In this document: positions 1 through 64,000 of the stretch, piece by piece
Position numbering within the stretch: position 1 is the stretch's first letter
How the letters are laid out: the number at the start of each line of letters is the position of its first letter
NCBI GenBank assembly: GCA_963733035.1
Contig: CAVTBU010000004.1
Span: forward strand, 160,001-224,000
DNA length: 64,000 nucleotides
Reading direction: 5' to 3'
Origin: Pirellulales bacterium
Lineage (GTDB): Bacteria; Planctomycetota; Planctomycetia; Pirellulales; PALSA-1355
Translations under genes and position numbers: made by a program
The notes under the pieces: generated by a model
Told to the model about the DNA's origin: nothing
Seen by the model: the letters and a program-made list of their open reading frames with translations, nothing else
Database searches by the model: none

Positions 1-57
1 AGGAACTAATCGTGGCCCGGCAAACCAAACAACTTTTGCAAGGCGAAGGGTAAAGCC

Positions 58-384
58 ATGTTTCTGGCCAAAGTCACCGGCTCGCTGGTGGCCACACAAA
101 AGGTCGACACGATGGTCGGGCAAAAGCTGCTCGTCGTGGAGCCCTATCGAATCGATCCGCAAGATCGCAATCGGCTGGTTTCCACCGGCCGCACGTTCGT
201 GGCTGTCGATGCCTTGGGCGCCGGCGACGGCGAGTTCGTGCTGATCACGCAAGGATCGAGCGCCCGCATGACTCCCGAGACTTCGAAGCTGCCGATCGAC
301 TGCGTGATCGTGGGTCTGGTCGATACGGTTCATGTCGATCAGAACTGCGTCTTCCGCCGGGAAGAGCAGACGCACTCCGACTGA
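58..384 (+). CDS. BMC vertex (pentamer) protein, EutN/CcmL family
   Basis: MFLAKVTGSLVAT.K...VAVDALGAGDGE.V...GSSAR signature; first gene of a tight operon. Confidence 0.95.
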   Translation: MFLAKVTGSLVATQKVDTMVGQKLLVVEPYRIDPQDRNRLVSTGRTFVAVDALGAGDGEFVLITQGSSARMTPETSKLPIDCVIVGLVDTVHVDQNCVFRREEQTHSD

Positions 385-429
385 AATTCAATACACCCTC
401 AGGGTACAAGCCGGGGATAAATACCAACC

Positions 430-1875
430 ATGCAAGCTACCGAAGAATTGATCAAAAGCGTCGTCGAACAAGTGCTAAACCGCATGGGCACGGCGGGCAT
501 TGCGCCGCCCCCGCCGCCCAACGGCCACAGCTACGCTGGGCGCTATGGAGTGTTCACTTGCGTTGACCAAGCCGTGGCCGCCGCCACCGAGGCATTCGAA
601 CAGCTCAGTGAGCGTTCGCTCGAAGATCGCAAGCGAGTCATCGATCACATCCGCCGTATCTCCATCGAGCAATCGGTCGAACTCGGCACGATGGAAATGG
701 AAGAAACGAAGATCGGCCGACTTGTTCACAAGATTGAAAAGCTCAAGACGCTCGGCGAGAAGACACCTGGCGTCGAGTTCATGCGGAGCGAGGTTTTCAG
801 CGGCGACCATGGGCTGGCCGTTATCGAACACGCTCCGTTTGGCGTCATCGGCGCCATTACGCCGGTGACGCATTCGCTGCCGACAATCACGGGCAACGCC
901 GTGAGCATGATCGCCGGAGGCAACACGCTGGTCGTCAACCCGCATCCCAGCGGCAAGCGGGTGGCGGTCGAAGGCGTGCGTCGCTTCAACCAGGCGATCT
1001 ATCACGACCTGGGCATCGACAACCTGATTTCGGTCATCGCCGAACCGACGATCGAATCGGCCGACGCGGTGTTCAATCATCGCGGCGTCAAACTAATCTG
1101 TGTGACGGGTGGACCGGCCGTGGCGCGAGCCGCCATGCAGTCGTCCAAGCGCGCGATCGTAGCGGGACCAGGCAACCCGCCGGTGGTCGTCGACGAAACG
1201 GCCGATCTGGACCGCGCCGCCCGAGCGATCATTCAGGGCGGAGCCTACGACAATAACCTGCTATGCATCGCCGAGAAGGAAGTGTTCGTCGTAGCCAGCG
1301 TCTTCGATGCGATGATGGCGGCCATGGAGCGGGCCGGCGCTGCCAGACTGAACACCCGAGAGATCGACGCCTTGACCAAACGGGCGATCGCGACGGTGGG
1401 CGAGGGAGACCACAAGCACGACGTGGCCCACAAGGACTTCATCGGCAAAGATGCCGCCTGGTTGGCCGACGCTGCGGGCAAACGTGTTTCGGAGCGCACC
1501 GAACTGATCTTCGGCGAGACCGACGAATCCAATCCATTCGTGCCGGTGGAGCAGATGATGCCATTCGTGCCATTCGTCCGCGTGCGCAACGTCGACGAGG
1601 CGATCGAAAAAGCCAAGTACTACGAACACGGCTTCCGCCACACCAGCATCATCCACTCGAACAACGTGCGGAACATGACCCGCATGGGCCGGGCGCTCGA
1701 CACGACCCTGTTCGTCAAGAACGGGCCCTGCATGGCGGCACTCGGATTGGGTGGCGAAGGCTATCTGTCGTTCTCGATTGCGACGCCGACTGGCGAGGGC
1801 GTGACGACACCGCTGACTTTCACCCGCGAGCGACGCTGCTCACTGATTGATGATTTGAGGATTTTGGGAAAGTAG
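430..1875 (+). CDS. BMC aldehyde dehydrogenase (EutE/PduP-like, CoA-acylating)
   Basis: [23 protein letters not shown], catalytic Cys in [11 protein letters not shown]-terminal amphipathic encapsulation-peptide-like helix [15 protein letters not shown]. Confidence 0.95.
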
Positions 1876-1879
1876 ATCC

Positions 1880-2137
1880 ATGCAAGTTGGCACGGTCATC
1901 GGCACGACGACTTCCACAGTGAAGCACCCTTCCCTGTTGGGCTGGAAGATGCTCATCGTGCAGTTTGTGCTGGCCGATGGGCACACCTCCGACGGCGATC
2001 CGGTGGTTGCCGTCGACGCGTTGGGCGCTGGTGCCGGCGATCGGGTGATTCTAACGAGCGACGGCAAAGCGACGCGGGCACTATTGCAAAGCGACACCAC
2101 GCCGGTTCGCTGGAACGTGATGGGAATACAGGACTAG
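1880..2137 (+). CDS. BMC vertex protein, EutN/CcmL family
   Basis: GTVIGT.TSTVKH...VAVDALGAGAGDRV motif. Confidence 0.93.
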   Translation: MQVGTVIGTTTSTVKHPSLLGWKMLIVQFVLADGHTSDGDPVVAVDALGAGAGDRVILTSDGKATRALLQSDTTPVRWNVMGIQD

Positions 2138-2139
2138 TC

Positions 2140-2862
2140 GTGACCAGCCGAACGCACAATTCGAGCCAGCGAGCCGCGGTCGAACGCATCGTCCGCGAAG
2201 TCCTGGCCGACCTGCACTCCGGCCGCTCGGCACCGAAAACCAAGGGAAGTCGATCTCTCGGCACGTCGCCGCCCGGGTCAAGGTCCGACTCGCAACTCAC
2301 GCTGACGTCCAAAGTCGTCAGCGCCGCAGCTCTCGAAGGGCGATTGGCCGGCGTGAGCCAACTCGTTGTGACGCGCGGAGCCATCATCACGCCCGCCGCT
2401 CGCGACGAATTGAAGAAGCACCAAGTCAGCGTCGCATCTGCCGTCGACACCGGCAAACCCGCCGGCAGCGCCGTCCTGAATGTGGGCGTGTCTGAAACCA
2501 CATACAACGCAACATCTCTGCTGGCGGCGCTTGCGGCGGAAGGGAGAATTGAGCACTTAGCTTCTGGCGCGCTGCCGTCCGTCATCGAATCGCTCGGAAA
2601 GGTTGTCGGCAGCGGTTTTGGCCTGCTGATCACCGATCAATCGGCGGCCGCCTTGTGCCTGGCTAATCGTCGTAGCGGCCTCCGGGCAGCACTCGCAAGC
2701 AGTTGCTCGACAGTCGATGCGGCGGTTGCCGCCATCGGCCCAAACCTGCTCGTTGTCGAGCCCCGCGGCCGCAGTGTTTTCGACATCAAGCAAGCGATCC
2801 GCCATTGGCTGCGTTACGGTCAGCCTGTTTGTCCACCGTCACTACAAGCCCACTTAGATTGA
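2140..2862 (+). CDS. BMC-associated protein with degenerate RpiB-like C-terminal domain
   Basis: GTG start 3 nt after upstream stop; encapsulation-peptide-like VERIVREVLADL; AIITPAARDELKK; ALCLANR..GLRAA RpiB-like segment. Confidence 0.8.
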   Translation: MTSRTHNSSQRAAVERIVREVLADLHSGRSAPKTKGSRSLGTSPPGSRSDSQLTLTSKVVSAAALEGRLAGVSQLVVTRGAIITPAARDELKKHQVSVASAVDTGKPAGSAVLNVGVSETTYNATSLLAALAAEGRIEHLASGALPSVIESLGKVVGSGFGLLITDQSAAALCLANRRSGLRAALASSCSTVDAAVAAIGPNLLVVEPRGRSVFDIKQAIRHWLRYGQPVCPPSLQAHLD

Positions 2863-2891
2863 ACTCGTCCCGTTTTACGGGAGGCACCACC

Positions 2892-3191
2892 ATGCGAATC
2901 GGCGAAGTCATCGGCACCGTCACGCTTAGCCGGGTCCATCCCACATTGGCCGGCGCGGCGTTTCGCCTGACGATTCCCCTTACGCGATCCGACCTGACGA
3001 GCAACGAACCACCCAGTGGCGAGGAACTGGTCGTTTACGACTCGCTGGGCGCCGGCGTTGGCAGCCGGATTGCGTTCAGCGAAGGGGGCGAAGCGGCGCA
3101 ACCGTTTCTGCCCGAGGAAAAGCCGGTCGATGCTTACAACGCGGCGATCCTCGATGACATTCAAATCAACCTGCCGGAGTCGGCGGTCTAA
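2892..3191 (+). CDS. BMC vertex protein, EutN/CcmL family
   Basis: MRIGEVIGTVTLSR...VYDSLGAGVGS; GGAGG SD before ATG 2892 (ORF-track start 2703 is an extension). Confidence 0.92.
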   Translation: MRIGEVIGTVTLSRVHPTLAGAAFRLTIPLTRSDLTSNEPPSGEELVVYDSLGAGVGSRIAFSEGGEAAQPFLPEEKPVDAYNAAILDDIQINLPESAV

Positions 3192-3273
3192 ATCAACTAC
3201 CCAATCCACAATCACAACTACGTTTCGCGACCGTCAGGCATGGTCCTGACCGACGACATCAGAAAGGCAATCC

Positions 3274-4158
3274 ATGCCCAACCTGCATCAATTGAAACTC
3301 GAGATCTGCGACATCGGGAGGCGGATCTACAACAAGGGATTCGCGGCCGGCAACGATGGCAACATTAGCTACCGGCTGGGACCGAACGAAGTGCTTTGCA
3401 CGCCGACGATGGTTTCCAAGGGCTTCCTGAAACCCGACGACTTGTGCATCGTCGACATGGAAGGAAACCAGAAGAGCGGCCGGCGTAAGCGGACCAGCGA
3501 AATCATGCTGCATCTGGCCATCATGAAGAAGCGCTCGGACGTGAAAAGCGTCGTCCACTGCCACCCGCCGCATGCCACGGCGTTTGCCGTAGCCCGCGAG
3601 CCGATTCCGCAATGCGTGCTACCCGAGGTAGAGGTGTTTCTCGGAGACGTTCCGATTACGAAGTACGAAACACCAGGCGGTCAGCCCTTCGCCGATACCA
3701 TTCTGCCGTTTGTCGAAAAGAGCAATGTGATCATTCTGGCGAATCACGGCACCGTGAGCTTTGGTGAAACGGTCGAGCGGGCCTATTGGTGGACCGAGAT
3801 CCTCGATGCCTATTGCCGGATCCTGATGCTCTCGAAAGACCTGGGTCGTGTGACCTACTTCACCGAAGAGAAAGAACGCGAGCTGTTGGAACTCAAAACC
3901 AAATGGGGCTACAAGGACGCGCGGCTGGCGCCGGGCATGGAGAATTGCGACATTTGCGCCAACGACGTGTTCCGCGACAGCTGGAAGGACAGCGGACTCG
4001 AGCGCCGAGCGTTCGATGCTCCTCCGTCAATGCGCCCGAAGAACTCCCCGACTCCTTCCGGCAACGGTTCGGTCAGCGGCACGCTGGGCAAAATCGACCA
4101 GGAAGCACTCGTCAAAACCATTACTGACCGCGTGTTGGCCGCCCTGCAGGGTCGGTAA
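3274..4158 (+). CDS. Class II aldolase (fuculose/rhamnulose-phosphate aldolase-like), BMC signature enzyme
   Basis: GNDGNIS, TSEIMLH, VVHCHPPHA, LANHG zinc motifs; C-terminal encapsulation-peptide-like DQEALVKTITDRVLAAL. Confidence 0.93.
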   Translation: MPNLHQLKLEICDIGRRIYNKGFAAGNDGNISYRLGPNEVLCTPTMVSKGFLKPDDLCIVDMEGNQKSGRRKRTSEIMLHLAIMKKRSDVKSVVHCHPPHATAFAVAREPIPQCVLPEVEVFLGDVPITKYETPGGQPFADTILPFVEKSNVIILANHGTVSFGETVERAYWWTEILDAYCRILMLSKDLGRVTYFTEEKERELLELKTKWGYKDARLAPGMENCDICANDVFRDSWKDSGLERRAFDAPPSMRPKNSPTPSGNGSVSGTLGKIDQEALVKTITDRVLAALQGR

Positions 4159-4187
4159 GCGGCGATTGATATCAGAGGGAACTCTAC

Positions 4188-5129
4188 ATGAAAGTCAGCA
4201 TTATCGGCGCCGGCGGACTGGTTGGCTCGTGCACGGCCTTCGCCCTGCAGACGGGCAAAATCGTTCGCGAGATTGCCCTGCTCGACGCCAACGCGGAAGC
4301 CGCCGCCGGCCAGGCCCTCGACCTGCTGCACGGGGCTAGCCTGATGGCCGACCAGGTGATCACGTCGGGCGGCTACGAGCACATACCCACCAGCGACTTG
4401 ATCTGCATCACGGCAGGCCTCCGCCGCAAGCCAGACGAAAGCCGCTTGGACCTGATCAACCGCAACGTCGACCTGTTCGTCCAGATCCTGTCGAGCATCC
4501 AACAGGCCGGCCACAAGCCCGACGCCACGGTGCTAGTCGTATCGAACCCGGTCGACATACTAACGTATCTGGCCGCGGCCAAGCTTGACTTGCCGCCGTC
4601 GCGCGTGATTGGATTGGGCACGCAACTCGATACGATTCGCTTTCGCGCATTGATTGCCGAGCGCTTGGCCGCGCCGCCGACGCAGGTCAAGGCGTTGATG
4701 CTCGGCGAGCACGGCGACAGCATGGTACCGATCTGGTCGAGTGCCACGATTGCCGGTCTGCCGCTGGAGAAGTTTCCCGGCTGGAACGCTCACCTGGCCA
4801 ACGAACTGTTCACGCGGACCAAGGGTTCCGGTGCCGAGGTGATCAAACGTAAGGGAGGCGCCGGGTTTGCCGTCGGTCTTGCGATCCAGGAAGTGATCGA
4901 AGCAGTGGCTCTCGACCGCCGGGCCATCTTGCCGGTCTCGAGCGTGCAGCGCGGCTGCTACGGCATTCGCGACGTGGCGCTTTCGGTGCCGACGGTCGTC
5001 GGCTGCCACGGTGTCGTTGATACGTTGGAGATCGACCTTTGGCCCAAGGAAGTGCAGGCCCTGCGCAAAAGCGGTCAGGTGCTCCGGCAGACGGTCGATG
5101 CCGTGCTGACTCGGTTGGCCGGCAAATAA
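4188..5129 (+). CDS. Lactate/malate dehydrogenase family protein
   Basis: IIGAGG.VG, ITAG.RRKP.ESRLDL, VSNPVD, LDT.RF, GEHGDS. Confidence 0.93.
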   Translation: MKVSIIGAGGLVGSCTAFALQTGKIVREIALLDANAEAAAGQALDLLHGASLMADQVITSGGYEHIPTSDLICITAGLRRKPDESRLDLINRNVDLFVQILSSIQQAGHKPDATVLVVSNPVDILTYLAAAKLDLPPSRVIGLGTQLDTIRFRALIAERLAAPPTQVKALMLGEHGDSMVPIWSSATIAGLPLEKFPGWNAHLANELFTRTKGSGAEVIKRKGGAGFAVGLAIQEVIEAVALDRRAILPVSSVQRGCYGIRDVALSVPTVVGCHGVVDTLEIDLWPKEVQALRKSGQVLRQTVDAVLTRLAGK

Positions 5130-5146
5130 CTCACGAGAAGAGACCC

Positions 5147-6412
5147 ATGGCTGCAGTCAAGTCGCTCGATCAAAAGCTTGCCGCGATTCACGCCGACCCG
5201 TCCGGTGCCAAGGATTTTATCCTGGCCGACGCCAAGGATGCCGACATGGCCTTTGGTATCGGCGCGCCGGGCAAGTCGCCCGAGATGCACGCCGGCGAAG
5301 TGCGCATGCGAACCTTGGCGGAGTATCGCGAGAACATCCGCCAAATCACACGGCAGGGTCTGGTCGATATCATGCTGATGTCGGCTAGCACGAGCGATGT
5401 ACTGACGATCGGAGAGCAACTGTTCGAGCACAGCCACGTGACGCCGGCGGCTCGTGCCAACGACACCAGCGACGTGTTCGCCGTGCGGCATGGCCGTTAC
5501 GTCGCTGAACCGGCACGGCCGTTTCGGTCGGCCCTGCTCGACCATATTCAATGCGGCCACACCGATTGCGAGCCCGCGGAGCGTGTGCTGGGAGCCAACC
5601 TGGGTCTCTACAGCGTCACGTTCAACAACAATCTCGACGACGACATCCTTGCGCTACAACAATACCGGCTTTTCCGCGAGGAAGCCGAACGCAAGGGCTT
5701 CAGACATTTTCTGGAAGTATTCGATCCGAATTCCCCGCAAGGCCTGTCAGCCGAGACAACGCCGCAGTACCTCAACGACTGCATCGCCCGTACGCTGGCT
5801 GGCGTGGCCACGGCCGGGCGGCCGATCTTTCTGAAGATTGTGTACCACGGTCCCCAGGCGATGGAAGAACTCGTGGCCTACGACCCGCACCTCGTGGTCG
5901 GCATTCTTGGCGGCAGCGCGGGAACGACATACGACGCATTCAAGCTGATTGCGGAAGCCCAGAAATACGGGGCCAGGGCAGCACTGTTCGGTCGCAAGAT
6001 TAACAACGCCGAATGCCAACTGGCATTTGTTGAGTTTCTGCGGCACATCGTCGACGGGCACATTTCGCCCGAAGAAGCCGTGCGGGCGTATCATGGCGTC
6101 CTCGCGAAATTGAACATCAAGCCACAACGCTCGCTGAACGACGACATGGAACTGCGAAGTGGTGTGATGAGTTATGGCGGGGCCAGCACCGTGAGTGTGC
6201 CGGCCGGAGTGCCCAAACCCGCGAGCGGAAAGGCCCCCAGCAAGTCGGCGAAGCATGATTGCGGCTGTGGCGGCCCGGATCCGAGCAAGTGTACTTGTGA
6301 TACCCATAATCACAGCTCGACGAGCGACTCGCCCGACTTTGCCAGGATGACGCAAGCCGAAAAGCGGGCGTACAACAAGGCCGAGCGCGATCGGATTTTC
6401 GGAAAGTACTGA
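5147..6412 (+). CDS. Class I aldolase-like TIM-barrel protein with Cys/His-rich C-terminal tail
   Basis: ATG 17 nt after the dehydrogenase stop; HFLEVF, FLKIVY, GILGG, GARAALFGRKI resemble DhnA-type aldolases. Confidence 0.7.
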   Translation: MAAVKSLDQKLAAIHADPSGAKDFILADAKDADMAFGIGAPGKSPEMHAGEVRMRTLAEYRENIRQITRQGLVDIMLMSASTSDVLTIGEQLFEHSHVTPAARANDTSDVFAVRHGRYVAEPARPFRSALLDHIQCGHTDCEPAERVLGANLGLYSVTFNNNLDDDILALQQYRLFREEAERKGFRHFLEVFDPNSPQGLSAETTPQYLNDCIARTLAGVATAGRPIFLKIVYHGPQAMEELVAYDPHLVVGILGGSAGTTYDAFKLIAEAQKYGARAALFGRKINNAECQLAFVEFLRHIVDGHISPEEAVRAYHGVLAKLNIKPQRSLNDDMELRSGVMSYGGASTVSVPAGVPKPASGKAPSKSAKHDCGCGGPDPSKCTCDTHNHSSTSDSPDFARMTQAEKRAYNKAERDRIFGKY

Positions 6413-6425
6413 AGCCCGGCGGACA

Positions 6426-7532
6426 CTATCCGCCGTAGCCTTGCGCTAGCTCGCGCAAATGTTCAAGTACTTCCTCGATGTCCGGCACTTGCACGCCACG
6501 TTCCCGCCCGCCACGATCGCAGTCGCAAAGCAGCATCAGGTCGTCGAAGTCCTCATGGGCTTCCAGGCGGCGACGCGCTCGGGCACCAAGGGTGCCGTCG
6601 CGCAATGCTCCGGCCTCCATGTGATGCTGGATGAACCACGCGGTCCGCTCGGTAATGTAGCCGTCGAGCGCCTCGAGCGCCGCGGCCACATGCTCGCGCG
6701 GATCGATCGCCTTGCCGACATCGTGCAACAGTGCCGCCGTCTGGAACTCCTCGTCGTAAGGCAACGCGTCGCGGGCCAGCTCAAAGACCTGCAAACTGTG
6801 ATACAACGCATCTCCCTCCGGATGCCATTGGGGATTCTGCTTGACGGTTTCGAGGGGTAGCAGCAGCATCTGGTAAATCTGGAAACGGTCTACGCGTTGA
6901 TCCGCCTCGAGCAGGGCGTCTTCAATCGACAGATCCGGATATTCCTCGGCCAAAAGCTGTTCCAGCTCGGCGATGCTCGCCCGCTCGATGGCTTTGCCGG
7001 TGATCGAGCTCTTGAATACGTAGTGCGCTAGATTGCCGGCATAGACGGTGATCTCGATCGGGAAGCGCTCCTGCACGTGAACATGCGTGAAAATGCGTTC
7101 TTCTCCATGTTTGCGAACCTGCTTGCGCTCCACGTCGAACGTGAATCCCTCAGCCTCGAGCGCACCGGTCACTCCTTCGAGGCTATCAGCAAAGACGTGA
7201 ATGTCGATGTCCGAGCCTTGCCGAACGTGGCCTGTCATCGTGCTGCCGATCAGCCGCGGGCGGAACGCGGCCAGCAGCTTCATGACGCGCAGGGCCTCGA
7301 TGCGCATGTCGCGCAGGTTGGCCGTACGACTTTGGCCTTCGTGCATGCGGGCCAGCGATTGGATTTCGTCGCGGATTTCGCGATTCGTGGGGAGATCGGC
7401 CGGCTTGACCCAGCCCTGGCAGATGCGGCGAGCCGCCTTCATTTTGGCCCGATAATACTCCGACTCCTGCCGGACGTACATCATGCGGGCCGCCTCATAG
7501 GTGATTTGGCGCCGCAGCTTGTCGTTGCTCAT
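6426..7532 (-). CDS. Nucleotidyltransferase plus HD-domain protein
   Basis: GS...SDIDIH NTase motif, then HPEGD..H...LLHDVGK HD motif; start taken at MSNDKL. Confidence 0.85.
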   Translation of the reverse strand: MSNDKLRRQITYEAARMMYVRQESEYYRAKMKAARRICQGWVKPADLPTNREIRDEIQSLARMHEGQSRTANLRDMRIEALRVMKLLAAFRPRLIGSTMTGHVRQGSDIDIHVFADSLEGVTGALEAEGFTFDVERKQVRKHGEERIFTHVHVQERFPIEITVYAGNLAHYVFKSSITGKAIERASIAELEQLLAEEYPDLSIEDALLEADQRVDRFQIYQMLLLPLETVKQNPQWHPEGDALYHSLQVFELARDALPYDEEFQTAALLHDVGKAIDPREHVAAALEALDGYITERTAWFIQHHMEAGALRDGTLGARARRRLEAHEDFDDLMLLCDCDRGGRERGVQVPDIEEVLEHLRELAQGYGG

Positions 7533-7690
7533 CGCGATTGGCGCCGGAACCAAGCCCATCGATGCGGCGCGGGGCAGTCGTGCTTTCAAGTATAGGCAGC
7601 TTGGCTCCGGTGCGGCAACGGCAACCGCTGTCGGCTGGCGATATAATGCACCATTGGTCCCCCCTCCCTGGCCCAGGCCCGAGGTCCGCA

Positions 7691-8179
7691 ATGGAACAAT
7701 TCTGGAATGAAATTCAAGCCGATTTGCCGGGTGAGTATGAAATCCTGTCGGTGACTTTTCGGCTGGCGCTGGCCGCGGTGCTTGGTTCGCTGCCGGGACT
7801 GCAGCGAGAATGGCTCGGCCAGGCCGCCGGGTTGCGAACGCACATGATGGTCTCGGTCGGGGCGGCCATCTTCGTAATGGCCGCGATCGAAGCCGGCACG
7901 TCGGTCAACGATACAACTCGCGTCGTACAGGGCCTGGCCACGGGTATCGGCTTCGTCGGCGCTGGCGCGATCATGAAGTCCAAGGAGGAACACGAAATTC
8001 ACGGTCTGACGACCGCGGCCAGCATATGGCTGACCGCGGGGTTGGGTACCGCCGTCGGGTTGGGGCGAATCTGGCTCCCGCTGTTTGGAAGTCTGCTGGC
8101 CGTCGTCATTCTGTCGGTGCTGCGCGCGATCAGCGCCCGTGTGGGTCCGCCTGAAACAGTCGGACGCGACCCGGACTAG
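7691..8179 (+). CDS. MgtC/SapB family membrane protein
   Basis: AGLRTH, GIGFVGAGAI, GLTTAASIW motifs. Confidence 0.92.
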   Translation: MEQFWNEIQADLPGEYEILSVTFRLALAAVLGSLPGLQREWLGQAAGLRTHMMVSVGAAIFVMAAIEAGTSVNDTTRVVQGLATGIGFVGAGAIMKSKEEHEIHGLTTAASIWLTAGLGTAVGLGRIWLPLFGSLLAVVILSVLRAISARVGPPETVGRDPD

Positions 8180-8967
8180 TCGAGTCGCCCCAATAGCCAA
8201 TCGAGCGCATTGAGCCAGAAGCGATTGTAGTGATCCCAATACACAAAGTTGCAGCCCCAATGCGGCGCCGGGTCGGACGTGTAGGCCAGTACGCGCCCCT
8301 GTCCAAAACGGCCGACCGCCAACAGCGGGTCTCCCTCGGGCATCCAGCGGGCCAAAACCTGGCATCCCTCGCGCGGCTTGACGATGTTGTAGCCGAGCAC
8401 CAGCGGCATCTCGCGAATGTCAAAATCGTTAAAAAACGGATGGGCTGCGTCCACGGGCTCGGCCTTGTATCCCTCCGTGCTCTCGCGAAGATCCTCCCAT
8501 TCGAGGCAATGAACCGGCAAGATCTCCTTAAGCCCGGTGCGACCCCAGCCCCCCTTGCCGCACTCGCCGTTGAAACTGAGCCAACCGCCGAGGAACATCA
8601 TGCTCTTGCCGCCCTGCACCGCCTCGACAGTCAACCGCACCCGGTCAGGAAAGCTGAGTTGCCCGTGACCGAACTTCGAGCGGTCGAAGAACGACGGGGC
8701 AAGTTGAAAGTTGCGGGCCTCGACGTCCGAGAAGATGAGCACGTCGTACTCGTCGATGAGTTGTTCGTACTCACCCGGACCAAGTTTGTAGAACTCCCAA
8801 CTCGGCACGCTGGTCACCTGATGTTCGCCACTGGACTCAAGAGCCTCCTTGAGCCAGGTGCCGTAGTTGAAGATCTCTGTTCCCTTCCAGGTGTAGTTGA
8901 AGGGCGTTTCGGCGAACATCGGGCCCATCAGGACGGCCCAATCGCCGGCGTAGTAGATTTTGGCCAT
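8176..8967 (-). CDS. Glutamine amidotransferase-like (DUF1355-type) protein
   Basis: YDVLIFSD, MFLGGWLSF.G, ILPV, GRVLAYTSDPAPHW. Confidence 0.8.
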   Translation of the reverse strand: MAKIYYAGDWAVLMGPMFAETPFNYTWKGTEIFNYGTWLKEALESSGEHQVTSVPSWEFYKLGPGEYEQLIDEYDVLIFSDVEARNFQLAPSFFDRSKFGHGQLSFPDRVRLTVEAVQGGKSMMFLGGWLSFNGECGKGGWGRTGLKEILPVHCLEWEDLRESTEGYKAEPVDAAHPFFNDFDIREMPLVLGYNIVKPREGCQVLARWMPEGDPLLAVGRFGQGRVLAYTSDPAPHWGCNFVYWDHYNRFWLNALDWLLGRLD

Positions 8968-9115
8968 GGGAGAACCGGGGAAGGCAATGGAAGGCGGAAG
9001 TCAGCAGGATGAAGGATGAGTAGTTGGTTGTCAAACCCCCATCCCCGCGTGCCGCACAATACTGCAAGTGTGCCGGGAGTACCTTCCGCGCTCCGCGCTG
9101 CCTGGATCCTTCCCG

Positions 9116-11295
9116 CTAGTTCTTTTGTTCTTCCCCGGGATGATACCTCCGTTTCGCGTGGGCCAAGACATCCTTCCATTCGAACCACGCGGGCTTGAAC
9201 TGGCGCTTTGAGTAGAGCGCGGCTTGGTCCATGAAGTGCGGCGATTTGGGATCGGAGCTTTCGCCGAATTGCAGAATCGTGGCCGCGTTCACTTTGTCGC
9301 CGAACTCGTAGACGCCAATGAATGAACCTCCGACGACGCCGTATTGCTTCTTGTGGTCGGCGGTGGGCGGGACGTAATACGTGTTAAACACGACGCCTAA
9401 CGGCCCCGGCACGCCGGCACACGGCAAACTTGGCAGTTTATCCGAAAACGGGATTGTGGCGGCCTCGGCGTAGTTGGCATGCCGCTGCATGCGACTAACA
9501 TCGCCCCACTTGACTTTCCAGTCGCCATAGAACGCCTGCAGGGTCTGCGCGGCCTCGACTAGAGCCGCAAGCTGGGCCTTGGCGTTGCCGACCATCTCCG
9601 GCTTGAGCGTTTCCACCGGATAGCCACGGCCGTAGAGTTGCTCGTACCACAGGACGCACAGCGTCGTTTCGGTCGAATCGAGCGACGACTTGCAATTCCA
9701 GTTCAGCAGGTGATCGAGATACGGCTGCACCTTGGCCGCCAGTTCCGAATCGGTGTCGCTAAGCGCTTCGAGGTCGCGCGCCATCCGGGGCAGGTTGACC
9801 AGCGGCCAGTAAAGCGTCGTATCCCAGCCGGCCTCCTTCCAATCATCAAACGTGACGTCATGCATTTTGCGCAAGAGCATTCGCGAAACTTCGGACCGCC
9901 GCTTGTCGGTCATTCGCTCTTCGACCATGTAGGTCGGGAAATCACCAATCGACGGGTTGCCAACGTCGGTCGCCAAAAACGGCGTGGCGTTGCAGTTCTG
10001 CACGTATCCCGACTCAGGATTGAGGATTTGCGGTAGCTCGCCGAACGTGTGCAATCCCTGCCATTCGGTCCGCGGATCGGAACCGTCGACGGGCTTGGAC
10101 CAATCGAAGCTTGGATCGCGCTTCGGCACGGTGCCGTTGTAGACATAGTAAATGTTGCCCCGATTGTCAGCGTAGCAGGTATTGAACATCTGCAGGTTAA
10201 GTTCGGCCATCGCCGCGCGCCATTCCGCGAGGTCCTGGGCCTTGCCCATTTTCAGCGCCTGCCGCAGTCGGCTTCCCTCGGTCAACCGGGCGATCTTGAC
10301 CGCCAAGAAACGTCCGTCGTCCTGCTTTCCAATGATCGGGCCGTGATGCGTCTTGCGGAACGTGTACGTGCGATCCTCCAGACCAGATGGTGTCTTGACC
10401 TTGATGGTCTCCTTCCACTCATTCGCCGTGCGATAGCCGTCGCCGTAACGATAGTTAAGGGGATTCTTGGGATCATCGAAGGTTTCAATCCACACGTCGC
10501 CCACGTCGGGCTCGTTGACCGTATGCGACCAGCCGAGCTTTTCGTTGTGGCCAATCGTGATCAGCGGGCCGCCAAAGAACGCCGAGCCGGCCATGTTCAA
10601 CCCTTCGCCGCTCTTAAGGTGTCCCTCATAAAACTGGCCAAATCCGAACCACGGCTGATGCGGATTGGCGAACAGCATCGCCTTGCCCGACTTGGTGCGG
10701 CTGGGTCCGATGGCCCAAGTGTTCGAGCCGGTGGCGCGCGAATCTCCTCCATCACGGCCCGGACCTTGCCCTTCGAGGCGTGCGTCTTGCCAAACAGAAA
10801 ATCAAGCAGTACAGCCCGCTCGTAGGCAATCACATGCCACGGCTCGAACTTGGTGATCAATCGCGGTTGAACTTCCGGGTGTTTGGCGAGGTAGTGGTTC
10901 AAACCGGCGACGTAGCCGGCACAGATCGCTTGCACATGCGGCTCGAGTTTCGGATAGTCGGCCTGTGCTCCCCTGACGATCTCGAACGAACGATTGAGCA
11001 AGTCCTTGTCGAGGCCATGCTCACCGTAGATTTCAGCGTAGCGGCCGAGCGAGGCAATGTAGGTATCTTCGATTTGCCAGAAGTAGTCCTGCGCTTGCGC
11101 ATACGCAAATCCGAACGACACGCTGGCGTCGGTCGGCCCTTCGACGTGTGGCACGCCCCACTCGTCGCGGTGAATCGTTACCTGCGACGCGAGTTTCTCG
11201 CCCAGCTCGTCGGCCCGACAATCTGCGGGTAGTGCGACACAAAAAGAGCCAATCGCCCAGACAACACCAAGAATCATCAACTGAAATCGCCGCAT
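9116..11295 (-). CDS. Penicillin acylase family Ntn-hydrolase, split by a 1-nt deletion near 10735
   Basis: Signal peptide and [11 protein letters not shown] in one frame; [24 protein letters not shown] beta-chain start in another. Confidence 0.88.
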
Positions 11296-11467
11296 GGCCA
11301 GAACTCCTACGTACAGACCGCACGTGACAGAATGAGGGGATGGCGATAGCTTGGCATGCGGGCGAGTACAATGCAAGCAAATCGTGTCGGGCGAAAACCA
11401 CTTCCTGTGGGCGCATATCGATCCAAGTTAGAAATACCGTGACTTTTGACGCCGAGCTAAAACCTAG

Positions 11468-12733
11468 CTATTGGTCCGGGCCGATGCACCACAAATGCTC
11501 GTACGTACGGATGAAGATTTCGCCGTCGGAGATAACAATGGATGAGTTGGTGGCTTCGTTCAGAGGGTTGGTGGCAAGCAGTTCGAAAACCGGACTGGCC
11601 TTAAGGACGAACGTATCGCCGGCCTGGTTGAGCATGTACAGTCGCTCGTCAGCCGTCAGGATCATCGACGACCAGGTGTCGCCAGTGCCGCCGGCAGTGA
11701 GCCGCTCTTCCCATATGGGCTCGCCTGTTTTCAGGTCAAGGCACTGAACGATGCCCTGCATGTCGTTGACATAGATGTGGCCCTGATGGACGACGCCTGA
11801 ACCCAGGCGGAGCTTGCTCTTGGGCTGCTGCCAAACGACGTGACTATCGGTCACGTCGCCAATTCCTCCAGGCCGCACCGCCACGCAGGCGCGATGATAG
11901 CCGCCCAGGGCCACCAAAATGCCGTCACCCCACATCGGCGACGTGTACACAAGCGACCCCAGGCCTCCAGCACTCCACAGCTGCTTGCCGGTCCGCGGCG
12001 CGAAGGCAACGATCTGTTCGGGTAGCGTCAAAATCAATTCCTCGCGGCCGGCGTCCTCGATCACAAGCGGCGTGCTCCAACTGCCCCGCAAATTGTCATC
12101 GCGCTCGAGTTGTTCAGGCGTAGGCTTCGGCAGATGATAGCGCCAGACATCCCTGCCCGTCCGTTTGTCGACGGCCACGACGAACTCATTCTTCCCAGGC
12201 CCGAAGTTCACAATGCAAAGATCTTCGTGAAGGATTGGCGAGGCGGCATAGCCCCACTCATGCTCCTGGATGCCCAGGTCGCGGTGCCACATTTGCTTGC
12301 CTTCGAGGTCGAAACAGAAAACGCCGGCCGAGCCGAACCAGGCGATCACCCGCTCACCGTCGGTCACGGGTGACGCCGAACAATAGGGATTCGTCGGATG
12401 GGTCGGTTCCTTAGCTGTATAGATCGTCCCCGCTTGCCAGAGCGTTTTACCTGTTGCGCGATCGAGACAGATCAGCGTGCGACGCTGCTCATTTTGGATC
12501 GGCTGGGTGACGAAGACCTTGTCGCCCCAAACAATCGGCGTGGAGTTGCCGCGCTCGGGCAGCTTGACCTTCCAGTGGACGTTCTCCGTGGGGCTCCAAT
12601 CGAGTTGAAGTTTCGACTCGCCGGAAACCCCGGTTCCTCGCGGCCCGCGCCATTGCGGCCAGTTTTCGGCCTCGGCGTGGGCACCAAGCAGCAAAACGAA
12701 CAATGTGAACCAGACGATATGGCGAGCAAACAT
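11468..12733 (-). CDS. Secreted PQQ-binding-like beta-propeller protein
   Basis: Signal peptide, ENWPQWRGP.G.G, repeated SP/TP...D..TGK..W blades. Confidence 0.9.
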   Translation of the reverse strand: MFARHIVWFTLFVLLLGAHAEAENWPQWRGPRGTGVSGESKLQLDWSPTENVHWKVKLPERGNSTPIVWGDKVFVTQPIQNEQRRTLICLDRATGKTLWQAGTIYTAKEPTHPTNPYCSASPVTDGERVIAWFGSAGVFCFDLEGKQMWHRDLGIQEHEWGYAASPILHEDLCIVNFGPGKNEFVVAVDKRTGRDVWRYHLPKPTPEQLERDDNLRGSWSTPLVIEDAGREELILTLPEQIVAFAPRTGKQLWSAGGLGSLVYTSPMWGDGILVALGGYHRACVAVRPGGIGDVTDSHVVWQQPKSKLRLGSGVVHQGHIYVNDMQGIVQCLDLKTGEPIWEERLTAGGTGDTWSSMILTADERLYMLNQAGDTFVLKASPVFELLATNPLNEATNSSIVISDGEIFIRTYEHLWCIGPDQ

Positions 12734-12857
12734 CGGCAAGTACATCCTGTTGTGAACTTGGACCATCGCGGAAACAACACCGGTGGTGCTTGACATATTC
12801 TGCGCGAGGTCGGCATGATTGTCGACAACAACAATAGTGGCAACGGGAACACCGATC

Positions 12858-13793
12858 ATGGGCAATCTTTGGGGTGGAATCGAAGCGGGCGGAACGAAGT
12901 TCGTCTGCGCGGTCGGCACAGGTCCGAACGACGTTCGAGCCGAGGTTCGCTTTGCGACGACGACTCCCACGGAAACGCTTGGGCGCGCGATCACTTTCTT
13001 CCGTGAACAGACCAGCCGACTGGGCGAGTTGGCGGCCATCGGCATTGCGTCCTTCGGACCGATTGATCCCAAGCCCGGCTCCGCGACCTATGGCTACATC
13101 ACTACCACCCCTAAACCCGGCTGGGGTCATATCGACTTCGCCGGCACGGTCAGCCGTGAACTCGGCGTGCCTGTGGGATTCGACACGGATGTCAACGTCG
13201 CGGCACTCGGCGAGTGGCGTTGGGGTGCCGGACAGGGCCTGGCAAACCTGATCTATCTCACCATTGGTACTGGTATTGGCGGCGGGGGTCTGATGAACGG
13301 ACGACTGATGCATGGATTGGTTCACCCTGAAATGGGGCACATGCGCCTCCCGCACGACCGCGAGGCCGATCCTTACACGGGACACTGCCCCTATCATGGC
13401 GACTGTTTCGAGGGACTCGCCTCGGGTCCGGCAATGGCCGACCGCTGGGGACAAGCGGCCCACACCTTGCCGGAAGACCATCAGGCATGGCCGCTCGAAG
13501 CGCACTATTTGGCACTCGCGCTCGTCAACATCGTCTGCACACTTTCGCCAGAACGAATTATTCTTGGCGGCGGCGTGATGTCGCACGGGCAGTTGCTACC
13601 GATGATTCGCCGCGATGCCCAACGCCTGCTGAACCAGTATGTGCAATCGCCGGCCGTGCTCGGCCAGATTGACGAGTACATTGTTGCGCCGGGTCTTGGC
13701 AATCTCTCAGGCGTGTTGGGGGCCTTTGCACTGGCGGAGCAAACATGTGCCAAAAAACGAACGACTGCAAACGACGCTAGATCGGGAATTTGA
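12858..13793 (+). CDS. ROK family sugar kinase (fructokinase-like)
   Basis: [37 protein letters not shown]. Confidence 0.92.
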
Positions 13794-15315
13794 TGCCCTG
13801 GGCCAGCGGCAATTCGGTGGAGTAGTTGACGGTGTTGGTTGCGCGGCGCATGTAGTTCTTCCAGGCGTCGGAGCCCGACTCCCGGCCCCCGCCGGTTTCC
13901 TTTTCGCCACCGAAGGCTCCGCCAATTTCCGCGCCGCTAGTTCCGATGTTCACGTTGGCAATGCCGCAGTCCGAGCCGACCGCCGAGCAAAACAGCTCGG
14001 CTTCGCGGACGTCGTTCGTAAAGATGGCCGAGGCCAGACCCTGTGGCACACTGTTGTTGATGGCAATCGCTTCCTCGATCGTCTCGTATCGCATGAAGTA
14101 CAGAATTGGCGCGAAAGTTTCCTGTTGAACAATCGGAGCCTGAGGTTCGATCTCGACGATTGCAGGTCGCACGTAGACGCCGCCGCGCGATACACCCGTT
14201 GTGATTCGCTCACCACCGTGTACTTTTCCGCCCTGAACTGTCGCCTGCTCCAAAGCCTGTTGCATGGCTTCGGCGGCGTGCCAATCTATAATCGGACCGA
14301 CGAGCGTCCCTTGGTCCAAGGGATCGCCGATCGCCAACTCCGCATATACTTTTAATAATCGCGCCAACAGGCCTTCGGCAATCGAACTGTGGACGATCAA
14401 TCGGCGCAAACTCGTACAGCGCTGGCCGCAAGTGCCCACGGCCGCAAAAACGCTCCCGCGCAATGCCAGATTCAGGTCGGCCGAAGGCGCCACGACGGCG
14501 GCGTTGTTGCCGCCCAATTCCAACAGCGAGCGACCCAATCGCGCGGCCACTGTTTGTCCGACAACGCGGCCCATCTTCACCGAGCCGGTGGCCGAGATCA
14601 GCGGGAACTTGGGAGACGACGCGATGGCATGGCCAATTTCCTCGCCGCCGCCGATCACAACGTTGGTCACTTCGCTCGGAAAATCAGGGAACTCGGCCAG
14701 CACGTCCGTGGCAAGCTTCTGACAGGCCAGCGCCGAAATCGGCGCCTTCTCCGAAGGCTTCCACACGAGCGTATCGCCACACACGAGCGCCAGCATTGCA
14801 TTCCAAGCCCAAACGGCAACTGGAAAATTAAAGGCGGTGATGACGCCGACGGGGCCGAGCGGGTGCCACTGTTCGGTAAGCCGATGGTGAGGCCGTTCGC
14901 TGGCGATCGATAGTCCATAAAGTTGGCGGCTGAGCCCAACGGCAAAGTCGCAAATGTCGATCATCTCCTGCACTTCACCGGCTGCTTCCTCGAGGATCTT
15001 GCCCGTTTCGAGCGTCACTATTAAAGCCAGGTCGGCTTTGTGCTCGCGGAGCCGCTCACCGATTCGCCGCACGACGTCACCGCGGCGCGGCGCGGGGGCG
15101 GTCCGCCATTCGAGAAACGCAGCGTGCGCCGCCGCCGCGGCATGTTCTACGTCGGCCGACGTGGCGGTGGGGAAACGGGCCAGTTCCGATCCGTCGATTG
15201 GTGAATACACGCACAACAAATCTCCCCGTCCGATTGAATGGCGATCGCCGATCGCCACGGCTGCCGGGTGAGCAACGCCCATTCGATCCAAAGCTTCTTC
15301 AAGCATTCGTTTCAT
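13777..15315 (-). CDS. ALDH7-type aldehyde dehydrogenase (piperideine-6-carboxylate / aminoadipate semialdehyde)
   Basis: [46 protein letters not shown]. Confidence 0.92.
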
Positions 15316-16446
15316 CGCCGATTCCTTCCTCGTCCGCAGGCCCCATGAAGCGGCTAAAGACTTTAGAGCCCTGATAGTGCTGTCCGAAGCGATTGGCCAT
15401 GAAGTCATCGAATGCGACTTGCTCCTGCCGCACGAGCCCGGTGCCGGCGAGGCGGTGTTCAAAATACAGGTCGACCACAGCACAAATACCAGCGGCAGTG
15501 GTAATCTGAATTGCACTCCACGCCTCATCACCAATCGATTCGCCGTAGATCTTGCGGGCGTCGCTCAGCTGCACGAGTTGACCTTTGCGGCGGCCCGAAA
15601 CCGTGCAAAAGATGACCACGACGTCCTGAAACGTGACGGGCACGGCATTTTCGAGAATGTCCTTGAGCAAATCCCTGCGGACGGACAGACGAAGTTCGGC
15701 CGTCAGGAAGCGCATCAGGTCGCGGTGCCCCATGTAGCGAATCGTCTTATAGTTCAGCTCTCGCACACGGTTTTGCAGGGTGTCACAGAGCGTGCCCAAT
15801 CCGCCGGAAGTGTTGAACGCCTCGTACCGCACGCCGTCGAGAGAAAAATGCTCGACGCCCTCAAGCGGCAAGACTTCAATCCGGCGTTCCTCATGAATCG
15901 CCTCGCACAGATTGCAGTACTCATTGATCAGACCATCGGTCGACCAGGTGAGGTTGTACATCAGCGCGCCCGTGGGGAACTGCGGCAGCGCGCCCACCCG
16001 CATGTAAACAGTTTCCAGCGAATCGAAGGACTCGGTCAGATGCTGGGCGACAATCGAGACGAACCCCGGCGCCAGCCCGCATTGCGGCATGAAGATCTGG
16101 CCGCCGCGGGCTTCGGTCGCAATTTCGCTCACGCGGCGGGTTGTTTCGATGTCTTCGGTAAGGTCGAAATAGCTGCGCCTGCCTTGAGCGCCGCGCCCGC
16201 CACGGTGGGGTTGTGAGCAAAGCTGAGTGCCGAAATAACAGCTTCTCGACCGTCGAGGGCACGCGCCAACTGAGTTGGATCGTCCGCATCGAGCCGGATG
16301 GTTTCGACTCCGGCCACTTCACGAATCCGAGCAAGCGCCGCTGGCTCCTGATCGCCAACGAGCACGTCGTAGTCGCCCGAACCAGTAAGAAAGCGGGCGA
16401 TCATGCGGCCAATCTTGCCGGCACCGAGCAACAAGACATTCCGCAT
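15299..16446 (-). CDS. Saccharopine dehydrogenase family protein (lysine 6-dehydrogenase-like), split by a 1-nt deletion near 16175
   Basis: LLGAGKIG N-terminus; adding one base restores YFDLTED and joins to MPQCGLAPGF...YNLTWS. Confidence 0.85.
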
Positions 16447-16600
16447 GGGTCCGCCTTTCGCAGGAAATGCGCGCGATTGCTGGCGCGTCCACCCGCGCAG
16501 CAGTGAGGAGAAGTTGCCTATACTACAATTATACGCCACTGCAGTGCGTCGGAAATGCGATATTAACTCCGGCGAAACAGCGCCCCTTATGTCCGTGGCC

Positions 16601-16616
16601 CGGCACTCCCCTTGCA
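16601..16616 (+). promoter_or_regulatory. Possible sigma-54 -24/-12 promoter
   Basis: CGGCACTCCCCTTGCA (GG-N10-GC) about 75 nt upstream of the hydrolase gene. Confidence 0.35.
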
Positions 16617-16692
16617 TTGTCTGCCGACGAGCGACTAGCATGGCGACTGTGCGCTGAAAAATGGGACCCCGCTAACTGAGGATGCCGCCGCT

Positions 16693-17709
16693 ATGCGCCT
16701 CACTACTTGCTGTCTGTTCGCGCTTACCGCCCTGTTGCTCGCGACGCGCATCGCCACCTCCGACGAGGTAACGACGGGCACCGTAGTGTTCACTCCGGTA
16801 GGAGATGAAACACGCCTTCCGGCCGTGTTTCGTCTGAAGCCTCACACTTTCGAATACCAGCAGTCGCCGCTGCCGACAATGGGCAAGATCATGACCGTGT
16901 GGGACGTGACCTTTCCCTCGCCAATGGTGACGCCGCATCCCAGGAACAACACGGTCCACTGCGAGTACTTCAGCCCAACTACCCCCGGTGAAAAGCCGGG
17001 CGTTATCGTGCTACATATCTTGGGCGGCGACTTCGACTTGGCACGGATGTTTTGCCGAGCCCTGGCGGGCAGGGGCATTAACGCCCTATTTCTCAAGATG
17101 CCCTACTACGGCGAACGTCGACAGCCAGGAGACGACACGCGAATGATCTCGCTCGATCCGTACCAGACCGTCAAGGGGATGACCCAGGCGGTACTCGATA
17201 TTCGTCGCGCCGCCGCCTGGTTGGCGGCGCGTGAGGAAGTTGCTGACGACCAAATCGGCATCATGGGAATCAGCCTGGGCGGCATCACGGCCAGCCTGGC
17301 ATGCAGCATCGAGCCGCGATTCCACAAGGCATGCTTTCTCTTGGCAGGCGGCGACATGGGACAAGTGGCCTGGACCTCGACCGAGATGAGTGAGTTGCGC
17401 GAGAAGTGGACCGCCGAGGGGCACACCAAGCAGGAGCTGTTCGACATCTTGCGCCCGGTCGATCCGGTCACCTACGCCCGGCCCGCTGCCGGTCGTAAGA
17501 TACTGATGCTCAACGCCAGTCACGACGAGGTCGTGCCACCCGCCTGCACGAAAAGCCTGTGGCGGGCGTTCGGCGAGCCAGAGATCGTCTGGTGGGACGC
17601 CGGCCACTATAGCGCCGTGCGCTACCTGGGGGGTGGCATGTTGCGGGTCGTGGAATTCTTCCAGCCCGACGACAAGACGCAAGCTGCGATTCAGAGCACG
17701 GCGAAGTAG
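16693..17709 (+). CDS. Secreted alpha/beta hydrolase
   Basis: Signal peptide, GISLGG nucleophile elbow, DEVVP, AGHY. Confidence 0.88.
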
Positions 17710-19244
17710 TTTTCGACCGCGAAATCCATTGCGTCGTTGGTCATCTCGGCTTCGCGATTTTCGTACAGGCACATGTTTCTTGCTTGCGTCAGCAAGTTGC
17801 GCGGCTGGCAACAGCGCATCGGACGGCCAACGGCCCGGTAGTGATTCTCGATCACATAGGTGACCACTTCGTCCCGGTACTCGAATCCCAGGAGTGGGGC
17901 CATCATTTTGAACAAATCCCGGAACTCCTCTTCGCTGGGGTTGGTCACTTCAATTTTATAGGGAATACGCCGTAGGAACGCGTCGTCCACCAAGTCCTTG
18001 GGCTCGAGGTTCGTGGAAAAAATTACGAGTTGGTCGAACGGCACTTCGATCTTCTTGCCGTTGGCCAGGTTCAAGTAGTCGTGTCGCTTTTCCAAGGGAA
18101 CAATCCAGCGATTGAGCAACTCGTCGGTGCTCATCCGCTGACGGCCGAAGTCGTCGATTACCAACGTGCCGCAGTTGCTCTTGAGTTGCACCGGCGCCTC
18201 ACTGATGCCCGTGGACGTGTTGAGCGTGACTTCCAAGTTGGCCATCGTCAATTCACCACCGACCACGACCGTCGGACGGCGGATGCGCACCCAGCGCTTG
18301 TCGACTTTGTACTCATCCAGCAGCCCATTGTGACCGGGCAAGGGAGCCAGTTCGTGCGCATTTGGGTCGAACAGCCGAATGATTTCGCCATCGATTCCGA
18401 TTGACCGAGGAATCCAGATAAACTGGCCAAAGGCTTTGGTAACGCGTTCGGCGATACTCGTTTTGCCGTTGCCCGGAGGCCCGAACAAGAACAAACCGCG
18501 GCCAGAATTGATTGCCGGTCCCAGACGGCGAAGCATCTGCTTATTGATCAACAGATCCGAGAACGCGCGTTTGAGATCGTCAACCTTCGGGTGCTGCTGC
18601 GTCAGCGATTGTTTCGCCACGGCATCGACGTATTGATCGAGCGAGACAGGGGCCGCGCCAAAGTAGGTACAGTGTTCGGAAAGACGCCGGGCGCGTTCGC
18701 GTCCCACGTCCGTCAACTGGTAGAGATAGTCATTCATCGGGGCAGACCCCTTGTGAACGACCAATTGATCCATTTTGAGTTGGCGCAGTAGCTCGTCGAT
18801 CAAGCGGAACGGGAGCTTCAAGTGGTCGTTGACTTCCCGCCCGGTGAGGTCGCCACGCGAGAGCATCAACTTCAGGATCAAGCCCTCGGCGGCGCTGGTG
18901 GTAATCTCGGCTTCTTCAAATGTTGATGGTTCGACCGGAACGAAGGCGTCGGGAATGCCAGGGGTGGCCGACTGCGACCTCGCCTCGTTGGCGGCCAGCA
19001 AGTTTGTATCGATCGACGAGGCGAACGGAGCAACCGTCTGGCCGGACGTCGTCGAGCCAGTCATCCCGCGAATTTTTTCGACCAGTGCATCAATGTCGGC
19101 TTCGGTTTCGCCTGCGGGCGTCTCCTCCTCGGCAACCGCGTGCTGCGCTTGCGAGGCGGCGACCGTCGCCCACGGGTCGGGGCCGGGCATTTGCCCTTGT
19201 CCAGTTAGACGCGCAAGCAGTTCATCGTGTGAAAGTTCTGCCAT
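17691..19244 (-). CDS. AAA+ family ATPase
   Basis: Walker A GPPGNGKT, Walker [21 protein letters not shown]. Confidence 0.88.
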
Positions 19245-19477
19245 GAATCGTTACTCGCGAATTGTGCCGAGTGGGCGCGAAATGGGGCCGTGGCGTCTGG
19301 CCCATGCGTCAGTGAAAACCTAGGTCGCCAGCGTCCGCTGGTCAAAGTCCATCTGCGATGCACCGTAGGCTTCGAAGGAGCAGCAGACAGGAGTCCGTTT
19401 GTTCGGTACAATTCGTGCAATTGGCTCGGTCGGCGCGTTTATTTCCTCAGAAAACCCGAGGCAGGGGCAGGAAAGTT

Positions 19478-22189
19478 ATGAGCAAGTCACAGAACACCAA
19501 CCCTTTCGGGGCACGTGAAGCATTTGATACCGGACATGGCAAAGCCAGCCTGTTTCGCCTCTCGAAACTTGAGGACCACGGCCTCGGCAAGATCGCCGAA
19601 CTTCCCTTTTCAATTCGCGTTTTGCTCGAGGCTGCGCTGCGGAACTGCGACGGCTTCACGGTCCGCGAAGACGACGTAAAGAACCTCGCGGGCTGGAGCC
19701 CCACAGCCGCGGCAGACGTGGAGATCCCGTTCAAGCCTTCTCGCGTTCTGTTGCAAGACTTCACCGGCGTACCGGCCGTGGTCGATCTGGCCGCAATGCG
19801 CGCGGCCATGAAGCGGCTGGGGGGCAATCCGAAAAAAATCAACCCGCTCATTCCGGTCGATCTGGTCATCGATCACTCCGTGCAAGTCGACATGTTCAAC
19901 TCGGCCGATGCCCTTGAGAAGAACGTTGAGTTGGAATATCAGCGCAATCGCGAGCGGTACGAATTCCTCCGCTGGGGCCAAAAGGCGTTCGATAATTTCC
20001 AGGTCGTGCCGCCCAGCGTGGGCATCGTGCACCAGGTGAATCTGGAGTACCTGGCTCGCGGCGTCTTTCTGCGCGGCGAGAAGAACGATCCGGTGGCCGT
20101 GCCGGACACGCTGGTGGGCACCGACAGCCATACCACGATGATCAACGGTTTGGGCGTCGTCGGATGGGGAGTCGGCGGCATTGAAGCCGAGGCGGTGATG
20201 CTCGGTCAACCGCTGTATATGCTCATGCCGGAAGTGATCGGCTTCAAGATCACCGGCAAATTGCCGCCAGGCGCCACTGCGACCGACCTGGTGCTAACCG
20301 TTACCCAGATCCTCCGCAAGGCGGGCGTTGTCGGCAAGTTCGTCGAGTTTTTCGGACCGGGCGTTTCGCACATGACCTTGCCGGATCGAGCGACCATCGG
20401 CAACATGGCGCCCGAGTATGGCGCCACGATGGGCTTCTTCCCCGTCGACAACGAGACACTGAGCTACCTGCGACGCACGGGCCGCACGCCGGCCGAAGTC
20501 GATTTGGTCGAGCGGTACACGAAAGAGCAGCAGCTTTTCCGTACCGATGACGGCCCCGAGCCGAAGTTCACGAAAGTGCTTTCGCTCGACATGAGCACCG
20601 TGGAACCTAGCCTGGCCGGACCGAAGCGTCCGCAGGACCTGGTGCCGCTAAGGACGATGAAGGAGTCGTTCCACAATTCGCTCACCGCCCCGGTCTCCGA
20701 ACGCGGCTTCGCGCTCGACTCCGCGGGCCTCAAGCGTACCGCAAACGTGAGCAACAACGGCAGTTCGTCCACGATTGGACACGGCGCCGTCGTGATTGCC
20801 GCCATCACTAGTTGCACGAACACCAGCAACCCTTCGGTGATGATTGCCGCCGGATTGTTGGCCAAGAAAGCGGCCGAGAAGGGGCTCAAGCGCAAACCGT
20901 ATGTGAAAACCAGCCTGGCTCCGGGGTCGCGCGTGGTTACCGACTACTTTGAAAAGTCAGGACTAATCAAGCCGCTTGAGGAACTCGGGTTTTACACCGT
21001 TGGCTATGGCTGCACGACTTGCATCGGCAACAGCGGCCCGCTGCCCGAGCCAGTGGCCAAAGCGGTTACGGATGGCGATTTGGTTGCGTCAGCCGTCTTG
21101 AGCGGAAATCGCAACTTCGAGGGCCGTATCAATCCGTTGGTAAAGGCCAACTACTTGGCCAGCCCGCCGCTTGTCGTGGCCTATGCCTTGGCCGGAACGA
21201 CGGATATCGACTTGGTCAAGGAGCCCATCGGCCAGGGTAGCGATGGCAAGGATGTCTTCTTGAAGGATATCTGGCCGTCGTCGGAGGAGGTGCAAGCCAC
21301 GATCGAAAAGTGCGTGCGGCCCGAGATGTTTCAGGCTCGCTACACCGACGTGATGACCTCCAACAAGAAGTGGAATCAGCTGCCGACCAGCGAGGGTGAC
21401 CTCTACGATTGGGATGCAGACAGCACGTACATTCAGGAGCCGCCATTTCTGGTCGACTTGCCGCGCGAACCGGGACAGATTCAGCCGATCGCCGGTGCCC
21501 GCGTGCTGGCGATGCTGGGCGACTCAGTAACCACCGACCATATTTCGCCAGCCGGTTCGATTGCCGTCAAGAGTCCGGCCGGTCGCTATCTCGTCGAGCA
21601 CGGAGTTGATCCGCGCGACTTCAATAGCTACGGGGCCCGCCGCGGCAACGATCGGGTCATGACGCGTGGCACGCTCGCGAACATCCGCATCCGCAATCAA
21701 CTGGCCCCAGGCACCGAGGGCGGCGTTACGCGTCACTTGCCCGACGGGCAGCAAATGAGCATCTACGACGCGGCGATGCAATATAAGCAAGAGGACGTGC
21801 CATTGGTTATCCTGGCCGGCGCCGAGTATGGCACCGGCAGCAGCCGCGACTGGGCTGCCAAAGGAACCCTTCTCCTTGGCGTGCGGGCCGTTATCGCCGT
21901 CAGCTTCGAGCGGATTCACCGCAGCAACCTGGTGGGCATGGGCGTGTTGCCGCTCGAGTTTACCAAGGGCACCTCGTGGGAGTCGCTCGGCCTCACCGGT
22001 GAAGAGACTTATGAGATCCAGGGGCTCGACGAAACGCTCAAACCCTCCGGCACCGTGACGGTCGTGGCAACGTCGAGCGGCGGTGCCTCGAAGGAGTTCA
22101 CTTGCCGCGTCCGGATCGACACGCCCGTGGAGCTCGAATACTACCGCCATGGTGGCATCTTGCAGACAGTGCTCCGAAAGCTGCTATGA
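19478..22189 (+). CDS. acnA: Aconitate hydratase A
   Basis: [53 protein letters not shown]. Confidence 0.97.
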
Positions 22190-22212
22190 CACGACCGCGC
22201 AGGTCGGTGTAT

Positions 22213-22706
22213 TTAGCCATTGTTGTGAGCAAGCTCTTCGGCCACGAGTTCGAGATTATCCTGGTAGTAGTCAACGGTTTCGGCCGGCGTGAGGTTGAAC
22301 CGAGCACGGCCGTCGGTGGCCCAGCTACCACCTTCGATCCGAAAGACGGCGGTGGCCGCGCGAGATTGCTCACGGCCTCGACTTCCTCCATTCCTCCCCC
22401 GGCGATGGCCTCAAAGCCAATGGTCACTCCGACGAAAGCCCACAGCTCGCCACTCTGCCGATGCCGTGCATAGAGCACCGCATCCTCAAAATCACAACGA
22501 ACCCAATCGAGCCCCCGCGGCTTGCCGCTGCGTGACGCCAAGGTCAGGAACTTTGCTTCAAGCCGCTCGCGCTGAAGGTGAAAATCGCGGCGTGCCCGGG
22601 CCAGCTGCTTTTCGCGCAGCCGCGCGCGCAACGGTCGCCAACCGACGGCCGCCACGCAGAGGAGGACCGCGCCGACAGCTACTGCCGTGATCCACCACGC
22701 GGCCAT
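22213..22706 (-). CDS. Membrane-anchored hypothetical protein, split by a 1-nt deletion near 22360
   Basis: N-terminal TM helix; corrected frame reads NLRAATAVFRIEGGSWATDGRARFNL to TAA at 22213, which removes the overlap with acnA. Confidence 0.7.
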
Positions 22707-22972
22707 GAGAAGACCCTCGTCCGTGCAGGAATATCGCGCCCTTACCGTCTCATTTTACTCGGCGCACCGGTGGTTACAAGCAAACCGCACGCCGCTGGGT
22801 AGCAAGATTCGGCACGCCTGGAGTGACACCCCCTCCGGGTCTTTTCAGCGGCCCCCCTTTTGCTATGATGGCACCCGCAACGACACATCCGTCAATCGCC
22901 TTTTCGGCGAACCGACCAGGGCCGCGTCGTTGGCTCTTTCTAATCCTTTTCATCCGTCGGGAGCGTAGAAGC

Positions 22973-23185
22973 ATGGCACAAGGAAAAATCAAAAAACTGG
23001 TTCAAGACAAGGGATTCGGCTTCATCCAAACCAACAATGGTGAAGACGTTTTCTTCCACCATTCGACCGTCGCCAATCATGGCTTCGACGACCTGACCGA
23101 GGGTCAGGAGGTGGAGTATGAAATCGAGAGCGGCGAGGCGCCCAAAGGCAAGGGCCCCCGGGCGTCCTCGGTGACCCCGGTATAG
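22973..23185 (+). CDS. Cold-shock domain protein
   Basis: KGFGFI (RNP1), DVFFH (RNP2), KGPRA. Confidence 0.95.
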   Translation: MAQGKIKKLVQDKGFGFIQTNNGEDVFFHHSTVANHGFDDLTEGQEVEYEIESGEAPKGKGPRASSVTPV

Positions 23186-23207
23186 ACTTGGCAAGCGGAA
23201 ACAATTG

Positions 23208-23254
23208 GGCCGGGCGTTCTGCATTCACCGCAGGCCGCCCGGCCTCTTCTGTTT
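23208..23254 (+). terminator. Intrinsic terminator after the cold-shock gene
   Basis: GGCCGGGCG...CGCCCGGCC stem followed by TCTTCTGTTT. Confidence 0.6.
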
Positions 23255-23384
23255 GGGCGGTCACGGCTCGCATCCTGGAGCGACACTTTCGACGAGGCTC
23301 TATAGGATGGCCGGGCGCTACCTGAAGGCACTGGGAATTCGTCGAAGACTTTCACCTCGCCAGATCACTCGGGAGAACGTGGTG

Positions 23385-24266
23385 ATGCCGCCACTTGGTG
23401 CCCACATGTCGATTGCCGGCGGCTACTACAAAGCCGTCGAACTGGCGCAAGCCGCCGGGTGCGATTGCGTGCAGGTGTTTACCAAGAACAACAACCAATG
23501 GCGGGCCAAGGAACTGACAGACGACGATTCAAAACGGTTTCAGGACGCCCTGGCGCGTACAGGCGTTGCGTATCCGATCGCCCACGACTCGTATCTGATC
23601 AACCTGGCCAGTCCCGACGATGAGCTTTGGAAGAAATCCATCGAAGCATTTCGGATCGAACTTCTGCGGGCTGAAAAGCTGGGAATCCCTTACGTGGTCA
23701 CTCATCCTGGATCGTACACCACCAGCAGCGAGGCCGAGGGGCTGTCGCGAATCGTCGACGCACTCGACATAGTGCATCGGCAGACCGAGGGTATCCGAGC
23801 CCAAGTGCTGCTTGAGAACACAGCCGGTCAGGGGACGAACCTGGGCTGGCGGTTCGAGCACCTGGCCACGATCCTTGCCGGCGTGGCGGCGCCTGAAAAG
23901 GTGGGCGTTTGCATCGACACGTGTCACACTGTCGCGGCCGGTTATCCGCTCATCGAGCCGGCCGACTATGTGGCGACTCTTGCCGAGTTCGACCGAGTCG
24001 TCGGCCTAACGCGTGTGAAGGCGTTTCATGTCAATGACAGCAAGCAGCCGCTTGGTTCGCGGGTTGATCGCCACGAGCACATTGGCCGCGGCACGCTGGG
24101 TCTCGAACCGTTTCGTCACTTGCTGAACGATCCCCGATTCGAAAACACGCCAATGTATCTGGAAACGGCCAAGGAAATGGAGGACGGCGAGGAGATGGAC
24201 GTAGTCAATCTGCGGACCCTACGCGGGCTGATCAGGAGCAAGTCTTCACGAAGGAAAACGCAATGA
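23385..24266 (+). CDS. nfo: Endonuclease IV
   Basis: LGAHMSIAGG, HDSYLINLAS, LLENTAGQG, DTCH, DRHEHIG. Confidence 0.96.
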   Translation: MPPLGAHMSIAGGYYKAVELAQAAGCDCVQVFTKNNNQWRAKELTDDDSKRFQDALARTGVAYPIAHDSYLINLASPDDELWKKSIEAFRIELLRAEKLGIPYVVTHPGSYTTSSEAEGLSRIVDALDIVHRQTEGIRAQVLLENTAGQGTNLGWRFEHLATILAGVAAPEKVGVCIDTCHTVAAGYPLIEPADYVATLAEFDRVVGLTRVKAFHVNDSKQPLGSRVDRHEHIGRGTLGLEPFRHLLNDPRFENTPMYLETAKEMEDGEEMDVVNLRTLRGLIRSKSSRRKTQ

Positions 24267-25288
24267 ACCTGTCCCGCGCGATTCTCGGAGCCACGATTGC
24301 CGCGACGGTCATGCTGCCGCACGGAGCAAGTGCCGAATCACCCGAGGCTCCGCCGGACGTGACGGTCGCGCTCGAGCACATGTCGAAAGACGGTCGGCCG
24401 ATAACGTTTTCGGTTGGCGACTACGAAATTCCGCCAGGCGGTCATCTGCAAGGTGTCCAGATGCGCTACGATGCGGCCGGCAAGCGTCACCTCGCGTTTC
24501 TCTCCCATGATTCCGAAAACTACGCGTATTTGCTGGCTGTGGCCTTTCCGGCCAACTCGTCCGACCAATTCTCCCCTGCCGGTCGCGTGATCCACTTGCA
24601 GCGACTGCCCTCCGATGGGCAATCCCCCCCGTTACGGCACGCGGGCGGATTCCAGATTCTCGGCAATACCTTGGTCGTGGGAGTGGAAGACAATCAGGAC
24701 AAGCGGCGCTCGCAAATTCAGTTTTGGGACGTCTCGAAGCCTGACGCGATGGTCCAACTCGAACACCTGATCGTTTCGCGTGTCAGCTCGCAGCCGAAGG
24801 ACGTGACGGCCGGCGCAGTAGGCCTTGCTGCGCTAGAAAGCGGACATCATCTGCTGGCAGTAGCCAATTGGGACAGCCGGGCGATCGACTTCTATAAGAC
24901 AAACGGCAAGCCGCTGGCCGACCCACAGTGCCAATTCGCGTTCGCCTTTCGTTGGGCCGCTGCCGGTGCCGACGTGGATGGGTGGCAGCCCGACTCCAGC
25001 TTCGCCACTTATCAATCGATCAATCTGGTGACCGATTCGCGAGGGAAACTTTATCTGCTCGGGTTCGATACCGTTTTTGGCGTGCAGGACGTCATCGATC
25101 TCTATTCGGTCCACTTGGGCGAGTCGCCCGAGAAGTGCCTGCGCAAGTTGCTTCGCAAGAAGATGCGACTAACCGACGAGAATCACTTTCGCTTTGGAGG
25201 CGGAGCCTGGATTCACGGCTGCTCGGTGACGATTCTCTCGACCGAACGTAACATTGGCGCGGAAACGACGTTGAATGTTGCCGACTAA
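24263..25288 (+). CDS. Secreted hypothetical protein, possibly beta-propeller
   Basis: ATGA overlap with nfo; signal peptide; GHLQG and HAGG motifs. Confidence 0.7.
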   Translation: MNLSRAILGATIAATVMLPHGASAESPEAPPDVTVALEHMSKDGRPITFSVGDYEIPPGGHLQGVQMRYDAAGKRHLAFLSHDSENYAYLLAVAFPANSSDQFSPAGRVIHLQRLPSDGQSPPLRHAGGFQILGNTLVVGVEDNQDKRRSQIQFWDVSKPDAMVQLEHLIVSRVSSQPKDVTAGAVGLAALESGHHLLAVANWDSRAIDFYKTNGKPLADPQCQFAFAFRWAAAGADVDGWQPDSSFATYQSINLVTDSRGKLYLLGFDTVFGVQDVIDLYSVHLGESPEKCLRKLLRKKMRLTDENHFRFGGGAWIHGCSVTILSTERNIGAETTLNVAD

Positions 25289-25306
25289 CACAGCGCGGCA
25301 GTCGAT

Positions 25307-25738
25307 TTATGCCTTTGTCGATGCGCGCACGAGCAGCACGGGAATGTCGGTCTTGTGCCGGACCTCTGATGCGACGCTTCCCAGAATGATGTCGCCGAGA
25401 ATGCGATGTCCGTGCGTGCTCATCGCAATCAGATCGCAGCCTTCGCGATGTGCGATGTCCACGATCTGATGGCTAGGCTCGCCACAGGCCAGCACCGAAT
25501 CAACGGGAAAACCTTCCTCCGCCAACTCCGCCTGACACGCTTCCAGGTAAACCCGATCAACGCGCATTTCCTCGGACTCGTCGAGCCCCAGGTTTTCTTG
25601 ATTGCGGGCCACGAACCCGTCGGCCACATGTAGTAGCGTAAGCCGCGCACCGGTCAGCCGGGCCAAGCCGCGGATGTGCGACAAGATGGCGGTGTCCGTC
25701 GGCGAATTCTCGAGTGGAATCAGAATATGCTGATACAC
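25307..25738 (-). CDS. Universal stress protein
   Basis: YQHILIPL, DLIAMSTHGH, LGSVASEV, PVLLV. Confidence 0.93.
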   Translation of the reverse strand: MYQHILIPLENSPTDTAILSHIRGLARLTGARLTLLHVADGFVARNQENLGLDESEEMRVDRVYLEACQAELAEEGFPVDSVLACGEPSHQIVDIAHREGCDLIAMSTHGHRILGDIILGSVASEVRHKTDIPVLLVRASTKA

Positions 25739-25766
25739 AGCCGGTGCCAGTAACGGTGAATGCGGC

Positions 25767-27119
25767 TCAGTTGGATCCGAAGAACTCGGCGTATAGCAAA
25801 TAGAGATTCAATAATACGATGATCGCCGTCACGATCCAAGCGCTAACAACCAGCAGCGGTTTGTTGACGAAGCGGCCCATCTTGCCGCGGTCGGACGTGA
25901 ATGCAACCAGCGGCACGACCGCAAAACTAAGCTGCATCGAAAGTATGACCTGGCTGAACACCAACAATTCCCCCACGCCGCGCTCTCCATACATGCCGGC
26001 CACAATGACCGCGGGCACAATGGCAACCGACCGCGTCAGGAGCCGCCGCACCCAGGGGCGCAAACGCAGTTCGAGGAACCCTTCCATCACGATCTGGCCG
26101 GCCATCGTCCCGGTTAGCGTGGAGTTCTGCCCCGACGCCAACAATGCCACGGCAAAGGCCGTGCTGGCCAGTTGCACTCCCAGCACCGGCGTGAGGAGAT
26201 TGTAGGCATCGGAAATATCGGCGACGTTTTGATGTTCCGTGCCATGAAAAGCCGCTGCGCTGACGATCAAAATCGCCGCGTTTATGAAGAATGCGAATAG
26301 CAGAGCAACAGTCGAATCGATTGTGGCGAAGCGAATCGCCATCGACTTGCCCTGGTCGGTTTTCTCAAACGCCCGCGTCTGCACGATGCTCGAGTGCAAG
26401 TAGAGGTTGTGCGGCATCACGGTCGCGCCCAGGATGCCGATGGCGATGTAAAGCATCGCTGGATTGGTGACGACTTCCGGTCGCGGAATCAGCCCGACCA
26501 GCATGGGCCCCATCATCGGTCCGGAAGCGATGATCTCGTAGAGAAAACACGCTCCGATGAGGAAAATTAGACTAGCAACAAGCGCCTCGACATATCGGAA
26601 CCCCTTGTTCTGCAGGAACAGCACGACGAACACATCGAGCGCCGTTAGCACCACGCCCACCATCAGCGGAAGGCCAAACAGCAAGTTGAGGGCAATGGCC
26701 GAGCCGATCACTTCGGCCAGATCGCAGGCGGCGATGGCAATCTCGCAAATGACCCACAGAAAGTACCCGACAGGTCGCGAGTAGTGGTCGCGACAGGCCT
26801 GGGCTAGATCGCGACCGGTGACGATGCCCAGTTTCAACGCGAGGTGCTGCAGCAGGATCGCCATGAAGTTGGAAATCAAGACGACCGACAACAGCGTGTA
26901 ACCAAACTGCGCCCCGCCGGCCAAATCAGTTGCCCAATTGCCCGGGTCCATGTAGCCGACCGCCACCATCAGGCCGGGACCGGAAAACGCCAGCATCTTG
27001 CGCCAGAACCCACGCTGTGACACCGGCACCGAGGCGTAAACTTCCGGCAACGACGGAGTGCGTGCTTCCTGCCGCCAGGCGGGGCGTACAGGCGACTGGC
27101 CCGGAACGTTGTCTTGCAT
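25767..27119 (-). CDS. mntH: Nramp Mn2+/H+ symporter
   Basis: [30 protein letters not shown]. Confidence 0.96.
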
Positions 27120-27215
27120 GTGAAACCGTGTCGTCAGGGACCGGTGCGCATTCTGTGCCGCCTCGCAAGAGAACTACCACGCATGGATTGGCCCATTATT
27201 GACGATCGCGGCGCC

Positions 27216-27258
27216 ATTTTTCAATACTCAAAAATACTTATTTTGGACTTACGAAAAC
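27216..27258. promoter_or_regulatory. Tandem AT-rich palindromes, candidate MntR/DtxR-family operators
   Basis: ATTTTT-N8-AAAAAT and TTTTGG-N5-CGAAAA about 100 nt upstream of mntH in GC-rich DNA. Confidence 0.5.
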
Positions 27259-27424
27259 GTAATGTTCCTCCACGATCGGTGGATTACGCGTGCCGCCCCA
27301 GGCAGCGACTACCGCGCGAGTAGCGTGAGCATGCCGTTGTGTCGTTTGTGTCGTCGAACGAGGTGAATCTGTAGGGCTTGTTCGGATCGGCAGAAGTCAA
27401 AGCGTCCGTTGCATTTCTGAAAAG

Positions 27425-27452
27425 TTGACAGTCCGACCCCGACCGCTACATT
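27425..27452 (+). promoter_or_regulatory. Candidate sigma-70 promoter
   Basis: TTGACA-16 nt-TACATT upstream of the GNAT gene. Confidence 0.45.
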
Positions 27453-27553
27453 TACAGGTAGGCTTGTAGCTGGACAGGGCGACAAGATGGGACTTGCCGC
27501 CGGAATGGGCCGTTGAGCAGATCAGCCAGCTGACGAGGTCAGGTGCGTCACCC

Positions 27554-28111
27554 ATGGGTTTGACATACTTCAAGCGTTTTCGCATGGAGATTGACTTATC
27601 TGGCCGTTTGGTGACGTCGCCGCCGTTACCGACCGGTTATCGGGTCCTGCGGTGGGACGATTCGCTTCTCGAATCGCACGCCGAGGCGAAGTACAACAGC
27701 TTCCGCGGCGAAATCGATTCGAACGTTTTCCCCTGCCTTGGCGACTGGCTGGGTTGCCAGCGGCTGATGCAAGAGATTCGATCCAAGCAGGGCTTCCTGC
27801 CTCAAGCGACGTGGTTGATCGCCCACAATTCAGCCGACGGAAACCAGGAATACTGCGGCACAGTGCAGGGAATTCGCGACTATACGGGAATGGGAGCCAT
27901 TCAAAATCTTGGCGTCACACCTGAACATCGCAGTCGACAATTGGGGTCCTACCTGCTGTTGCGAGCACTCGAGGGATTTCAAGAGGCGGGACTGCGGCGG
28001 GCCTTCCTCGAAGTAACAGCGCAGAATAGTGGGGCGATTCGGCTCTACCATCGACTGGGCTTCGTTAAAGCACGGACCGTTTACAAAGCCGTCGAAGTTG
28101 CGTATTCCTAG
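27554..28111 (+). CDS. GNAT acetyltransferase
   Basis: LGVTPEHRSRQLG motif A, LEVTAQNSGAIRLY.RLGF motif B. Confidence 0.9.
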   Translation: MGLTYFKRFRMEIDLSGRLVTSPPLPTGYRVLRWDDSLLESHAEAKYNSFRGEIDSNVFPCLGDWLGCQRLMQEIRSKQGFLPQATWLIAHNSADGNQEYCGTVQGIRDYTGMGAIQNLGVTPEHRSRQLGSYLLLRALEGFQEAGLRRAFLEVTAQNSGAIRLYHRLGFVKARTVYKAVEVAYS

Positions 28112-28230
28112 ACGCTCGCAGCTATCGATCTTGTCGTGCGCCTGGTACTAACTTCGCCCCGTCCGCCTATTGATCCTCTCGGCCGATCGACGTATTCTTT
28201 CGGCCTTCCTGCCAGCCAATTGGGAATCAC

Positions 28231-29475
28231 GTGACGCAATCCATTCTGACTCACACCTTTGCCAACGGATTGGTTCTCGCGGCCGAACCGATGCGCTCGC
28301 TCGAATCGGCCGCATTCACTTTCCTGGTGCCTGCTGGGTGTGCATTTGATCCAATCGATTCGGCTGGACTGGCCGAATTCACTTGCGAGTTGGCACTGCG
28401 CGGCTCTGGCCCGCGTGACAGCCGACAGTTCATTCGGGACCTGGAAAACCTGGGAGTCGAGCACGGCGAATCGGTTTCGGTCAGCCATGCCAGCTTCAGC
28501 GGCGCGACGCTCGCTGGCAATATGCTGCCGGCACTAGACATTTATGCTGATTTGCTACGCCGGCCACGTTTCCCCAACGACCAGGTCGAGCCGGCGCGAA
28601 TGGTCGTGCTGCAAGAACTGGCATCCATCGAAGATGAACCCGGGCAAAAGGTAATGTTGGAATTGCGCCGCCATCAGTACCCCGATCCGTGGGGGCGTTC
28701 GAGCCATGGCGAGGAGCAGGCGCTGGAGCGCATTCGCCTCGCTGAAATCCAAGAACATCACGCCGAGCACTATCACCCTAACGGCACCATTCTGGGTGTC
28801 GCGGGCAACTTCGATTGGGAGAAGCTGAAGGAGCATGTCGCGATGCTATTTGAGGATTGGAAACCGCGGACTGGGCAGGAGCCCAGCGACGGCCAAGTCC
28901 TGGAAAAACGGGCGCACATTCAGCACGAATCGAATCAGACGCAAATCGGCATCGCCTTTGACAGCTTGCCGTATAGCCATCCGGACTACTTTCAGGCCTG
29001 GGGAGCCGTCGGTGTGCTCAGCGGCGGAATGAGTTCCCGACTGTTCACCGAGGTGCGCGAGAAACGTGGACTTTGTTACAGCGTCTACGCCACGATGCAC
29101 ACGCTTCGAGATCGGGGTAGCGTGCTGTGTTATGCCGGCACAAGTGCCGAACGAGCGCAGGAGACGCTTGACGTCACGCTTGCGGAACTCGTGGGAGTAG
29201 CCAAGGGCGTCCACGCCGACGAACTTAAGCGATTGAAGGCGCGAATCAAGAGTGGCCTGATCATGCAACAGGAGTCGAGTATCTCGCGTAGCGGGGCCAT
29301 TGCTCGCGACTGGTACCACTTGGGGCGCGTCCGCAGTCTTGACGAAATAAGCCAAATCATGGACGGACTGTCCTGCGAGAGTATTAACAACTACCTGACC
29401 GCCAATCCGCCAGCCGATTTTACCGTTGTGACGCTGGGCCCGCAGCCGCTGGAGGTGCACCTTGGAGTTTCGTGA
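28231..29475 (+). CDS. M16 peptidase family, non-catalytic subunit
   Basis: M16 motifs ([18 protein letters not shown]) without HxxEH. Confidence 0.9.
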
Positions 29476-30699
29476 ACATCAACTCGACAATGGCCTGCAG
29501 ATTGTCGCCGAGTGCAACCCAGAAGCACATTCCACGGCAATTGGTTTCTTCGTACAGACCGGTGCCCGCGATGAGTCGCCGGCGGACGCCGGCGTGAGCC
29601 ATTTTCTGGAACACATGATGTTCAAGGGAACACCTACGCGGTCGGCCGACGACGTAAACCGTGAGTTTGACGAGATGGGGGCGCATTACAACGCCTTCAC
29701 CAGCGAAGAACTCACGGTTTACTATGCCGCCGTGCTGCCCGAATACCAAACGGCGGCTGTCGAACTTTGGGCGGACATTGTTCGTCCGTCACTCCGCGAG
29801 GAAGATTTCAACACCGAGAAACAGGTGATTATCGAAGAGATCCGGATGTACGAGGATCAGCCTCCGTTTGGTGCTGACGACAAGTGTCGGGCGTTGCACT
29901 ACGGGCGCACCCGCTTTCGTACAGCGTGTTAGGTACGGTGCAAAGCGTCTCGGATTTGTCGGTCGACGCCATGCGGAGCTACTTCCAGCGTCGCTATAGT
30001 CCGGGCAATATCGCATTGGTTGGCAGCGGTCGAATCGACTTTGACGCACTTGTGGCAACGGCCCAGCAGATTTGCGGTCCGTGGCAGCCAGTTGAGTCGG
30101 GACGCGAAGTCTCCCCTGCCCCGCGGTCCAAGCACTTTCAGTGCATACAGAAGCCGACGGCGACACTCGAGTACGTGCTCGAACTGGCCAATGGTCCATC
30201 GGCCACTGACGACGATCGCTATGCCGCCAAGATTTTAGCCACGGTCATTGGCGACGATTCCGGTAGCCGCCTGTATTGGGAACTCGTCGACTCGGGGCTG
30301 GCCGAACATGCCTCGCTTGGTCACCACGACTACCAGGGAGCCGGGCTGTTCATGACGTACATGAGTTGCGACCCGGACCAAGCGCAGGGCAATTTGAGGT
30401 TGATTTCCGACGTGTATGCCAAGGCCGAAAAGGAGGGCATTACGGAGGCGGAACTCGCACAGGCCAAAAGCAAGATCAATGCCCGCGTCGTCCTCGGCAG
30501 CGAACGTCCGCGGGGGCGTTTGTTCACCGTCGGCGGCAACTGGATCCAGCGGCATCAGTACCTGACCGTGCGCGACGACCTGGACGCGATCGACAAGATC
30601 ACGCGTGACGACTTGATGGATGTGCTTCGGCACTACCCTCTGACGATGAACACCACGCTGGCGATTGGCCCCGTCGAAAAGCTGACCGCCCCGACGTAG
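29462..30699 (+). CDS. M16 peptidase catalytic subunit, split by a 1-nt deletion near 29905
   Basis: [16 protein letters not shown]; corrected junction [12 protein letters not shown]. Confidence 0.88.
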
Positions 30700-30875
30700 T
30701 CACCGTTAGTGGCTTGCAATCTCGGCCGACACCCGACGAACGGAACTCACCGATTGGCGTGTAGCGGCAACGCGGACTCGCCAACACGGGCAACACGGAT
30801 TGAGAGGGCCGCCGGTTTGGTCTACAATCCGCCGATTACAACAGAATTAACACGATCATCGAGAGAACGACCCTC

Positions 30876-31334
30876 ATGGAACGCACGCTCATTCTGCTCA
30901 AGCCAGACTGTATTCAACGTCGCTTGGCGGGCCGTATCATCAGTCGCTTTGAAGACAAGGGATTCAACATCGTCGCCTTGAAGATGCTCCGGGTGACGCC
31001 GGATCTGGCCAAGCAGCACTACGCCGAGCACGTCGAGAAAGCCTGGTATCCGACGCTCGAGGAGTTCATCACGGGCGGACCGATCGTGGCCGCAATTGTC
31101 GAGGGTCTGGAAGCGATCCGCGTCGTCCGCGATATGCTCGGTGCGACCAGCGGGTTAAAGGCTGCCGCCGGCACCATTCGAGGTGACTTTAGCTCGAGCC
31201 GGCAGATGAATCTGGTGCATGCCTCCGACGGCTCGGAGGCCGCCAAGCGCGAAATCGAGCTGTATTTCAAGCCGGCCGAGATCTGCGAATGTGAGCCGAC
31301 GATCAAACCATGGCTGCGGGCCAGCGACGAGTAA
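30876..31334 (+). CDS. ndk: Nucleoside diphosphate kinase
   Basis: MERTLILLKPD, GTIRGDF, NLVHASD. Confidence 0.97.
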   Translation: MERTLILLKPDCIQRRLAGRIISRFEDKGFNIVALKMLRVTPDLAKQHYAEHVEKAWYPTLEEFITGGPIVAAIVEGLEAIRVVRDMLGATSGLKAAAGTIRGDFSSSRQMNLVHASDGSEAAKREIELYFKPAEICECEPTIKPWLRASDE

Positions 31335-31414
31335 GTATCGTGTCGTCGGCCGGAACTTGGCCTGTGAATTCGTCTGCGCCCCTTGGGACGCCCAAATTGA
31401 TTGGCGGTTAACTT

Positions 31415-32371
31415 CTAGACGGCCAGTTTTCTGGCAGGTGTATTGGCTCGTAGTTCCTCGATCATCTTACGCGTTGACGCCGCAACCGCGTCCTGCCATC
31501 TGTCGGCTCGGAATCTAGCATATTCGGGCTTCGCATGTGCAAAGATGATATCGCGTGAATTATTGACGATTGCCCCTAGCCCGTTCTCGTCAAACGCGCC
31601 GGCCACGTCGCGCGCAGTGGCGCCCTGACTGCCATAGCCTGGCACAAGGAACCACGTATGCGGCATGCACCCGCGCAGTTCGACGGCCTGTTGTGGATAG
31701 GTTGCGCCGACGACCGCGCCGGCAATGCCGTAGCCACTCCGGCCAGCCGTCTTTTCAGCAACACGCTCAACGTACTCGGCCACGTGTCGGTAGACAGGAC
31801 GTCCATTGGCCACCAGATCTTGAAACATGCCTCCGCCGGGATTTGAGGTCTTCACCAACACAAACAGGCCGGCGCCGCGCTGCCTCGCGGTTTCAACGAA
31901 CGGACTGAGACTATCTTCGCCAAGGTAAGGGCTGACCGTCAGCGCATCGCCGCCCCAGCCGCTTGCGGGCAGTTTGCCCAGGTAGCCCTCGGCATATGCG
32001 GTGGCCGTCGAGCCGATGTCGTTTCGCTTGCCATCGACGATTACCAACAACCCCCTGTCTCGTGCGTAGGTTATCACCTCGGCTAGCGCCGCCATCCCCG
32101 GCGGCCCCAGCTGTTCGAAAAATGCCGCCTGAGGTTTCACGGCCGGCACGATGTCTGCAATGACATCGATCACGCCGCGGCAAAACAGGGTAAAGGCGGC
32201 TGCCTGACTCGCGTAGTCCGGAGCATCCTCAGCCCGCAAAGGCGCGGGCAATTGTGTGTAACGCGGGTCCAAGCCCACCAGCGCCGGCGTGCCACACCGC
32301 TTCACGGCCGCCGTCAACCGGTCACCAAAGTGCCCCTCCGCCCCGCCCGATTCTCGCTCAAGTGACGACAT
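31415..32371 (-). CDS. pyrF: Orotidine-5'-phosphate decarboxylase
   Basis: VGLDP, KPQAAFFE, DGKRNDIGST, LVPGYGSQG. Confidence 0.95.
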   Translation of the reverse strand: MSSLERESGGAEGHFGDRLTAAVKRCGTPALVGLDPRYTQLPAPLRAEDAPDYASQAAAFTLFCRGVIDVIADIVPAVKPQAAFFEQLGPPGMAALAEVITYARDRGLLVIVDGKRNDIGSTATAYAEGYLGKLPASGWGGDALTVSPYLGEDSLSPFVETARQRGAGLFVLVKTSNPGGGMFQDLVANGRPVYRHVAEYVERVAEKTAGRSGYGIAGAVVGATYPQQAVELRGCMPHTWFLVPGYGSQGATARDVAGAFDENGLGAIVNNSRDIIFAHAKPEYARFRADRWQDAVAASTRKMIEELRANTPARKLAV

Positions 32372-32574
32372 GCTGCGATTCGTTCCCCTCGAAAATGCCA
32401 AGGCCGATAGCCGCCCCCTCACTGCTCTGACGCCAAATGCCGTATCATACCGCAAGCCCAGCGTTGTCCCCAGAGGCCAACTCCCGACAGCCGCCATCAG
32501 GCGTTGTCATATTGTCGATGATCTGCGATATTTCCGTTCGGCACTCAGCTCGCCAACGAGCCCGAGTTCCACCA

Positions 32575-32649
32575 CGGGGCGTGGCGCAGCCTGGCTAGCG
32601 CGCTTGACTGGGGGTCAAGAGGTCGCAGGTTCAAATCCTGTCGCCCCGA
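32575..32649 (+). tRNA. tRNA-Pro(GGG), CCA not encoded
   Basis: Acceptor CGGGGCG/CGCCCCG, anticodon arm CTTGA-CTGGGGG-TCAAG, T arm GCAGG-TTCAAAT-CCTGT. Confidence 0.97.
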
Positions 32650-32760
32650 CTTGTTGTAACTTCAAGTTTCGTAGTCGGTTGCGAGCGTGACTGGCGACCG
32701 GATTTGAACTTTTCTGCGGCGCCTTAGCGCAACCTTTTGGCGGGAAGACATTTCCGACCT

Positions 32761-32976
32761 GCCAGCAGCTTGACGCCCATGTACATCCCGGGGAAGAGCG
32801 TCAAAAGCAGCTTCTACGGTAGCCATCCGAGCCTCTTGGATCTCGACAACGGCAATCTCAAGATGACCACCGACTTCCGCAGCGTCTACGGCACGATGCT
32901 CCAGGAGTGGATGGGGTTCGACAACAACAAGGCCATTTTGAAGGGCGACTACCCAGCGCTCGGCGTGTTTGGTTGA
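32761..32976 (+). pseudogene. C-terminal fragment of a DUF1501-like gene
   Basis: SVK..FYG.HPSL.DLD.GNLK.TTDFRSVY.T.L.EW.G with no N-terminal part. Confidence 0.65.
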
Positions 32977-33224
32977 ATCGTTGAATGGATCGTGGCCAGC
33001 ACACAACGACACAAGGGAACGAGGCGTCAATGGTCCCAAGCCGCATCTTGCTCGGCGTAGTTCTAGTCGGGGTCGCGCAGGCAATATGCATGGTTGCCAG
33101 CGCGGCAGCGTCGGCCGATGTGGACATGGTCGCAGCCCCGCTCGGCCAGAAGCTCGACGAGCTCATGATTTCGGTAATGCTGTCGCAACGTTTCGAGACA
33201 CAGTCGAATTAATCGGCAGTATCG

Positions 33225-34369
33225 CTACTCGGTCGCTTCCAATTCCACGGCAATCGTCACTTCATGGTCGTTGCGAACGAGCGTCAGCTGGGCGCGCTGG
33301 CCAACTTTGTATTTCTCGAAGGCCAGTAGCAAGTCATGCGTGGCATGGACCGGAGTAGCGTCGATCGCAGTGATGACGTCGCCAAGCACGATTTCCCCCG
33401 CGCGGTGCGGCGGGTTGGTCGCAGTCCTGCTGTCGCGGCTGTGCTACCCCGCTTAACATCCAGAACAAGCACCCCGGGTAGTTCCAGGCGTCGGGCAATC
33501 CGGTCGGAAGCTAGTGTCAACGCCAGGCCCGGCCGGATGATCTTGCCGTGTTCGATTAGCTCGGGAACGACCCACCGCACAGTGTCAACCGGGATTGCAA
33601 AGCCGATTCCTGCATAGGTGCCCGAAGGACTGAAGATGGCCGTGTTCACTCCGATCAATCGGCCAGCGCTGTCCAACAGCGGACCGCCGCTATTGCCGGG
33701 GTTGATCGCGGCGTCGGTTTGGATCACGTCCTTGATGGGCAGTCCCGTCAACGACTTGATCTCGCGTCCGAGGGCGCTGACTACACCGGTCGTTAGCGTA
33801 TGGTCAAGCCCGAATGGGTTGCCAATTGCAAAACATTTGAGGCCGACTTCCAGATCGCTTGACGTTCCCAGCGGCAAAGGGTGCAGAGACTCTGCTGGAG
33901 CATCGATCGACAATACCGCCAGATCTTTCTCTGGCGCAACACCGACCAGCTTTGCTCGATAACTCGTTTGGTCGTTGAATGCTACGGCCGCCGAATCTGC
34001 ATCACGAATCACGTGGAAATTCGTTACAACGTGCCCTGCACGATCCCAAACAAATCCGGTTCCGCTCCCACGCGGAGTCTCGTAGGCATCGAGGGAGAAG
34101 AAGTCTCGCTCAATCGCGTGGGTCGTAATATGAACAACAGAGGGCGAGACGCTCTTGAATAGCACCGTAGTGCCCTTTTCATCTTCCGCGATATCGCCGC
34201 GGGGCACCGGAACCGGTGGGTTGGAACTTTCAGGGGGACGGTCAGGGGATTGCGGCCGGAACACAAACCCAACAGCTACGACCACCAGCAGCGCAGCAAC
34301 GGTCGCTAGCAGGACCGAGTTTAAGATAACGAGTCTTTCGACTCGCCGCGCGTGCTCATCGGTATTCAT
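33225..34369 (-). CDS. HtrA/DegP-like protease with PDZ domain, split by a 1-nt deletion near 33397
   Basis: GSGTGFVW, TNFHV, TDAAINPGNSGGPL; corrected frame gives GEIVLGDVITAID to TAG at 33225. Confidence 0.9.
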
Positions 34370-34473
34370 CACACTCAGATCAGCTGTTGCAAGCGGTGCT
34401 CATGGGGCCCAACGCCCCGCGAAGTGCTGGACGTTGGGCATCCCAAGGCGCCGGCACGAGAAGTGTTTAACAG

Positions 34474-35487
34474 TCAGCGCGTCGCCTCCGACTTCTCACT
34501 GGCAGATGTGCGCGTTTCCCGGTGCTCTCGCGAAAACCAATTCGCCACCTGGTTCCAGAACCCGCGGATCTCCTCAGCCGCTGTGGTTTTCCCGATATTG
34601 GCCTGCAGTTTGGTGATGTCGGCTTCGAGCTTTTTAACTTCGTCATCTTCTCGTTCGCCGACGACGCCGCGGTACAGCACTAACTGGTTCTTCGCCTCTT
34701 GGAGGTTGGCTTTGGCGGCCTCGATGCGCTGCTGCTTGATCATTTGCTCGGCAAGTTGCAGCGCCATTTGTGCCGCGACCAGCGGATTGTCCTGCTTGTT
34801 GACGACGTACGAGATCCCGTCCATTTGAGCAAGCTCCAATTGCTGGCGTGCCTCATCAGAATTGTCCGGCAAGGAATGGAGTGCCTTCATCAGCTTGCCC
34901 TCGACGTAATCCAACTCGAGCAGCACCGATGTGTGCAGTAGATCCGCCTCTGCCAGGCGAACCCCTGTTACGTTTGCCGCATCCCGTTTAGCGTCGGTCA
35001 GTGCCTCCACGACCTTCACCGCGACAAGCCCTTCATGGAGAGGAACCCGGTCATCCTGCACGTGGTCAACATCGCGGTACACCTCGTTCCCCTTGGAGTC
35101 TCGGACGATTGTCGTTACCTCCGTGGTTGGCAACAATTCGCGTATGATCTTCACCAGGCTCAGAGCTTCCTCTAGTTGAGACTTGGCGTCTTCCGGCTGG
35201 TCTTGGTCAATATTCTGAGCGGCTTCACTTAGATGCAAGAGAATGCGCGACGACAGCAGTGATGCCTGCCTGAAATCTTCGGGCGAAAGCAATCCTCCTG
35301 GCTTCTGCTCGACGGTGGTCCGGTACTTCGCACCGCTCCCGGTTGTGATCGTGGTCGGCGTGGCGGCCTTCTGCTCCCCGTCTTTGACTTCGTCGCCCAA
35401 CGCAACGGGGGCTGCAAGCATGAGCGAAGTGGCGACCAGCACACTCACCGTCTTGCATCGATTGCGGGCAAGAATGTTGGTCTTCAT
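34474..35487 (-). CDS. Secreted YfdX-like helical protein
   Basis: Signal peptide, GGAGG SD, helical repeats and NPLVAA..AL.LA segment resembling YfdX. Confidence 0.65.
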   Translation of the reverse strand: MKTNILARNRCKTVSVLVATSLMLAAPVALGDEVKDGEQKAATPTTITTGSGAKYRTTVEQKPGGLLSPEDFRQASLLSSRILLHLSEAAQNIDQDQPEDAKSQLEEALSLVKIIRELLPTTEVTTIVRDSKGNEVYRDVDHVQDDRVPLHEGLVAVKVVEALTDAKRDAANVTGVRLAEADLLHTSVLLELDYVEGKLMKALHSLPDNSDEARQQLELAQMDGISYVVNKQDNPLVAAQMALQLAEQMIKQQRIEAAKANLQEAKNQLVLYRGVVGEREDDEVKKLEADITKLQANIGKTTAAEEIRGFWNQVANWFSREHRETRTSASEKSEATR

Positions 35488-35544
35488 GAGTCTACCCTCC
35501 ATCCAAAACCTCGTTAGAAACCAATCATCCAGGTGTCGCCAACT

Positions 35545-35560
35545 TGCAAAGATAATGCCG
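35545..35560 (-). promoter_or_regulatory. Sigma-54 promoter
   Basis: CGGCATTATCTTTGCA, about 58 nt upstream of the YfdX-like start. Confidence 0.6.
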
Positions 35561-35721
35561 AATCGCAGCTGCTGGGGCATGCGGTATTTGGAACGCGCCC
35601 GATGGCCGAAGTCCTGGCCGGCCGGACATTATGACGCTCAACATGCCGGGGATACCCAGTCAATTTGTCATGTGAGACGAAAACTGGCGGTTCGGGCGAG
35701 TGATCGCTGGCGATTCGGAAA

Positions 35722-35737
35722 TGGCACGAGGATTGCA
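35722..35737 (+). promoter_or_regulatory. Sigma-54 promoter
   Basis: TGGCACGAGGATTGCA, full consensus match. Confidence 0.75.
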
Positions 35738-35795
35738 TCTCAATTACCTACATGGTGCTACTTATTGGATCGGTCTAGACTGAGGAGCCGTCCAG

Positions 35796-36221
35796 ATGCC
35801 TGCAACCGCAATCGAGCGGCCCAGTTCCCGACGAACGTCGCAAACAAACTCACGTCGTGCCGACAGGCGAGCGGCACAACGGACTTCGCAATCGCCAAGT
35901 TCCTCTGGCAGACCAGCAAGCAGGCGTTCAGCCTCTGGGCCTGGGCGCAGGTCCATCGCGCATGATCACGTGCCGTCACAAGCCTGGGTAGTAGCGCCGA
36001 GGACCGAAGAGCGGCTCGACACTGCCAGTTACTGGTCCGTGCCCGCCTTGCTCGTTAGTGTTGGTTACATCGTCGGGGCAATCTTGGCGATCCTCTTCGC
36101 GCTCGATCTCGCGATTGGGATGCCATTTTCACGGGCCAGCGTCGTTTTCGATGCCAGCGCGCTGCTATGCGGAACTACGCTGATTTACCTGAGCTGGGAC
36201 GCGTGGGACGCCGTTCGATAA
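35796..36221 (+). CDS. Small membrane protein with Arg/Ser-rich N-terminus
   Basis: GAGGAG SD, upstream sigma-54 motif, two C-terminal TM helices (LDLA..PF.RAS..FD). Confidence 0.65.
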   Translation: MPATAIERPSSRRTSQTNSRRADRRAAQRTSQSPSSSGRPASRRSASGPGRRSIAHDHVPSQAWVVAPRTEERLDTASYWSVPALLVSVGYIVGAILAILFALDLAIGMPFSRASVVFDASALLCGTTLIYLSWDAWDAVR

Positions 36222-36260
36222 CCGTCCACTATGGGACCGTGTATTCCATGATGCTCTTTT

Positions 36261-36698
36261 ATGACTCAACAAGATTCGCATCCTGACACACGCAGCGGCA
36301 CGCCGGCGATCGATAGGAGACAAAGATCAGACGAGCTCGGTCTGGAGCTTTTTCTGCAGCAGCCAGACTCGCAGGAGATGGCACAACTTCCGGTCTCCCG
36401 CGATGACGACGGCAATGTCATCTATCCCGAACTGGATGCGGATGGACACCACGTTCACTTTGAAATGGTCCCCATGCGCGGTGATTCGATGCTGTGGTTG
36501 ACCATTCGCCGGGGCACGGCCCCAGGGCTGGCCGCCACCTCACTGCGAAAGATCGCAGATCTGATCGATCGCCATGGGCTAAAGCTCCTCAACCTTTTCG
36601 AAGGCAATGAGGGTTCGTTTAGTTCCGACGGCGAGGTTGTGTCAGGACCCCTGAGGCTGAAATACGACGACAACGGAGACCTGATTTTCCCGGGATAA
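36261..36698 (+). CDS. Hypothetical acidic protein
   Basis: Co-oriented ORF; DDDGNVIYP / DDNGDLIFP internal repeat. Confidence 0.55.
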   Translation: MTQQDSHPDTRSGTPAIDRRQRSDELGLELFLQQPDSQEMAQLPVSRDDDGNVIYPELDADGHHVHFEMVPMRGDSMLWLTIRRGTAPGLAATSLRKIADLIDRHGLKLLNLFEGNEGSFSSDGEVVSGPLRLKYDDNGDLIFPG

Positions 36699-36756
36699 TT
36701 GTGCTGGACCTGCTCGACGCGAGAAGGAACTTACGATTCCCAGCGGAGGCGGAAAT

Positions 36757-37446
36757 ATGGCCGGAAGCTTGTATTTCACCCTGGGCGTTCACCACGATGC
36801 GACGCAAAAAAGGATTGCCACAGTGTACACCACCGTCATGCGCGATCTCGAAGTCGGCGGCTATGTAAGCACACCGATCCGCGCCGCCCAACGGGCCTTT
36901 TCCGTGCTCGGTCACCCGCCCTCGCGGCGAGTATATGACAATACCTTCGCCGGTATTGTGAACGAAGAAACGAGGGCGACTACACGCGACGAGTCCATCT
37001 TCACCCAACCGGCGCCTTCGCACCGGGCGGATTTAGGGGCTATGTCCCTTGCGCGCTCTTTTCGGACATCGCATCCATCGTTTGAAGAGATATTCGACCG
37101 TCTGTGGAGCAATTTCGCCGCACGGTCCAGGCCGAAAGCCGAGACGACACGCAGCCTGACAGTCGAAATCCCGATAACCAGGGACCAGGCCATGACGGGC
37201 GGCGCAGCTGAGGTGATGGTCCCGGCGCTGGTCGAATGCGGCGTGTGTCGGGGGACCGGCGGTGTTGGCACTTTCCTGTGCGCTCGGTGCGATGGCCGTG
37301 GAGCTGTGGCCGGTGAGTACCCTCTTCGGGTCGCATTCCCGCCAGGACATGCTCAATACACAGTACAAGTGCCTTTGAGTTCGCTCGGCATTCAAAACTT
37401 CTACCTGACCGTGCACTTTCGGATGACTGGCATTCAAGACTTTTGA
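36757..37446 (+). CDS. DnaJ-like protein with degenerate J domain and one zinc finger
   Basis: LY.TLGV..DA...AF.VL..P..R..YD without HPD; CGVCRGTG and CARCDGRG. Confidence 0.75.
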   Translation: MAGSLYFTLGVHHDATQKRIATVYTTVMRDLEVGGYVSTPIRAAQRAFSVLGHPPSRRVYDNTFAGIVNEETRATTRDESIFTQPAPSHRADLGAMSLARSFRTSHPSFEEIFDRLWSNFAARSRPKAETTRSLTVEIPITRDQAMTGGAAEVMVPALVECGVCRGTGGVGTFLCARCDGRGAVAGEYPLRVAFPPGHAQYTVQVPLSSLGIQNFYLTVHFRMTGIQDF

Positions 37447-37477
37447 CATTGCACTCTTCACTGCCGCTGAAGACACC

Positions 37478-38839
37478 TCACGATTCCAGCCGGTATTCCT
37501 GAATCTTCCGCTGCAGCGTCCGCACGCTGATGCCCAGCGAATTGGCCGTTCGCACGCGATGCCCGTCGTATTCCTCAAGTGTCCGCCGGATTGCTTCCTT
37601 CTCCAGCTCCGCAAGAGTCATTCCCGGCTTCAGCACCGCTTGTACTGGGTTCGCTCCGGTGATATGGGGCGGGAGGTCGCCGAGTTCGATGCGATCCTTG
37701 AGGGACAACACGATGATGCTCTCCAGGGTGTTACGCAACTCGCGAACATTGCCAGGCCAGGCGTAGGCGTGGATGGCTTCCAACGCCTCGGGGGTGACGT
37801 CGTGGACCGGTCGGTTATTGTCCTTTGAGATTTGATCGATGAAGTGCCGAACGAGCAGGTCAATATCCTCCCGCCGATCACGCAAGGGAGGCAGCGAGAT
37901 TTCCACCACACGAAGACGGTAAAACAAGTCTTCGCGAAACTGGCCGGCGTCGACCCGCTGCTTCAAGTCGCGATTCGTGGCCGCTACCAATCGCACGTCT
38001 ACTTCGATCTCGCGGGTGCTGCCAACGGGCAATATCCTTTTGTCCTCGATGGCTCGCAGCAGCTTGCTCTGCAATCCGAGCTGCAATTCGCCGATCTCAT
38101 CGATAAACAGCGTCCCTCCCGCGGCAGCCTGAAACAGTCCCTCACGTCGGTTGGTAGCGCCGGTAAATGCGCCCTTCTCGTGGCCGAAGAGCTCCGCCTC
38201 GATGAGTGTCTCTGGAATCGCGGCGCAGTTGACCGGCAGAAACGGCTGATCTCGCCGGTTGCTGTGCTCGTGCACTGCTCGCGCGGCCAGTTCCTTGCCG
38301 GTCCCGCTCTCGCCGACGATCAGCACGGTGGCATTGGTATCCGCGACGAGCTGAATCTTTTCAAATACCTTGCGCATCGCCTCACATTGGCCGATGAGCT
38401 TGCCCAGCGCGCGGCGATTCTTGATTTGAGCGTGCAATCGGGCAATCTCCTCGGCCATCGTCTGCTTTTCGACAGCTTGCCGAATCCGGTGGGTCAATTC
38501 TTCCGGCTTCACCGGCTTGGTCAGATAGTCGAACGCGCCTAGCTGCAAGGCATTGACCGCCGAATCGACGGTTCCATGAGCCGTCACCATGATCACCGCG
38601 GCATGCGGGGCCTCTTGCCGCGAGAACTTCAGTAGCTCCAGTCCGTCGGTGCGTGGCATCTTCAGGTCGGTCACGATCACGTGAATGCCGTCGTGAATGT
38701 GACCCATGGCCTCCTTGCCATCGCGGACCGCGACGACCTCGAACCCTTCCTCGGTGAGCCATTCGCCGATTGCCTCGCGGCTCATCCGGTCGTCATCGAC
38801 CAGCAAAATGCGGTATTTGGATGTGCTGCCGCGCGACAT
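37478..38839 (-). CDS. Sigma-54-dependent response regulator (NtrC family)
   Basis: REC domain, [29 protein letters not shown], Fis-type HTH. Confidence 0.95.
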
Positions 38840-39894
38840 CAGGTTCCTTCTCCGTGGGATTCGCTGAATTGCCGGGCCGCCAGGGCGAGCGGCGCCTCGA
38901 CACGGCGCACGTTGGGAAGTTCGATGGTAAACGACGTGCCTCGGCCAATCTGCGACGAGCAGCCTACCCGTCCGCCCAAATCTTCGATTGTTCGCTGAAC
39001 GATTGCCAGCCCAAGTCCCGTTCCCTCCGACTTCGTGGTGAAATAGCTTTCGAAGACGCGGGGCATGTCCGTTGGCGATATCCCGTCACCCGTGTCGCGC
39101 ACGATGATCTCGACACCCGATCGATTCTCGCGACATGTAATGCTGAGCGTCCCGCCGCTGAGCATTGCCTGACGTGCATTGACGACGAGATTAAGCAAGG
39201 CCCGCTGAAACTTGCGGCGATCGACAAGCAGATGCACGCCTTGCTCCAGTTCGAGTTCGAGGCGAATGTTCGCACGCTCCAAGTCGAGAGCCTCGAACTC
39301 GGTTACGCTCTTGATGAGTTCGGCCGCGTCGAGATCTTCGAGCTCATCCGCTGCCGGACGCGCGTAAGTCAAAAAATCGTTCAAAAGTTCCTCCATCGCC
39401 TGGATTATCTCGTCTAGTTTCTCCACGCGCGTTGACAGAGCGTGATCGTCGCGAGTGGCTTTGCGCAACAGGCCAACGCGCGACTGCAGTGCGTGCAGAT
39501 GGTTGCGCATCTCGTGCGCCAGCCCGCCCGATAAAAGTGCTAGGTCGGCCAAATTCCGCGTTCGCGCTTTGGACGCGCGCTGCTGCCGGTCACCACGAAA
39601 CAACCGCTGGACAAGGTAGATGCCCGCGATGAGCAGTACAAACTGAACAGCGACATTCAACCAGATAGCGTCGAGAATCTGGCCGCGCAGCGTCTCTGGG
39701 CTGACTGTCCCCAACGTGATTGATGTAAAGACGCCAGCACCGGCCAGAACGACGATGCAGAGAATGATGAGCCAGAGCGCGGGACTGGGGAGCTTTTCCA
39801 TAATCTCATCATCAGCGCCCAGCAGAAGTCGGGCATACCGACGATCGGCTGAATGGGCGCAGAACTGCTCTAATCGGCCAATGCTACTCGGCAT
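38839..39894 (-). CDS. Membrane sensor histidine kinase (start 39894 or 39801)
   Basis: Two TM helices, LAHEMRNHL H-box, N/G1/F/G2 boxes. Confidence 0.88.
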   Translation of the reverse strand: MPSSIGRLEQFCAHSADRRYARLLLGADDEIMEKLPSPALWLIILCIVVLAGAGVFTSITLGTVSPETLRGQILDAIWLNVAVQFVLLIAGIYLVQRLFRGDRQQRASKARTRNLADLALLSGGLAHEMRNHLHALQSRVGLLRKATRDDHALSTRVEKLDEIIQAMEELLNDFLTYARPAADELEDLDAAELIKSVTEFEALDLERANIRLELELEQGVHLLVDRRKFQRALLNLVVNARQAMLSGGTLSITCRENRSGVEIIVRDTGDGISPTDMPRVFESYFTTKSEGTGLGLAIVQRTIEDLGGRVGCSSQIGRGTSFTIELPNVRRVEAPLALAARQFSESHGEGT

Positions 39895-40264
39895 ACATAG
39901 TGGCTTTGCGCAAGAAACGCGGGACCGCCGATAGAAGCAGTGTCGCGGAGACCGGCTTCCGCAGGAACCCGGTTGCCCCCATCGCCAGGGCTTGATCGCG
40001 AAACGAAGTGCGCTCTTCAGTGCTGACGACAATGACCGGCGTGTGCGCGTCTCTTCGGCGAAACTCTGCGAGCAGGTGAAGGCCGCTGTAGTCCGGCAGT
40101 TGCACAGCGATGAAGACTAGGGCTGGGGACGCAGACGCGAGGCGATTGCTGCCTTCCTCGGCGCTGGTCGCCGCCCATACGGAATAGCCATCGTTAGTTA
40201 GGGCTTGAGTAGCCGTGTTGAGCCACTCCTGGTCGTCGTCAATGATGGCTATTTCATCAGTCAT
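39884..40264 (-). CDS. Single-domain response regulator, atypical (Ala at the phospho-Asp position)
   Basis: IIDDD, LVFIAVQLP in place of ..LD..LP, KP; AGGAG SD. Confidence 0.8.
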   Translation of the reverse strand: MTDEIAIIDDDQEWLNTATQALTNDGYSVWAATSAEEGSNRLASASPALVFIAVQLPDYSGLHLLAEFRRRDAHTPVIVVSTEERTSFRDQALAMGATGFLRKPVSATLLLSAVPRFLRKATMYAE

Positions 40265-40349
40265 CGAGGCCGATCTCCTGCGCGGCCGCGTCGTCGACAC
40301 GTTGGCCTTTAGGGTCGGTAGTAGTAGAAACCCAACGCCCCACCGCTTG

Positions 40350-40365
40350 AGCGAATCCGGTGCCA
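40350..40365 (-). promoter_or_regulatory. Sigma-54 promoter of the RR-HK-NtrC operon
   Basis: TGGCACCGGATTCGCT. Confidence 0.65.
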
Positions 40366-40530
40366 ACTCGGTTTTGAAGCCTGGAACCATGGGCGTTTCG
40401 ACGCCGAATCCGTAGCAGTGACATTCTGGCCGACGTCCCGTCGGCTTGCAGGCGACAATTTGGCCGGTTTCTTGCATGGGTTTGGTCCCGGCAACTTGCG
40501 GATCGAACCCATAGCGGGATCGTGCGTAAC

Positions 40531-40546
40531 GGGAACAAGTTTTGCT
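40531..40546 (+). promoter_or_regulatory. Possible sigma-54 promoter
   Basis: GGGAACAAGTTTTGCT (GG-N10-GC) upstream of the CheB/CheR hybrid. Confidence 0.45.
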
Positions 40547-40666
40547 ATGCCCCCTAAAGCAACCTTTTGCACACGGAATACGATCACGCATTTTTAGGAA
40601 TCGCAATTCAGCTAGCACGTTTTCGAGACGAAGGAGTCCGACTCACCTCTGCCGAGGGCAGCGATC

Positions 40667-43600
40667 ATGGACGAACTGTTGCAGAACTCCGTGCCTCGTG
40701 ACGACGCGCGCAAAGCGGATCACGCTGCCGCTCAGCTGACCTCCTCGATTGATGCTCAAGCAGTGGCTCCAGCGAGTTACTATGTCGTGGGCGTTGGCGC
40801 GTCGGCCGGGGGCCTAGAGGCACTGGAGCAATTTTTCGAACACATTCCGCCGGATTCCGGCATGGCGTTCGTGGTGGTCCAGCACCTTTCGCCCGATTTC
40901 AAGAGCCTAATGGACGAGCTGCTTTCGCGGCACACCGAGCTGGCGATTCATCGGGTTGAAGACGGAATGGCGGTCGAGCCAAATGCCATCTATCTCATTC
41001 CGCCCAAGAAGGAAATGATCATAGCAGGCGGGCGGCTGTTGCTGACCGACAAAGATCCGTCGACCGGCTTGAGCTTGCCGATTGATACGTTCTTTCGTTC
41101 GCTGGCTCAAGATATGGGCCAACGAGCCATCGCTGTCGTTCTCTCCGGCACTGGCAGCGACGGCTCCCGTGGCGTCCGGGCAATCCATGAAGCTGGCGGC
41201 TTGGTGATTGTCCAGAACGAGGAGACGGCCAAGTTTGACGGGATGCCGCGCAGTGCGGTTGAAACGGGAGTCGTCGACCTCATGCTGGCCCCGGCGGCGA
41301 TGTCCAAAGCGCTCCTCAACTATATCCAACACCCGGTGCACGGTCGGAAAGGAGGAGACACGTCGGACAACATCACGTCAGAAACAGACATGAATGCCGT
41401 CTATGGCCTGCTGCGCGGCGAATACGGCATCGACTTTTCTCACTACAAACCGAATACAGTCCTTCGCCGCATCGATCGGCGCCTACAACTGAACCGATCA
41501 GACGATCTGGCGGAATACGTCAAGCAGCTGCGAGCCGATCCGCGCGAATTGAATTCGTTGTACAAGGATCTCCTGATTGGCGTGACACGCTTCTTCCGCG
41601 ACCCAGGCCTATTTGAGCGGCTTGCGCAGGAAGTGATTCCCGACATCCTCGCCAGTGTTCCCGTTGACGATGAGATTCGCGCGTGGGTCGCCGGATGCGC
41701 GACCGGAGAAGAAGCCTATTCGTTGGCGATCTTGATTCATGAGGCGCTTACGGCCGCCGGTCGCCCAGTAAACGTAAAAATCTTTGCCACGGACGTGCAT
41801 CGCGCAAGCCTCGAATTTGCGAGCGCTGGTGTCTACCAGGAGGACGCGCTGACGGAGGTCTCGCGTGAACGCCTCGATCGTAACTTTACCAAGCAGATGT
41901 CGGGATATCAGGTTTCACAAGACCTCCGAAAAATGATCGTTTTCGCGCCGCACAACGTGATCAAAGATGCCCCATTTACGAAGCTAGACCTGATTAGTTG
42001 TCGAAACCTGCTGATCTATCTGCAGCCCCACGCACAAAATAAGGCTCTGTCGCTATTCCACTTCGGCCTTAAGACGCGGGGTGCCTTGGTTCTCGGGCCC
42101 AGCGAGAGCCCGGGGGATATTTCCGACGAGTTCGAAACGCTTGATAGTCATTGGAAAATCTACCACAAACGCCGCGATGTACGCCTGCCGACAGACATGC
42201 GGCTGCCGTTGTCGCCGCTCTTGCCACAGATGCAGGCTGTGAGTGCCGGGCTTCGCACATCAAAGCCGGTTTATCCGGAGCCGAATCTTGTCAAAGCCTA
42301 TGACGAGCTATTGGGAGCGTATGTGCCGCCGAGCTTCCTTGTGAATGCCCAGCGTGAATTGCTCCACACGTTTTCAGGCGCGGGAAGATTTCTGTCGGTT
42401 CCTGATGGCAGGCCATCACAAGACCTGCTGGATATGCTCGACCATGATTTACGGCTGGCCATCTCGGGCGCCCTGCAACGGGCCATGAAAGAAAACGTTG
42501 CCATCGCGTACGGCGGCGTTGCCCGCCAGACGGGCAGTGATGAAAGGCTCAAGGTCTGCGTTCGTCCGCTTCCCATTCGGACATCGGACGATACGTACTT
42601 CCTTATCTCTCTCGAACCGGAAGTCCGGTCACAGCAGCCGGCGCAGTCCGTCAGCCAACTTGACGTCGATGCAGCATCACACAAGCGCGTTGGCGAGTTG
42701 GAAGAAGAGCTTCGTTATACGAAGGAAAACCTGCAAGCAACCGTCGAGGAGATGGAGACGACCAATGAGGAGCTCCAAGCGACCAACGAAGAGCTGGTTG
42801 CGTCGAACGAGGAATTGCAGAGCACCAATGAGGAGCTGCATTCGGTCAACGAAGAACTCTACACGGTCAACGCGGAATACCAGCGAAAGATCACCGAGCT
42901 GACAGAGTTGACCGATGATATGGACAACCTGCTCCGCAGCACGGATGTGGGGACGATCTTCCTGGATCGCGATCTCCTGATCCGCAAATTTACGCCCAAG
43001 ATCGCCCACGCGTTTCAGCTACTGCCCCAGGATGTCGGCCGCCGGATCGACAGCTTTGCGCACAACATCCTTCACGACGGCCTCCTGGACGACGTAAGTC
43101 ATGTGCTAGAGACCGAGGAGCCCTTCGAGCGCGACGTGCAAGACCGATTCGGCCAATGGTTCTTGCTGCGGATTTTGCCCTATCGGTCGAAGGGACGCGT
43201 CGAGGGCGTTGTGGTCACCTTGATTGACATTTCTCGCATCAAGAAGACCGAGGAGGAATTGCGGCGAGTTTCCAAGGTTTTCATGGATGGCGCTGATCCC
43301 ATCATCATCGAGGACATGTCTGGCCGGATCATAGACCTTAACCGCGAGGCCGAACGCGCCTACGGTTGGGCGCGGGCGGAACTGCTGAACAAGAGCATCG
43401 ACGTTCTGGTACCCCCCGAATGCCGGGCGGAAGCGACTGCTCTGCGCGAACAATGCGTTGTCAACGATTCCGTACGGAATGTGGAATCCACGCGCACGGA
43501 TCGGTTCGGCAACTCGAGCCCCGTGTTGCTGACGTTTTCGCTGCTCCACGATGACACGGACCAACCTGCGGGCATCGCGAGCATCGCCAAGGACATTTCT

Positions 43601-44725
43601 GCCCAAAAGAAAGCGGAAGCAGAAGCGCGGGAGGCAGCCAGGCGTCGGGATCAGTTTCTCGCCATGTTGTCGCACGAGCTGCGAAATCCCCTGGGAGCCA
43701 TGCTCAATGCGACCCGACTGTTTAGCCACGCTGGCAATGACGCTGAAGCTCGCCAGCGGGCATGCGCGGCGATCGAGCGCCAGTCGAAGCAAATTGCTCG
43801 CCTGCTGGACGATTTGTTGGATGTCGCGCGGGTCACACAAGGAAGAATCCACATTCGAGAAGAAGTCGTGGACCTGTGCACGCTAGCGCGCGAGGCGATT
43901 CAGGTGATGCAGCCTCAGATCGATGGCTCCCAGCACAAGCTTGTGCTGGACGTTCCAGATCAGCCCATCTACGTCGTGGGCGATTCCGCGAGGTTGCTTC
44001 AAGTCCAAGAGAATCTGTTGGCCAATGCGACGAAGTATACACCTGCTTGTGGCGAGATTTGCGTTTCCATTCGTCAAGAAGATGGCGAAGCAGTGCTGAA
44101 CGTGAAGGACAATGGCGTCGGCATCGACCCCGAGATGCAGGAGAAGATCTTCGATCTCTTCGTTCAAGCGCCGAAAACGCTTGAAAGTGCGGACGCCGGC
44201 ATGGGTATTGGACTGACGATGGTGCAAACGATCGTTAAGCTGCATGGCGGGCGGGTCGTTGTGCGTAGCGAAGGCGTCGGCAAAGGGAGCGAATTTGAGG
44301 TTCGCTTGCCATTGACGGAAAGGCGACCGGTCGAATCTGATACCGGCCTGCCTGCTCAGGCTGACCACCTCCGTGTTTTAATCGTCGAGGACAATTCCGA
44401 CAGCCGCGAATTACTCAAGTCACTGCTACGAATCGATGGCTATGAAGTATCCGCAGCTCCCGACGGCTTGCAAGGCTATGAGGCGATTATTAAGGAGCGG
44501 CCCGATGTCGCACTTGTTGATATCAATCTTCCCGGGATTGATGGATACGAAATCGCCAGAAGAATCAGGGCCGATCAGGCGCATCGGTCGGTTCGCCTCG
44601 TGGCGCTGACAGGATACGGGCGGTCGGTGGACCGCGACGCGGTCTTTGCAGCGGGCTTCGATGAGCACCTTGTGAAGCCTGTTGCTCCGGAGGATCTAGA
44701 GCGCGCGCTACGCAAGCCCCGATAA
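40667..44725 (+). CDS. CheB-CheR-coiled coil-PAS-histidine kinase-REC hybrid
   Basis: GASAGG/QHL/GSDG (CheB), [10 protein letters not shown] and CRNLLIY (CheR), NEELQ repeats, [11 protein letters not shown]. Confidence 0.93.
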
Positions 44726-44748
44726 TCTTGATCGCCCTTCAAGAAGTA

Positions 44749-44791
44749 GGGGGCGAGAGCCGCAGCGATATCCGCTGCTGGTCTCGCCCCC
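44749..44791. terminator. Strong hairpin between convergent genes
   Basis: GGGGGCGAGA/TCTCGCCCCC outer stem plus GCAGCG/CGCTGC inner stem. Confidence 0.55.
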
Positions 44792-44898
44792 AATAGCACG
44801 CTCAGGGCCGTTCCTTGCGGTTTCTTTCCTGTCCGTGGATGTCCGATCTGTGACCGGTCCGCTGGCATCGGTCGATGCCGACCCTGTTCGTGAGCTTC

Positions 44899-45672
44899 TC
44901 AGGCCGCTGTTGTTTCAGCCACGAACTCGTTGTGGATTGCGTCGACCAATTGCTCTGGATCAACCGGTTTCCGGAACCAGCGGTCAACCCCCTGAGGGCC
45001 GATCGTCACCTCGGCATCGGCCTGCTCAGTTCCCGTTACGGCGAAGATTCTTAGGGACTGATAGTCTGGGTTTTGGCGGATCGCTGAGACGGTCTGCCGG
45101 CCGTCGAATCTGGGCATCTTCATGTCCAGCAAGACGACATCGGGGCGATCGTTTGCGGACAGATGCACCATGGCCTGTAGTCCATCGATTGCCGTGTCGA
45201 CATGAAAGCCGCTGAGACGCAAATAGCCCGCCAGCAGCTCGCTTTCGTTGACGTCGTCTTCCACGAGCAATGCCCGACGCACTTTGCCGCCAGTTGTCGA
45301 GAGAGACGCGTCTGTTGATCCGCAAAACTCCTCCTCGAGCGATTTCAGCTCGTTGAAGATCTTGAAGATCGTCGGCTCAGAGTCGTCTGCTTGACCCGCC
45401 TCCAACATCCGCTGCAATAGCCGTAGACCGAGGGTGGCCTTCTGCAGCCGGTTGCGCACGGAATGTGTGAAGCGGTCGCTCTTGGCCGCCTGGTTTGCGT
45501 CCGCCGCACGGGTAGAGTCGCTGCCGACAAGTTCGTCTCGCAACACGGCGATATCTTTGGGGGCCTCGATGCCCAATCGCACCTTGTTGCCGACTACGCG
45601 CAGAATCTCAACCGTAATTCCAAGGGTGGGGAAAACGACCTTGTCGTTGCGTCCCCGAGAAAGAACAAGCAT
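44899..45672 (-). CDS. CsrA domain fused to a receiver domain
   Basis: MLVLSR...VRLGIEAP..I.VLR.EL then LLVEDD...LLDMKMP...KP; GGAGG SD. Confidence 0.88.
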   Translation of the reverse strand: MLVLSRGRNDKVVFPTLGITVEILRVVGNKVRLGIEAPKDIAVLRDELVGSDSTRAADANQAAKSDRFTHSVRNRLQKATLGLRLLQRMLEAGQADDSEPTIFKIFNELKSLEEEFCGSTDASLSTTGGKVRRALLVEDDVNESELLAGYLRLSGFHVDTAIDGLQAMVHLSANDRPDVVLLDMKMPRFDGRQTVSAIRQNPDYQSLRIFAVTGTEQADAEVTIGPQGVDRWFRKPVDPEQLVDAIHNEFVAETTAA

Positions 45673-46015
45673 GGGTGGGCCTCCATTCCCGCCGAGCCGT
45701 CGGCCGCCACTTGTGGCCTTACTGCAAATCGACGCGCTCTGGTGCGGTGAAGTCGTCTGACACGCCGGCCAAGGCCGCTGATCCAGGTCAGTCGCCGAAT
45801 AAAATGACTTTCGACGCTGTTCCAAGCGGCAGTCGCCAGCCCGACTTCCTTGTCGAGGCATCCACGTGGAGGTCCGTTCCACGCTGACCCGCAGGGTCAG
45901 GATCGATTTTTTTACGTTGCACCTGCGATCTGATCAAGACCGCTTTCCGATGAATCGAGGAGACGCTAGCAAGGCTTTCGGAATCAGCTTTGGCTCCAAA
46001 GCAATCCGTCGAAGG

Positions 46016-46195
46016 TCACATCACTCCTAGCCCGTGGAATAAGATCGCGAACGCGTGCAAGATGAGACCGATGAAGGCGACTGCCCCGAGTAGCACGAAC
46101 GGGAGGGCCAGTCCGACAGAAGTCAGCATCACCACCGATGCCGTGAGCCAAACGACGTGCCAAACACTCGACAGCGAGGCCGGCTGCGACTCCAA
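46016..46195 (-). CDS. Possible small membrane protein (37-59 aa), absent from the ORF track
   Basis: Hydrophobic frame VWHVVWLTASVVMLTSVGLALPFVLLGAVAFIGLILHAFAILFHGLGVM*; TTG 46195 or ATG 46129. Confidence 0.35.
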   Translation of the reverse strand: MESQPASLSSVWHVVWLTASVVMLTSVGLALPFVLLGAVAFIGLILHAFAILFHGLGVM

Positions 46196-46357
46196 TTCGT
46201 TCAGTCTGCCAACCCTGACCTGTAAAGGCCATCGGGCCGACAGCGACCCAGGGTATCACCCCGGCAGTGACAATTTGGCTTGGCCATACATGCCAAAATG
46301 ACACGCCATTGTCGCCAATCGCCTCTGGAAGACGGCAAGTCTTTGCAAAGAACCGGC

Positions 46358-46373
46358 GGGCACGGCAGTTGCT
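46358..46373 (+). promoter_or_regulatory. Sigma-54 promoter
   Basis: GGGCACGGCAGTTGCT, 50 nt before the HPF-like gene. Confidence 0.65.
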
Positions 46374-46422
46374 GTCTATCGCAATGTCAAGTCAGCAGGC
46401 CGCTCAAGGTGGGAACCGTACG

Positions 46423-47410
46423 ATGAAAACACAATGGGTATTCAATAATTGCGGTCGGGATAAACGGAAGGCACAGGCATACTGGGAAAAGAAGGCGCAC
46501 CGGCTAAATCGCCTAATGTCAAACTACCGCCCTGAGCTGCGCCGCATTCGTTTGACGGTGTACCGCCACGATGCACGGGACGAGTGGGAGATGCGCGGCG
46601 TCGTGCACCTGCCCACCGGTACCCTTGTCTCGGAGGAGACCTGTGCGACGTTGCACGAATGCATCGACAAGGTGGCCGACGAGTTGGCGCGTGAGATCCG
46701 CCGGCACAAGAGTAAGGTAAGAAAAGATCATCTCTATCGTCGCCGGCGTCGGCGGCGTCAACAGCTGTCGGCCGCGGGCCCGTACCTAGCGCAAGATGCC
46801 TCAGACGGGCGAAAGGATGCCTTCGTGGCGATGTTGTTACCGTTGATGGATCAAGTTTGCGACCATGCTCGACGCGAGCTGCGGATCCTCGTGCACGATG
46901 GAACGCTTCCCAAGGGGGAATGGTACGCGCGCGACCTGGTCGATGATGTCCTGGTCCGCGCATGCGAATCGTTTGGCGAACGGCCGAACGACGTATCGCT
47001 CGACGTGTGGCGGATCGAACTACTCCACCAGCGCTTGCAGGAACTGTGTCAGCAGATTGAACCTGTATCGCTTGCCGCGTCGTCCTCTCGGTCACGAGCC
47101 ATTGACAACGACGACAACGAGGATCTGGACGATATCCAATATTGGCGGGAACTTCTGCTGGAACCGCCCGAGGAATTGTCGTTGGAGGAGTTGCTGCCAG
47201 ACGATGATGTGGGGGACATGTGGGACGAATTGTCCGCACAAGAACAACGCGACGGGTTGAAACGGCTTCTGTGGAAGCTACCCAAGCATCAGAGACAAGC
47301 TCTGATGCTGCACGACGCGCAGGATACTGGATCGTCACGAAAGCAACGTCGAGAACGACATTGAAGCAGCGCGCAGTAGGCTGAGAACCGAATTGACTGC
47401 GACCATTTGA
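46423..47410 (+). CDS. HPF/RaiA-like domain fused to sigma-70-like regions; frameshifting deletion near 47322
   Basis: HPF-like N-terminus (LPTGTL.SE...IDKVADEL.REIRRHK); LPKHQRQALML then out-of-frame ILDRHESNVENDIEAARSRLR. Confidence 0.7.
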
Positions 47411-47470
47411 TTAGCCGCGCTGTATCGATGTTCCGCTGGCACAATGCAATCTGCAACGTGGGATCAATTC

Positions 47471-47971
47471 CTAGTCTCCGACACCAATGTCAACTTGGAT
47501 TGCTTCATAGATCAGGTCCGTCTCCCGTGACTGAAAGTGCCGCAACGCAGTCAGCAGCCATGCAAGTCGTTGGCGAACGTCGGAGACGTCGGAGGAACCA
47601 TCGGGCACGCTCGACGACGAGAACTCCGTTCGCAGTGAACCGATCTGACGGACCAGGTCATCGTATTGGCGTCGCAACTGCTGGACGCGATTCTCAAGCC
47701 TGGGGGCCTCATTCAGAATGTCCGCCAACAGGCCCTCTTCGCCGCTCAAGTCGGCGGACTGCCTTTGCATCGTCTTGCCCAGTACGTCCAGCGCCTTGAC
47801 CACGGCCGTACGCCATGCTGATTCACGGTGCGGAGCCGGTTTTGCCAACGCGGATTCCAACACATGCATGGCCTTTAGCATAAGCTGACGCGTTAGCTGG
47901 CTGGCATCAACGGCCTGATCGCGTCGTGATTGATCGATTCGAGTGGATTTGCCTGGGGATGTGTGGCTCAT
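47471..47971 (-). CDS. Hemerythrin-like four-helix protein
   Basis: AGGAG SD; APRL..V..L..QY..L and LRHFQSRETDLIYEA..VDIG.GD; several His ligands appear replaced. Confidence 0.6.
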   Translation of the reverse strand: MSHTSPGKSTRIDQSRRDQAVDASQLTRQLMLKAMHVLESALAKPAPHRESAWRTAVVKALDVLGKTMQRQSADLSGEEGLLADILNEAPRLENRVQQLRRQYDDLVRQIGSLRTEFSSSSVPDGSSDVSDVRQRLAWLLTALRHFQSRETDLIYEAIQVDIGVGD

Positions 47972-48039
47972 GCGCGATCTCCTGCTGATTTGCTTACTCT
48001 CCTTTGATGCGTGTCTTGCCACTTGTCCTACGGAGTCCA

Positions 48040-48055
48040 TGCAAAGCTAGTGCCA
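48040..48055 (-). promoter_or_regulatory. Sigma-54 promoter
   Basis: TGGCACTAGCTTTGCA. Confidence 0.75.
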
Positions 48056-48774
48056 TTGCATAATGAAAACTATCGCGAGGCCCCCCGGCACAACAAAGCT
48101 GCCGACACGACTCTTGACGGCGCCAGTTTGATGGTTAGCAACGGTTTGGTAGTGGCCGAAATCTCCACCGCCGCAACGCGCCCAGACATCTCTGCGTCGA
48201 AGCAACGGACTGAGCAGCGAACGACTCAGACAGCCGCGGGGCGGAACACTGCTCGGCCGCCGGAGATTCCGATCTCCCTGTCAAATTGGCGTCTCAATTG
48301 CCACTATTGCCGCCCTGCTGGCGTCAGACTGTCGCACTCTCGCAGTGGAAGAACTCCCAGCAAGCGTTGGCACGCATGTTGTACAAGCGGATTCCGCGCA
48401 ACGGGTTCCAAGACGCGCGCCGCTGGTCGCTTTGTTCGGTGCATGGGATCTATCATGACGACGCGTACGGTGAATCCGAATACCCTCATCGAGGTCATCC
48501 GCGCGTTGCTGCATCGTTTTCGTCCCGCGATCCAACATGGTGTACACAATGAGCGGACAGAGCGATGGTCCCAAAATGGATTCCTCGTCCAAGCAAATGG
48601 CGCGGTTGGCGGCGATCGGCGAACAAGTCGCGTTGGCGGAAAATAAAGGACGACTGGCGTGCCGGGCCACGGCCAAATACCGAGGACCTAGAAGTAGCGG
48701 TGATCAGTCTTGTGGGCGCACAAGTCTTTGGCTGATATGAAGAAGGGATGTCGACCAGCCTCGGACGCCGGCCA

Positions 48775-48809
48775 GAAAAAGTTCTAACCGTGTCCAGTCG
48801 CCCCGATTT
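48775..48809 (+). repeat. att-like site 1 (tRNA-Pro 3' copy)
   Basis: AAAAAGTTCTAACCGTGTCCAGTCGCCCCGA; 15/17 match to 32636-32652. Confidence 0.8.
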
Positions 48810-48824
48810 TGACGAGACAGAAGG

Positions 48825-48855
48825 CCCTTCGGCAAAAATGTCGAAGGGTTTTTTT
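48825..48855 (+). terminator. Intrinsic terminator directly after att site 1
   Basis: CCCTTCGGCA-AAAA-TGTCGAAGGG followed by T7. Confidence 0.75.
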
Positions 48856-49087
48856 CTTTGGTGGGTCGGTAGTTACGTAACGATGACACAGGGTTCAAAT
48901 CGGCCGCTCGGTCAAGTGGGTTTTCTGCGGCTCGCTGATCTAAACCAATAGCCAGTCATCACTTTGTGTGGTTCAAAAACCGGTAGCGTGCGTCGGACCG
49001 GAGCGGGATGTAGTCAGACGCTTGCGAACAAAGGTCACGCCCTCATGTGCATGAACTTGCTTCCGGTTTCCGGCGTGCAGCGACCCT

Positions 49088-49330
49088 CGGTGGTAACCAG
49101 AATGCCTTTGCGCCAGGGAATCTCGGACGATACAGCCATTCTCCAGTAACGGCATCCAAGCACGTGAAGATGCCGCCATCTCATCTGGCAATGTAGACGT
49201 ATCCGTCGTAAAGCAAGGGGATGCCAATACCGGCCCGTTCTGTCGCGTATTCCAAACCAGGCTACTCTTGGCTGAATCACTTCTCGACCATTGATTCCGC
49301 CCAAGTCTCCAGCCCTCTTCGGCAAGAAGT
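49088..49330 (-). pseudogene. Decayed PQQ-like beta-propeller fragment
   Basis: LVWNTRQNGPVLASP / LLYDGYVYIAR*DGGIFTCLDAVTGEWLYRPRFPGAKAFW across a frameshift and a stop. Confidence 0.6.
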
Positions 49331-49455
49331 TCGTTGGTGCATGACTTCGCTGGAACTTTCTCGGCAAGCGACTCAGATTTCTTCCAGCAATCGCACGAAG
49401 TGAGTTACAAATCGGGCCTGCTCCGCGGCTGATCCCGACCGGAACAAAGCGGACG

Positions 49456-51780
49456 CTACCGGCGGCGCTTCTGGGTGGCGACGATGGGACGGCGCTCGAG
49501 TTTGTCGAGAATTTCCATGAACCGAGGTCGGTTGCGGTACTTTTCGCGAATATCTTTGACGAGTTCGATCCAGAAGTCGTCGCGATCGAGCGACTGCATG
49601 ATCGGCCGCATCTTGCGGAGGCAGGTGGCGACGGACTCGTAGGCGCCTTGATTGGCTTGCGGGAGATGCGCTTCGAGCTCAAGGTGGTAAACCTCTAACG
49701 CTCGCTCGGGATGAGACTTGGCCACGGCGGCCGCGACGCGAGAGGCGAGCCCCGCAGCGGAGTTCCAAGCCATCGCTCGGGAGGCACCACCTGACCTCGA
49801 CTTATCGTTGGCGACAATCGTGTCGAACCACCGGAGCGCTTGATCTGGTCTTTTCTCAGCGATAGCGAGGTCGACAAGAACGTCGAGGTACTTCCGCTGG
49901 CGATCATAGGGACTAGGCGGGCGAAGGAAGGCGGCGGCGAGGTAGTCGGGTAGCGGTAACGGCCAGCCGTCTTCGCAGATGAACCGAAGAGTTGGCGACG
50001 TCGAAGGCGCAGCGAACCCCTGCTTCGCGGATCTTGCTCGTTTCTTCTTCAACGCCGACGTTGCCGCTTGGGCAGGCGCGGTCTGGCAACGGATGGGGGC
50101 AATTCCCGTTTCCAGGAACTGTTCGGCGCGGCGGCGCACCGAGGTTCCGCATTTGGCCTTCTCGGCGGCGCCCACCAGATCCTGGAACGACTTGACATTG
50201 GGATTGCGAAAGAACTCGCACGCGGCTCGTGCCGCAACGACGTCCCATTGCTTGCGGCTGCGGGCCAGATCGACAAGCTTATCGGCCAGATGGGAAGCGA
50301 TGCCCGGGAGTTTCTCGTAGGTATGTTCAATCCCCTCCCGGGCCCAGTGCTCGGCGTCGTCGAAACGCTTGAGCTGCATCAAGTGATTGACCAGCCGTTC
50401 GTAACTGCCGGTGCGTCGGACCTCCGCTTCGTAAAGCGGGAGGACCTCGTCGTCTCGGCCCGCCTGTTCGAGGGAGTGAACGAGCCAATCGCTGAGCGAG
50501 TCGCGGCGATAATTGCGGCTCCAACCATCGAGACCATCGCCCACATTCCTGCTGTCTTCAGCGTTCTTATGCTCCTTCGACGAGGGATCGAGTCGGGCGG
50601 CCAGCGTGTCGGCGACCGCGGACCAGTCGGCACTCGACCATCGCGCGTCGAGAATACTTGCGGCCGACTCACCGATGTAATCCCACTGGTCGAGCTCGCA
50701 AGCGTCGATCGCGTAGAGAATCTTCTCGGCCGGCGACAGCGACGAAACAGCGACGGCGGCGAAGACGACGGGGAAGCACTCAGCCAAGGCCATGCCGGTC
50801 TCGCCTTCGTCATGCGACTGACCGACTTGGCTCATGCCACGCTCGAAGAGTTCTCGGCCCAATTCGACGACCGCGTCGGCATGACCGAGTTCGGCAAGGC
50901 GTTCAAAGCGGTGTTTGAGCCGGCTGTAGTCAGGCGTGTGGCCGTCGTGCTGCCAATGGTTCTGCCAGCCAATTTCGGACGTGACTGAGCGGAGCTCCTT
51001 GCGAGCCTCGCCAATCAGCCGGGCAGCGTCCCCTTCGCCGAGGAGGATGCGTTCCTGGAACTCCTGGCGGATCTCGGGAAAGCGATTGACGAGCTCAACT
51101 ACACATTTCGCCAATTCGGCGGCGGACTTCTTCTCAATGTCGGCCTGGATGAGGGCGTCCCATTCGGCGCGCGAACGACGGGGCGTTTTGGCCGTGGAGT
51201 TGGGGCTCTTGGATTTCCCGCCGGGACTACGTGTGCCTCGGCGAGAAGTTCTCATGGATGAGATTCGGGCAGACCGCGACGAGTCTTCATCATCCTCGTC
51301 CCAGTAGTCGTCGGTCTCGTCGTCGTAAAACTGTTCTTCCTCTTCGTACTCGTCAGCCGAGGACTCCGCGAGACGAGCCCAACGGGAATCGTCGGCCGCG
51401 GCCGCGGGGGGCGACTTACCGTCGGCAATTTGAGCAAGATACTCGGCGATCACGGCGACCGCGTGCTTGCACTGACTGCCAACCGGGCAGGTGCAGATTC
51501 CTACGATTTGGCCGCGAGACTTCTTCTTCGCTTCGAGATGCGCCGAAGTGACGTAACGGCGCGTCCCCTGGACTGCCGCAAGCAGCCGACCATCGCTGGA
51601 AACGGCCAAGTTTCTCACTTGGCCGCTCCGCTGGTATGAGCGCCCGCGTTGAACGCTGCGGCTGCCGAAAGCCTGGTCGAGATCGTCCCACGTGAGCTTG
51701 GCCCAGGCGGCTGCATGGGGAATCGCTGCAACGGCGTGTGGCTGGTCCAGGCGTGAAGCGGACGTTTTCTTGCGCGGCAT
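49456..51780 (-). CDS. SWIM zinc-finger protein with helical-repeat C-terminus
   Basis: RGRSY...G.V, CTCPVGSQCKHAVAV, acidic linker, YRNRPRFMEILD. Confidence 0.85.
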   Translation of the reverse strand: MPRKKTSASRLDQPHAVAAIPHAAAWAKLTWDDLDQAFGSRSVQRGRSYQRSGQVRNLAVSSDGRLLAAVQGTRRYVTSAHLEAKKKSRGQIVGICTCPVGSQCKHAVAVIAEYLAQIADGKSPPAAAADDSRWARLAESSADEYEEEEQFYDDETDDYWDEDDEDSSRSARISSMRTSRRGTRSPGGKSKSPNSTAKTPRRSRAEWDALIQADIEKKSAAELAKCVVELVNRFPEIRQEFQERILLGEGDAARLIGEARKELRSVTSEIGWQNHWQHDGHTPDYSRLKHRFERLAELGHADAVVELGRELFERGMSQVGQSHDEGETGMALAECFPVVFAAVAVSSLSPAEKILYAIDACELDQWDYIGESAASILDARWSSADWSAVADTLAARLDPSSKEHKNAEDSRNVGDGLDGWSRNYRRDSLSDWLVHSLEQAGRDDEVLPLYEAEVRRTGSYERLVNHLMQLKRFDDAEHWAREGIEHTYEKLPGIASHLADKLVDLARSRKQWDVVAARAACEFFRNPNVKSFQDLVGAAEKAKCGTSVRRRAEQFLETGIAPIRCQTAPAQAATSALKKKRARSAKQGFAAPSTSPTLRFICEDGWPLPLPDYLAAAFLRPPSPYDRQRKYLDVLVDLAIAEKRPDQALRWFDTIVANDKSRSGGASRAMAWNSAAGLASRVAAAVAKSHPERALEVYHLELEAHLPQANQGAYESVATCLRKMRPIMQSLDRDDFWIELVKDIREKYRNRPRFMEILDKLERRPIVATQKRRR

Positions 51781-52389
51781 GAAGAGTAAGTCTGCGTGAG
51801 TAGCGGGGCTGTTCGAACAGATTATCATAAGGGTGTTTGTGCAGAGCGTCGATCGCCTGGGCGACGACCGGTTGTGCGAAAAATCGCACGACTTACGAGG
51901 CGAGCTATAGTACCTTGGTTGATCCAAGATCCGGCCGACATGCCGTTCCGAAGAGGTGGCAACTGGCGCAGGTAAGGGATGCGGCATTCAAAGTCCTGGC
52001 TCACAAGACAGCAGGTTCTCGAATGGCAACGCCTTCTGCCGCGCGTTTGAGTGCTTCGGTCGGCCGGACCGACCGTTATTCGAGGGCGCTCAATGCCGCG
52101 GCGGGTACATCGTCCGGCCGCACTTCGAAATTGTGGCGCGGCGCAGAGGTGGAAAGCATCGACCGCTGCGAGACGTGTAGTCACCTTTGATGGCGATTAG
52201 CGACCTGGGACGGGCCGCGTTCGTGACCAATGACGGACCGACCTGGGCCAAGAACACGCAAGTATCCGACCTACCTGCTGGCTCACGCCTCTGGTCATCG
52301 CTGCTGGCGGCCAGCCACCGCGTCGGATTCCCCCAGAACTCGTTGTCCGGAATGGATTAAGCTGTTGGGCCATGTCTTGAGGGCATTCG

Positions 52390-52423
52390 AAAAAAGTTCA
52401 ATAGCCGTCCAGTTGCCCCGACT
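52390..52423 (+). repeat. att-like site 2 (tRNA-Pro 3' copy)
   Basis: AAAAAAGTTCAATAGCCGTCCAGTTGCCCCGACT aligns without gaps to att site 1. Confidence 0.75.
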
Positions 52424-52627
52424 AGAGTTACGACAAATACCTATCCGTTGCTAGTTCCACTAACCAGCCTCCGTGTGGCTGATTTCTTCCTCGCGGACTC
52501 TGCGTTGCGCCAAGGGCGTGCATGTCGTCTGGCGCCGTTTGGCGAGTCCGAAGCGCGTTGCACTTGACGACTTAGCGTCTCACGCCGATGGCGCTATCTC
52601 GACGCTGCTGGCCGGTAAAATCCTGTG

Positions 52628-52648
52628 CGCTTGACACTTTGTCAAGCG
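52628..52648. repeat. Perfect 9-bp inverted repeat
   Basis: CGCTTGACA-CTT-TGTCAAGCG. Confidence 0.8.
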
Positions 52649-53012
52649 GTCGCGAGCCTCCGTCGGATTCAGGACTTGGTGGGCACATGATTCAGAATCA
52701 CGTTTCCGGCTGGGGTTAGGAGGGCTGCAAAGGGGCTGGAGCGTTGACGACGAAAAGTGCCAGTAAGCGACGCCGTTCGAAAGTGTCCGCCTACGACCCC
52801 GACCGATCGCGACAGTGGACTTGAAGGGTGAGAGATCATGCGGGAAGCAGGACTTGAAAATACGCTCCCTCTCGGGGACTGGGTCTCCAAGGCCGGTCCA
52901 GCAATGCAAAAGGGCTGGATTCTGCGGGACCGGGGACACCGACTGGCATTCGCTGCCACAATGGTCCAGTATCGGCGCCGCGTGCTCCGTTGCCGGCCGA
53001 GAAACGCGCGGC

Positions 53013-53813
53013 CTACGAGCAGAGGCCAGCACGGCGCCGGCAGAAGAGTAGTCCGGCCACCAGGGCGCTAAGGGCCAGGCCGAACGTTGCGGGTTCTGGA
53101 ACGTTCAACTGGATCGTGCTCGTCGGAAAGCTGGCGGGGGCCTGCGACGTTGGAATACCGTCCCCAAATTCGTTGAGTGTATAGATGCCCCAGGCGCTCC
53201 CTGCGATGGGCACGATCGCGACGGAGCTAGGAATCATTTCCGTGCGGCGCACCAGGACGGTGCCCAGCAAGGTCGGAAAGCCAAGCGCGTTGGCAGCGCC
53301 CTGGCCGGGACGGACCGCTTCACCGTATTGACGATTCGCGGCCTCTTGGGGGGACGCTTCCACGATGATGCTTTTCAGGTCAGTGGCGTCCGACCCAAAG
53401 TCGGCATTTCCGAATTGCCAATGCGCTTGGATCCCCCCGGACGTTGCTCCGTTGCTGTCGTACATGGCCAGCGATGGGGACGCCGGATAGTACCCATTCG
53501 TTTGGGCAACGCCTGGATCGAGCCAACCGGAGCCGTTTTCCAATCCGGGTGCGAGCTGCACGTCGAAAATCGCGGTCCAAAAGTCTTCGTCGGCAGCGAG
53601 GTCGTTCACGCTCAGACGAAACTCGTATTGCAGATAGCCACCCACCGGAGTTGCCGCGCCATCGTCCGCGAGCTCACCAATGGAGTTCAACGCGGCGTCG
53701 AAACTCTGAACATAGCTGGGCACAATCGACATCGTCGCTCCCGCCGCAGTGAGCGGCAACGGCGCAAACAGCCAGCAAAGCATGATCGCCAGTGAGTTGC
53801 GGATGGACTTCAT
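53013..53813 (-). CDS. PEP-CTERM surface protein
   Basis: Signal peptide; C-terminal VPEP + TM helix + RRR. Confidence 0.9.
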   Translation of the reverse strand: MKSIRNSLAIMLCWLFAPLPLTAAGATMSIVPSYVQSFDAALNSIGELADDGAATPVGGYLQYEFRLSVNDLAADEDFWTAIFDVQLAPGLENGSGWLDPGVAQTNGYYPASPSLAMYDSNGATSGGIQAHWQFGNADFGSDATDLKSIIVEASPQEAANRQYGEAVRPGQGAANALGFPTLLGTVLVRRTEMIPSSVAIVPIAGSAWGIYTLNEFGDGIPTSQAPASFPTSTIQLNVPEPATFGLALSALVAGLLFCRRRAGLCS

Positions 53814-53856
53814 AGTTGTCTCGTTCGGTATCAATTGTCACGAAGTGCTATTCGAC

Positions 53857-56800
53857 TTAAATCAGCGATCGGCGCCGGCGGCTAACTGTGGCCTTGGCGA
53901 TGAGCTCTGTCAGGTCGTCCAGGTCGGCGGCCAGCCACGAGAAAACCGGCTGTAAATCGTTTCGTTTCAGTTGCTGAACGACTAGCGCGAGTTGTGTCGC
54001 GGCTGCTGACGCCTGGTTTGCATTCTTCGGGAGCGCCACGATCGGTTCAGCCACGATTGGTTCAGCCACGATTGGTTCAGCCACGATTGGTTCAGCCACG
54101 ATTGGTTCAGCCACGATTGGTTCAGCCACGATCGGTTCAGCCACGATCGGTTCAGCCACGATCGGTTGAGCCACGACCGGCGGATCGGGCGCCGGCGGGC
54201 TGGCCGGGATGGCGCTCGCTGAAGAAGCGGGGGACAGGGAGGAGAACCCAGTGTGAGTTCGCACGATGGCCAGGTCCGCGGCGTCGGTGCGCCCGTCACC
54301 GTTGAAATCAGCTTCAGCCCAGTTTGGACTACCGAACACCTGACCGATGTGCTTTCGCGTCTCCGCTAGATCGGCGGCATCCACGAGTCCGTCGAGGTTC
54401 GCGTCGCCATACTCCGTGTTCAGGATCGTATGGATTAAATAATCAATGTCGGCCTGGTTCACGATGCCATCATGATTCAGATCGGCACTCGGGTCGCCGG
54501 ATTGAACAAGTCCCCAGATCGAATTGATGTCGCTGGCATTGACCATGCCGTCGCCGTCAAAATCGCCAGGAACGTGCACTACTTCCGGTGCACCGACGGA
54601 CCACAGTTGGCGGGAGAAATTGCCGTACCGATCCGGCAACGCCACGCTGGCCGCCGAGAAATAGAACCGGTCACCAACGATCAGGCCGCCGCTTGGATCA
54701 GGATTAGCATAGGCGTTGCCAACCTTAGACGGCACGAGTGAGGGTGCTGCGTCTCCGGCCTTGAAGCGCCACAGGCCGGCTTGTCCAGGCAGACCGTTGG
54801 AAGCTGAGAAGTAGAGGAACTCACCCGCGGCAACGAGCGCTCCAGGTCGCTGCTCGTAGTTGTCTGGACCCGTGAAGTCGTGAACCAGCGATAGTTCGCC
54901 GCCAGCGGGGTCGAACTTCCAGAGCTGTGAGATAACCGTACTTTCCGTGACTTCGGACGGATAGAACTGATAGAAGAAATAGACGCTACGGTCGAAGACA
55001 GTCTGATTGTCGACTTGGGCTTGGCCAACCATGAAGCTGCTGACCGCCGAGGTACCGGCGGCCGTGCCATCGGACGTCCAGAACTGGGTGCTGTATTGGC
55101 CCGTTTCGCTGTCGTAGGTCGTGACGCTGAAGCTGATCTGATTGTCGGTCACGGGGATCGACTGAGCCGGATAGTAACCGGTGCCGACGCTGGCCCCTGC
55201 GCTGAAGGTTGCCAAGGACTCAAACTGCGGATCTGCCGCGGAGAGTGCAGCGCTATTGATGGCGCGGAGCTCGATAGGTTGGTTCCAGTCCGATTGGGCG
55301 AGGGTGAACAGGTTTTGTGACCCGTCCTCGGCTGGCGCAACCGTGAAGTCGTTGAAGCTTGACGCCGAACCGATCACGTGGAACTGGTCGCTTTGCAGGT
55401 CGTGCCAGACGGCGGACCGATTCGAGTCTCCGTCGACGGTGGCTTGGTAGACTAACCCACCGCCGAAGGCGCGAATACTTGCGATTGAATTGAGACCAGC
55501 GGTGCTGAGCCAACCAATCTGGGGCGTGCCCGTGCTGAAATCGACGTGCACGACGCCGGCATTGAAATTCGAGTCGTACGCGATGAAGTACAACGAGTCG
55601 CCAAGGACGACGGGGGCTTCCGAGTTGTTATAGTACACTGGGCCTTCTGCGATCACCCGCGCTCCGGCCTGATCGGCAAACCAGGCGCGAGAGTAGTTGT
55701 CGAAGAAGACGACGCCGCGTCCCGGAATCGCCCACACTTGCTGCGGATAGTCGATCGTCGCGTAGACAGGATCGATGCTCTCAACTACACGGGTTTGGCC
55801 ATTTTCCAAAACCCAGAGCTGCTGGGCGATGAAATAGATCGACGCAGCCCCGTTCGGAGACGAGGGATAGGTGACCGAAGTGAGCTGGGCGGGATAAAGC
55901 CCCGCCATCGGATCGAGGACTCCCTCCAGGATCGGAGTGCCGGCGGGCGTGTTGGCATTCAGGTCGTCGAGCGAGATCGGTGGCAAGACAGTCCAATCGA
56001 TGGTCGCGTCGACCGACCGTCCGGCCGTCACGTCGGTGACGGTGACAGTCACCAGGTAGGGAGAATTCGTCGCTCCGGCATCGATGGTACCGGTAATCGC
56101 CCCCAACTGATCGATCGAAATGCCCGGCGGCAAATTGGTCGCCTGCACCGAGATCTGATGGCCCAGTGGGTTACTCACGTACACATTGAAATTGACACTC
56201 GTTCCCGCATAGCTGGTTACGGGCGAGGACACCGACACGGAGACAGCAGGGGAGATGGTCCACAGAACCGTTTGGGTGGCCGTGTAGTTGATGGTTTGAT
56301 CGAAACCCGTGAGATGCACTTCGTAGGGCTGATCGCTAAATGCGGAGTCATCAATCGTGCCGATGATGTGCCCTTGCGAATCGATTGACAGCCCCGTCGG
56401 AAGGCCGGTGGCCGCGACGGTGATGGTGTGATTGTAGGGATTGGTTAGCAGCGGCAAGTCGACGGTCTGGCCGGCGTAGCTGTGAGGCAACGTGGAGGAG
56501 AGCTGAAAACCCTGCTGTAGCTTCCAGGTAAAGGTAACCGTTTTGTACTGCCCGGTTGCGTCGTTGTAGGCGAAGATGGTTGGGTTGAAAGTCGCGTTTG
56601 GTCCGTACACCTGGATATAGAAATAGATCGAACCGCTGATCAAACCCGTCTGCGAGTTAATGCTCAGGTAGGACGGCAACCCGTTGGCGACAAACCGCAG
56701 CGGAATATTCGTGGGATTGTCGACCTGGATCTGCAGGTTGATTGGCACGCCTTCGGGAGTGAATTGGTTCCCGGGGTTCACAATGGACCACAGGTCTTGC

Positions 56801-59800
56801 ACGGTCCAGGTGAACGCCACGTTCTGGCTGCCGGTGCTATCGCTGACTGTGACGTTCACGTTGAAGTTGGTGCCAGGCGCGATCGAACCGCTGGGCGTGC
56901 CAGAGATGATTCCCGTACTGGGGTCGATCGTGAGGCCCGTCGGCAGCCCCGCGGCGGAATAGGCTTTGGGGGACAGCCCGCCGGTCGCGACAATTTGCAG
57001 CGGCGTGATCGGTTGGCCAATGCGAGCGAGTTGAGTACCGGGATTCTCCACTGCCAAGGGCATCACGACATCAACAAACTCAATGTTCGAGGCCAAGCCG
57101 CCGACGAGCGGCAGGATGCCGGCATCAAGATCGATGGTCTCGGAACCGTTGAGGACCGAGATGTAGTGGACTGTGTCCGTGCCATCCCCGCCGTCGAGAT
57201 TTCCTGCCAGTTGGCCGTTCGTGCGGAAATAGAAGTCGTCGTTTGCGGTTCCTCCGGTCAAATTTCGTATTCCGGAGAACGTGAGTGTCGAGTTCACGGT
57301 TCCACCACCTGTGGAAGTGATTTCCCAGATCGTGGGCGAGTTAGGTCCTACCAGCGCGCTACCGCCGCTGCCGCCCATGACAGATAGTAGAGCGCGCGTT
57401 CCGTTGACCTGAATGCTCGCCGGGGCGAGGCCACTCACGGTCCAATCGGCTGGCGAGGTTTGCCCCAACACGACATTGCGGGCGCTTGCGTTAGCCGAGT
57501 CATTGAGTTGAACGGGGACATTCGGCAGTGCCGCATCATGAACGTTGACCGTGACACTACCAAAAATCGACTGCATGTTTCCGGCATCGCCAATCACGAT
57601 GGGCGCCTGGCCGTCGTACTCGATCGAAAGCGGCTGGGTGGTTCCGCGCACGTCGACCATACGGTTGCCGGGATTGATGCCGGTTGTATGAGCGACCGTG
57701 TCGACGACATGGATGGGGTAGTTTTGCGGGTCAACACCCCAATCCTGATTCAGGCCGTACAGGGTGAGGTTCGTGGTGTTACCCTGGAAGGTGACCAGCT
57801 TCGTCTTGGAAGTTGAAAAGCCCTTCCAGATATAGCCTTGTCCACCACCGGCATTGTCCACATTCATTTCTTCAGCATAGAAGCTGAAATCGGCGATCAG
57901 TTCCGTGATCTCATTCGGGCGGTCCGGGCTCGGGTTTACATAGATCGACGAGCCCTGCACGTTGCTGAGATTTTGGGGCCAGTTGAGAGTCACTTGCTGG
58001 GCGCCAAAAATCGACATGCCATTGCTCAGGCTGCCACCGCCGCTGGGCGCGGTGTTATCCAGGATTTGCACGGTCGTGCCTTCGCCGGCCATCAGCACCA
58101 TGTCTTTCGGCGCCTGATTGATCTGATAGTGGCTTGCCGGACTTCCAAGGATCGTCAGCGAAGCATCCATCGACGCGCTGACATAAAACCTCGCGGGTGC
58201 CAGACCCTCCCAATTGTCCGCCGTGTCCGTCGCGTCGCCCCCCAGCCGTATGTCGCGCGCGACATCCAGGTGATTGTCGAACGTCGTACCACCGGGCACG
58301 ATGTAGGAGAACGAGGCGAAATAGACATTGCCTTGGATCGCCTGTAAGGTGCCGTTACCAATATGAACTGACGCGGCGCGGAACTCGCGCCGGTTCAAAT
58401 CGCTCAGTTGAAGCGACTTCGGGGACACCACTGTGGCGGAAAACGCCAGAGCACCGTCGTGCCTTGGATGTCGACCGTCCCGATCGGGACGTTATCCACC
58501 GTCGTGAAATGGGTCGTGACGCCGGGGGGCGTGTCGACGATGGTCAGCGAGCTTGCGCCATTGCGCGGCAAACCAATGTCCAGTCCGGGCCCCGCGTTGC
58601 TGAAGTTGGTGTAAACCAGGTCGGCTAATTGATCGAAATGGACGGTCGCGCCCGTCAGCCCAGTGAGTGTGCTTGCTGTGAGCACAACATCGTTTGGCGC
58701 CGCGGGCAGTGGGCTCGTCGAAGTGTCAGGCACGATCCACATCGCCGCGTTTTGCACGTACACGTCGGCCAAAATCGTGTTGCGAAGATCGTTCGCCGAA
58801 AACTGGCTGGGAAGCAACTGGACGAGCGTGTGGTTACCGCGACCCGTGATGTATACCGGCCCATTTGCAGACGAGATCTGAATGTTGTCGACAATCTCGT
58901 ATTGAGCCGGCGGCGTCGTGGCAAAGTAATGAAGCGTAGCCGTCGTCGTGTTGTCGACGAACAGGCTGGCACGCTGGGCACCGGAGATTTGCAGGTCGGT
59001 GTTCGGCGAATACACTAGCTTGTTATACGTATTGCTTCCAAACGCGAAGCCCAACTCTCCCTTGCCTGGGTAGGCTGCGTCGGGCTGAACCCGAAGATTC
59101 GGTCCGAAGGCCACGTACGACGAGACGTCGTAAACAAGTGTGCCGAGTCCCTGGCCAGTGAAGTTGTAGGTAATAGTTTGGAGATCAGTATTCGAGAAGG
59201 TGTTGGTTGTATTTGTGAACGGGCTGATGTCCGTGAGCAGGTCGACGCTGCCATCGAGATTCAAGCGGCGGCCGACGTACAACTCGAAGTTGCCATTGAC
59301 ACTCAGCGTCTGGTTCACGCGTTTCCCCGCGACGTAAACCGTCGGAGTTACGGCTGGCTCGGCCACGCTCTCGGCCACAGGCTCTTCGTCGGCCACGATC
59401 GCCATGCTCATGGCTAGCGGCGCGGGTGGTCCGTTATTGACAATCGAGACGGCCGTGGCACCGGCCGGCGTGTTCAGAATCGAGAACGAATCCGCCGCGC
59501 CGCCATAGATTGTGAGCGTACCGAACAGCGTGCCGAGCGTAGCCGCGGCCGTCGCTCCCGGAGCTCCCGTTCCCCAGCCACTGAACGACGAGCCGTCGAG
59601 CTGCAGGATTTGAGAATCGGTTCCGTTTCGTCCGTCGAGCGTAACCTCTGCCAGATTCACGGCGACGTTGCCATTGATGTTCGACAGGTCTCCGCCACCC
59701 ACATTCACGTAGACGCGCGGATCCGTGATCGCGGCATACACCGCGCCAAACTGATTCTTCAGATAGAGGGGTGTATTGGAATCCTGCTTCAAGGGATTCA

Positions 59801-62800
59801 CGCCGGTGACGTTGGCGGTCGTCTCTGGCCCGACATGTGTCAGATTTACGTAAGTTTGGCCGAAGGCCACGTTGTATTTCGGCGCAGGCGTCGTCACGTT
59901 GACATAGCCAAACCCAGAGGTGTTGCTTAAGTCATAAGCGTACTGGGTCAATTGATCGAAGAAGCTGGCGAGGTGGTTGGCCTCCTGATAGTCAGGGTCG
60001 TGAACATTGACGTTGAGCTGCCCGCGAAGCTGCGAAGCATTCAACTGGAACTGACTATCCACCGACGTCTGGTTCAGTAGATAAAAGCGCGCGTCTGCGC
60101 TGGCGCTGGTCGGCAACGGCGGAACGTAATTAGAGGTTGGGTCGAGATAAACCTGTTGATAACTGAGCCCACCCGCAGTTTTGCCGGTGTAGAAGCCATA
60201 AGGCATCCCGCCCGTTGTGAACTCCGGGAACAGGCTTTCATAAGTTCCCGCTAGATTCGTGGTGCCACCGTAAAACGGAACATTGCCGGGCAAGGCCCAG
60301 GCATTCTGAGGCCCGGGCGCGTAGTAGTACGCGTCGGCAAACAAAAAATCGGTTCCATACCCGAACACATATCCAGGGCTGGCATGAGTTGGGCTGAGCA
60401 TCGTGCTCGTGGCGATGGAAACATTCAGCTTATCCTGCGGCATCGACCCGAGAACGTAGACCGGGACCGAGGACTGCAAGAGGCTATCGTATTGCCCCAC
60501 GGGATTAAGCGTCGCGCCGCCGATTGGCACTTCGACGTCGATCTCGTTGGAACCGATCGGGTTGGCGCCAGCAAAGCGATCGTTGCCGTCGACCGTGTAG
60601 GTGGCGGAGCCCAAAAACGGCAACGTGATATCGACTGTCGCTCCGGTCAGGTACAACTTGACGTCGTCGTTCAATCCCAAGCCATGCGCAAAGACCTTAA
60701 GACCAACCGTCTTATTCTCGATGTTGATTCCCGTGCCATAGATCTTGTAGAGAGCGCCGACCGGGTCGAGCGCCGCGTCGAGCACGATCTCAGTGTGGCC
60801 GTCACCCTCGTACGCCATTCCGATGTACACGCCGATCGGCGTCAAATGGCTGGTTCGCGAGACATTGCCCGCGGGGTCCATGTGCCGGCCCAGGTACAGC
60901 GACCAATTGCCCGTCAGCGTGAGATCCGCCGAGGCGGCGGTAACATACAACGGGTCCTGCTGGCTGAGCGAAGGATTCGTAAAGTCGACCCGATCGATTC
61001 CCGCCGGCGTCTGATCGAGTCCCACACGGTCGCTTGGGCCGGCATGGACGGTCAGTATCCCACGCAGACCCTCGTAGGTGAAAACAGGTCGCGCGCCATC
61101 ATCCGGGATTGCGCGCCGTTGCAACTCGGTCGCACCGATCACCAGGAAACTTGGAATGACCGCCGTCTCGTCGTTCACCGTCAGCTCGACGTTATGGGCT
61201 GAGACGTTGCCGCGAATGTCCGCCAGCTTGCCGGTGCCGTAAGCCAGCTTGCTGTTGGAATCGAGTCCGTCGACGTCAATCACGGCACCGAGCGCAAGCT
61301 CCGAGATGGTGACCTCGTTCAAGGCACCCGTACCCAGCAGTTGGACGTCGAGCTGCCCCGCAAGATTCGAGGCGTCCAGAAACACGGTATTCACGCCGCT
61401 GGGTAGCAGCGGAGCCGAGACCTTGAGCTGAAGCAGATCGATCGAAGTCAATCCGCTAAAGACAATCGTCGGATAGAGGTCTGCATCGAGCACGAACTCG
61501 CCACCAGCGCCATCGCTGGTGGCGATGTGATTGCCGGCGTCTAGCGCGGGCGTCTGCATGTAGACGTGTTCGCTCTGACCTGGCGGACGAGTCGAGGTGT
61601 CGAACACCACAGTGCCGTTGTCGTTCGCCAGCGGCCCGACCGTGGCAGTGCCTCCGTGCTGTACGATGGTGGTAACGTCGTCCGGCGCGATTCCCATCAG
61701 GTACGTCGTTACGCCGGTCGTGGCGTTTGTCATCACCATCGCGTGATCGAGTACTGTCCCACCTTCGGCCGTCGAGTAGTTGTGGTCGAATGGCTCGAGC
61801 GAGATATCGCTCAAGCCCAGTTGATCCCGCGTGTCTAGTTGGATCGTGCGGCCGCCGTTTCCAAGTACCGGCACGTTGACGAAGACGGTTTGAACTCCGG
61901 CGCCGGATAGATCGCCGATGTGGAGATTCGTCTGCCGATCCTGGGCAGTCAGGGACACGGTGTTGAAGTGTGTCAGAATGAGGTTTGGATACGGGCCGCC
62001 GGACAGCTCGTTGTAGGACAGGCGAATCGCCCCCGGAGAGTCGGGGAGCAGGTCGACGCCGGTCGTGTAGTCGCCAGTGATGACCACGAGCTGGTTTTCC
62101 GTCGTGTCGCCGCCCGAAACGGTGCCCCCTTGTGTTAGCGGAGCGTTGACAATGATGGTGTTGTTTCCACCACTCCCTTGCACGGAGTTGCCAGCGTGGC
62201 CGAGCGAAATCGTGTCGTTTCCACCCAGACCGATCAGCGTATTGTTGCCATCACCGCCGGCCAGGTAGCTGTCGAGGTCGCCGGCTTCGAGGTATGCCGC
62301 CCCCGAGCCGTCATCAATGAAGTCCGCGTGTCCTAGTCCACCTTCGAAATGCACGTCCGAAGTAACGCCCCCATAGACGTCGATCGTCAGATCGCCCTGG
62401 TCGCCGATTCCGGTGATGGAGTGCACCCCGTAGATTCGCTGCGTGGCGTCGTACTCGATTCCGGCGATCGACTGGCGGAGGGAAATGTCGATCGTCTCTC
62501 CGTTGGCGGTTGTCTCCACGTGCTGGATTCGCAGGCGCTCGTTGCCGTTCGTCTGATCGACGTTTTGCCGCTGGCCAGCCAGTGAGCCGACGTACAGCTG
62601 AATGTTTCCGGTTACGTCGGGCTGTGATGCAAGAATGGGGGCATCGGGGTTGTTGCTGAAATCGTTGTCGAAGTCGACGAGGACCTTCTGGGCGATGTCA
62701 AATCGTTTCTTCACGCCGACAAATTTGTTGAAGACTTCGAAGCCGACGCGGACTTCGATACCAAGTGCTGCGGAAAACTTTCCGGCCAGGTCGATCGCGT

Positions 62801-64000
62801 CTTCATCGAACTCGGCAAACCGCAGCTTGCCGTCCTGGTTCGGATCGTTGATCGTAACCGAGACGGGATCGTTGCCGCTGTTCGCTGTGGAGATGAAGCC
62901 ACCGACCACGGCACTGAACACGCCCACCGAGGCTCCGGCGCCCGCATAGATGTCGCCGGCGAGCTTGAAGTAGGAATCATCGGCCACATAGAAGCCGGCG
63001 ACAACATCCTGGGCGACCGTCTCGGCCGAAGTGTTTCCGTTGGCCAGGTCGGTGATCAACGATCGCAGACCGAACGTGTCGTAGGCAAACTTGAACTTGG
63101 TGTCGATCTCCACTTCGCCGCCGAAGTCGATGCCGACGCCAAAGAAGGAATAGCCAGTGGCAACCGATCCCTCGGCCGTGACGTGCATCTCGGCATCGAG
63201 CGTGAACAGGTCGGAATCGCGACCCAATAGCAGCGGGAAGACCGCCAATTCGGGATGTTCGAGAATCGGGAACTGAATGCTGAACCCGTTGTTGAGTTGT
63301 TCGGCGAAGCCTTTGACCAGTTCCTTGTCTTCATCCGAGAGTGGCAGTTGATCGATGTTCTCGGCGAGAGACTGGGCGATACCTACCAGGTTGCTGGGCG
63401 ACAGGTCGGTCAGGTTGCGGACGTTGAGATTGGTCGGATCGGCCGCCGAGGCAACATTCCGCAGATCGAAGTCCGCCAGGTCGAATCCACCCAACTTCAT
63501 GCGGACGGTGTCGCCAACGTCAAAACTATTGAGCTGATCAATGACATTGAGGACCTTGTGAACCAGGTCGTACAGCGGTCCGAATCCGGTCACCAAGGCG
63601 GCCACGCCGCCGAGATCCAACAGGTCCACGTCATCGCCGCCGGCCAGATGGCTCAAATCGCTAAGGCCCGGCAGGGGATAGCCCAACACTTCCAGAATTG
63701 GGGCGAGCGGCTGCGTGAAGATCTGGATCTTCTCGAAGACCGGCTTGACCACGTTGCTCAGGAACTTTCCCAGGTCAAGGTACACATCGTCAATCGAGAC
63801 CTCCGGCGGTGCGGCACTGGGGTTTTCGCTGTCGATCGACCAGTTCAAATGCAGGTCGGCATCGATACCGGGAAAGTCGCCTTCGGTGCCGGCAAAGCTG
63901 CCGTTGAGCTGCAGATTGGCCGCGGCCGTACCGCTAAGCTTGACGTCCGGGACGCTATTCAGATTGTTAAGGCCCACCGCGAGCGTCAGGGCATTCGTCT
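53857..64000 (-). CDS. Giant extracellular protein (over 3300 aa, 5' end outside the window) with RTX-like, putative Ig, ELWxxDGT-like and dockerin-like segments; 1-nt deletion near 58455
   Basis: Frame open to the window edge; GGDGNNTL, repeated GLP.GL.ID..TG.ISG, FWTSDGTAAGT, four D.(N/D).DG.....D motifs; corrected junction GTTGALAFSATVVSPK. Confidence 0.85.
54035..54180. repeat. 15-bp coding tandem repeat (9 full copies plus a partial) encoding PIVAE
   Basis: GCCACGATYGGTTCA units head to tail. Confidence 0.95.

Follow-up and report, generated by a model that had tools for sequence, protein, structure and literature searches.

In the staphylococcal SCC elements, Ccr serine recombinases target the 3' end of rlmH/orfX for insertion, and tandem and composite arrays arise there, including cassettes without a recombinase of their own, bounded by repeats of the insertion-site sequence; the Ccr genes are not known to extend across an att site of their own. 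The Mx8 intP and SSV1 int genes encode tyrosine recombinases, and integration alters the C-terminal end of the former and splits the latter. Both are named as integrases that extend across attP in the Islander work on tyrosine-integrase islands, a 2015 survey whose portions cited here record no known targeting of tRNA genes by serine integrases (Hudson, Lau and Williams, 2015; PMC4383910). Among large serine integrases of the A118/LI, Bxb1 and phiC31 type, as covered by the sections cited here, host and element sites have a short core in common, and the same motif stands 5 bp farther from the centre in the element site than in the host site (Rutherford et al., 2013; PMC3783163). For LI integrase this zinc-ribbon-domain (ZD) motif occupies positions 11-19 in attB and 16-24 in attP.

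The locus described here lies in a 64,000-nt window (the whole stretch of DNA that was analysed) from a Pirellulales bacterium. As in SCC, a serine recombinase appears to have acted at the 3' end of a conserved gene, but the SCC target is a protein gene, and host phylum and recombinase clade are others. As with Mx8 intP and SSV1 int, the integrase frame crosses attP; here, in contrast, the enzyme is a serine recombinase and its new stop comes from the T loop of a tRNA. The large serine recombinases (LSRs) concerned carry the same Resolvase, Recombinase and Zn_ribbon_recom set as A118/LI, Bxb1 and phiC31-type integrases (PMC3783163, sections cited above), but they use a tRNA gene as host site, host and element have a 14-bp core in common, attP appears to lie within the recombinase's own coding end, and the right half-sites look unspecific. 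Islander islands likewise have a tRNA and a displaced 3' fragment in direct orientation at their ends, an intact tRNA and tandem arrays at one tRNA (PMC4383910, portions cited above); they differ in enzyme family, and the displaced 'fragment' here has no more than 14 nt of tRNA, joined to codons of a recombinase.

The tRNA-Pro gene and two shifted copies of its 3' end

32575-32650, + strand: tRNA-Pro(GGG), the sole tRNA in the 64-kb window (ARAGORN)
32628-32649, + strand: attB-type left half-site, T-arm plus acceptor 3' strand GGTTCAAATCCTGTCGCCCCGA, GTTC 3 nt from TCC
32650-32720, + strand: X-type flank, a hairpin composed of a T-loop/acceptor-like motif in one direct and one inverted copy, then a T run
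48793-48806, + strand: site 1 core, the 14-mer common to the tRNA 3' end, TCCAGTCGCCCCGA, read on the - strand as codons S-RGD-W
52408-52421, + strand: site 2 core 14-mer TCCAGTTGCCCCGA (pattern match and direct reading)

The 14-mer pattern TCCWGTYGCCCCGA matches three times in the window, at 32636, 48793 and 52408, always on the + strand, and not once in 100 dinucleotide shuffles. In the tRNA, GTTCAAA runs straight into TCCTGTCGCCCCGA with no insert between the GTTC motif and the core; site 1 reads GTTCTAA, then CCGTG, then the core, and site 2 reads GTTCAAT, then AGCCG, then the core. Direct reading therefore confirms that GTTC has moved outward by exactly 5 bp in both copies relative to the tRNA, and the 5-bp rule for attP versus attB that the sequence-only reading had invoked for the zinc-ribbon-domain motif is as published for LI integrase (PMC3783163, sections cited above).

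The shifted form occurs only six times in the 6.6-Mb genome (C4 208793, 212408 and 250361; C6 952868, 955425 and 961132), and the unshifted, tRNA-like form is confined to the tRNA-Pro genes and five tRNA-Pro 3' fragments on C4. The distance between GTTC and TCC is 3 nt in the tRNA and 8 nt in all tail sites detected, the two of the window included; the search patterns preset this spacing for most tail sites, and the whole-genome scan, which left it free, returned only 3 and 8 nt.

Recombinase gene ends at the shifted sites

The arm to the left of each copy, when translated from the opposite strand, gives ..SRGD[R/W]T.[I/L]ELF.., after which some 30 codons lead to a stop. The same peptide in other Planctomycetota is the C-terminal tail of intact LSRs.

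48704-48805, - strand: site 1 P-type arm, LSR tail relic RGDWTRLELFLAGVRGWSTSLLHISQRLVRPQD plus stop (translation), including the shifted motif AAAAAGTTC-N8-TCC
48807-48868, - strand: degenerate LSR codons 5' of the site 1 core, ..KNPSTFLPKGLLSRQN, where intact LSRs have ..KRKPFDVLAEGL....S
52295-52420, - strand: site 2 P-type arm, LSR tail relic RGNWTAIELFSNALKTWPNSLIHSGQRVLGESDAVAGRQQR plus stop (translation)

By BLASTP, the C-terminus of one LSR (P0003) matches the site 1 tail at 40% identity over 48 aa (E=2e-9) and the site 2 tail at 52% over 27 aa (E=2e-7). LSR codons lie on both sides of the site 1 core, marking this site as an attP-like P-P' remnant from which the LSR body has been deleted. 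The tail's reading frame is continuous with an intact LSR in L057 (7981-9852, - strand), an ORF of 624 aa that combines Resolvase, Recombinase and Zn_ribbon_recom domains and has the C-terminus ..SRGDRTAIELFVAGMRA*; an LSR of the same kind in L119 is interrupted by the contig end. Translated from the opposite strand, the arms of 108 unique sites read RGD[R/W]T[P/A/R][I/L/V]ELF.., with a stop after 24-43 codons in 84 of them, and the 8 nt between GTTC and TCC differ mainly at third codon positions, all 28 variants coding T-[P/A/R]-[I/L/V]. Tail relics extend across Planctomycetota in at least 123 stretches; the site pattern has a single match in viral contigs, which offers no hint of carriage by a phage.

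Searching with the C-terminal 81 aa recovered 139 of 174 candidate proteins at E<=1e-3, mostly LSRs of 498-500 aa. Among 11 proteins retrieved, P0007, P0098 and P0005 end in SRGDRI* and P0011, P0003 and P0064 have the ..ELF.. tail; the frame of P0041 crosses a tRNA-Pro with a stop-free T loop. Natural forms that bear the tail, such as P0011 and P0003, are ~520 aa long, and the clipped 499-aa form is represented by P0098 and P0087 from Symmachiella dynata or Anatilimnocola strains. An LSR match at E<=1e-60 is present in 48 of 251 Pirellulales genomes, and 24 of the 30 best LSR loci in this set adjoin a tRNA-Pro (GGG, CGG or TGG) called by ARAGORN, the other six comprising four next to tRNA-Pro-like 3' sequence that ARAGORN does not call, one attP form and one at a tRNA-Ser. 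At the tRNA-Pro loci the LSR gene runs into the tRNA and terminates in its T loop. A genome of the same genus (G001) holds a complete 20.3-kb element made up of tRNA-Pro(GGG) (C6:34783-34858), an LSR with the Resolvase, Recombinase and Zn_ribbon_recom set ending ..SRGDRI*, cargo, and a tail site at C6:14493. The stop of the LSR gene in the tRNA-Pro T loop and this complete element with its tail site together place attP within the 3' end of the LSR gene itself. A search of eight genomes with an LSR at tRNA-Pro turned up no tail site up to 40 kb from the tRNA-LSR junction, so most attR partners are unseen; in G003 the first tail site is 66 kb off. In G096 a second tail-like site lies 6.3 kb away. 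Observed cargo includes a mercury-resistance operon, CRISPR-Cas genes and defence genes.

The serine-integrase reading, which had been inferred from the offset alone, thus gains support from the arms, which are LSR 3' coding ends in a frame that runs on into an intact LSR, from the position of the LSR next to tRNA-Pro at most of the best loci, and from the complete element. We consider it highly probable that sites 1 and 2 are displaced 3' ends of LSR genes from Planctomycetota-wide integrative elements, with attB at the tRNA-Pro 3' end and attP within the last ~40 codons of the LSR. The G+C content of the blocks (0.56-0.62), which shows no contrast with that of the genome (0.60), counts against this reading.

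We first took the copies for att sites of a tyrosine integrase, with a P arm that is conserved, and abandoned this view because the arm is LSR coding sequence. On that view both copies would belong to the subsite at the 'junction of T and acceptor stems', the left arm would be a non-coding P arm with integrase-binding sites, and the integrases would since have been lost. Tyrosine integrases alone are on record at tRNA genes, and the T/acceptor-junction subsite exists, in the cited portions of the Islander survey (PMC4383910). Other junctions of the same array are of tyrosine type, three of them with 45-bp tRNA halves from the anticodon loop and a common ~130-bp arm; a site next to a tyrosine integrase (C5:33.7 kb) shares 93% identity with the arm at C4:281585, and tyrosine integrases sit directly at tRNA-Pro(GGG) in G002 and G003. 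Besides the coding nature of the arm, the LSR gene adjoining tRNA-Pro in 24 of the 30 loci argues otherwise, as does the lack of a tyrosine integrase beside the sites examined (Pfam, 79 ORFs) and of any PF00589 match within ~50 kb of the mapped arrays in G001, G003, G009, G014 and G016. We regard a tyrosine integrase at the shifted sites as very improbable.

Still less credible, to the point of being negligible, is that the repeats form a structured RNA or tRNA-like gene family, or arose by chance. The end is tRNA-like and is often followed by a hairpin and T run, but the 'hairpin' is the LSR codon run KPFDVLAEG, RNAalifold found 0 pairs on 27 arms, ARAGORN calls no gene at the sites, and the best Rfam hit in 48500-52600 has E=9.5, with none at E<=1 in L002 and L003 (other array junctions). 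The RNAalifold and Rfam results contradict a structured RNA, and the empty shuffles speak against a chance repeat.

The LSR-relic reading also accords with what the genome lacks. No match to PF00589 or PF00239 falls in C4:190-300 kb (16 and 7 genome-wide, the nearest at C4:36-46 kb) and no recombinase is among 63 ORFs across C4:191-292 kb in Pfam scans, bearing out the earlier statement that no integrase is left in the islands. A tRNA gene and a same-orientation cognate 3' fragment bound the island in the Islander manner, with no PF00589 tyrosine integrase inside. A genome search for the cognate recombinase found no LSR of the tail-bearing clade (no match at E<=1e-60; best tblastn identity 35-37%), and both window sites are therefore relics: the window contains LSR remnants, not an LSR-bearing member element.

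The array behind the tRNA and its relatives

33284-48040: first-block cargo (Pfam and ORFs), with unnamed ORFs besides those listed below and no recombinase
33284-34372, - strand: trypsin-like protease (Pfam)
34474-35580, - strand: YfdX-like protein (Pfam)
37478-38839, - strand: sigma54-type response regulator (Pfam)
38839-40032, - strand: histidine kinase (Pfam)
40667-44725, + strand: CheB-CheR-PAS-HK-REC hybrid (Pfam)
44899-45882, - strand: CsrA-REC fusion (Pfam)
49456-51987, - strand: second-block cargo, an 843-aa ORF with no Pfam match and a CxC..CxH motif seen by eye only
52422-52651, + strand: Y-type right flank, 80% identity over 244 bp to the flank 3' of a tRNA-Pro fragment (C4:265747-265988)

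The array 3' of the tRNA continues to C4:281680, some 89 kb, with tyrosine-integrase junctions also inside it, and thus extends past 52423, where the sequence-only reading had ended it. The X-type flank that follows the tRNA is 86% identical to the flank 3' of the tRNA fragment at C4:247557, and flanks of this kind also occur 3' of s-type sites in other genomes; it may be a native terminator/B' flank or the arm of another element. Since the first block opens with this hairpin and carries no LSR codons there, it is not a clean LSR element. As a left end of LSR type is lacking in the first island (32651-48806), the proposal of two clean successive serine-integrase insertions is a simplification.

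The relatives show a varied region. Linkage of pyrF to tRNA-Pro is kept in G002, G003, G013 and G014; in G001, pyrF adjoins genes located here at C4:355-383 kb and no tRNA is present. Behind the tRNA lie 34 kb of unrelated DNA in G003, a tyrosine integrase in G002 and other genes in G013 and G014, and both the CheBR hybrid kinase and the CsrA-REC fusion have homologues ~9 kb behind tRNA-Pro(GGG) in G013, which is from another genus. The predicted empty site joining 32649 to about 52422 did not appear in clean form in any of these five genomes. Four public runs gave scattered pieces on 32550-52549 that bridge neither site (contigs only, share <=0.20). In run X2 one contig leads from 52421 back to 32689 by way of 30 other nucleotides, a join that we interpret as a tail-site/X-flank junction of a related organism, not a circle junction of this genome. 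Two pairs of near-identical copies, tried as a route to element ends, gave no boundary: L042 and L043, from two genomes of different genera, are 99.98% identical over 20 kb, and L040 and L041 are 99.7% identical up to their contig ends.

The 5-bp offset and a model of integration

The 5-bp displacement of GTTC may plausibly be the zinc-ribbon-motif shift. In 22 tail sites outside the retrieval pattern, the E codon is GAA in 21 cases and the L codon CTT in 17, with neighbouring codons free to vary, and near-fixed codons amid variable ones point to a DNA-level constraint on AAGTTC. The conserved peptide itself also has GAA-CTT-TTT among its codons, and the 22 'unforced' sites are related to the remaining ones. 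LSR sites are expected to span ~40-50 bp, with imperfect dyad symmetry about a central dinucleotide; by eye the symmetry here looks weak, with GTCG-CCC-CGAC where the tRNA ends and, in the LSR-coding flank to the right, GAAAC about as far out as in attB.

A possible, if somewhat doubtful, alternative accepts the sites as LSR relics and takes the offset as a by-product of the tail codons I-E-L-F (ATT GAA CTT TTT) and a chance likeness to the T loop, with no shifted zinc-ribbon motif. GTTC does fall inside conserved codons, the right half-sites have no clear mirrored motif and heterogeneous flanks (145 sites), and the geometry is compared with one solved system only, LI integrase. Yet the synonymous positions of GAA and CTT are nearly fixed despite a 60% G+C genome and variable neighbours, and the exact 5-bp offset, with 10 bp from the motif to the inferred centre in the tRNA, fits the published 11-19 versus 16-24 (PMC3783163, sections cited above).

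Under the integration model that we favour, the LSR frame of the free form would cross the 14-mer common to the tRNA (codons S-RGD-R/W-T) into a tail of ~30 codons. In the integrated form the LSR body would adjoin the tRNA, its frame entering the tRNA and terminating at the T-loop TGA (..SRGDRI*), and the clipped tail would come to lie at the far end of the element as attR; with attP inside the coding end, integration would clip ~25-40 residues. Crossover probably takes place in the CCCC of the acceptor 3' strand, and the putative zinc-ribbon-domain motif would be AAAGTTC at the distance seen in attP and GGTTC at that seen in attB. The LSR bodies are missing from this genome; two tail relics (48704-48806 and 52295-52421) and one stump of pre-core codons (48807-48868) are left, and these delimit two integrase-less blocks, presumably now fixed, within the larger accretion 3' of the tRNA. 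The right half-site is probably unspecific, which would permit tandem accretion. Right flanks of the 145 sites carry on LSR codons in 18 cases and are of W type in eight, Z in seven, X in six, Y in four and other in 102. Junctions of a tail with an LSR stump also occur inside arrays, which the canonical exclusion would forbid, as canonical LSRs do not recombine attP with attL (PMC3783163, sections cited above), so that tandem accretion requires an unproven relaxation of this rule.

We think it unlikely that the tail sites are, rather than debris, working recombination sites of an integron-like cassette platform. There the tRNA-Pro 3' end would be a fixed acceptor (an attB-type left half), every cassette would terminate in a tail site (an attP-type left half) and right halves would be irrelevant; one LSR in trans would insert and excise recombinase-less cassettes by a B x P reaction without a directionality factor, and the clipping of the LSR's own tail at integration would be the switch. 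Integron features proper, an IntI-type tyrosine integrase and attC hairpins, are missing, with no tyrosine recombinase near the arrays and no conserved fold in the arms.

In the literature searched we found no earlier report of LSRs that target tRNA genes; supplements and the TIGER database could hold cases. One LSR clade targets tRNA genes in at least one whole order, being present in 48 of 251 Pirellulales genomes, and island finders that need a tyrosine integrase will miss such elements. An attP in the enzyme's coding end would build a change of the enzyme into integration, a testable route to directionality control, and a natural attB/attP pair differing by a clean one-sided 5-bp shift offers a compact test bed for the zinc-ribbon positioning model. 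The clade might also furnish new integrases for which a tRNA is a universal landing site.

Shifted copies of the tRNA-Pro end

The window, C4:160001-224000 of the genome, holds one tRNA gene, and two copies of its 14-nt 3' end lie downstream; tRNA-Pro fragments, none of them called a gene by ARAGORN, continue along the same contig (C4) beyond the window:

Window 32575-32650, tRNA-Pro(GGG), called by ARAGORN
Window 48793-48806, same strand as the tRNA, copy of its 14-nt 3' end (site 1)
Window 52408-52421, same strand as the tRNA, copy of its 14-nt 3' end (site 2)
C4 229462, inverted tRNA-Pro 3' fragment
C4 247515, 265719 and 277114, 45-nt tRNA-Pro halves from the anticodon loop, all three with a common left arm of ~130 bp
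C4 281659, tRNA-Pro 3' fragment from the T stem

A degenerate 14-mer pattern matched three times in the window and never in 100 shuffles. Read directly, the distance between GTTC and TCC is 3 nt in the tRNA but 8 nt in each copy, which bears out the exact 5-bp offset proposed in the sequence-only reading. Genome-wide (10 contigs, 6.6 Mb), this shifted form occurs six times, at C4 208793, 212408 and 250361 and at C6 952868, 955425 and 961132, and C4 adds five unshifted 3' fragments. The junction array therefore extends for about 89 kb behind the tRNA, up to C4:281680, far past the end proposed earlier. The three C6 sites form a second array (C6:951365-961145), which has no tRNA gene in its vicinity and is preceded by a degenerate tRNA-Pro fragment of the T-loop type. 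Homologues of its genes directly follow tRNA-Pro(GGG) in the relative G014, suggesting that this array was moved. Elsewhere on C6, about 44 tRNA genes are densely packed in 27 kb (C6:241456-268483), near a tyrosine-integrase match (C6:277356-277850) that adjoins tRNA-Glu, and the region resembles a tRNA-array island or a prophage.

The earlier claim that no intact integrase remains in the islands held: the tyrosine (PF00589) and serine (PF00239) recombinase domains matched 16 and seven times across the genome and nowhere in C4:190-300 kb, and Pfam searches of 63 ORFs in C4:191-292 kb found no recombinase, phage or conjugation genes. That region, with flat G+C throughout, encodes regulators, a protease, giant surface proteins, a kinase-WD40 protein, a SUKH protein and several small metabolic gene sets. 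A single ORF at window 44899-45882 (minus strand) fuses a CsrA domain to a response-regulator receiver domain and adjoins a 1352-aa CheB-CheR-PAS-kinase-receiver hybrid; the pair is likewise adjacent in the relative G013.

The arm as the coding end of a large serine recombinase

To the left of the 14-mer, ~100 nt are conserved. Variation in the 8 nt that separate GTTC from TCC falls mostly on every third position, and on the strand opposite the tRNA the 14-mer and arm read ..S-R-G-D-[R/W]-T-[P/A/R]-[I/L/V]-E-L-F.. and then a stop, which falls after 24-43 codons in 84 of 108 unique sites. At locus L057 the frame stays open for 608 codons upstream of the site and yields a 624-aa large serine recombinase (LSR) with Resolvase, Recombinase and Zn_ribbon_recom domains, ending ..SRGDRTAIELFVAGMRA-stop; a second locus has the same arrangement as far as its contig end (L119). 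With the last 81 residues as query, 139 of 174 candidates fell at E<=1e-3, mostly LSRs of 498-500 aa. Eleven proteins were fetched. Three end ..SRGDRI-stop, exactly the ending expected when the frame enters GGTTCAAATCCTGTCGCCCCGA from downstream and the T loop supplies TGA. Another three, of about 485-524 aa, have the ..ELF.. tail, and one continues across an entire tRNA-Pro that lacks a stop codon in its T loop; of the remaining four, three have different tails and one ends earlier. A 'terminator-like' hairpin after many sites was traced to LSR codons, the run ..KRKPFDVLAEGL.., and a structured RNA was rejected, RNAalifold giving 0 pairs on 27 arms; Rfam had no match in window 48500-52600 or in loci L002 and L003.

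The 499-aa LSR P0007 matched in 48 of 251 Pirellulales genomes (E<=1e-60), and the 30 best loci cover two clades, at >=64% and 33-39% identity. In 24 of these 30 the LSR 3' end overlaps an ARAGORN-called tRNA-Pro (GGG, CGG or TGG), and in four it abuts tRNA-Pro-like 3' sequence without such a call; one LSR is in the free (attP) form and one abuts tRNA-Ser (L195). Three LSRs of the clade (P0012, P0079, P0086) have different C-terminal tails after SRGD, e.g. ..MFTEPTIAISSRDLKVA, and these, like the LSR at tRNA-Ser, could represent variants that use different site forms or targets.

A complete element is found in G001, of the same genus as our genome. Its LSR, with all three domains and the C-terminus ..KSRGDRI-stop, lies at tRNA-Pro(GGG) (C6:34783-34858); 20.3 kb of cargo encode a ParA-like ATPase, a SNF2/HsdR-like helicase, a Schlafen-AlbA2 protein, a reverse transcriptase and a tyrosine recombinase; and a tail site, i.e. 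a clipped LSR 3' coding end (..SRGDKTPIELF..), closes it at C6:14493, directly followed by a 469-aa tyrosine integrase that starts the next island. In G003 an LSR abuts a tRNA-Pro(CGG) fragment at C4:293314, with tail sites 66 kb away and then 12.5 kb and 5.4 kb further. Eight other genomes had no tail site within 40 kb of the LSR, so most elements are either large or have lost the far end. Together, at the level of sequence, these loci show that attP overlaps the last ~40 codons of the LSR gene itself. Integration would swap the LSR tail for '-I-stop' from the tRNA T loop, and the clipped tail would stay behind at attR.

Distribution and geometry of the tail sites

The pattern AGTTC-N8-TCCWGYYGCCCCGA found 26 sites in 12 of 33 same-family genomes (reversed control, 0), and a slightly longer pattern found at least 123 stretches in a species-level genome collection, nearly all, among the matches listed, in several orders of Planctomycetota; viral contigs gave one match only. 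Behind tRNA-Pro genes, tail sites line up in arrays on one strand: in at least 13 of 80 fetched loci a tRNA-Pro is followed by a site at a distance of 0.6-6 kb, and some loci have four to six sites spaced 0.4-3.5 kb apart. A check of 79 ORFs and of the PF00589 positions in five genomes placed no recombinase next to the arrays covered, where the cargo includes Schlafen-helicase and TOTE-type defence genes and an ECF sigma factor with a kinase. Between two tail sites of G003, a 12.5-kb block (L044, C4:214843-227312) holds a mercury-resistance operon (MerR, MerT-like, MerC, mercuric-reductase-like) and a heavy-metal P-type ATPase; 9.9 kb between two tail sites behind tRNA-Pro(CGG) of G001 (L048, C13:2302-12168) hold Cas3, Cas_GSU0054 and Cas_GSU0053, and thus a CRISPR-Cas module appears as island cargo. 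Two loci from genomes assigned to different genera (L042, G013:C128; L043, G016:C86) are 99.98% identical over 20 kb; either recent transfer or a contig of one organism binned into both genomes could account for this.

After ARGTTCWAW come 10 nt (TCCTGTCGCC) in the tRNA, against 15 nt in the tail site. Set against the zinc-ribbon motif positions of LI integrase, 16-24 in attP and 11-19 in attB according to excerpts of PMC3783163, this spacing would put the site centre in CCCC of the acceptor 3' strand. Around that centre lies a short palindrome, read by eye as GTCG-CCC-CGAC, that takes in the first base past the tRNA. Within the 14-mer, positions 8-14 hardly vary, in contrast to positions 3, 4 and 7, which differ between sites; this fits a crossover to the right of the variable positions. 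Among 22 sites not selected on the motif but interrelated, the synonymous positions are almost fixed (GAA in 21, CTT in 17) while neighbouring codons vary; this points to constraint on the DNA itself, though the codons are also part of a conserved peptide. The right flanks of tail sites are heterogeneous, a hint that little depends on the right half of the host site. If so, this would account for the stacking of elements behind one tRNA and for a tail directly on an LSR stump, and would depart from the rule for canonical LSRs, in excerpts of the same paper, that only attP x attB pairs react.

The window blocks as probable relics

Both window arms match LSR tails, supporting the serine-integrase interpretation first offered from sequence alone. 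Site 1 translates as ..KNPSTFLPKGLLSRQN-RGDWTRLELFLAGVRGWSTSLLHISQRLVRPQD-stop and aligns to the end of LSR P0003 (BLASTP, 40% identity over 48 aa, E=2e-9); it therefore keeps a tail plus a decayed stump of pre-core codons, and is an attP-like remnant whose LSR body is deleted. Site 2 (SRGNWTAIELFSNALKTWPNSLIHSGQ..stop) matches the same protein (BLASTP, 52% over 27 aa, E=2e-7), and its right flank is not LSR sequence but a type (Y) that also follows the fragment at C4:265747. With a stump at site 1 and a tail at site 2, both ends of a decayed LSR element are thus present in the second block (48807-52421), and they enclose one ORF of 843 aa. The first block (32651-48806) has a tail at its right end and a hairpin (X-type flank) rather than LSR codons at its left, so its left part has been remodelled; two of its genes have homologues behind tRNA-Pro(GGG) in another genus (G013).

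The X-type flank (window 32650-32720, C4:247557-247624 and many other genomes) is a conserved hairpin in which a T-loop/acceptor-like motif is present twice, once direct and once inverted, with a T run after it. In several orders it directly follows tRNA-Pro genes and tail sites; it is a candidate for a native terminator, a B' half-site or an arm of another element. A contig from metagenome run X2 joins window 52421 (a site-2-like end) to 32689 (the second half of the X-type flank) with 30 other letters between, probably a tail-site/X junction of a related organism and not a circle junction of our genome.

The search for a cognate recombinase proposed in the sequence-only reading found no LSR of the clade in this genome (no match to P0007 at E<=1e-60). 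Because of this, because the tRNA has no LSR-type attL and because two same-type sites flank the second block, both blocks are most likely fixed relics; mobilisation in trans is possible.

The other junctions of the C4 array are of tyrosine-integrase type. The arm at C4:281585-281677 is 93% identical to C5:33673-33765, outside the window, an attP-like stretch (P arm and tRNA-Pro T-stem-to-acceptor core) ~65 bp from the 3' end of a tyrosine integrase; C5:33-106 kb carries three tyrosine and two serine recombinase genes. Tyrosine integrases also lie directly at tRNA-Pro(GGG) in G002 and G003. With LSR relics and tyrosine-type junctions together, tRNA-Pro(GGG) is thus a hot spot common to both enzyme families.

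According to excerpts of the Islander paper (PMC4383910), no serine integrase is known to target a tRNA gene, and in excerpts of a study of M. abscessus prophages, ORFs are the sites of serine integrases and tRNA genes those of tyrosine integrases. The portions covered of a large LSR discovery paper held no occurrence of 'tRNA', those of a 2026 Islander-group paper no link of serine integrases to tRNA genes, and the literature covered, which excluded supplements and the TIGER database, no report of a tRNA-targeting LSR clade. LSR integrative elements as such are known; the tRNA target and an attP inside the LSR gene appear to be new, and the window holds relics of such elements.

Follow-up and report, generated by a model that had tools for sequence, protein, structure and literature searches.

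The window, a stretch of 64,000 nucleotides from a Pirellulales genome, contains a tRNA-Pro gene followed by two sites at which a short peptide can be read from a copy of the end of that gene. From position 32650 to its end, the window is annotated here as part of a composite island array at tRNA-Pro(GGG). The cargo between the repeats is of defence, resistance and regulatory types. The features are listed below in window coordinates.

32575..32650, plus strand: tRNA-Pro gene (anticodon GGG), the target gene, located by ARAGORN; its antisense 3' end gives RGDRI*
32636..32649, minus strand: 14-nt core TCGGGGCGACAGGA inside the tRNA gene, followed directly by TTTGAAC (B-type arm)
32650..32715, minus strand: flank X, about 65 conserved nt just downstream of the tRNA gene; not the end of a recombinase gene
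48704..48805, minus strand: tail 1, the final 33 codons and stop, now orphaned, of a large serine recombinase (LSR) gene, homologous to LSR C-termini; putative P arm of attP
48793..48806, minus strand: core copy of site 1, TCGGGGCGACTGGA, with 1/14 mismatch to the tRNA core
48806..48865, minus strand: remnant of a family-B LSR C-terminus, 20 codons, decayed ...RKPFDVLAEGLxxxxS, in frame with tail 1
49456..51987, minus strand: cargo between sites 1 and 2, encoding a protein of 843 aa that weakly matches the SWIM zinc finger
52295..52420, minus strand: tail 2, the final 41 codons and stop, likewise orphaned, of an LSR gene; putative P arm
52408..52421, minus strand: core copy of site 2, TCGGGGCAACTGGA
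52422..52620, minus strand: flank Y, which forms the B' side of site 2 and has a homologue beside a displaced tRNA-Pro 3' half at C4:265760

On the minus strand, site 1 (48805-48704) reads RGDWTRLELFLAGVRGWSTSLLHISQRLVRPQD and site 2 (52420-52295) reads RGNWTAIELFSNALKTWPNSLIHSGQRVLGESDAVAGRQQR, exactly as given in a preliminary description of this DNA, whose count of 14 identical residues in 33, ungapped, was also correct. Searched with tblastn against the whole 6.6-Mb genome, one tail retrieves the other with E = 1.8e-5. Neither frame has an upstream ATG, GTG or TTG start, and that of site 2 has upstream stops at 13 and 16 codons. The antisense translation of tRNA-Pro(GGG) is ...TTSRGDRI*, in the same frame as the tails, as had been noticed earlier. 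The 14-nt core common to the tails and the tRNA is the 3' end of tRNA-Pro, and its two copies (48806-48793 and 52421-52408) have the same orientation as the 3' part of the tRNA gene.

The two sites had been taken for the two arms of a single element. Both are in fact the same kind of junction, a core followed by a P arm, in the same orientation, and the intervening ORF is that of the SWIM-like protein (Pfam PF04434 at E = 0.0095, under the curated cut-off) and does not encode a recombinase. Sites 1 and 2 stem from separate integration events. The remnant next to tail 1 was recognised by tblastn, residues 206-245 of protein P0008 matching C4:208865-208743 with 54% identity (E = 1.9e-6), while tail 2 has close relatives in L007 (78% amino acid identity) and P0001 (80%).

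Next to the tRNA gene of the window there is now flank X in place of a recombinase gene, with an in-frame stop 24 codons upstream. Alignments place flank X elsewhere next to the displaced tRNA-Pro 3' half at C4:247556, at a tRNA-Pro(CGG) of genome G001 and at three tail sites in other genomes. A nearby short ORF (32779-32973), considered as a candidate DUF1501-like gene, gave no match in Pfam. The sequence of flank Y adjoins a tail at site 2 and a displaced tRNA 3' half at C4:265760. The alignment of the two has a mean column identity of 87%, and the homology spans the core and then stops, with the tail on one side and the tRNA on the other; the aligner placed a 5-nt gap ahead of TTGAAC. Repeats of 44 nt from the 3' half of tRNA-Pro lie outside the window at C4:247556, 265760 and 277155, and C4:192-282 kb, covering the island array, has no match to the tyrosine integrase family PF00589.

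Distribution of the tails and their origin in large serine recombinases

The resemblance of the tails is beyond chance. A profile of the six tail copies (nhmmer) finds exactly these six in this genome with E <= 5e-9, the next match having E = 0.35. They are the window sites themselves (C4:208805 and C4:212420), C4:250373, C6:952880, C6:955437 and C6:961144. No tRNA-Pro lies near the three C6 copies, where the sole tRNA-like sequence is a degenerate fragment at C6:951365. A sequence-only model of the six has matches in 41 of 61 related genomes (E <= 0.01), and the group bearing the tail is widespread in Planctomycetes. The reading frame is open for at least 25 codons in 51/55 tail copies. Tandem arrays of tails occur at L059 and in genomes G003, G009 and G012. 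No integrase was identified near tail copies in Pfam scans of 48 and of 56 ORFs, no LSR was found near the six copies of this genome, and no LSR of family A or B is present in the genome beyond the remnant of 20 codons. Searches for an RNA element were likewise negative, with 0 Rfam matches at E <= 10 for 48000-53000 and 4 pairs, 0 of them covarying, from RNAalifold. The tail profile matched nothing meaningful among Pfam and PDB sequences.

The source of the tail is shown by a profile of 22 tails run against longer proteins. Among 8000 scored candidates, 59 proteins match with E <= 0.01. Four of the 59 are 684-719 aa long and have a Resolvase domain, a Recombinase domain or both according to Pfam; in them the tail forms the last 30-32 residues after ...LGNV(N/S), giving the ending ...LGNVN-RGDRTAIELF.... 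Full-length forms with the long tail are L059, L061, L066, L067 and L073, and P0039, P0052, P0054 and P0055. The earlier attribution of the tail to a serine recombinase is thus borne out by full-length LSRs that carry it as their C-terminus; Pfam assigns Resolvase and Recombinase and not Phage_integrase. Family B consists of canonical LSRs (Resolvase, Recombinase and Zn_ribbon_recom), which end in ...RKPFDVLAEGLxxxxS ahead of the same RGD. The two "peptides" of the window are therefore not genes, but orphaned recombinase C-termini. An AlphaFold2 model of P0054 from a 5-row alignment (mean pLDDT 58.8) has a helix in the tail at 653-676, after an unstructured linker; its pLDDT is below 50, and it is therefore not counted as evidence.

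The complementary short form, ending in RGDxI* at tRNA-Pro, had also been anticipated, and relatives provide 16 distinct LSR junctions of this kind, most as RGDRI*. The 3' end of the LSR gene lies over the antisense tRNA-Pro at eight family-A loci (L046, which is the same as L060, L047, L062, L064, L065, L070, L074 and L077) and at eight family-B loci (L078, L080, L082, L087, L090, L091, L092 and L093). The tRNA-Pro anticodons are GGG, CGG or TGG. Most of the 16 stop as RG[DE]xI*; L065, L074 and L093 are without that TGA, and reading continues into the tRNA. The short form retains all of its Pfam domains.

Three relatives have both ends on one contig. In G001:C6, a tail at about 14494 is separated by 20.3 kb from an LSR (33210-34799) ending as RGDRI* in tRNA-Pro(GGG); no synteny was found between this locus and that of the window. 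In G055:C1, a tRNA-Pro(TGG) (21350-21425) is followed by an LSR remnant and, 6.2 kb away, by a tail (27654). In G003:C4, three tails (209418, 214841 and 227312) accompany an LSR at 293.3 kb whose end is RGDMI*. G057 is the only complete genome in which an intact LSR stands at tRNA-Pro, and there a search upstream with the model, a 25-nt pattern and the 14-nt core pattern gave no tail at the far end; the single candidate, at 5531525, is apparently ordinary coding sequence and has no tail. In five metagenome genomes the tail matches are on contigs that cannot be linked to those of the recombinases. Recombinase end and tail share one frame across the core, CGG GGC GAC being read identically in both, and a circularised element would therefore contain the in-frame fusion that had been predicted.

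Nature of the junctions and rival explanations

The position of the motif TTGAAC distinguishes the two kinds of right-hand arm. TTGAAC or TAGAAC starts at nt 20 from CGG in 49/55 tails (nt 19 in one, the other five being unmatched by the regular expression), and a motif of this type starts at nt 15 in the 16 tRNA-type junctions (13 by regular expression, three TTCGAAC variants by eye), so that it lies 5 bp farther from the core in tails than in the tRNA. According to Rutherford et al. (2013; PMC3783163), the zinc-ribbon-domain motif is found 5 bp closer to the centre in attB than it is in attP. Judged from the right-hand arms, the 5-bp offset is evidently this known attP/attB signature of serine integrases. 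The core contains a small palindrome, GTCG-GGG-CGAC, and the left half-sites, at the recombinase ends, have by eye no clear mirror of the right arm.

The DNA half-site corresponds to the first 10 codons of the tail, and there each of the three codon positions is conserved (entropy 0.43, 0.28 and 0.65). For codons 11-28 in the peptide frame, dN/dS is below 1, as had been predicted, at 0.51 (57 pairs) or 0.44 (14 disjoint pairs) in pairs of 62-97% identity that are related to one another; the other five frames give 0.66-1.69. These pairs replaced an all-pairs pN/pS that was saturated (pS ~0.69) and uninformative. The substitution pattern thus shows the tail to be, by this measure, under purifying selection, and a dN/dS of ~0.5 indicates moderate constraint only.

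On the basis of these comparisons of sequence, we consider that both window sites are very probably attR-type junctions, derived from tRNA-Pro elements whose LSR gene crosses its own attP. Such a junction would consist of chromosomal flank, the 14-nt core and then the P arm of the element. The LSR gene would lie antisense to the tRNA, the core being the tRNA-Pro 3' end. In the free, circular form the gene would read ...S-RGD(R/K)T(A/P)(I/L)ELF..G...W..., with about 30-40 further codons. On integration into tRNA-Pro, the gene body would remain at the tRNA, where two codons of the antisense tRNA and a TGA would in most cases end it (RGDRI*), and the last 30-40 codons would be moved to the far end of the element as an orphan without a start. 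The preliminary description had proposed a long protein in the excised state and a short one with a stop supplied by the tRNA in the integrated state, and both forms are indeed found as LSR genes in relatives. The attL partners of both window sites are missing; later insertions at the same tRNA would have displaced the partner junctions in this genome, and the sites would be relics, since the recombinase genes are also gone.

Other origins of the repeats account for less of this evidence. It is very improbable that the tails are ordinary pseudogene stumps, broken at RGD by accident and unrelated to site-specific recombination at a tRNA: site 1 and C4:250373 do retain decayed recombinase codons upstream, and this genome has no active recombinase, but the similarity starts at the same nucleotide in 31/31 copies (30 loci) behind unrelated left flanks, the break falls at the 14-nt tRNA-Pro core, exactly this point in a tRNA is where 16 LSR genes, intact or nearly so, stop, and flank Y meets the tRNA at one place and a tail at another. 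A tyrosine integrase might instead use the core, with the LSR gene merely adjacent, as the classical 44-nt repeats in the same array and such a gene just outside the tail of G001:C6 could suggest. This too is unlikely to a high degree, given that the motif offset is an LSR hallmark and that without exception the LSR ORF runs through the core in frame; moreover the break is at the anticodon loop in the 44-nt repeats and ~30 nt further 3' in the tails, so that these are two different junction types. An explanation of the repeats as a non-coding ECF sigma promoter or leader (-35 GAAC, -10 TC..) has a negligible chance of being right. The repeats do carry GAACTTTT-N~11-TC, and two C6 copies lie ~170 nt upstream of ECF sigma genes. 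Against a promoter of the form -35 GGAAC and -10 (C)GTC/TC.. separated by 16-17 nt, however, the spacing in the repeats is 13-15 nt, and their 15 nt from AAC to TC is about 3 nt short of sigma-E type promoters. Genes downstream vary among the copies, the frame is open in nearly all of them with the lowest dN/dS of any frame, and above all this explanation fails because full-length recombinases end in the tail sequence.

What the exchange of C-termini does is a separate question. The long form would be made before integration and the short form would be available for excision, and the swap could bias direction or stability. A stronger proposal, which we regard as speculative and rather unlikely, is that the tail is a built-in direction switch, the long form, which only the free or circular element could make, integrating and the short form terminated in the tRNA, the sole form open to an integrated element, being competent for excision or differently stable. 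If so, direction would depend on which state the gene is in, with no separate RDF. The swap may well be incidental instead, although we put this at somewhat below an even chance: attP would simply overlap the gene end, the two forms would be equivalent, and the tail would be kept only because the free form needs it to fold or to bind DNA, with no regulatory meaning. The coincidence of the first 10 codons with the half-site, the moderate constraint beyond them and the intact Pfam domains of the short form agree with this, as does the shuffling of tail classes between families A and B and a third LSR family (P0040, P0044), because of which the tail is not matched to the enzyme. On the other side, codons 11-28 lie outside the 25-bp half-site and are under purifying selection specific to the frame, and near-identical tail classes stand behind unrelated flanks in many metagenomic proteins. 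In the direction-switch proposal, since the module passes between unrelated LSR families via the shared tRNA-Pro core, the tail would act by a generic route, such as a tethered helix or a degradation signal.

Comparison with known systems

The integrase of Myxococcus phage Mx8 (IntP/IntX) is described in a review as having attP inside its coding sequence; integration makes a new 3' end of the gene and an altered integrase that is still active and behaves differently (PMC6070905). This is the closest precedent, with attP in the integrase 3' end and a C-terminus altered by integration, as here. The Mx8 target is also a tRNA gene, and its integrase is reportedly treated in the works of Tojo (1996) and Magrini (1999). 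Mx8 Int is, however, a tyrosine recombinase, whereas we have LSRs whose core is short and which lack arm-type sites, and unlike in Mx8 the tail module is common to several recombinase families. According to a passage of the 2014 Islander paper, the SSV-type archaeal integrases have a gene that extends across attP and a tRNA-gene target, and no targeting of tRNA genes was known for integrases of the serine family (PMC4383910). A literature search found no later report of the latter. The SSV likeness thus extends to the integrase gene across attP and to the tRNA target, but SSV integrases are tyrosine recombinases. Their gene splits into two large parts, as opposed to the trim of ~30 codons here. 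Islander-type islands share with this array a full tRNA gene and displaced direct repeats of the 3' part that keep its orientation, but hold a tyrosine integrase, for which C4:192-282 kb gave no PF00589 match.

In domain composition (Resolvase, Recombinase and Zn_ribbon_recom), short core and 5-bp attB/attP shift, the LSRs described here resemble phiC31, Bxb1 and A118/LI. In those systems attP is outside int, a separate RDF sets direction and the targets are protein-coding. A tRNA-gene target, an attP inside the gene itself and, therefore, two protein forms tied to the state of integration appear to be unusual for serine integrases. These enzymes are widely used as tools for genome engineering, and their one-way behaviour is thought to need a separate directionality factor. 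Because the long and short proteins and the four att sites can be read from the sequences, self-encoded directionality is testable at the bench. By the LSR rule, only attP and attB recombine, which does not explain the tandem tail arrays.

In the integration-dependent immunity of mycobacteriophages, the analogy offered in the preliminary description, integration in the 3' end of a phage gene alters the C-terminus of its protein. The gene there is that of the repressor, the integrase is a tyrosine integrase and an ssrA-like degradation tag is removed; here it is the recombinase gene that is crossed, and LAA-like endings occur in some tails only. The two tails of the window lack them; those of L018, L014, L061 and P0055 end in ...ALAA or ...ALAT.

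Start-less tails and the proteins that end in them

The features of the window on which the analysis rests are as follows.

32575-32650, plus strand: tRNA-Pro(GGG), the sole tRNA of the window
48805-48704, minus strand: tail 1, reading RGDWTRLELFLAGVRGWSTSLLHISQRLVRPQD*
52420-52295, minus strand: tail 2, reading RGNWTAIELFSNALKTWPNSLIHSGQRVLGESDAVAGRQQR*
between tail 1 and tail 2: an ORF of 843 aa, a SWIM-like protein

The tails share 14/33 identical residues, and neither has a start codon in its frame. Read antisense in that same frame, the tRNA gives ...TTSRGDRI*. Using either tail as query, tblastn against the whole genome that contains the window (G000, in which the window is C4:160001-224000) finds six copies, each beginning at RG; nhmmer with an alignment of these copies recovers all of them at E <= 5e-9, with no further hit better than E = 0.35. 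The preliminary description, of two homologous start-less frames at an att core and of the same frame running through the antisense tRNA to RGDRI*, is thus confirmed, and a chance match is ruled out. No integrase was found among 48 ORFs scanned near the six copies.

Of 61 related genomes, G000 included, 41 match R1, a model built from the six copies on sequence alone, at E <= 0.01; among the 42 that are at least 90% complete, 27 do. Many genomes have several clustered copies. The 30 loci that are the best of about 130 matches listed contain 31 copies, and similarity starts at the identical nucleotide in all 31, while their left flanks are mostly unlike one another. The frame reads R(G/S)D.T..ELF..G...W, most stops falling around codons 30-34. 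Upstream, the frame stays open for no more than 155 codons, and a recombinase-length ORF precedes none of the 31. The constant start, the shared frame and the lack of such an ORF pointed to coding sequence without its gene. An ECF sigma promoter had first been suspected, because there is no integrase nearby, two of the six G000 copies (on contig C6) lie upstream of ECF sigma genes, and the DNA of the copies reads GAACTTTT-N~11-TC; it was set aside once the tail turned out to be the end of full-length recombinases. For an RNA element, neither Rfam nor a consensus fold gave anything.

A profile of 22 tails was run against longer proteins, and 59 of the 8000 candidates scored reached E <= 0.01. 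Four of these (P0039, P0052, P0054 and P0055) are 684-719 aa long and have Pfam Resolvase and/or Recombinase domains, the tail forming their last 30-32 residues after ...SLGNV(N/S). Large serine recombinases (LSRs) of this kind are here called family A. Further hits are fragments (P0008 and others) ending ...TLVPTMRKPFDVLAEGLISKNS-RGDKTAIELF..., whose full-length relatives, family B, are canonical LSRs with Resolvase, Recombinase and Zn_ribbon_recom domains. The proposal that the tail is the 3' end of a recombinase gene is therefore upheld by four LSRs of family A, and likewise by family B.

A supposed terminator hairpin upstream of tail 1 proved to be decayed KPFDVLAEGL codons: P0008 residues 206-245 align by tblastn to window 48865-48743 (54% identity, E = 1.9e-6). 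In family B these codons form a DNA palindrome (AAGCCCTTCG...CGAAGGGCTT), seen at 48820-48850 on the minus strand of the window and at 2045-2080 of locus L079. On the tRNA-sense strand it reads as a hairpin followed by a T-run, directly after the tRNA, and the element may thus supply a terminator to the tRNA that it invades.

Between the tails in relatives (loci L034-L045 and L094-L095) the cargo is rich in defence and resistance genes. Among its members are Cas3 with GSU0053/GSU0054 proteins, Schlafen/AlbA_2, a type I restriction system, SNF2 helicases, a TOTE primase-helicase, an AcrB efflux pump, MerR/MerT/mercuric reductase-like genes and ECF sigma-kinase pairs.

Recombinase genes closed by tRNA-Pro

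Family A occurs in 6/61 genomes at E <= 1e-10 (P0054 as query) and is absent from G000. In G057 a 659-aa ORF ends ...SLRNVNRGDRI*, its last codons overlapping a tRNA-Pro(GGG) on the opposite strand, and in G039 the gene ends ...GNVNRGERI* inside a tRNA-Pro(TGG). Taking one genome per species gave 19 family-A loci, in which the gene ends at tRNA-Pro in seven and has the R1 tail instead in four; in a fifth locus, L067, there is a long tail that has diverged. Family B or its fragments occur in 27/61 genomes at E <= 1e-8 (P0008 as query), with none at that level in G000. The genes at the 16 family-B loci fetched end at tRNA-Pro (8), at tRNA-Ala(GGC) (2) or where no tRNA was called (6), yet three of the last group (L079, L085, L089) end RG[DE][MR]I*. 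With duplicate loci removed there are 16 distinct LSR-tRNA-Pro junctions, eight from each family. Most stop as RG[DE]xI*, as the preliminary description had anticipated for LSR genes at tRNA-Pro; L065, L074 and L093 lack that TGA, and the reading continues into the tRNA. The LSR thus exists in a long form and in a short form terminated by the tRNA, and the two part exactly at the integration junction.

Both ends are found on one contig in three relatives. In G001, of the same genus, contig C6 has a tail at about 14494 and an LSR (33210-34799) ending RGDRI* in tRNA-Pro(GGG), 20.3 kb apart; between them are a reverse transcriptase, a tyrosine recombinase, a type I restriction system, a Schlafen-like protein and a ParA-like ATPase. 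On contig C1 of G055 a family-B remnant reads into a tRNA-Pro(TGG) at 21350-21425, and there is a tail at 27654. Contig C4 of G003 has three tails at 209-227 kb and, at 293.3 kb, a 508-aa LSR ending RGDMI* beside a partial tRNA-Pro. In every case CGG GGC GAC is read alike in the recombinase end and in the tail, so that recombination in the core would yield an in-frame long protein of the kind found in the databases. The reading of these three contigs thus supports the predicted in-frame fusion on circularisation, with the tail at the far end of the island.

Two variations on this arrangement may be mentioned. The close family-B relatives L081 (G006:C117) and L083 (G059:C134) end ...LAEGL....SGG at tRNA-Ala(GGC) and not at tRNA-Pro, so that the target tRNA has changed within this family. 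At L052 (G057:C1, ~620.5 kb) and L079 (G003:C4, ~293.3 kb) the LSR, ending RGDRI* or RGDMI*, has beside it no more than the 3' half of a tRNA-Pro that is broken at the anticodon loop; a later insertion of tyrosine type seems to have displaced this half and the serine-type element together.

The att site and the role of the tail

The 3' end of tRNA-Pro, read antisense, forms the core TCGGGGCGACAGGA. Past the core comes CGGCTATTGAAC or CACGGTTAGAAC in the tails and TTTGAAC in the tRNA. Among 55 distinct tails, 49 have the start of the TTGAAC-type motif at nt 20 (nt 19 in one; five unmatched by the regular expression), whereas it is at nt 15 in 16 tRNA-type junctions (13 by regular expression, three TTCGAAC variants by eye). 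For LI integrase, the zinc-ribbon-domain motif is described as lying 5 bp nearer the centre in attB than in attP (Rutherford et al. 2013, PMC3783163); the tails, as P arms, and the tRNA, as B arm, show the same 5-bp shift when right-hand arms are compared. On the recombinase side, the arms lack clear mirror symmetry. The shift is also seen in G000 itself. The stretch left of tail 2 (52422-52620) and the flank of a displaced tRNA-Pro 3' half at C4:265760 align at 87% mean column identity over the alignment; the homology passes through the core and then ends, going on into the tail at the one site and into the tRNA at the other, and the aligner opens a 5-nt gap ahead of TTGAAC. One flank has thus been joined to a B arm at C4:265760 and to a P arm at tail 2.

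Selection was assessed on codons 11-28, beyond any plausible 25-bp half-site, in pairs of 62-97% nucleotide identity among 51 open-frame tails. The peptide frame gives dN/dS = 0.51 (57 pairs) or 0.44 (14 disjoint pairs), below 1 as expected of a coding tail, although the pairs are mutually related and the values are an indication and not a formal test. The shifted sense frames give 0.91 and 1.38 and the antisense frames 1.06, 0.66 and 1.69. Within the first ten codons, all three positions are conserved, which fits a DNA site overlapping the code.

We hypothesise that a singly integrated element would make the short form only, and that the long form could be made only by a free element, or by one situated behind a second element in an array, as at L059. 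With the two forms tied to integration state in this way, the tail could tell an integrating from an excising enzyme; it could also alter enzyme stability. A function is favoured by the frame-specific constraint and by near-identical tail classes behind many differing flanks. Two points count against a finely matched function: recombinase families have their tail classes shuffled among them, and the short form keeps every recognised domain. Some tails, though not those of the window, end ...ALAA or ...ALAT, which we take to resemble ssrA-type tags. Fold prediction of the tail-bearing protein was of low confidence and adds nothing.

The nearest precedent is phage Mx8, where attP likewise lies inside the integrase gene and integration creates a new 3' end for int without inactivating it, as described in PMC6070905; the Mx8 enzyme is, however, a tyrosine recombinase, whereas that considered here is a serine recombinase. 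The Islander paper (PMC4383910) states that serine-family integrases were not known to target tRNA genes, and names Mx8 and SSV as integrase genes crossing attP. In the part of the full-text literature that was searched, no serine integrase is described as having attP inside its own gene or as targeting a tRNA.

A composite island array reaching into the window

The structural part of the proposed state-dependent swap of the C-terminus is therefore supported by the sequences of relatives, through the long form and the tRNA-terminated short form. Neither the presence of a recombinase here nor the reading of the two sites as arms of one element is supported. G000 has no recombinase of family A or B, and neither Resolvase nor Phage_integrase has a match anywhere in C4:192-282 kb. 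Tail 1, tail 2 and a third tail at C4:250373 are attR-type relics, their attL partners displaced or deleted.

The window tRNA is followed by a conserved 65-nt flank (flank X). This flank also adjoins the displaced tRNA-Pro 3' half at C4:247556 and the tRNA-Pro(CGG) of G001, and three tail sites elsewhere have it on their left. Direct repeats of 44 nt, corresponding to the 3' half of tRNA-Pro(GGG) broken at the anticodon loop, occur at C4:247556, 265760, 277155 and 281680, outside the window (~87.6 to 121.7 kb in its coordinates), and an inverted fragment lies at C4:229462. Tyrosine-integrase islands usually show such a break. This tRNA-Pro therefore carries a composite island array of ~89 kb with no integrase left, to which the window from 32650 onward belongs and which was built by two kinds of integration at the one tRNA.

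Within flank X (32650-32715) the T-arm and acceptor of the tRNA recur in sense orientation (GTTCAAATCCGGTCGCCAGTC); this copy is inverted with respect to the tRNA end and lies ~45 nt away. Directly after flank X, a 65-codon ORF (32779-32973, plus strand) ends ...TTDFRSVYGTML...; it may be the C-terminal end of a DUF1501-type protein, but has no Pfam match. An ORF at 44899-45882 (minus strand) joins a CsrA domain to a response-regulator receiver domain, and adjoins a 1352-aa CheB-CheR-PAS-histidine kinase-receiver hybrid (40667-44725). At 54005-54206 a 15-nt tandem repeat of ~10 copies encodes (PIVAE)n; it is part of a 1524-aa protein (53857-58431, minus strand) that has He_PIG and dockerin domains, and lies close to the C-terminus of that protein. 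Outside the window, C6:241456-268483 holds ~44 tRNA genes in 27 kb, as in large phages or mobile elements.
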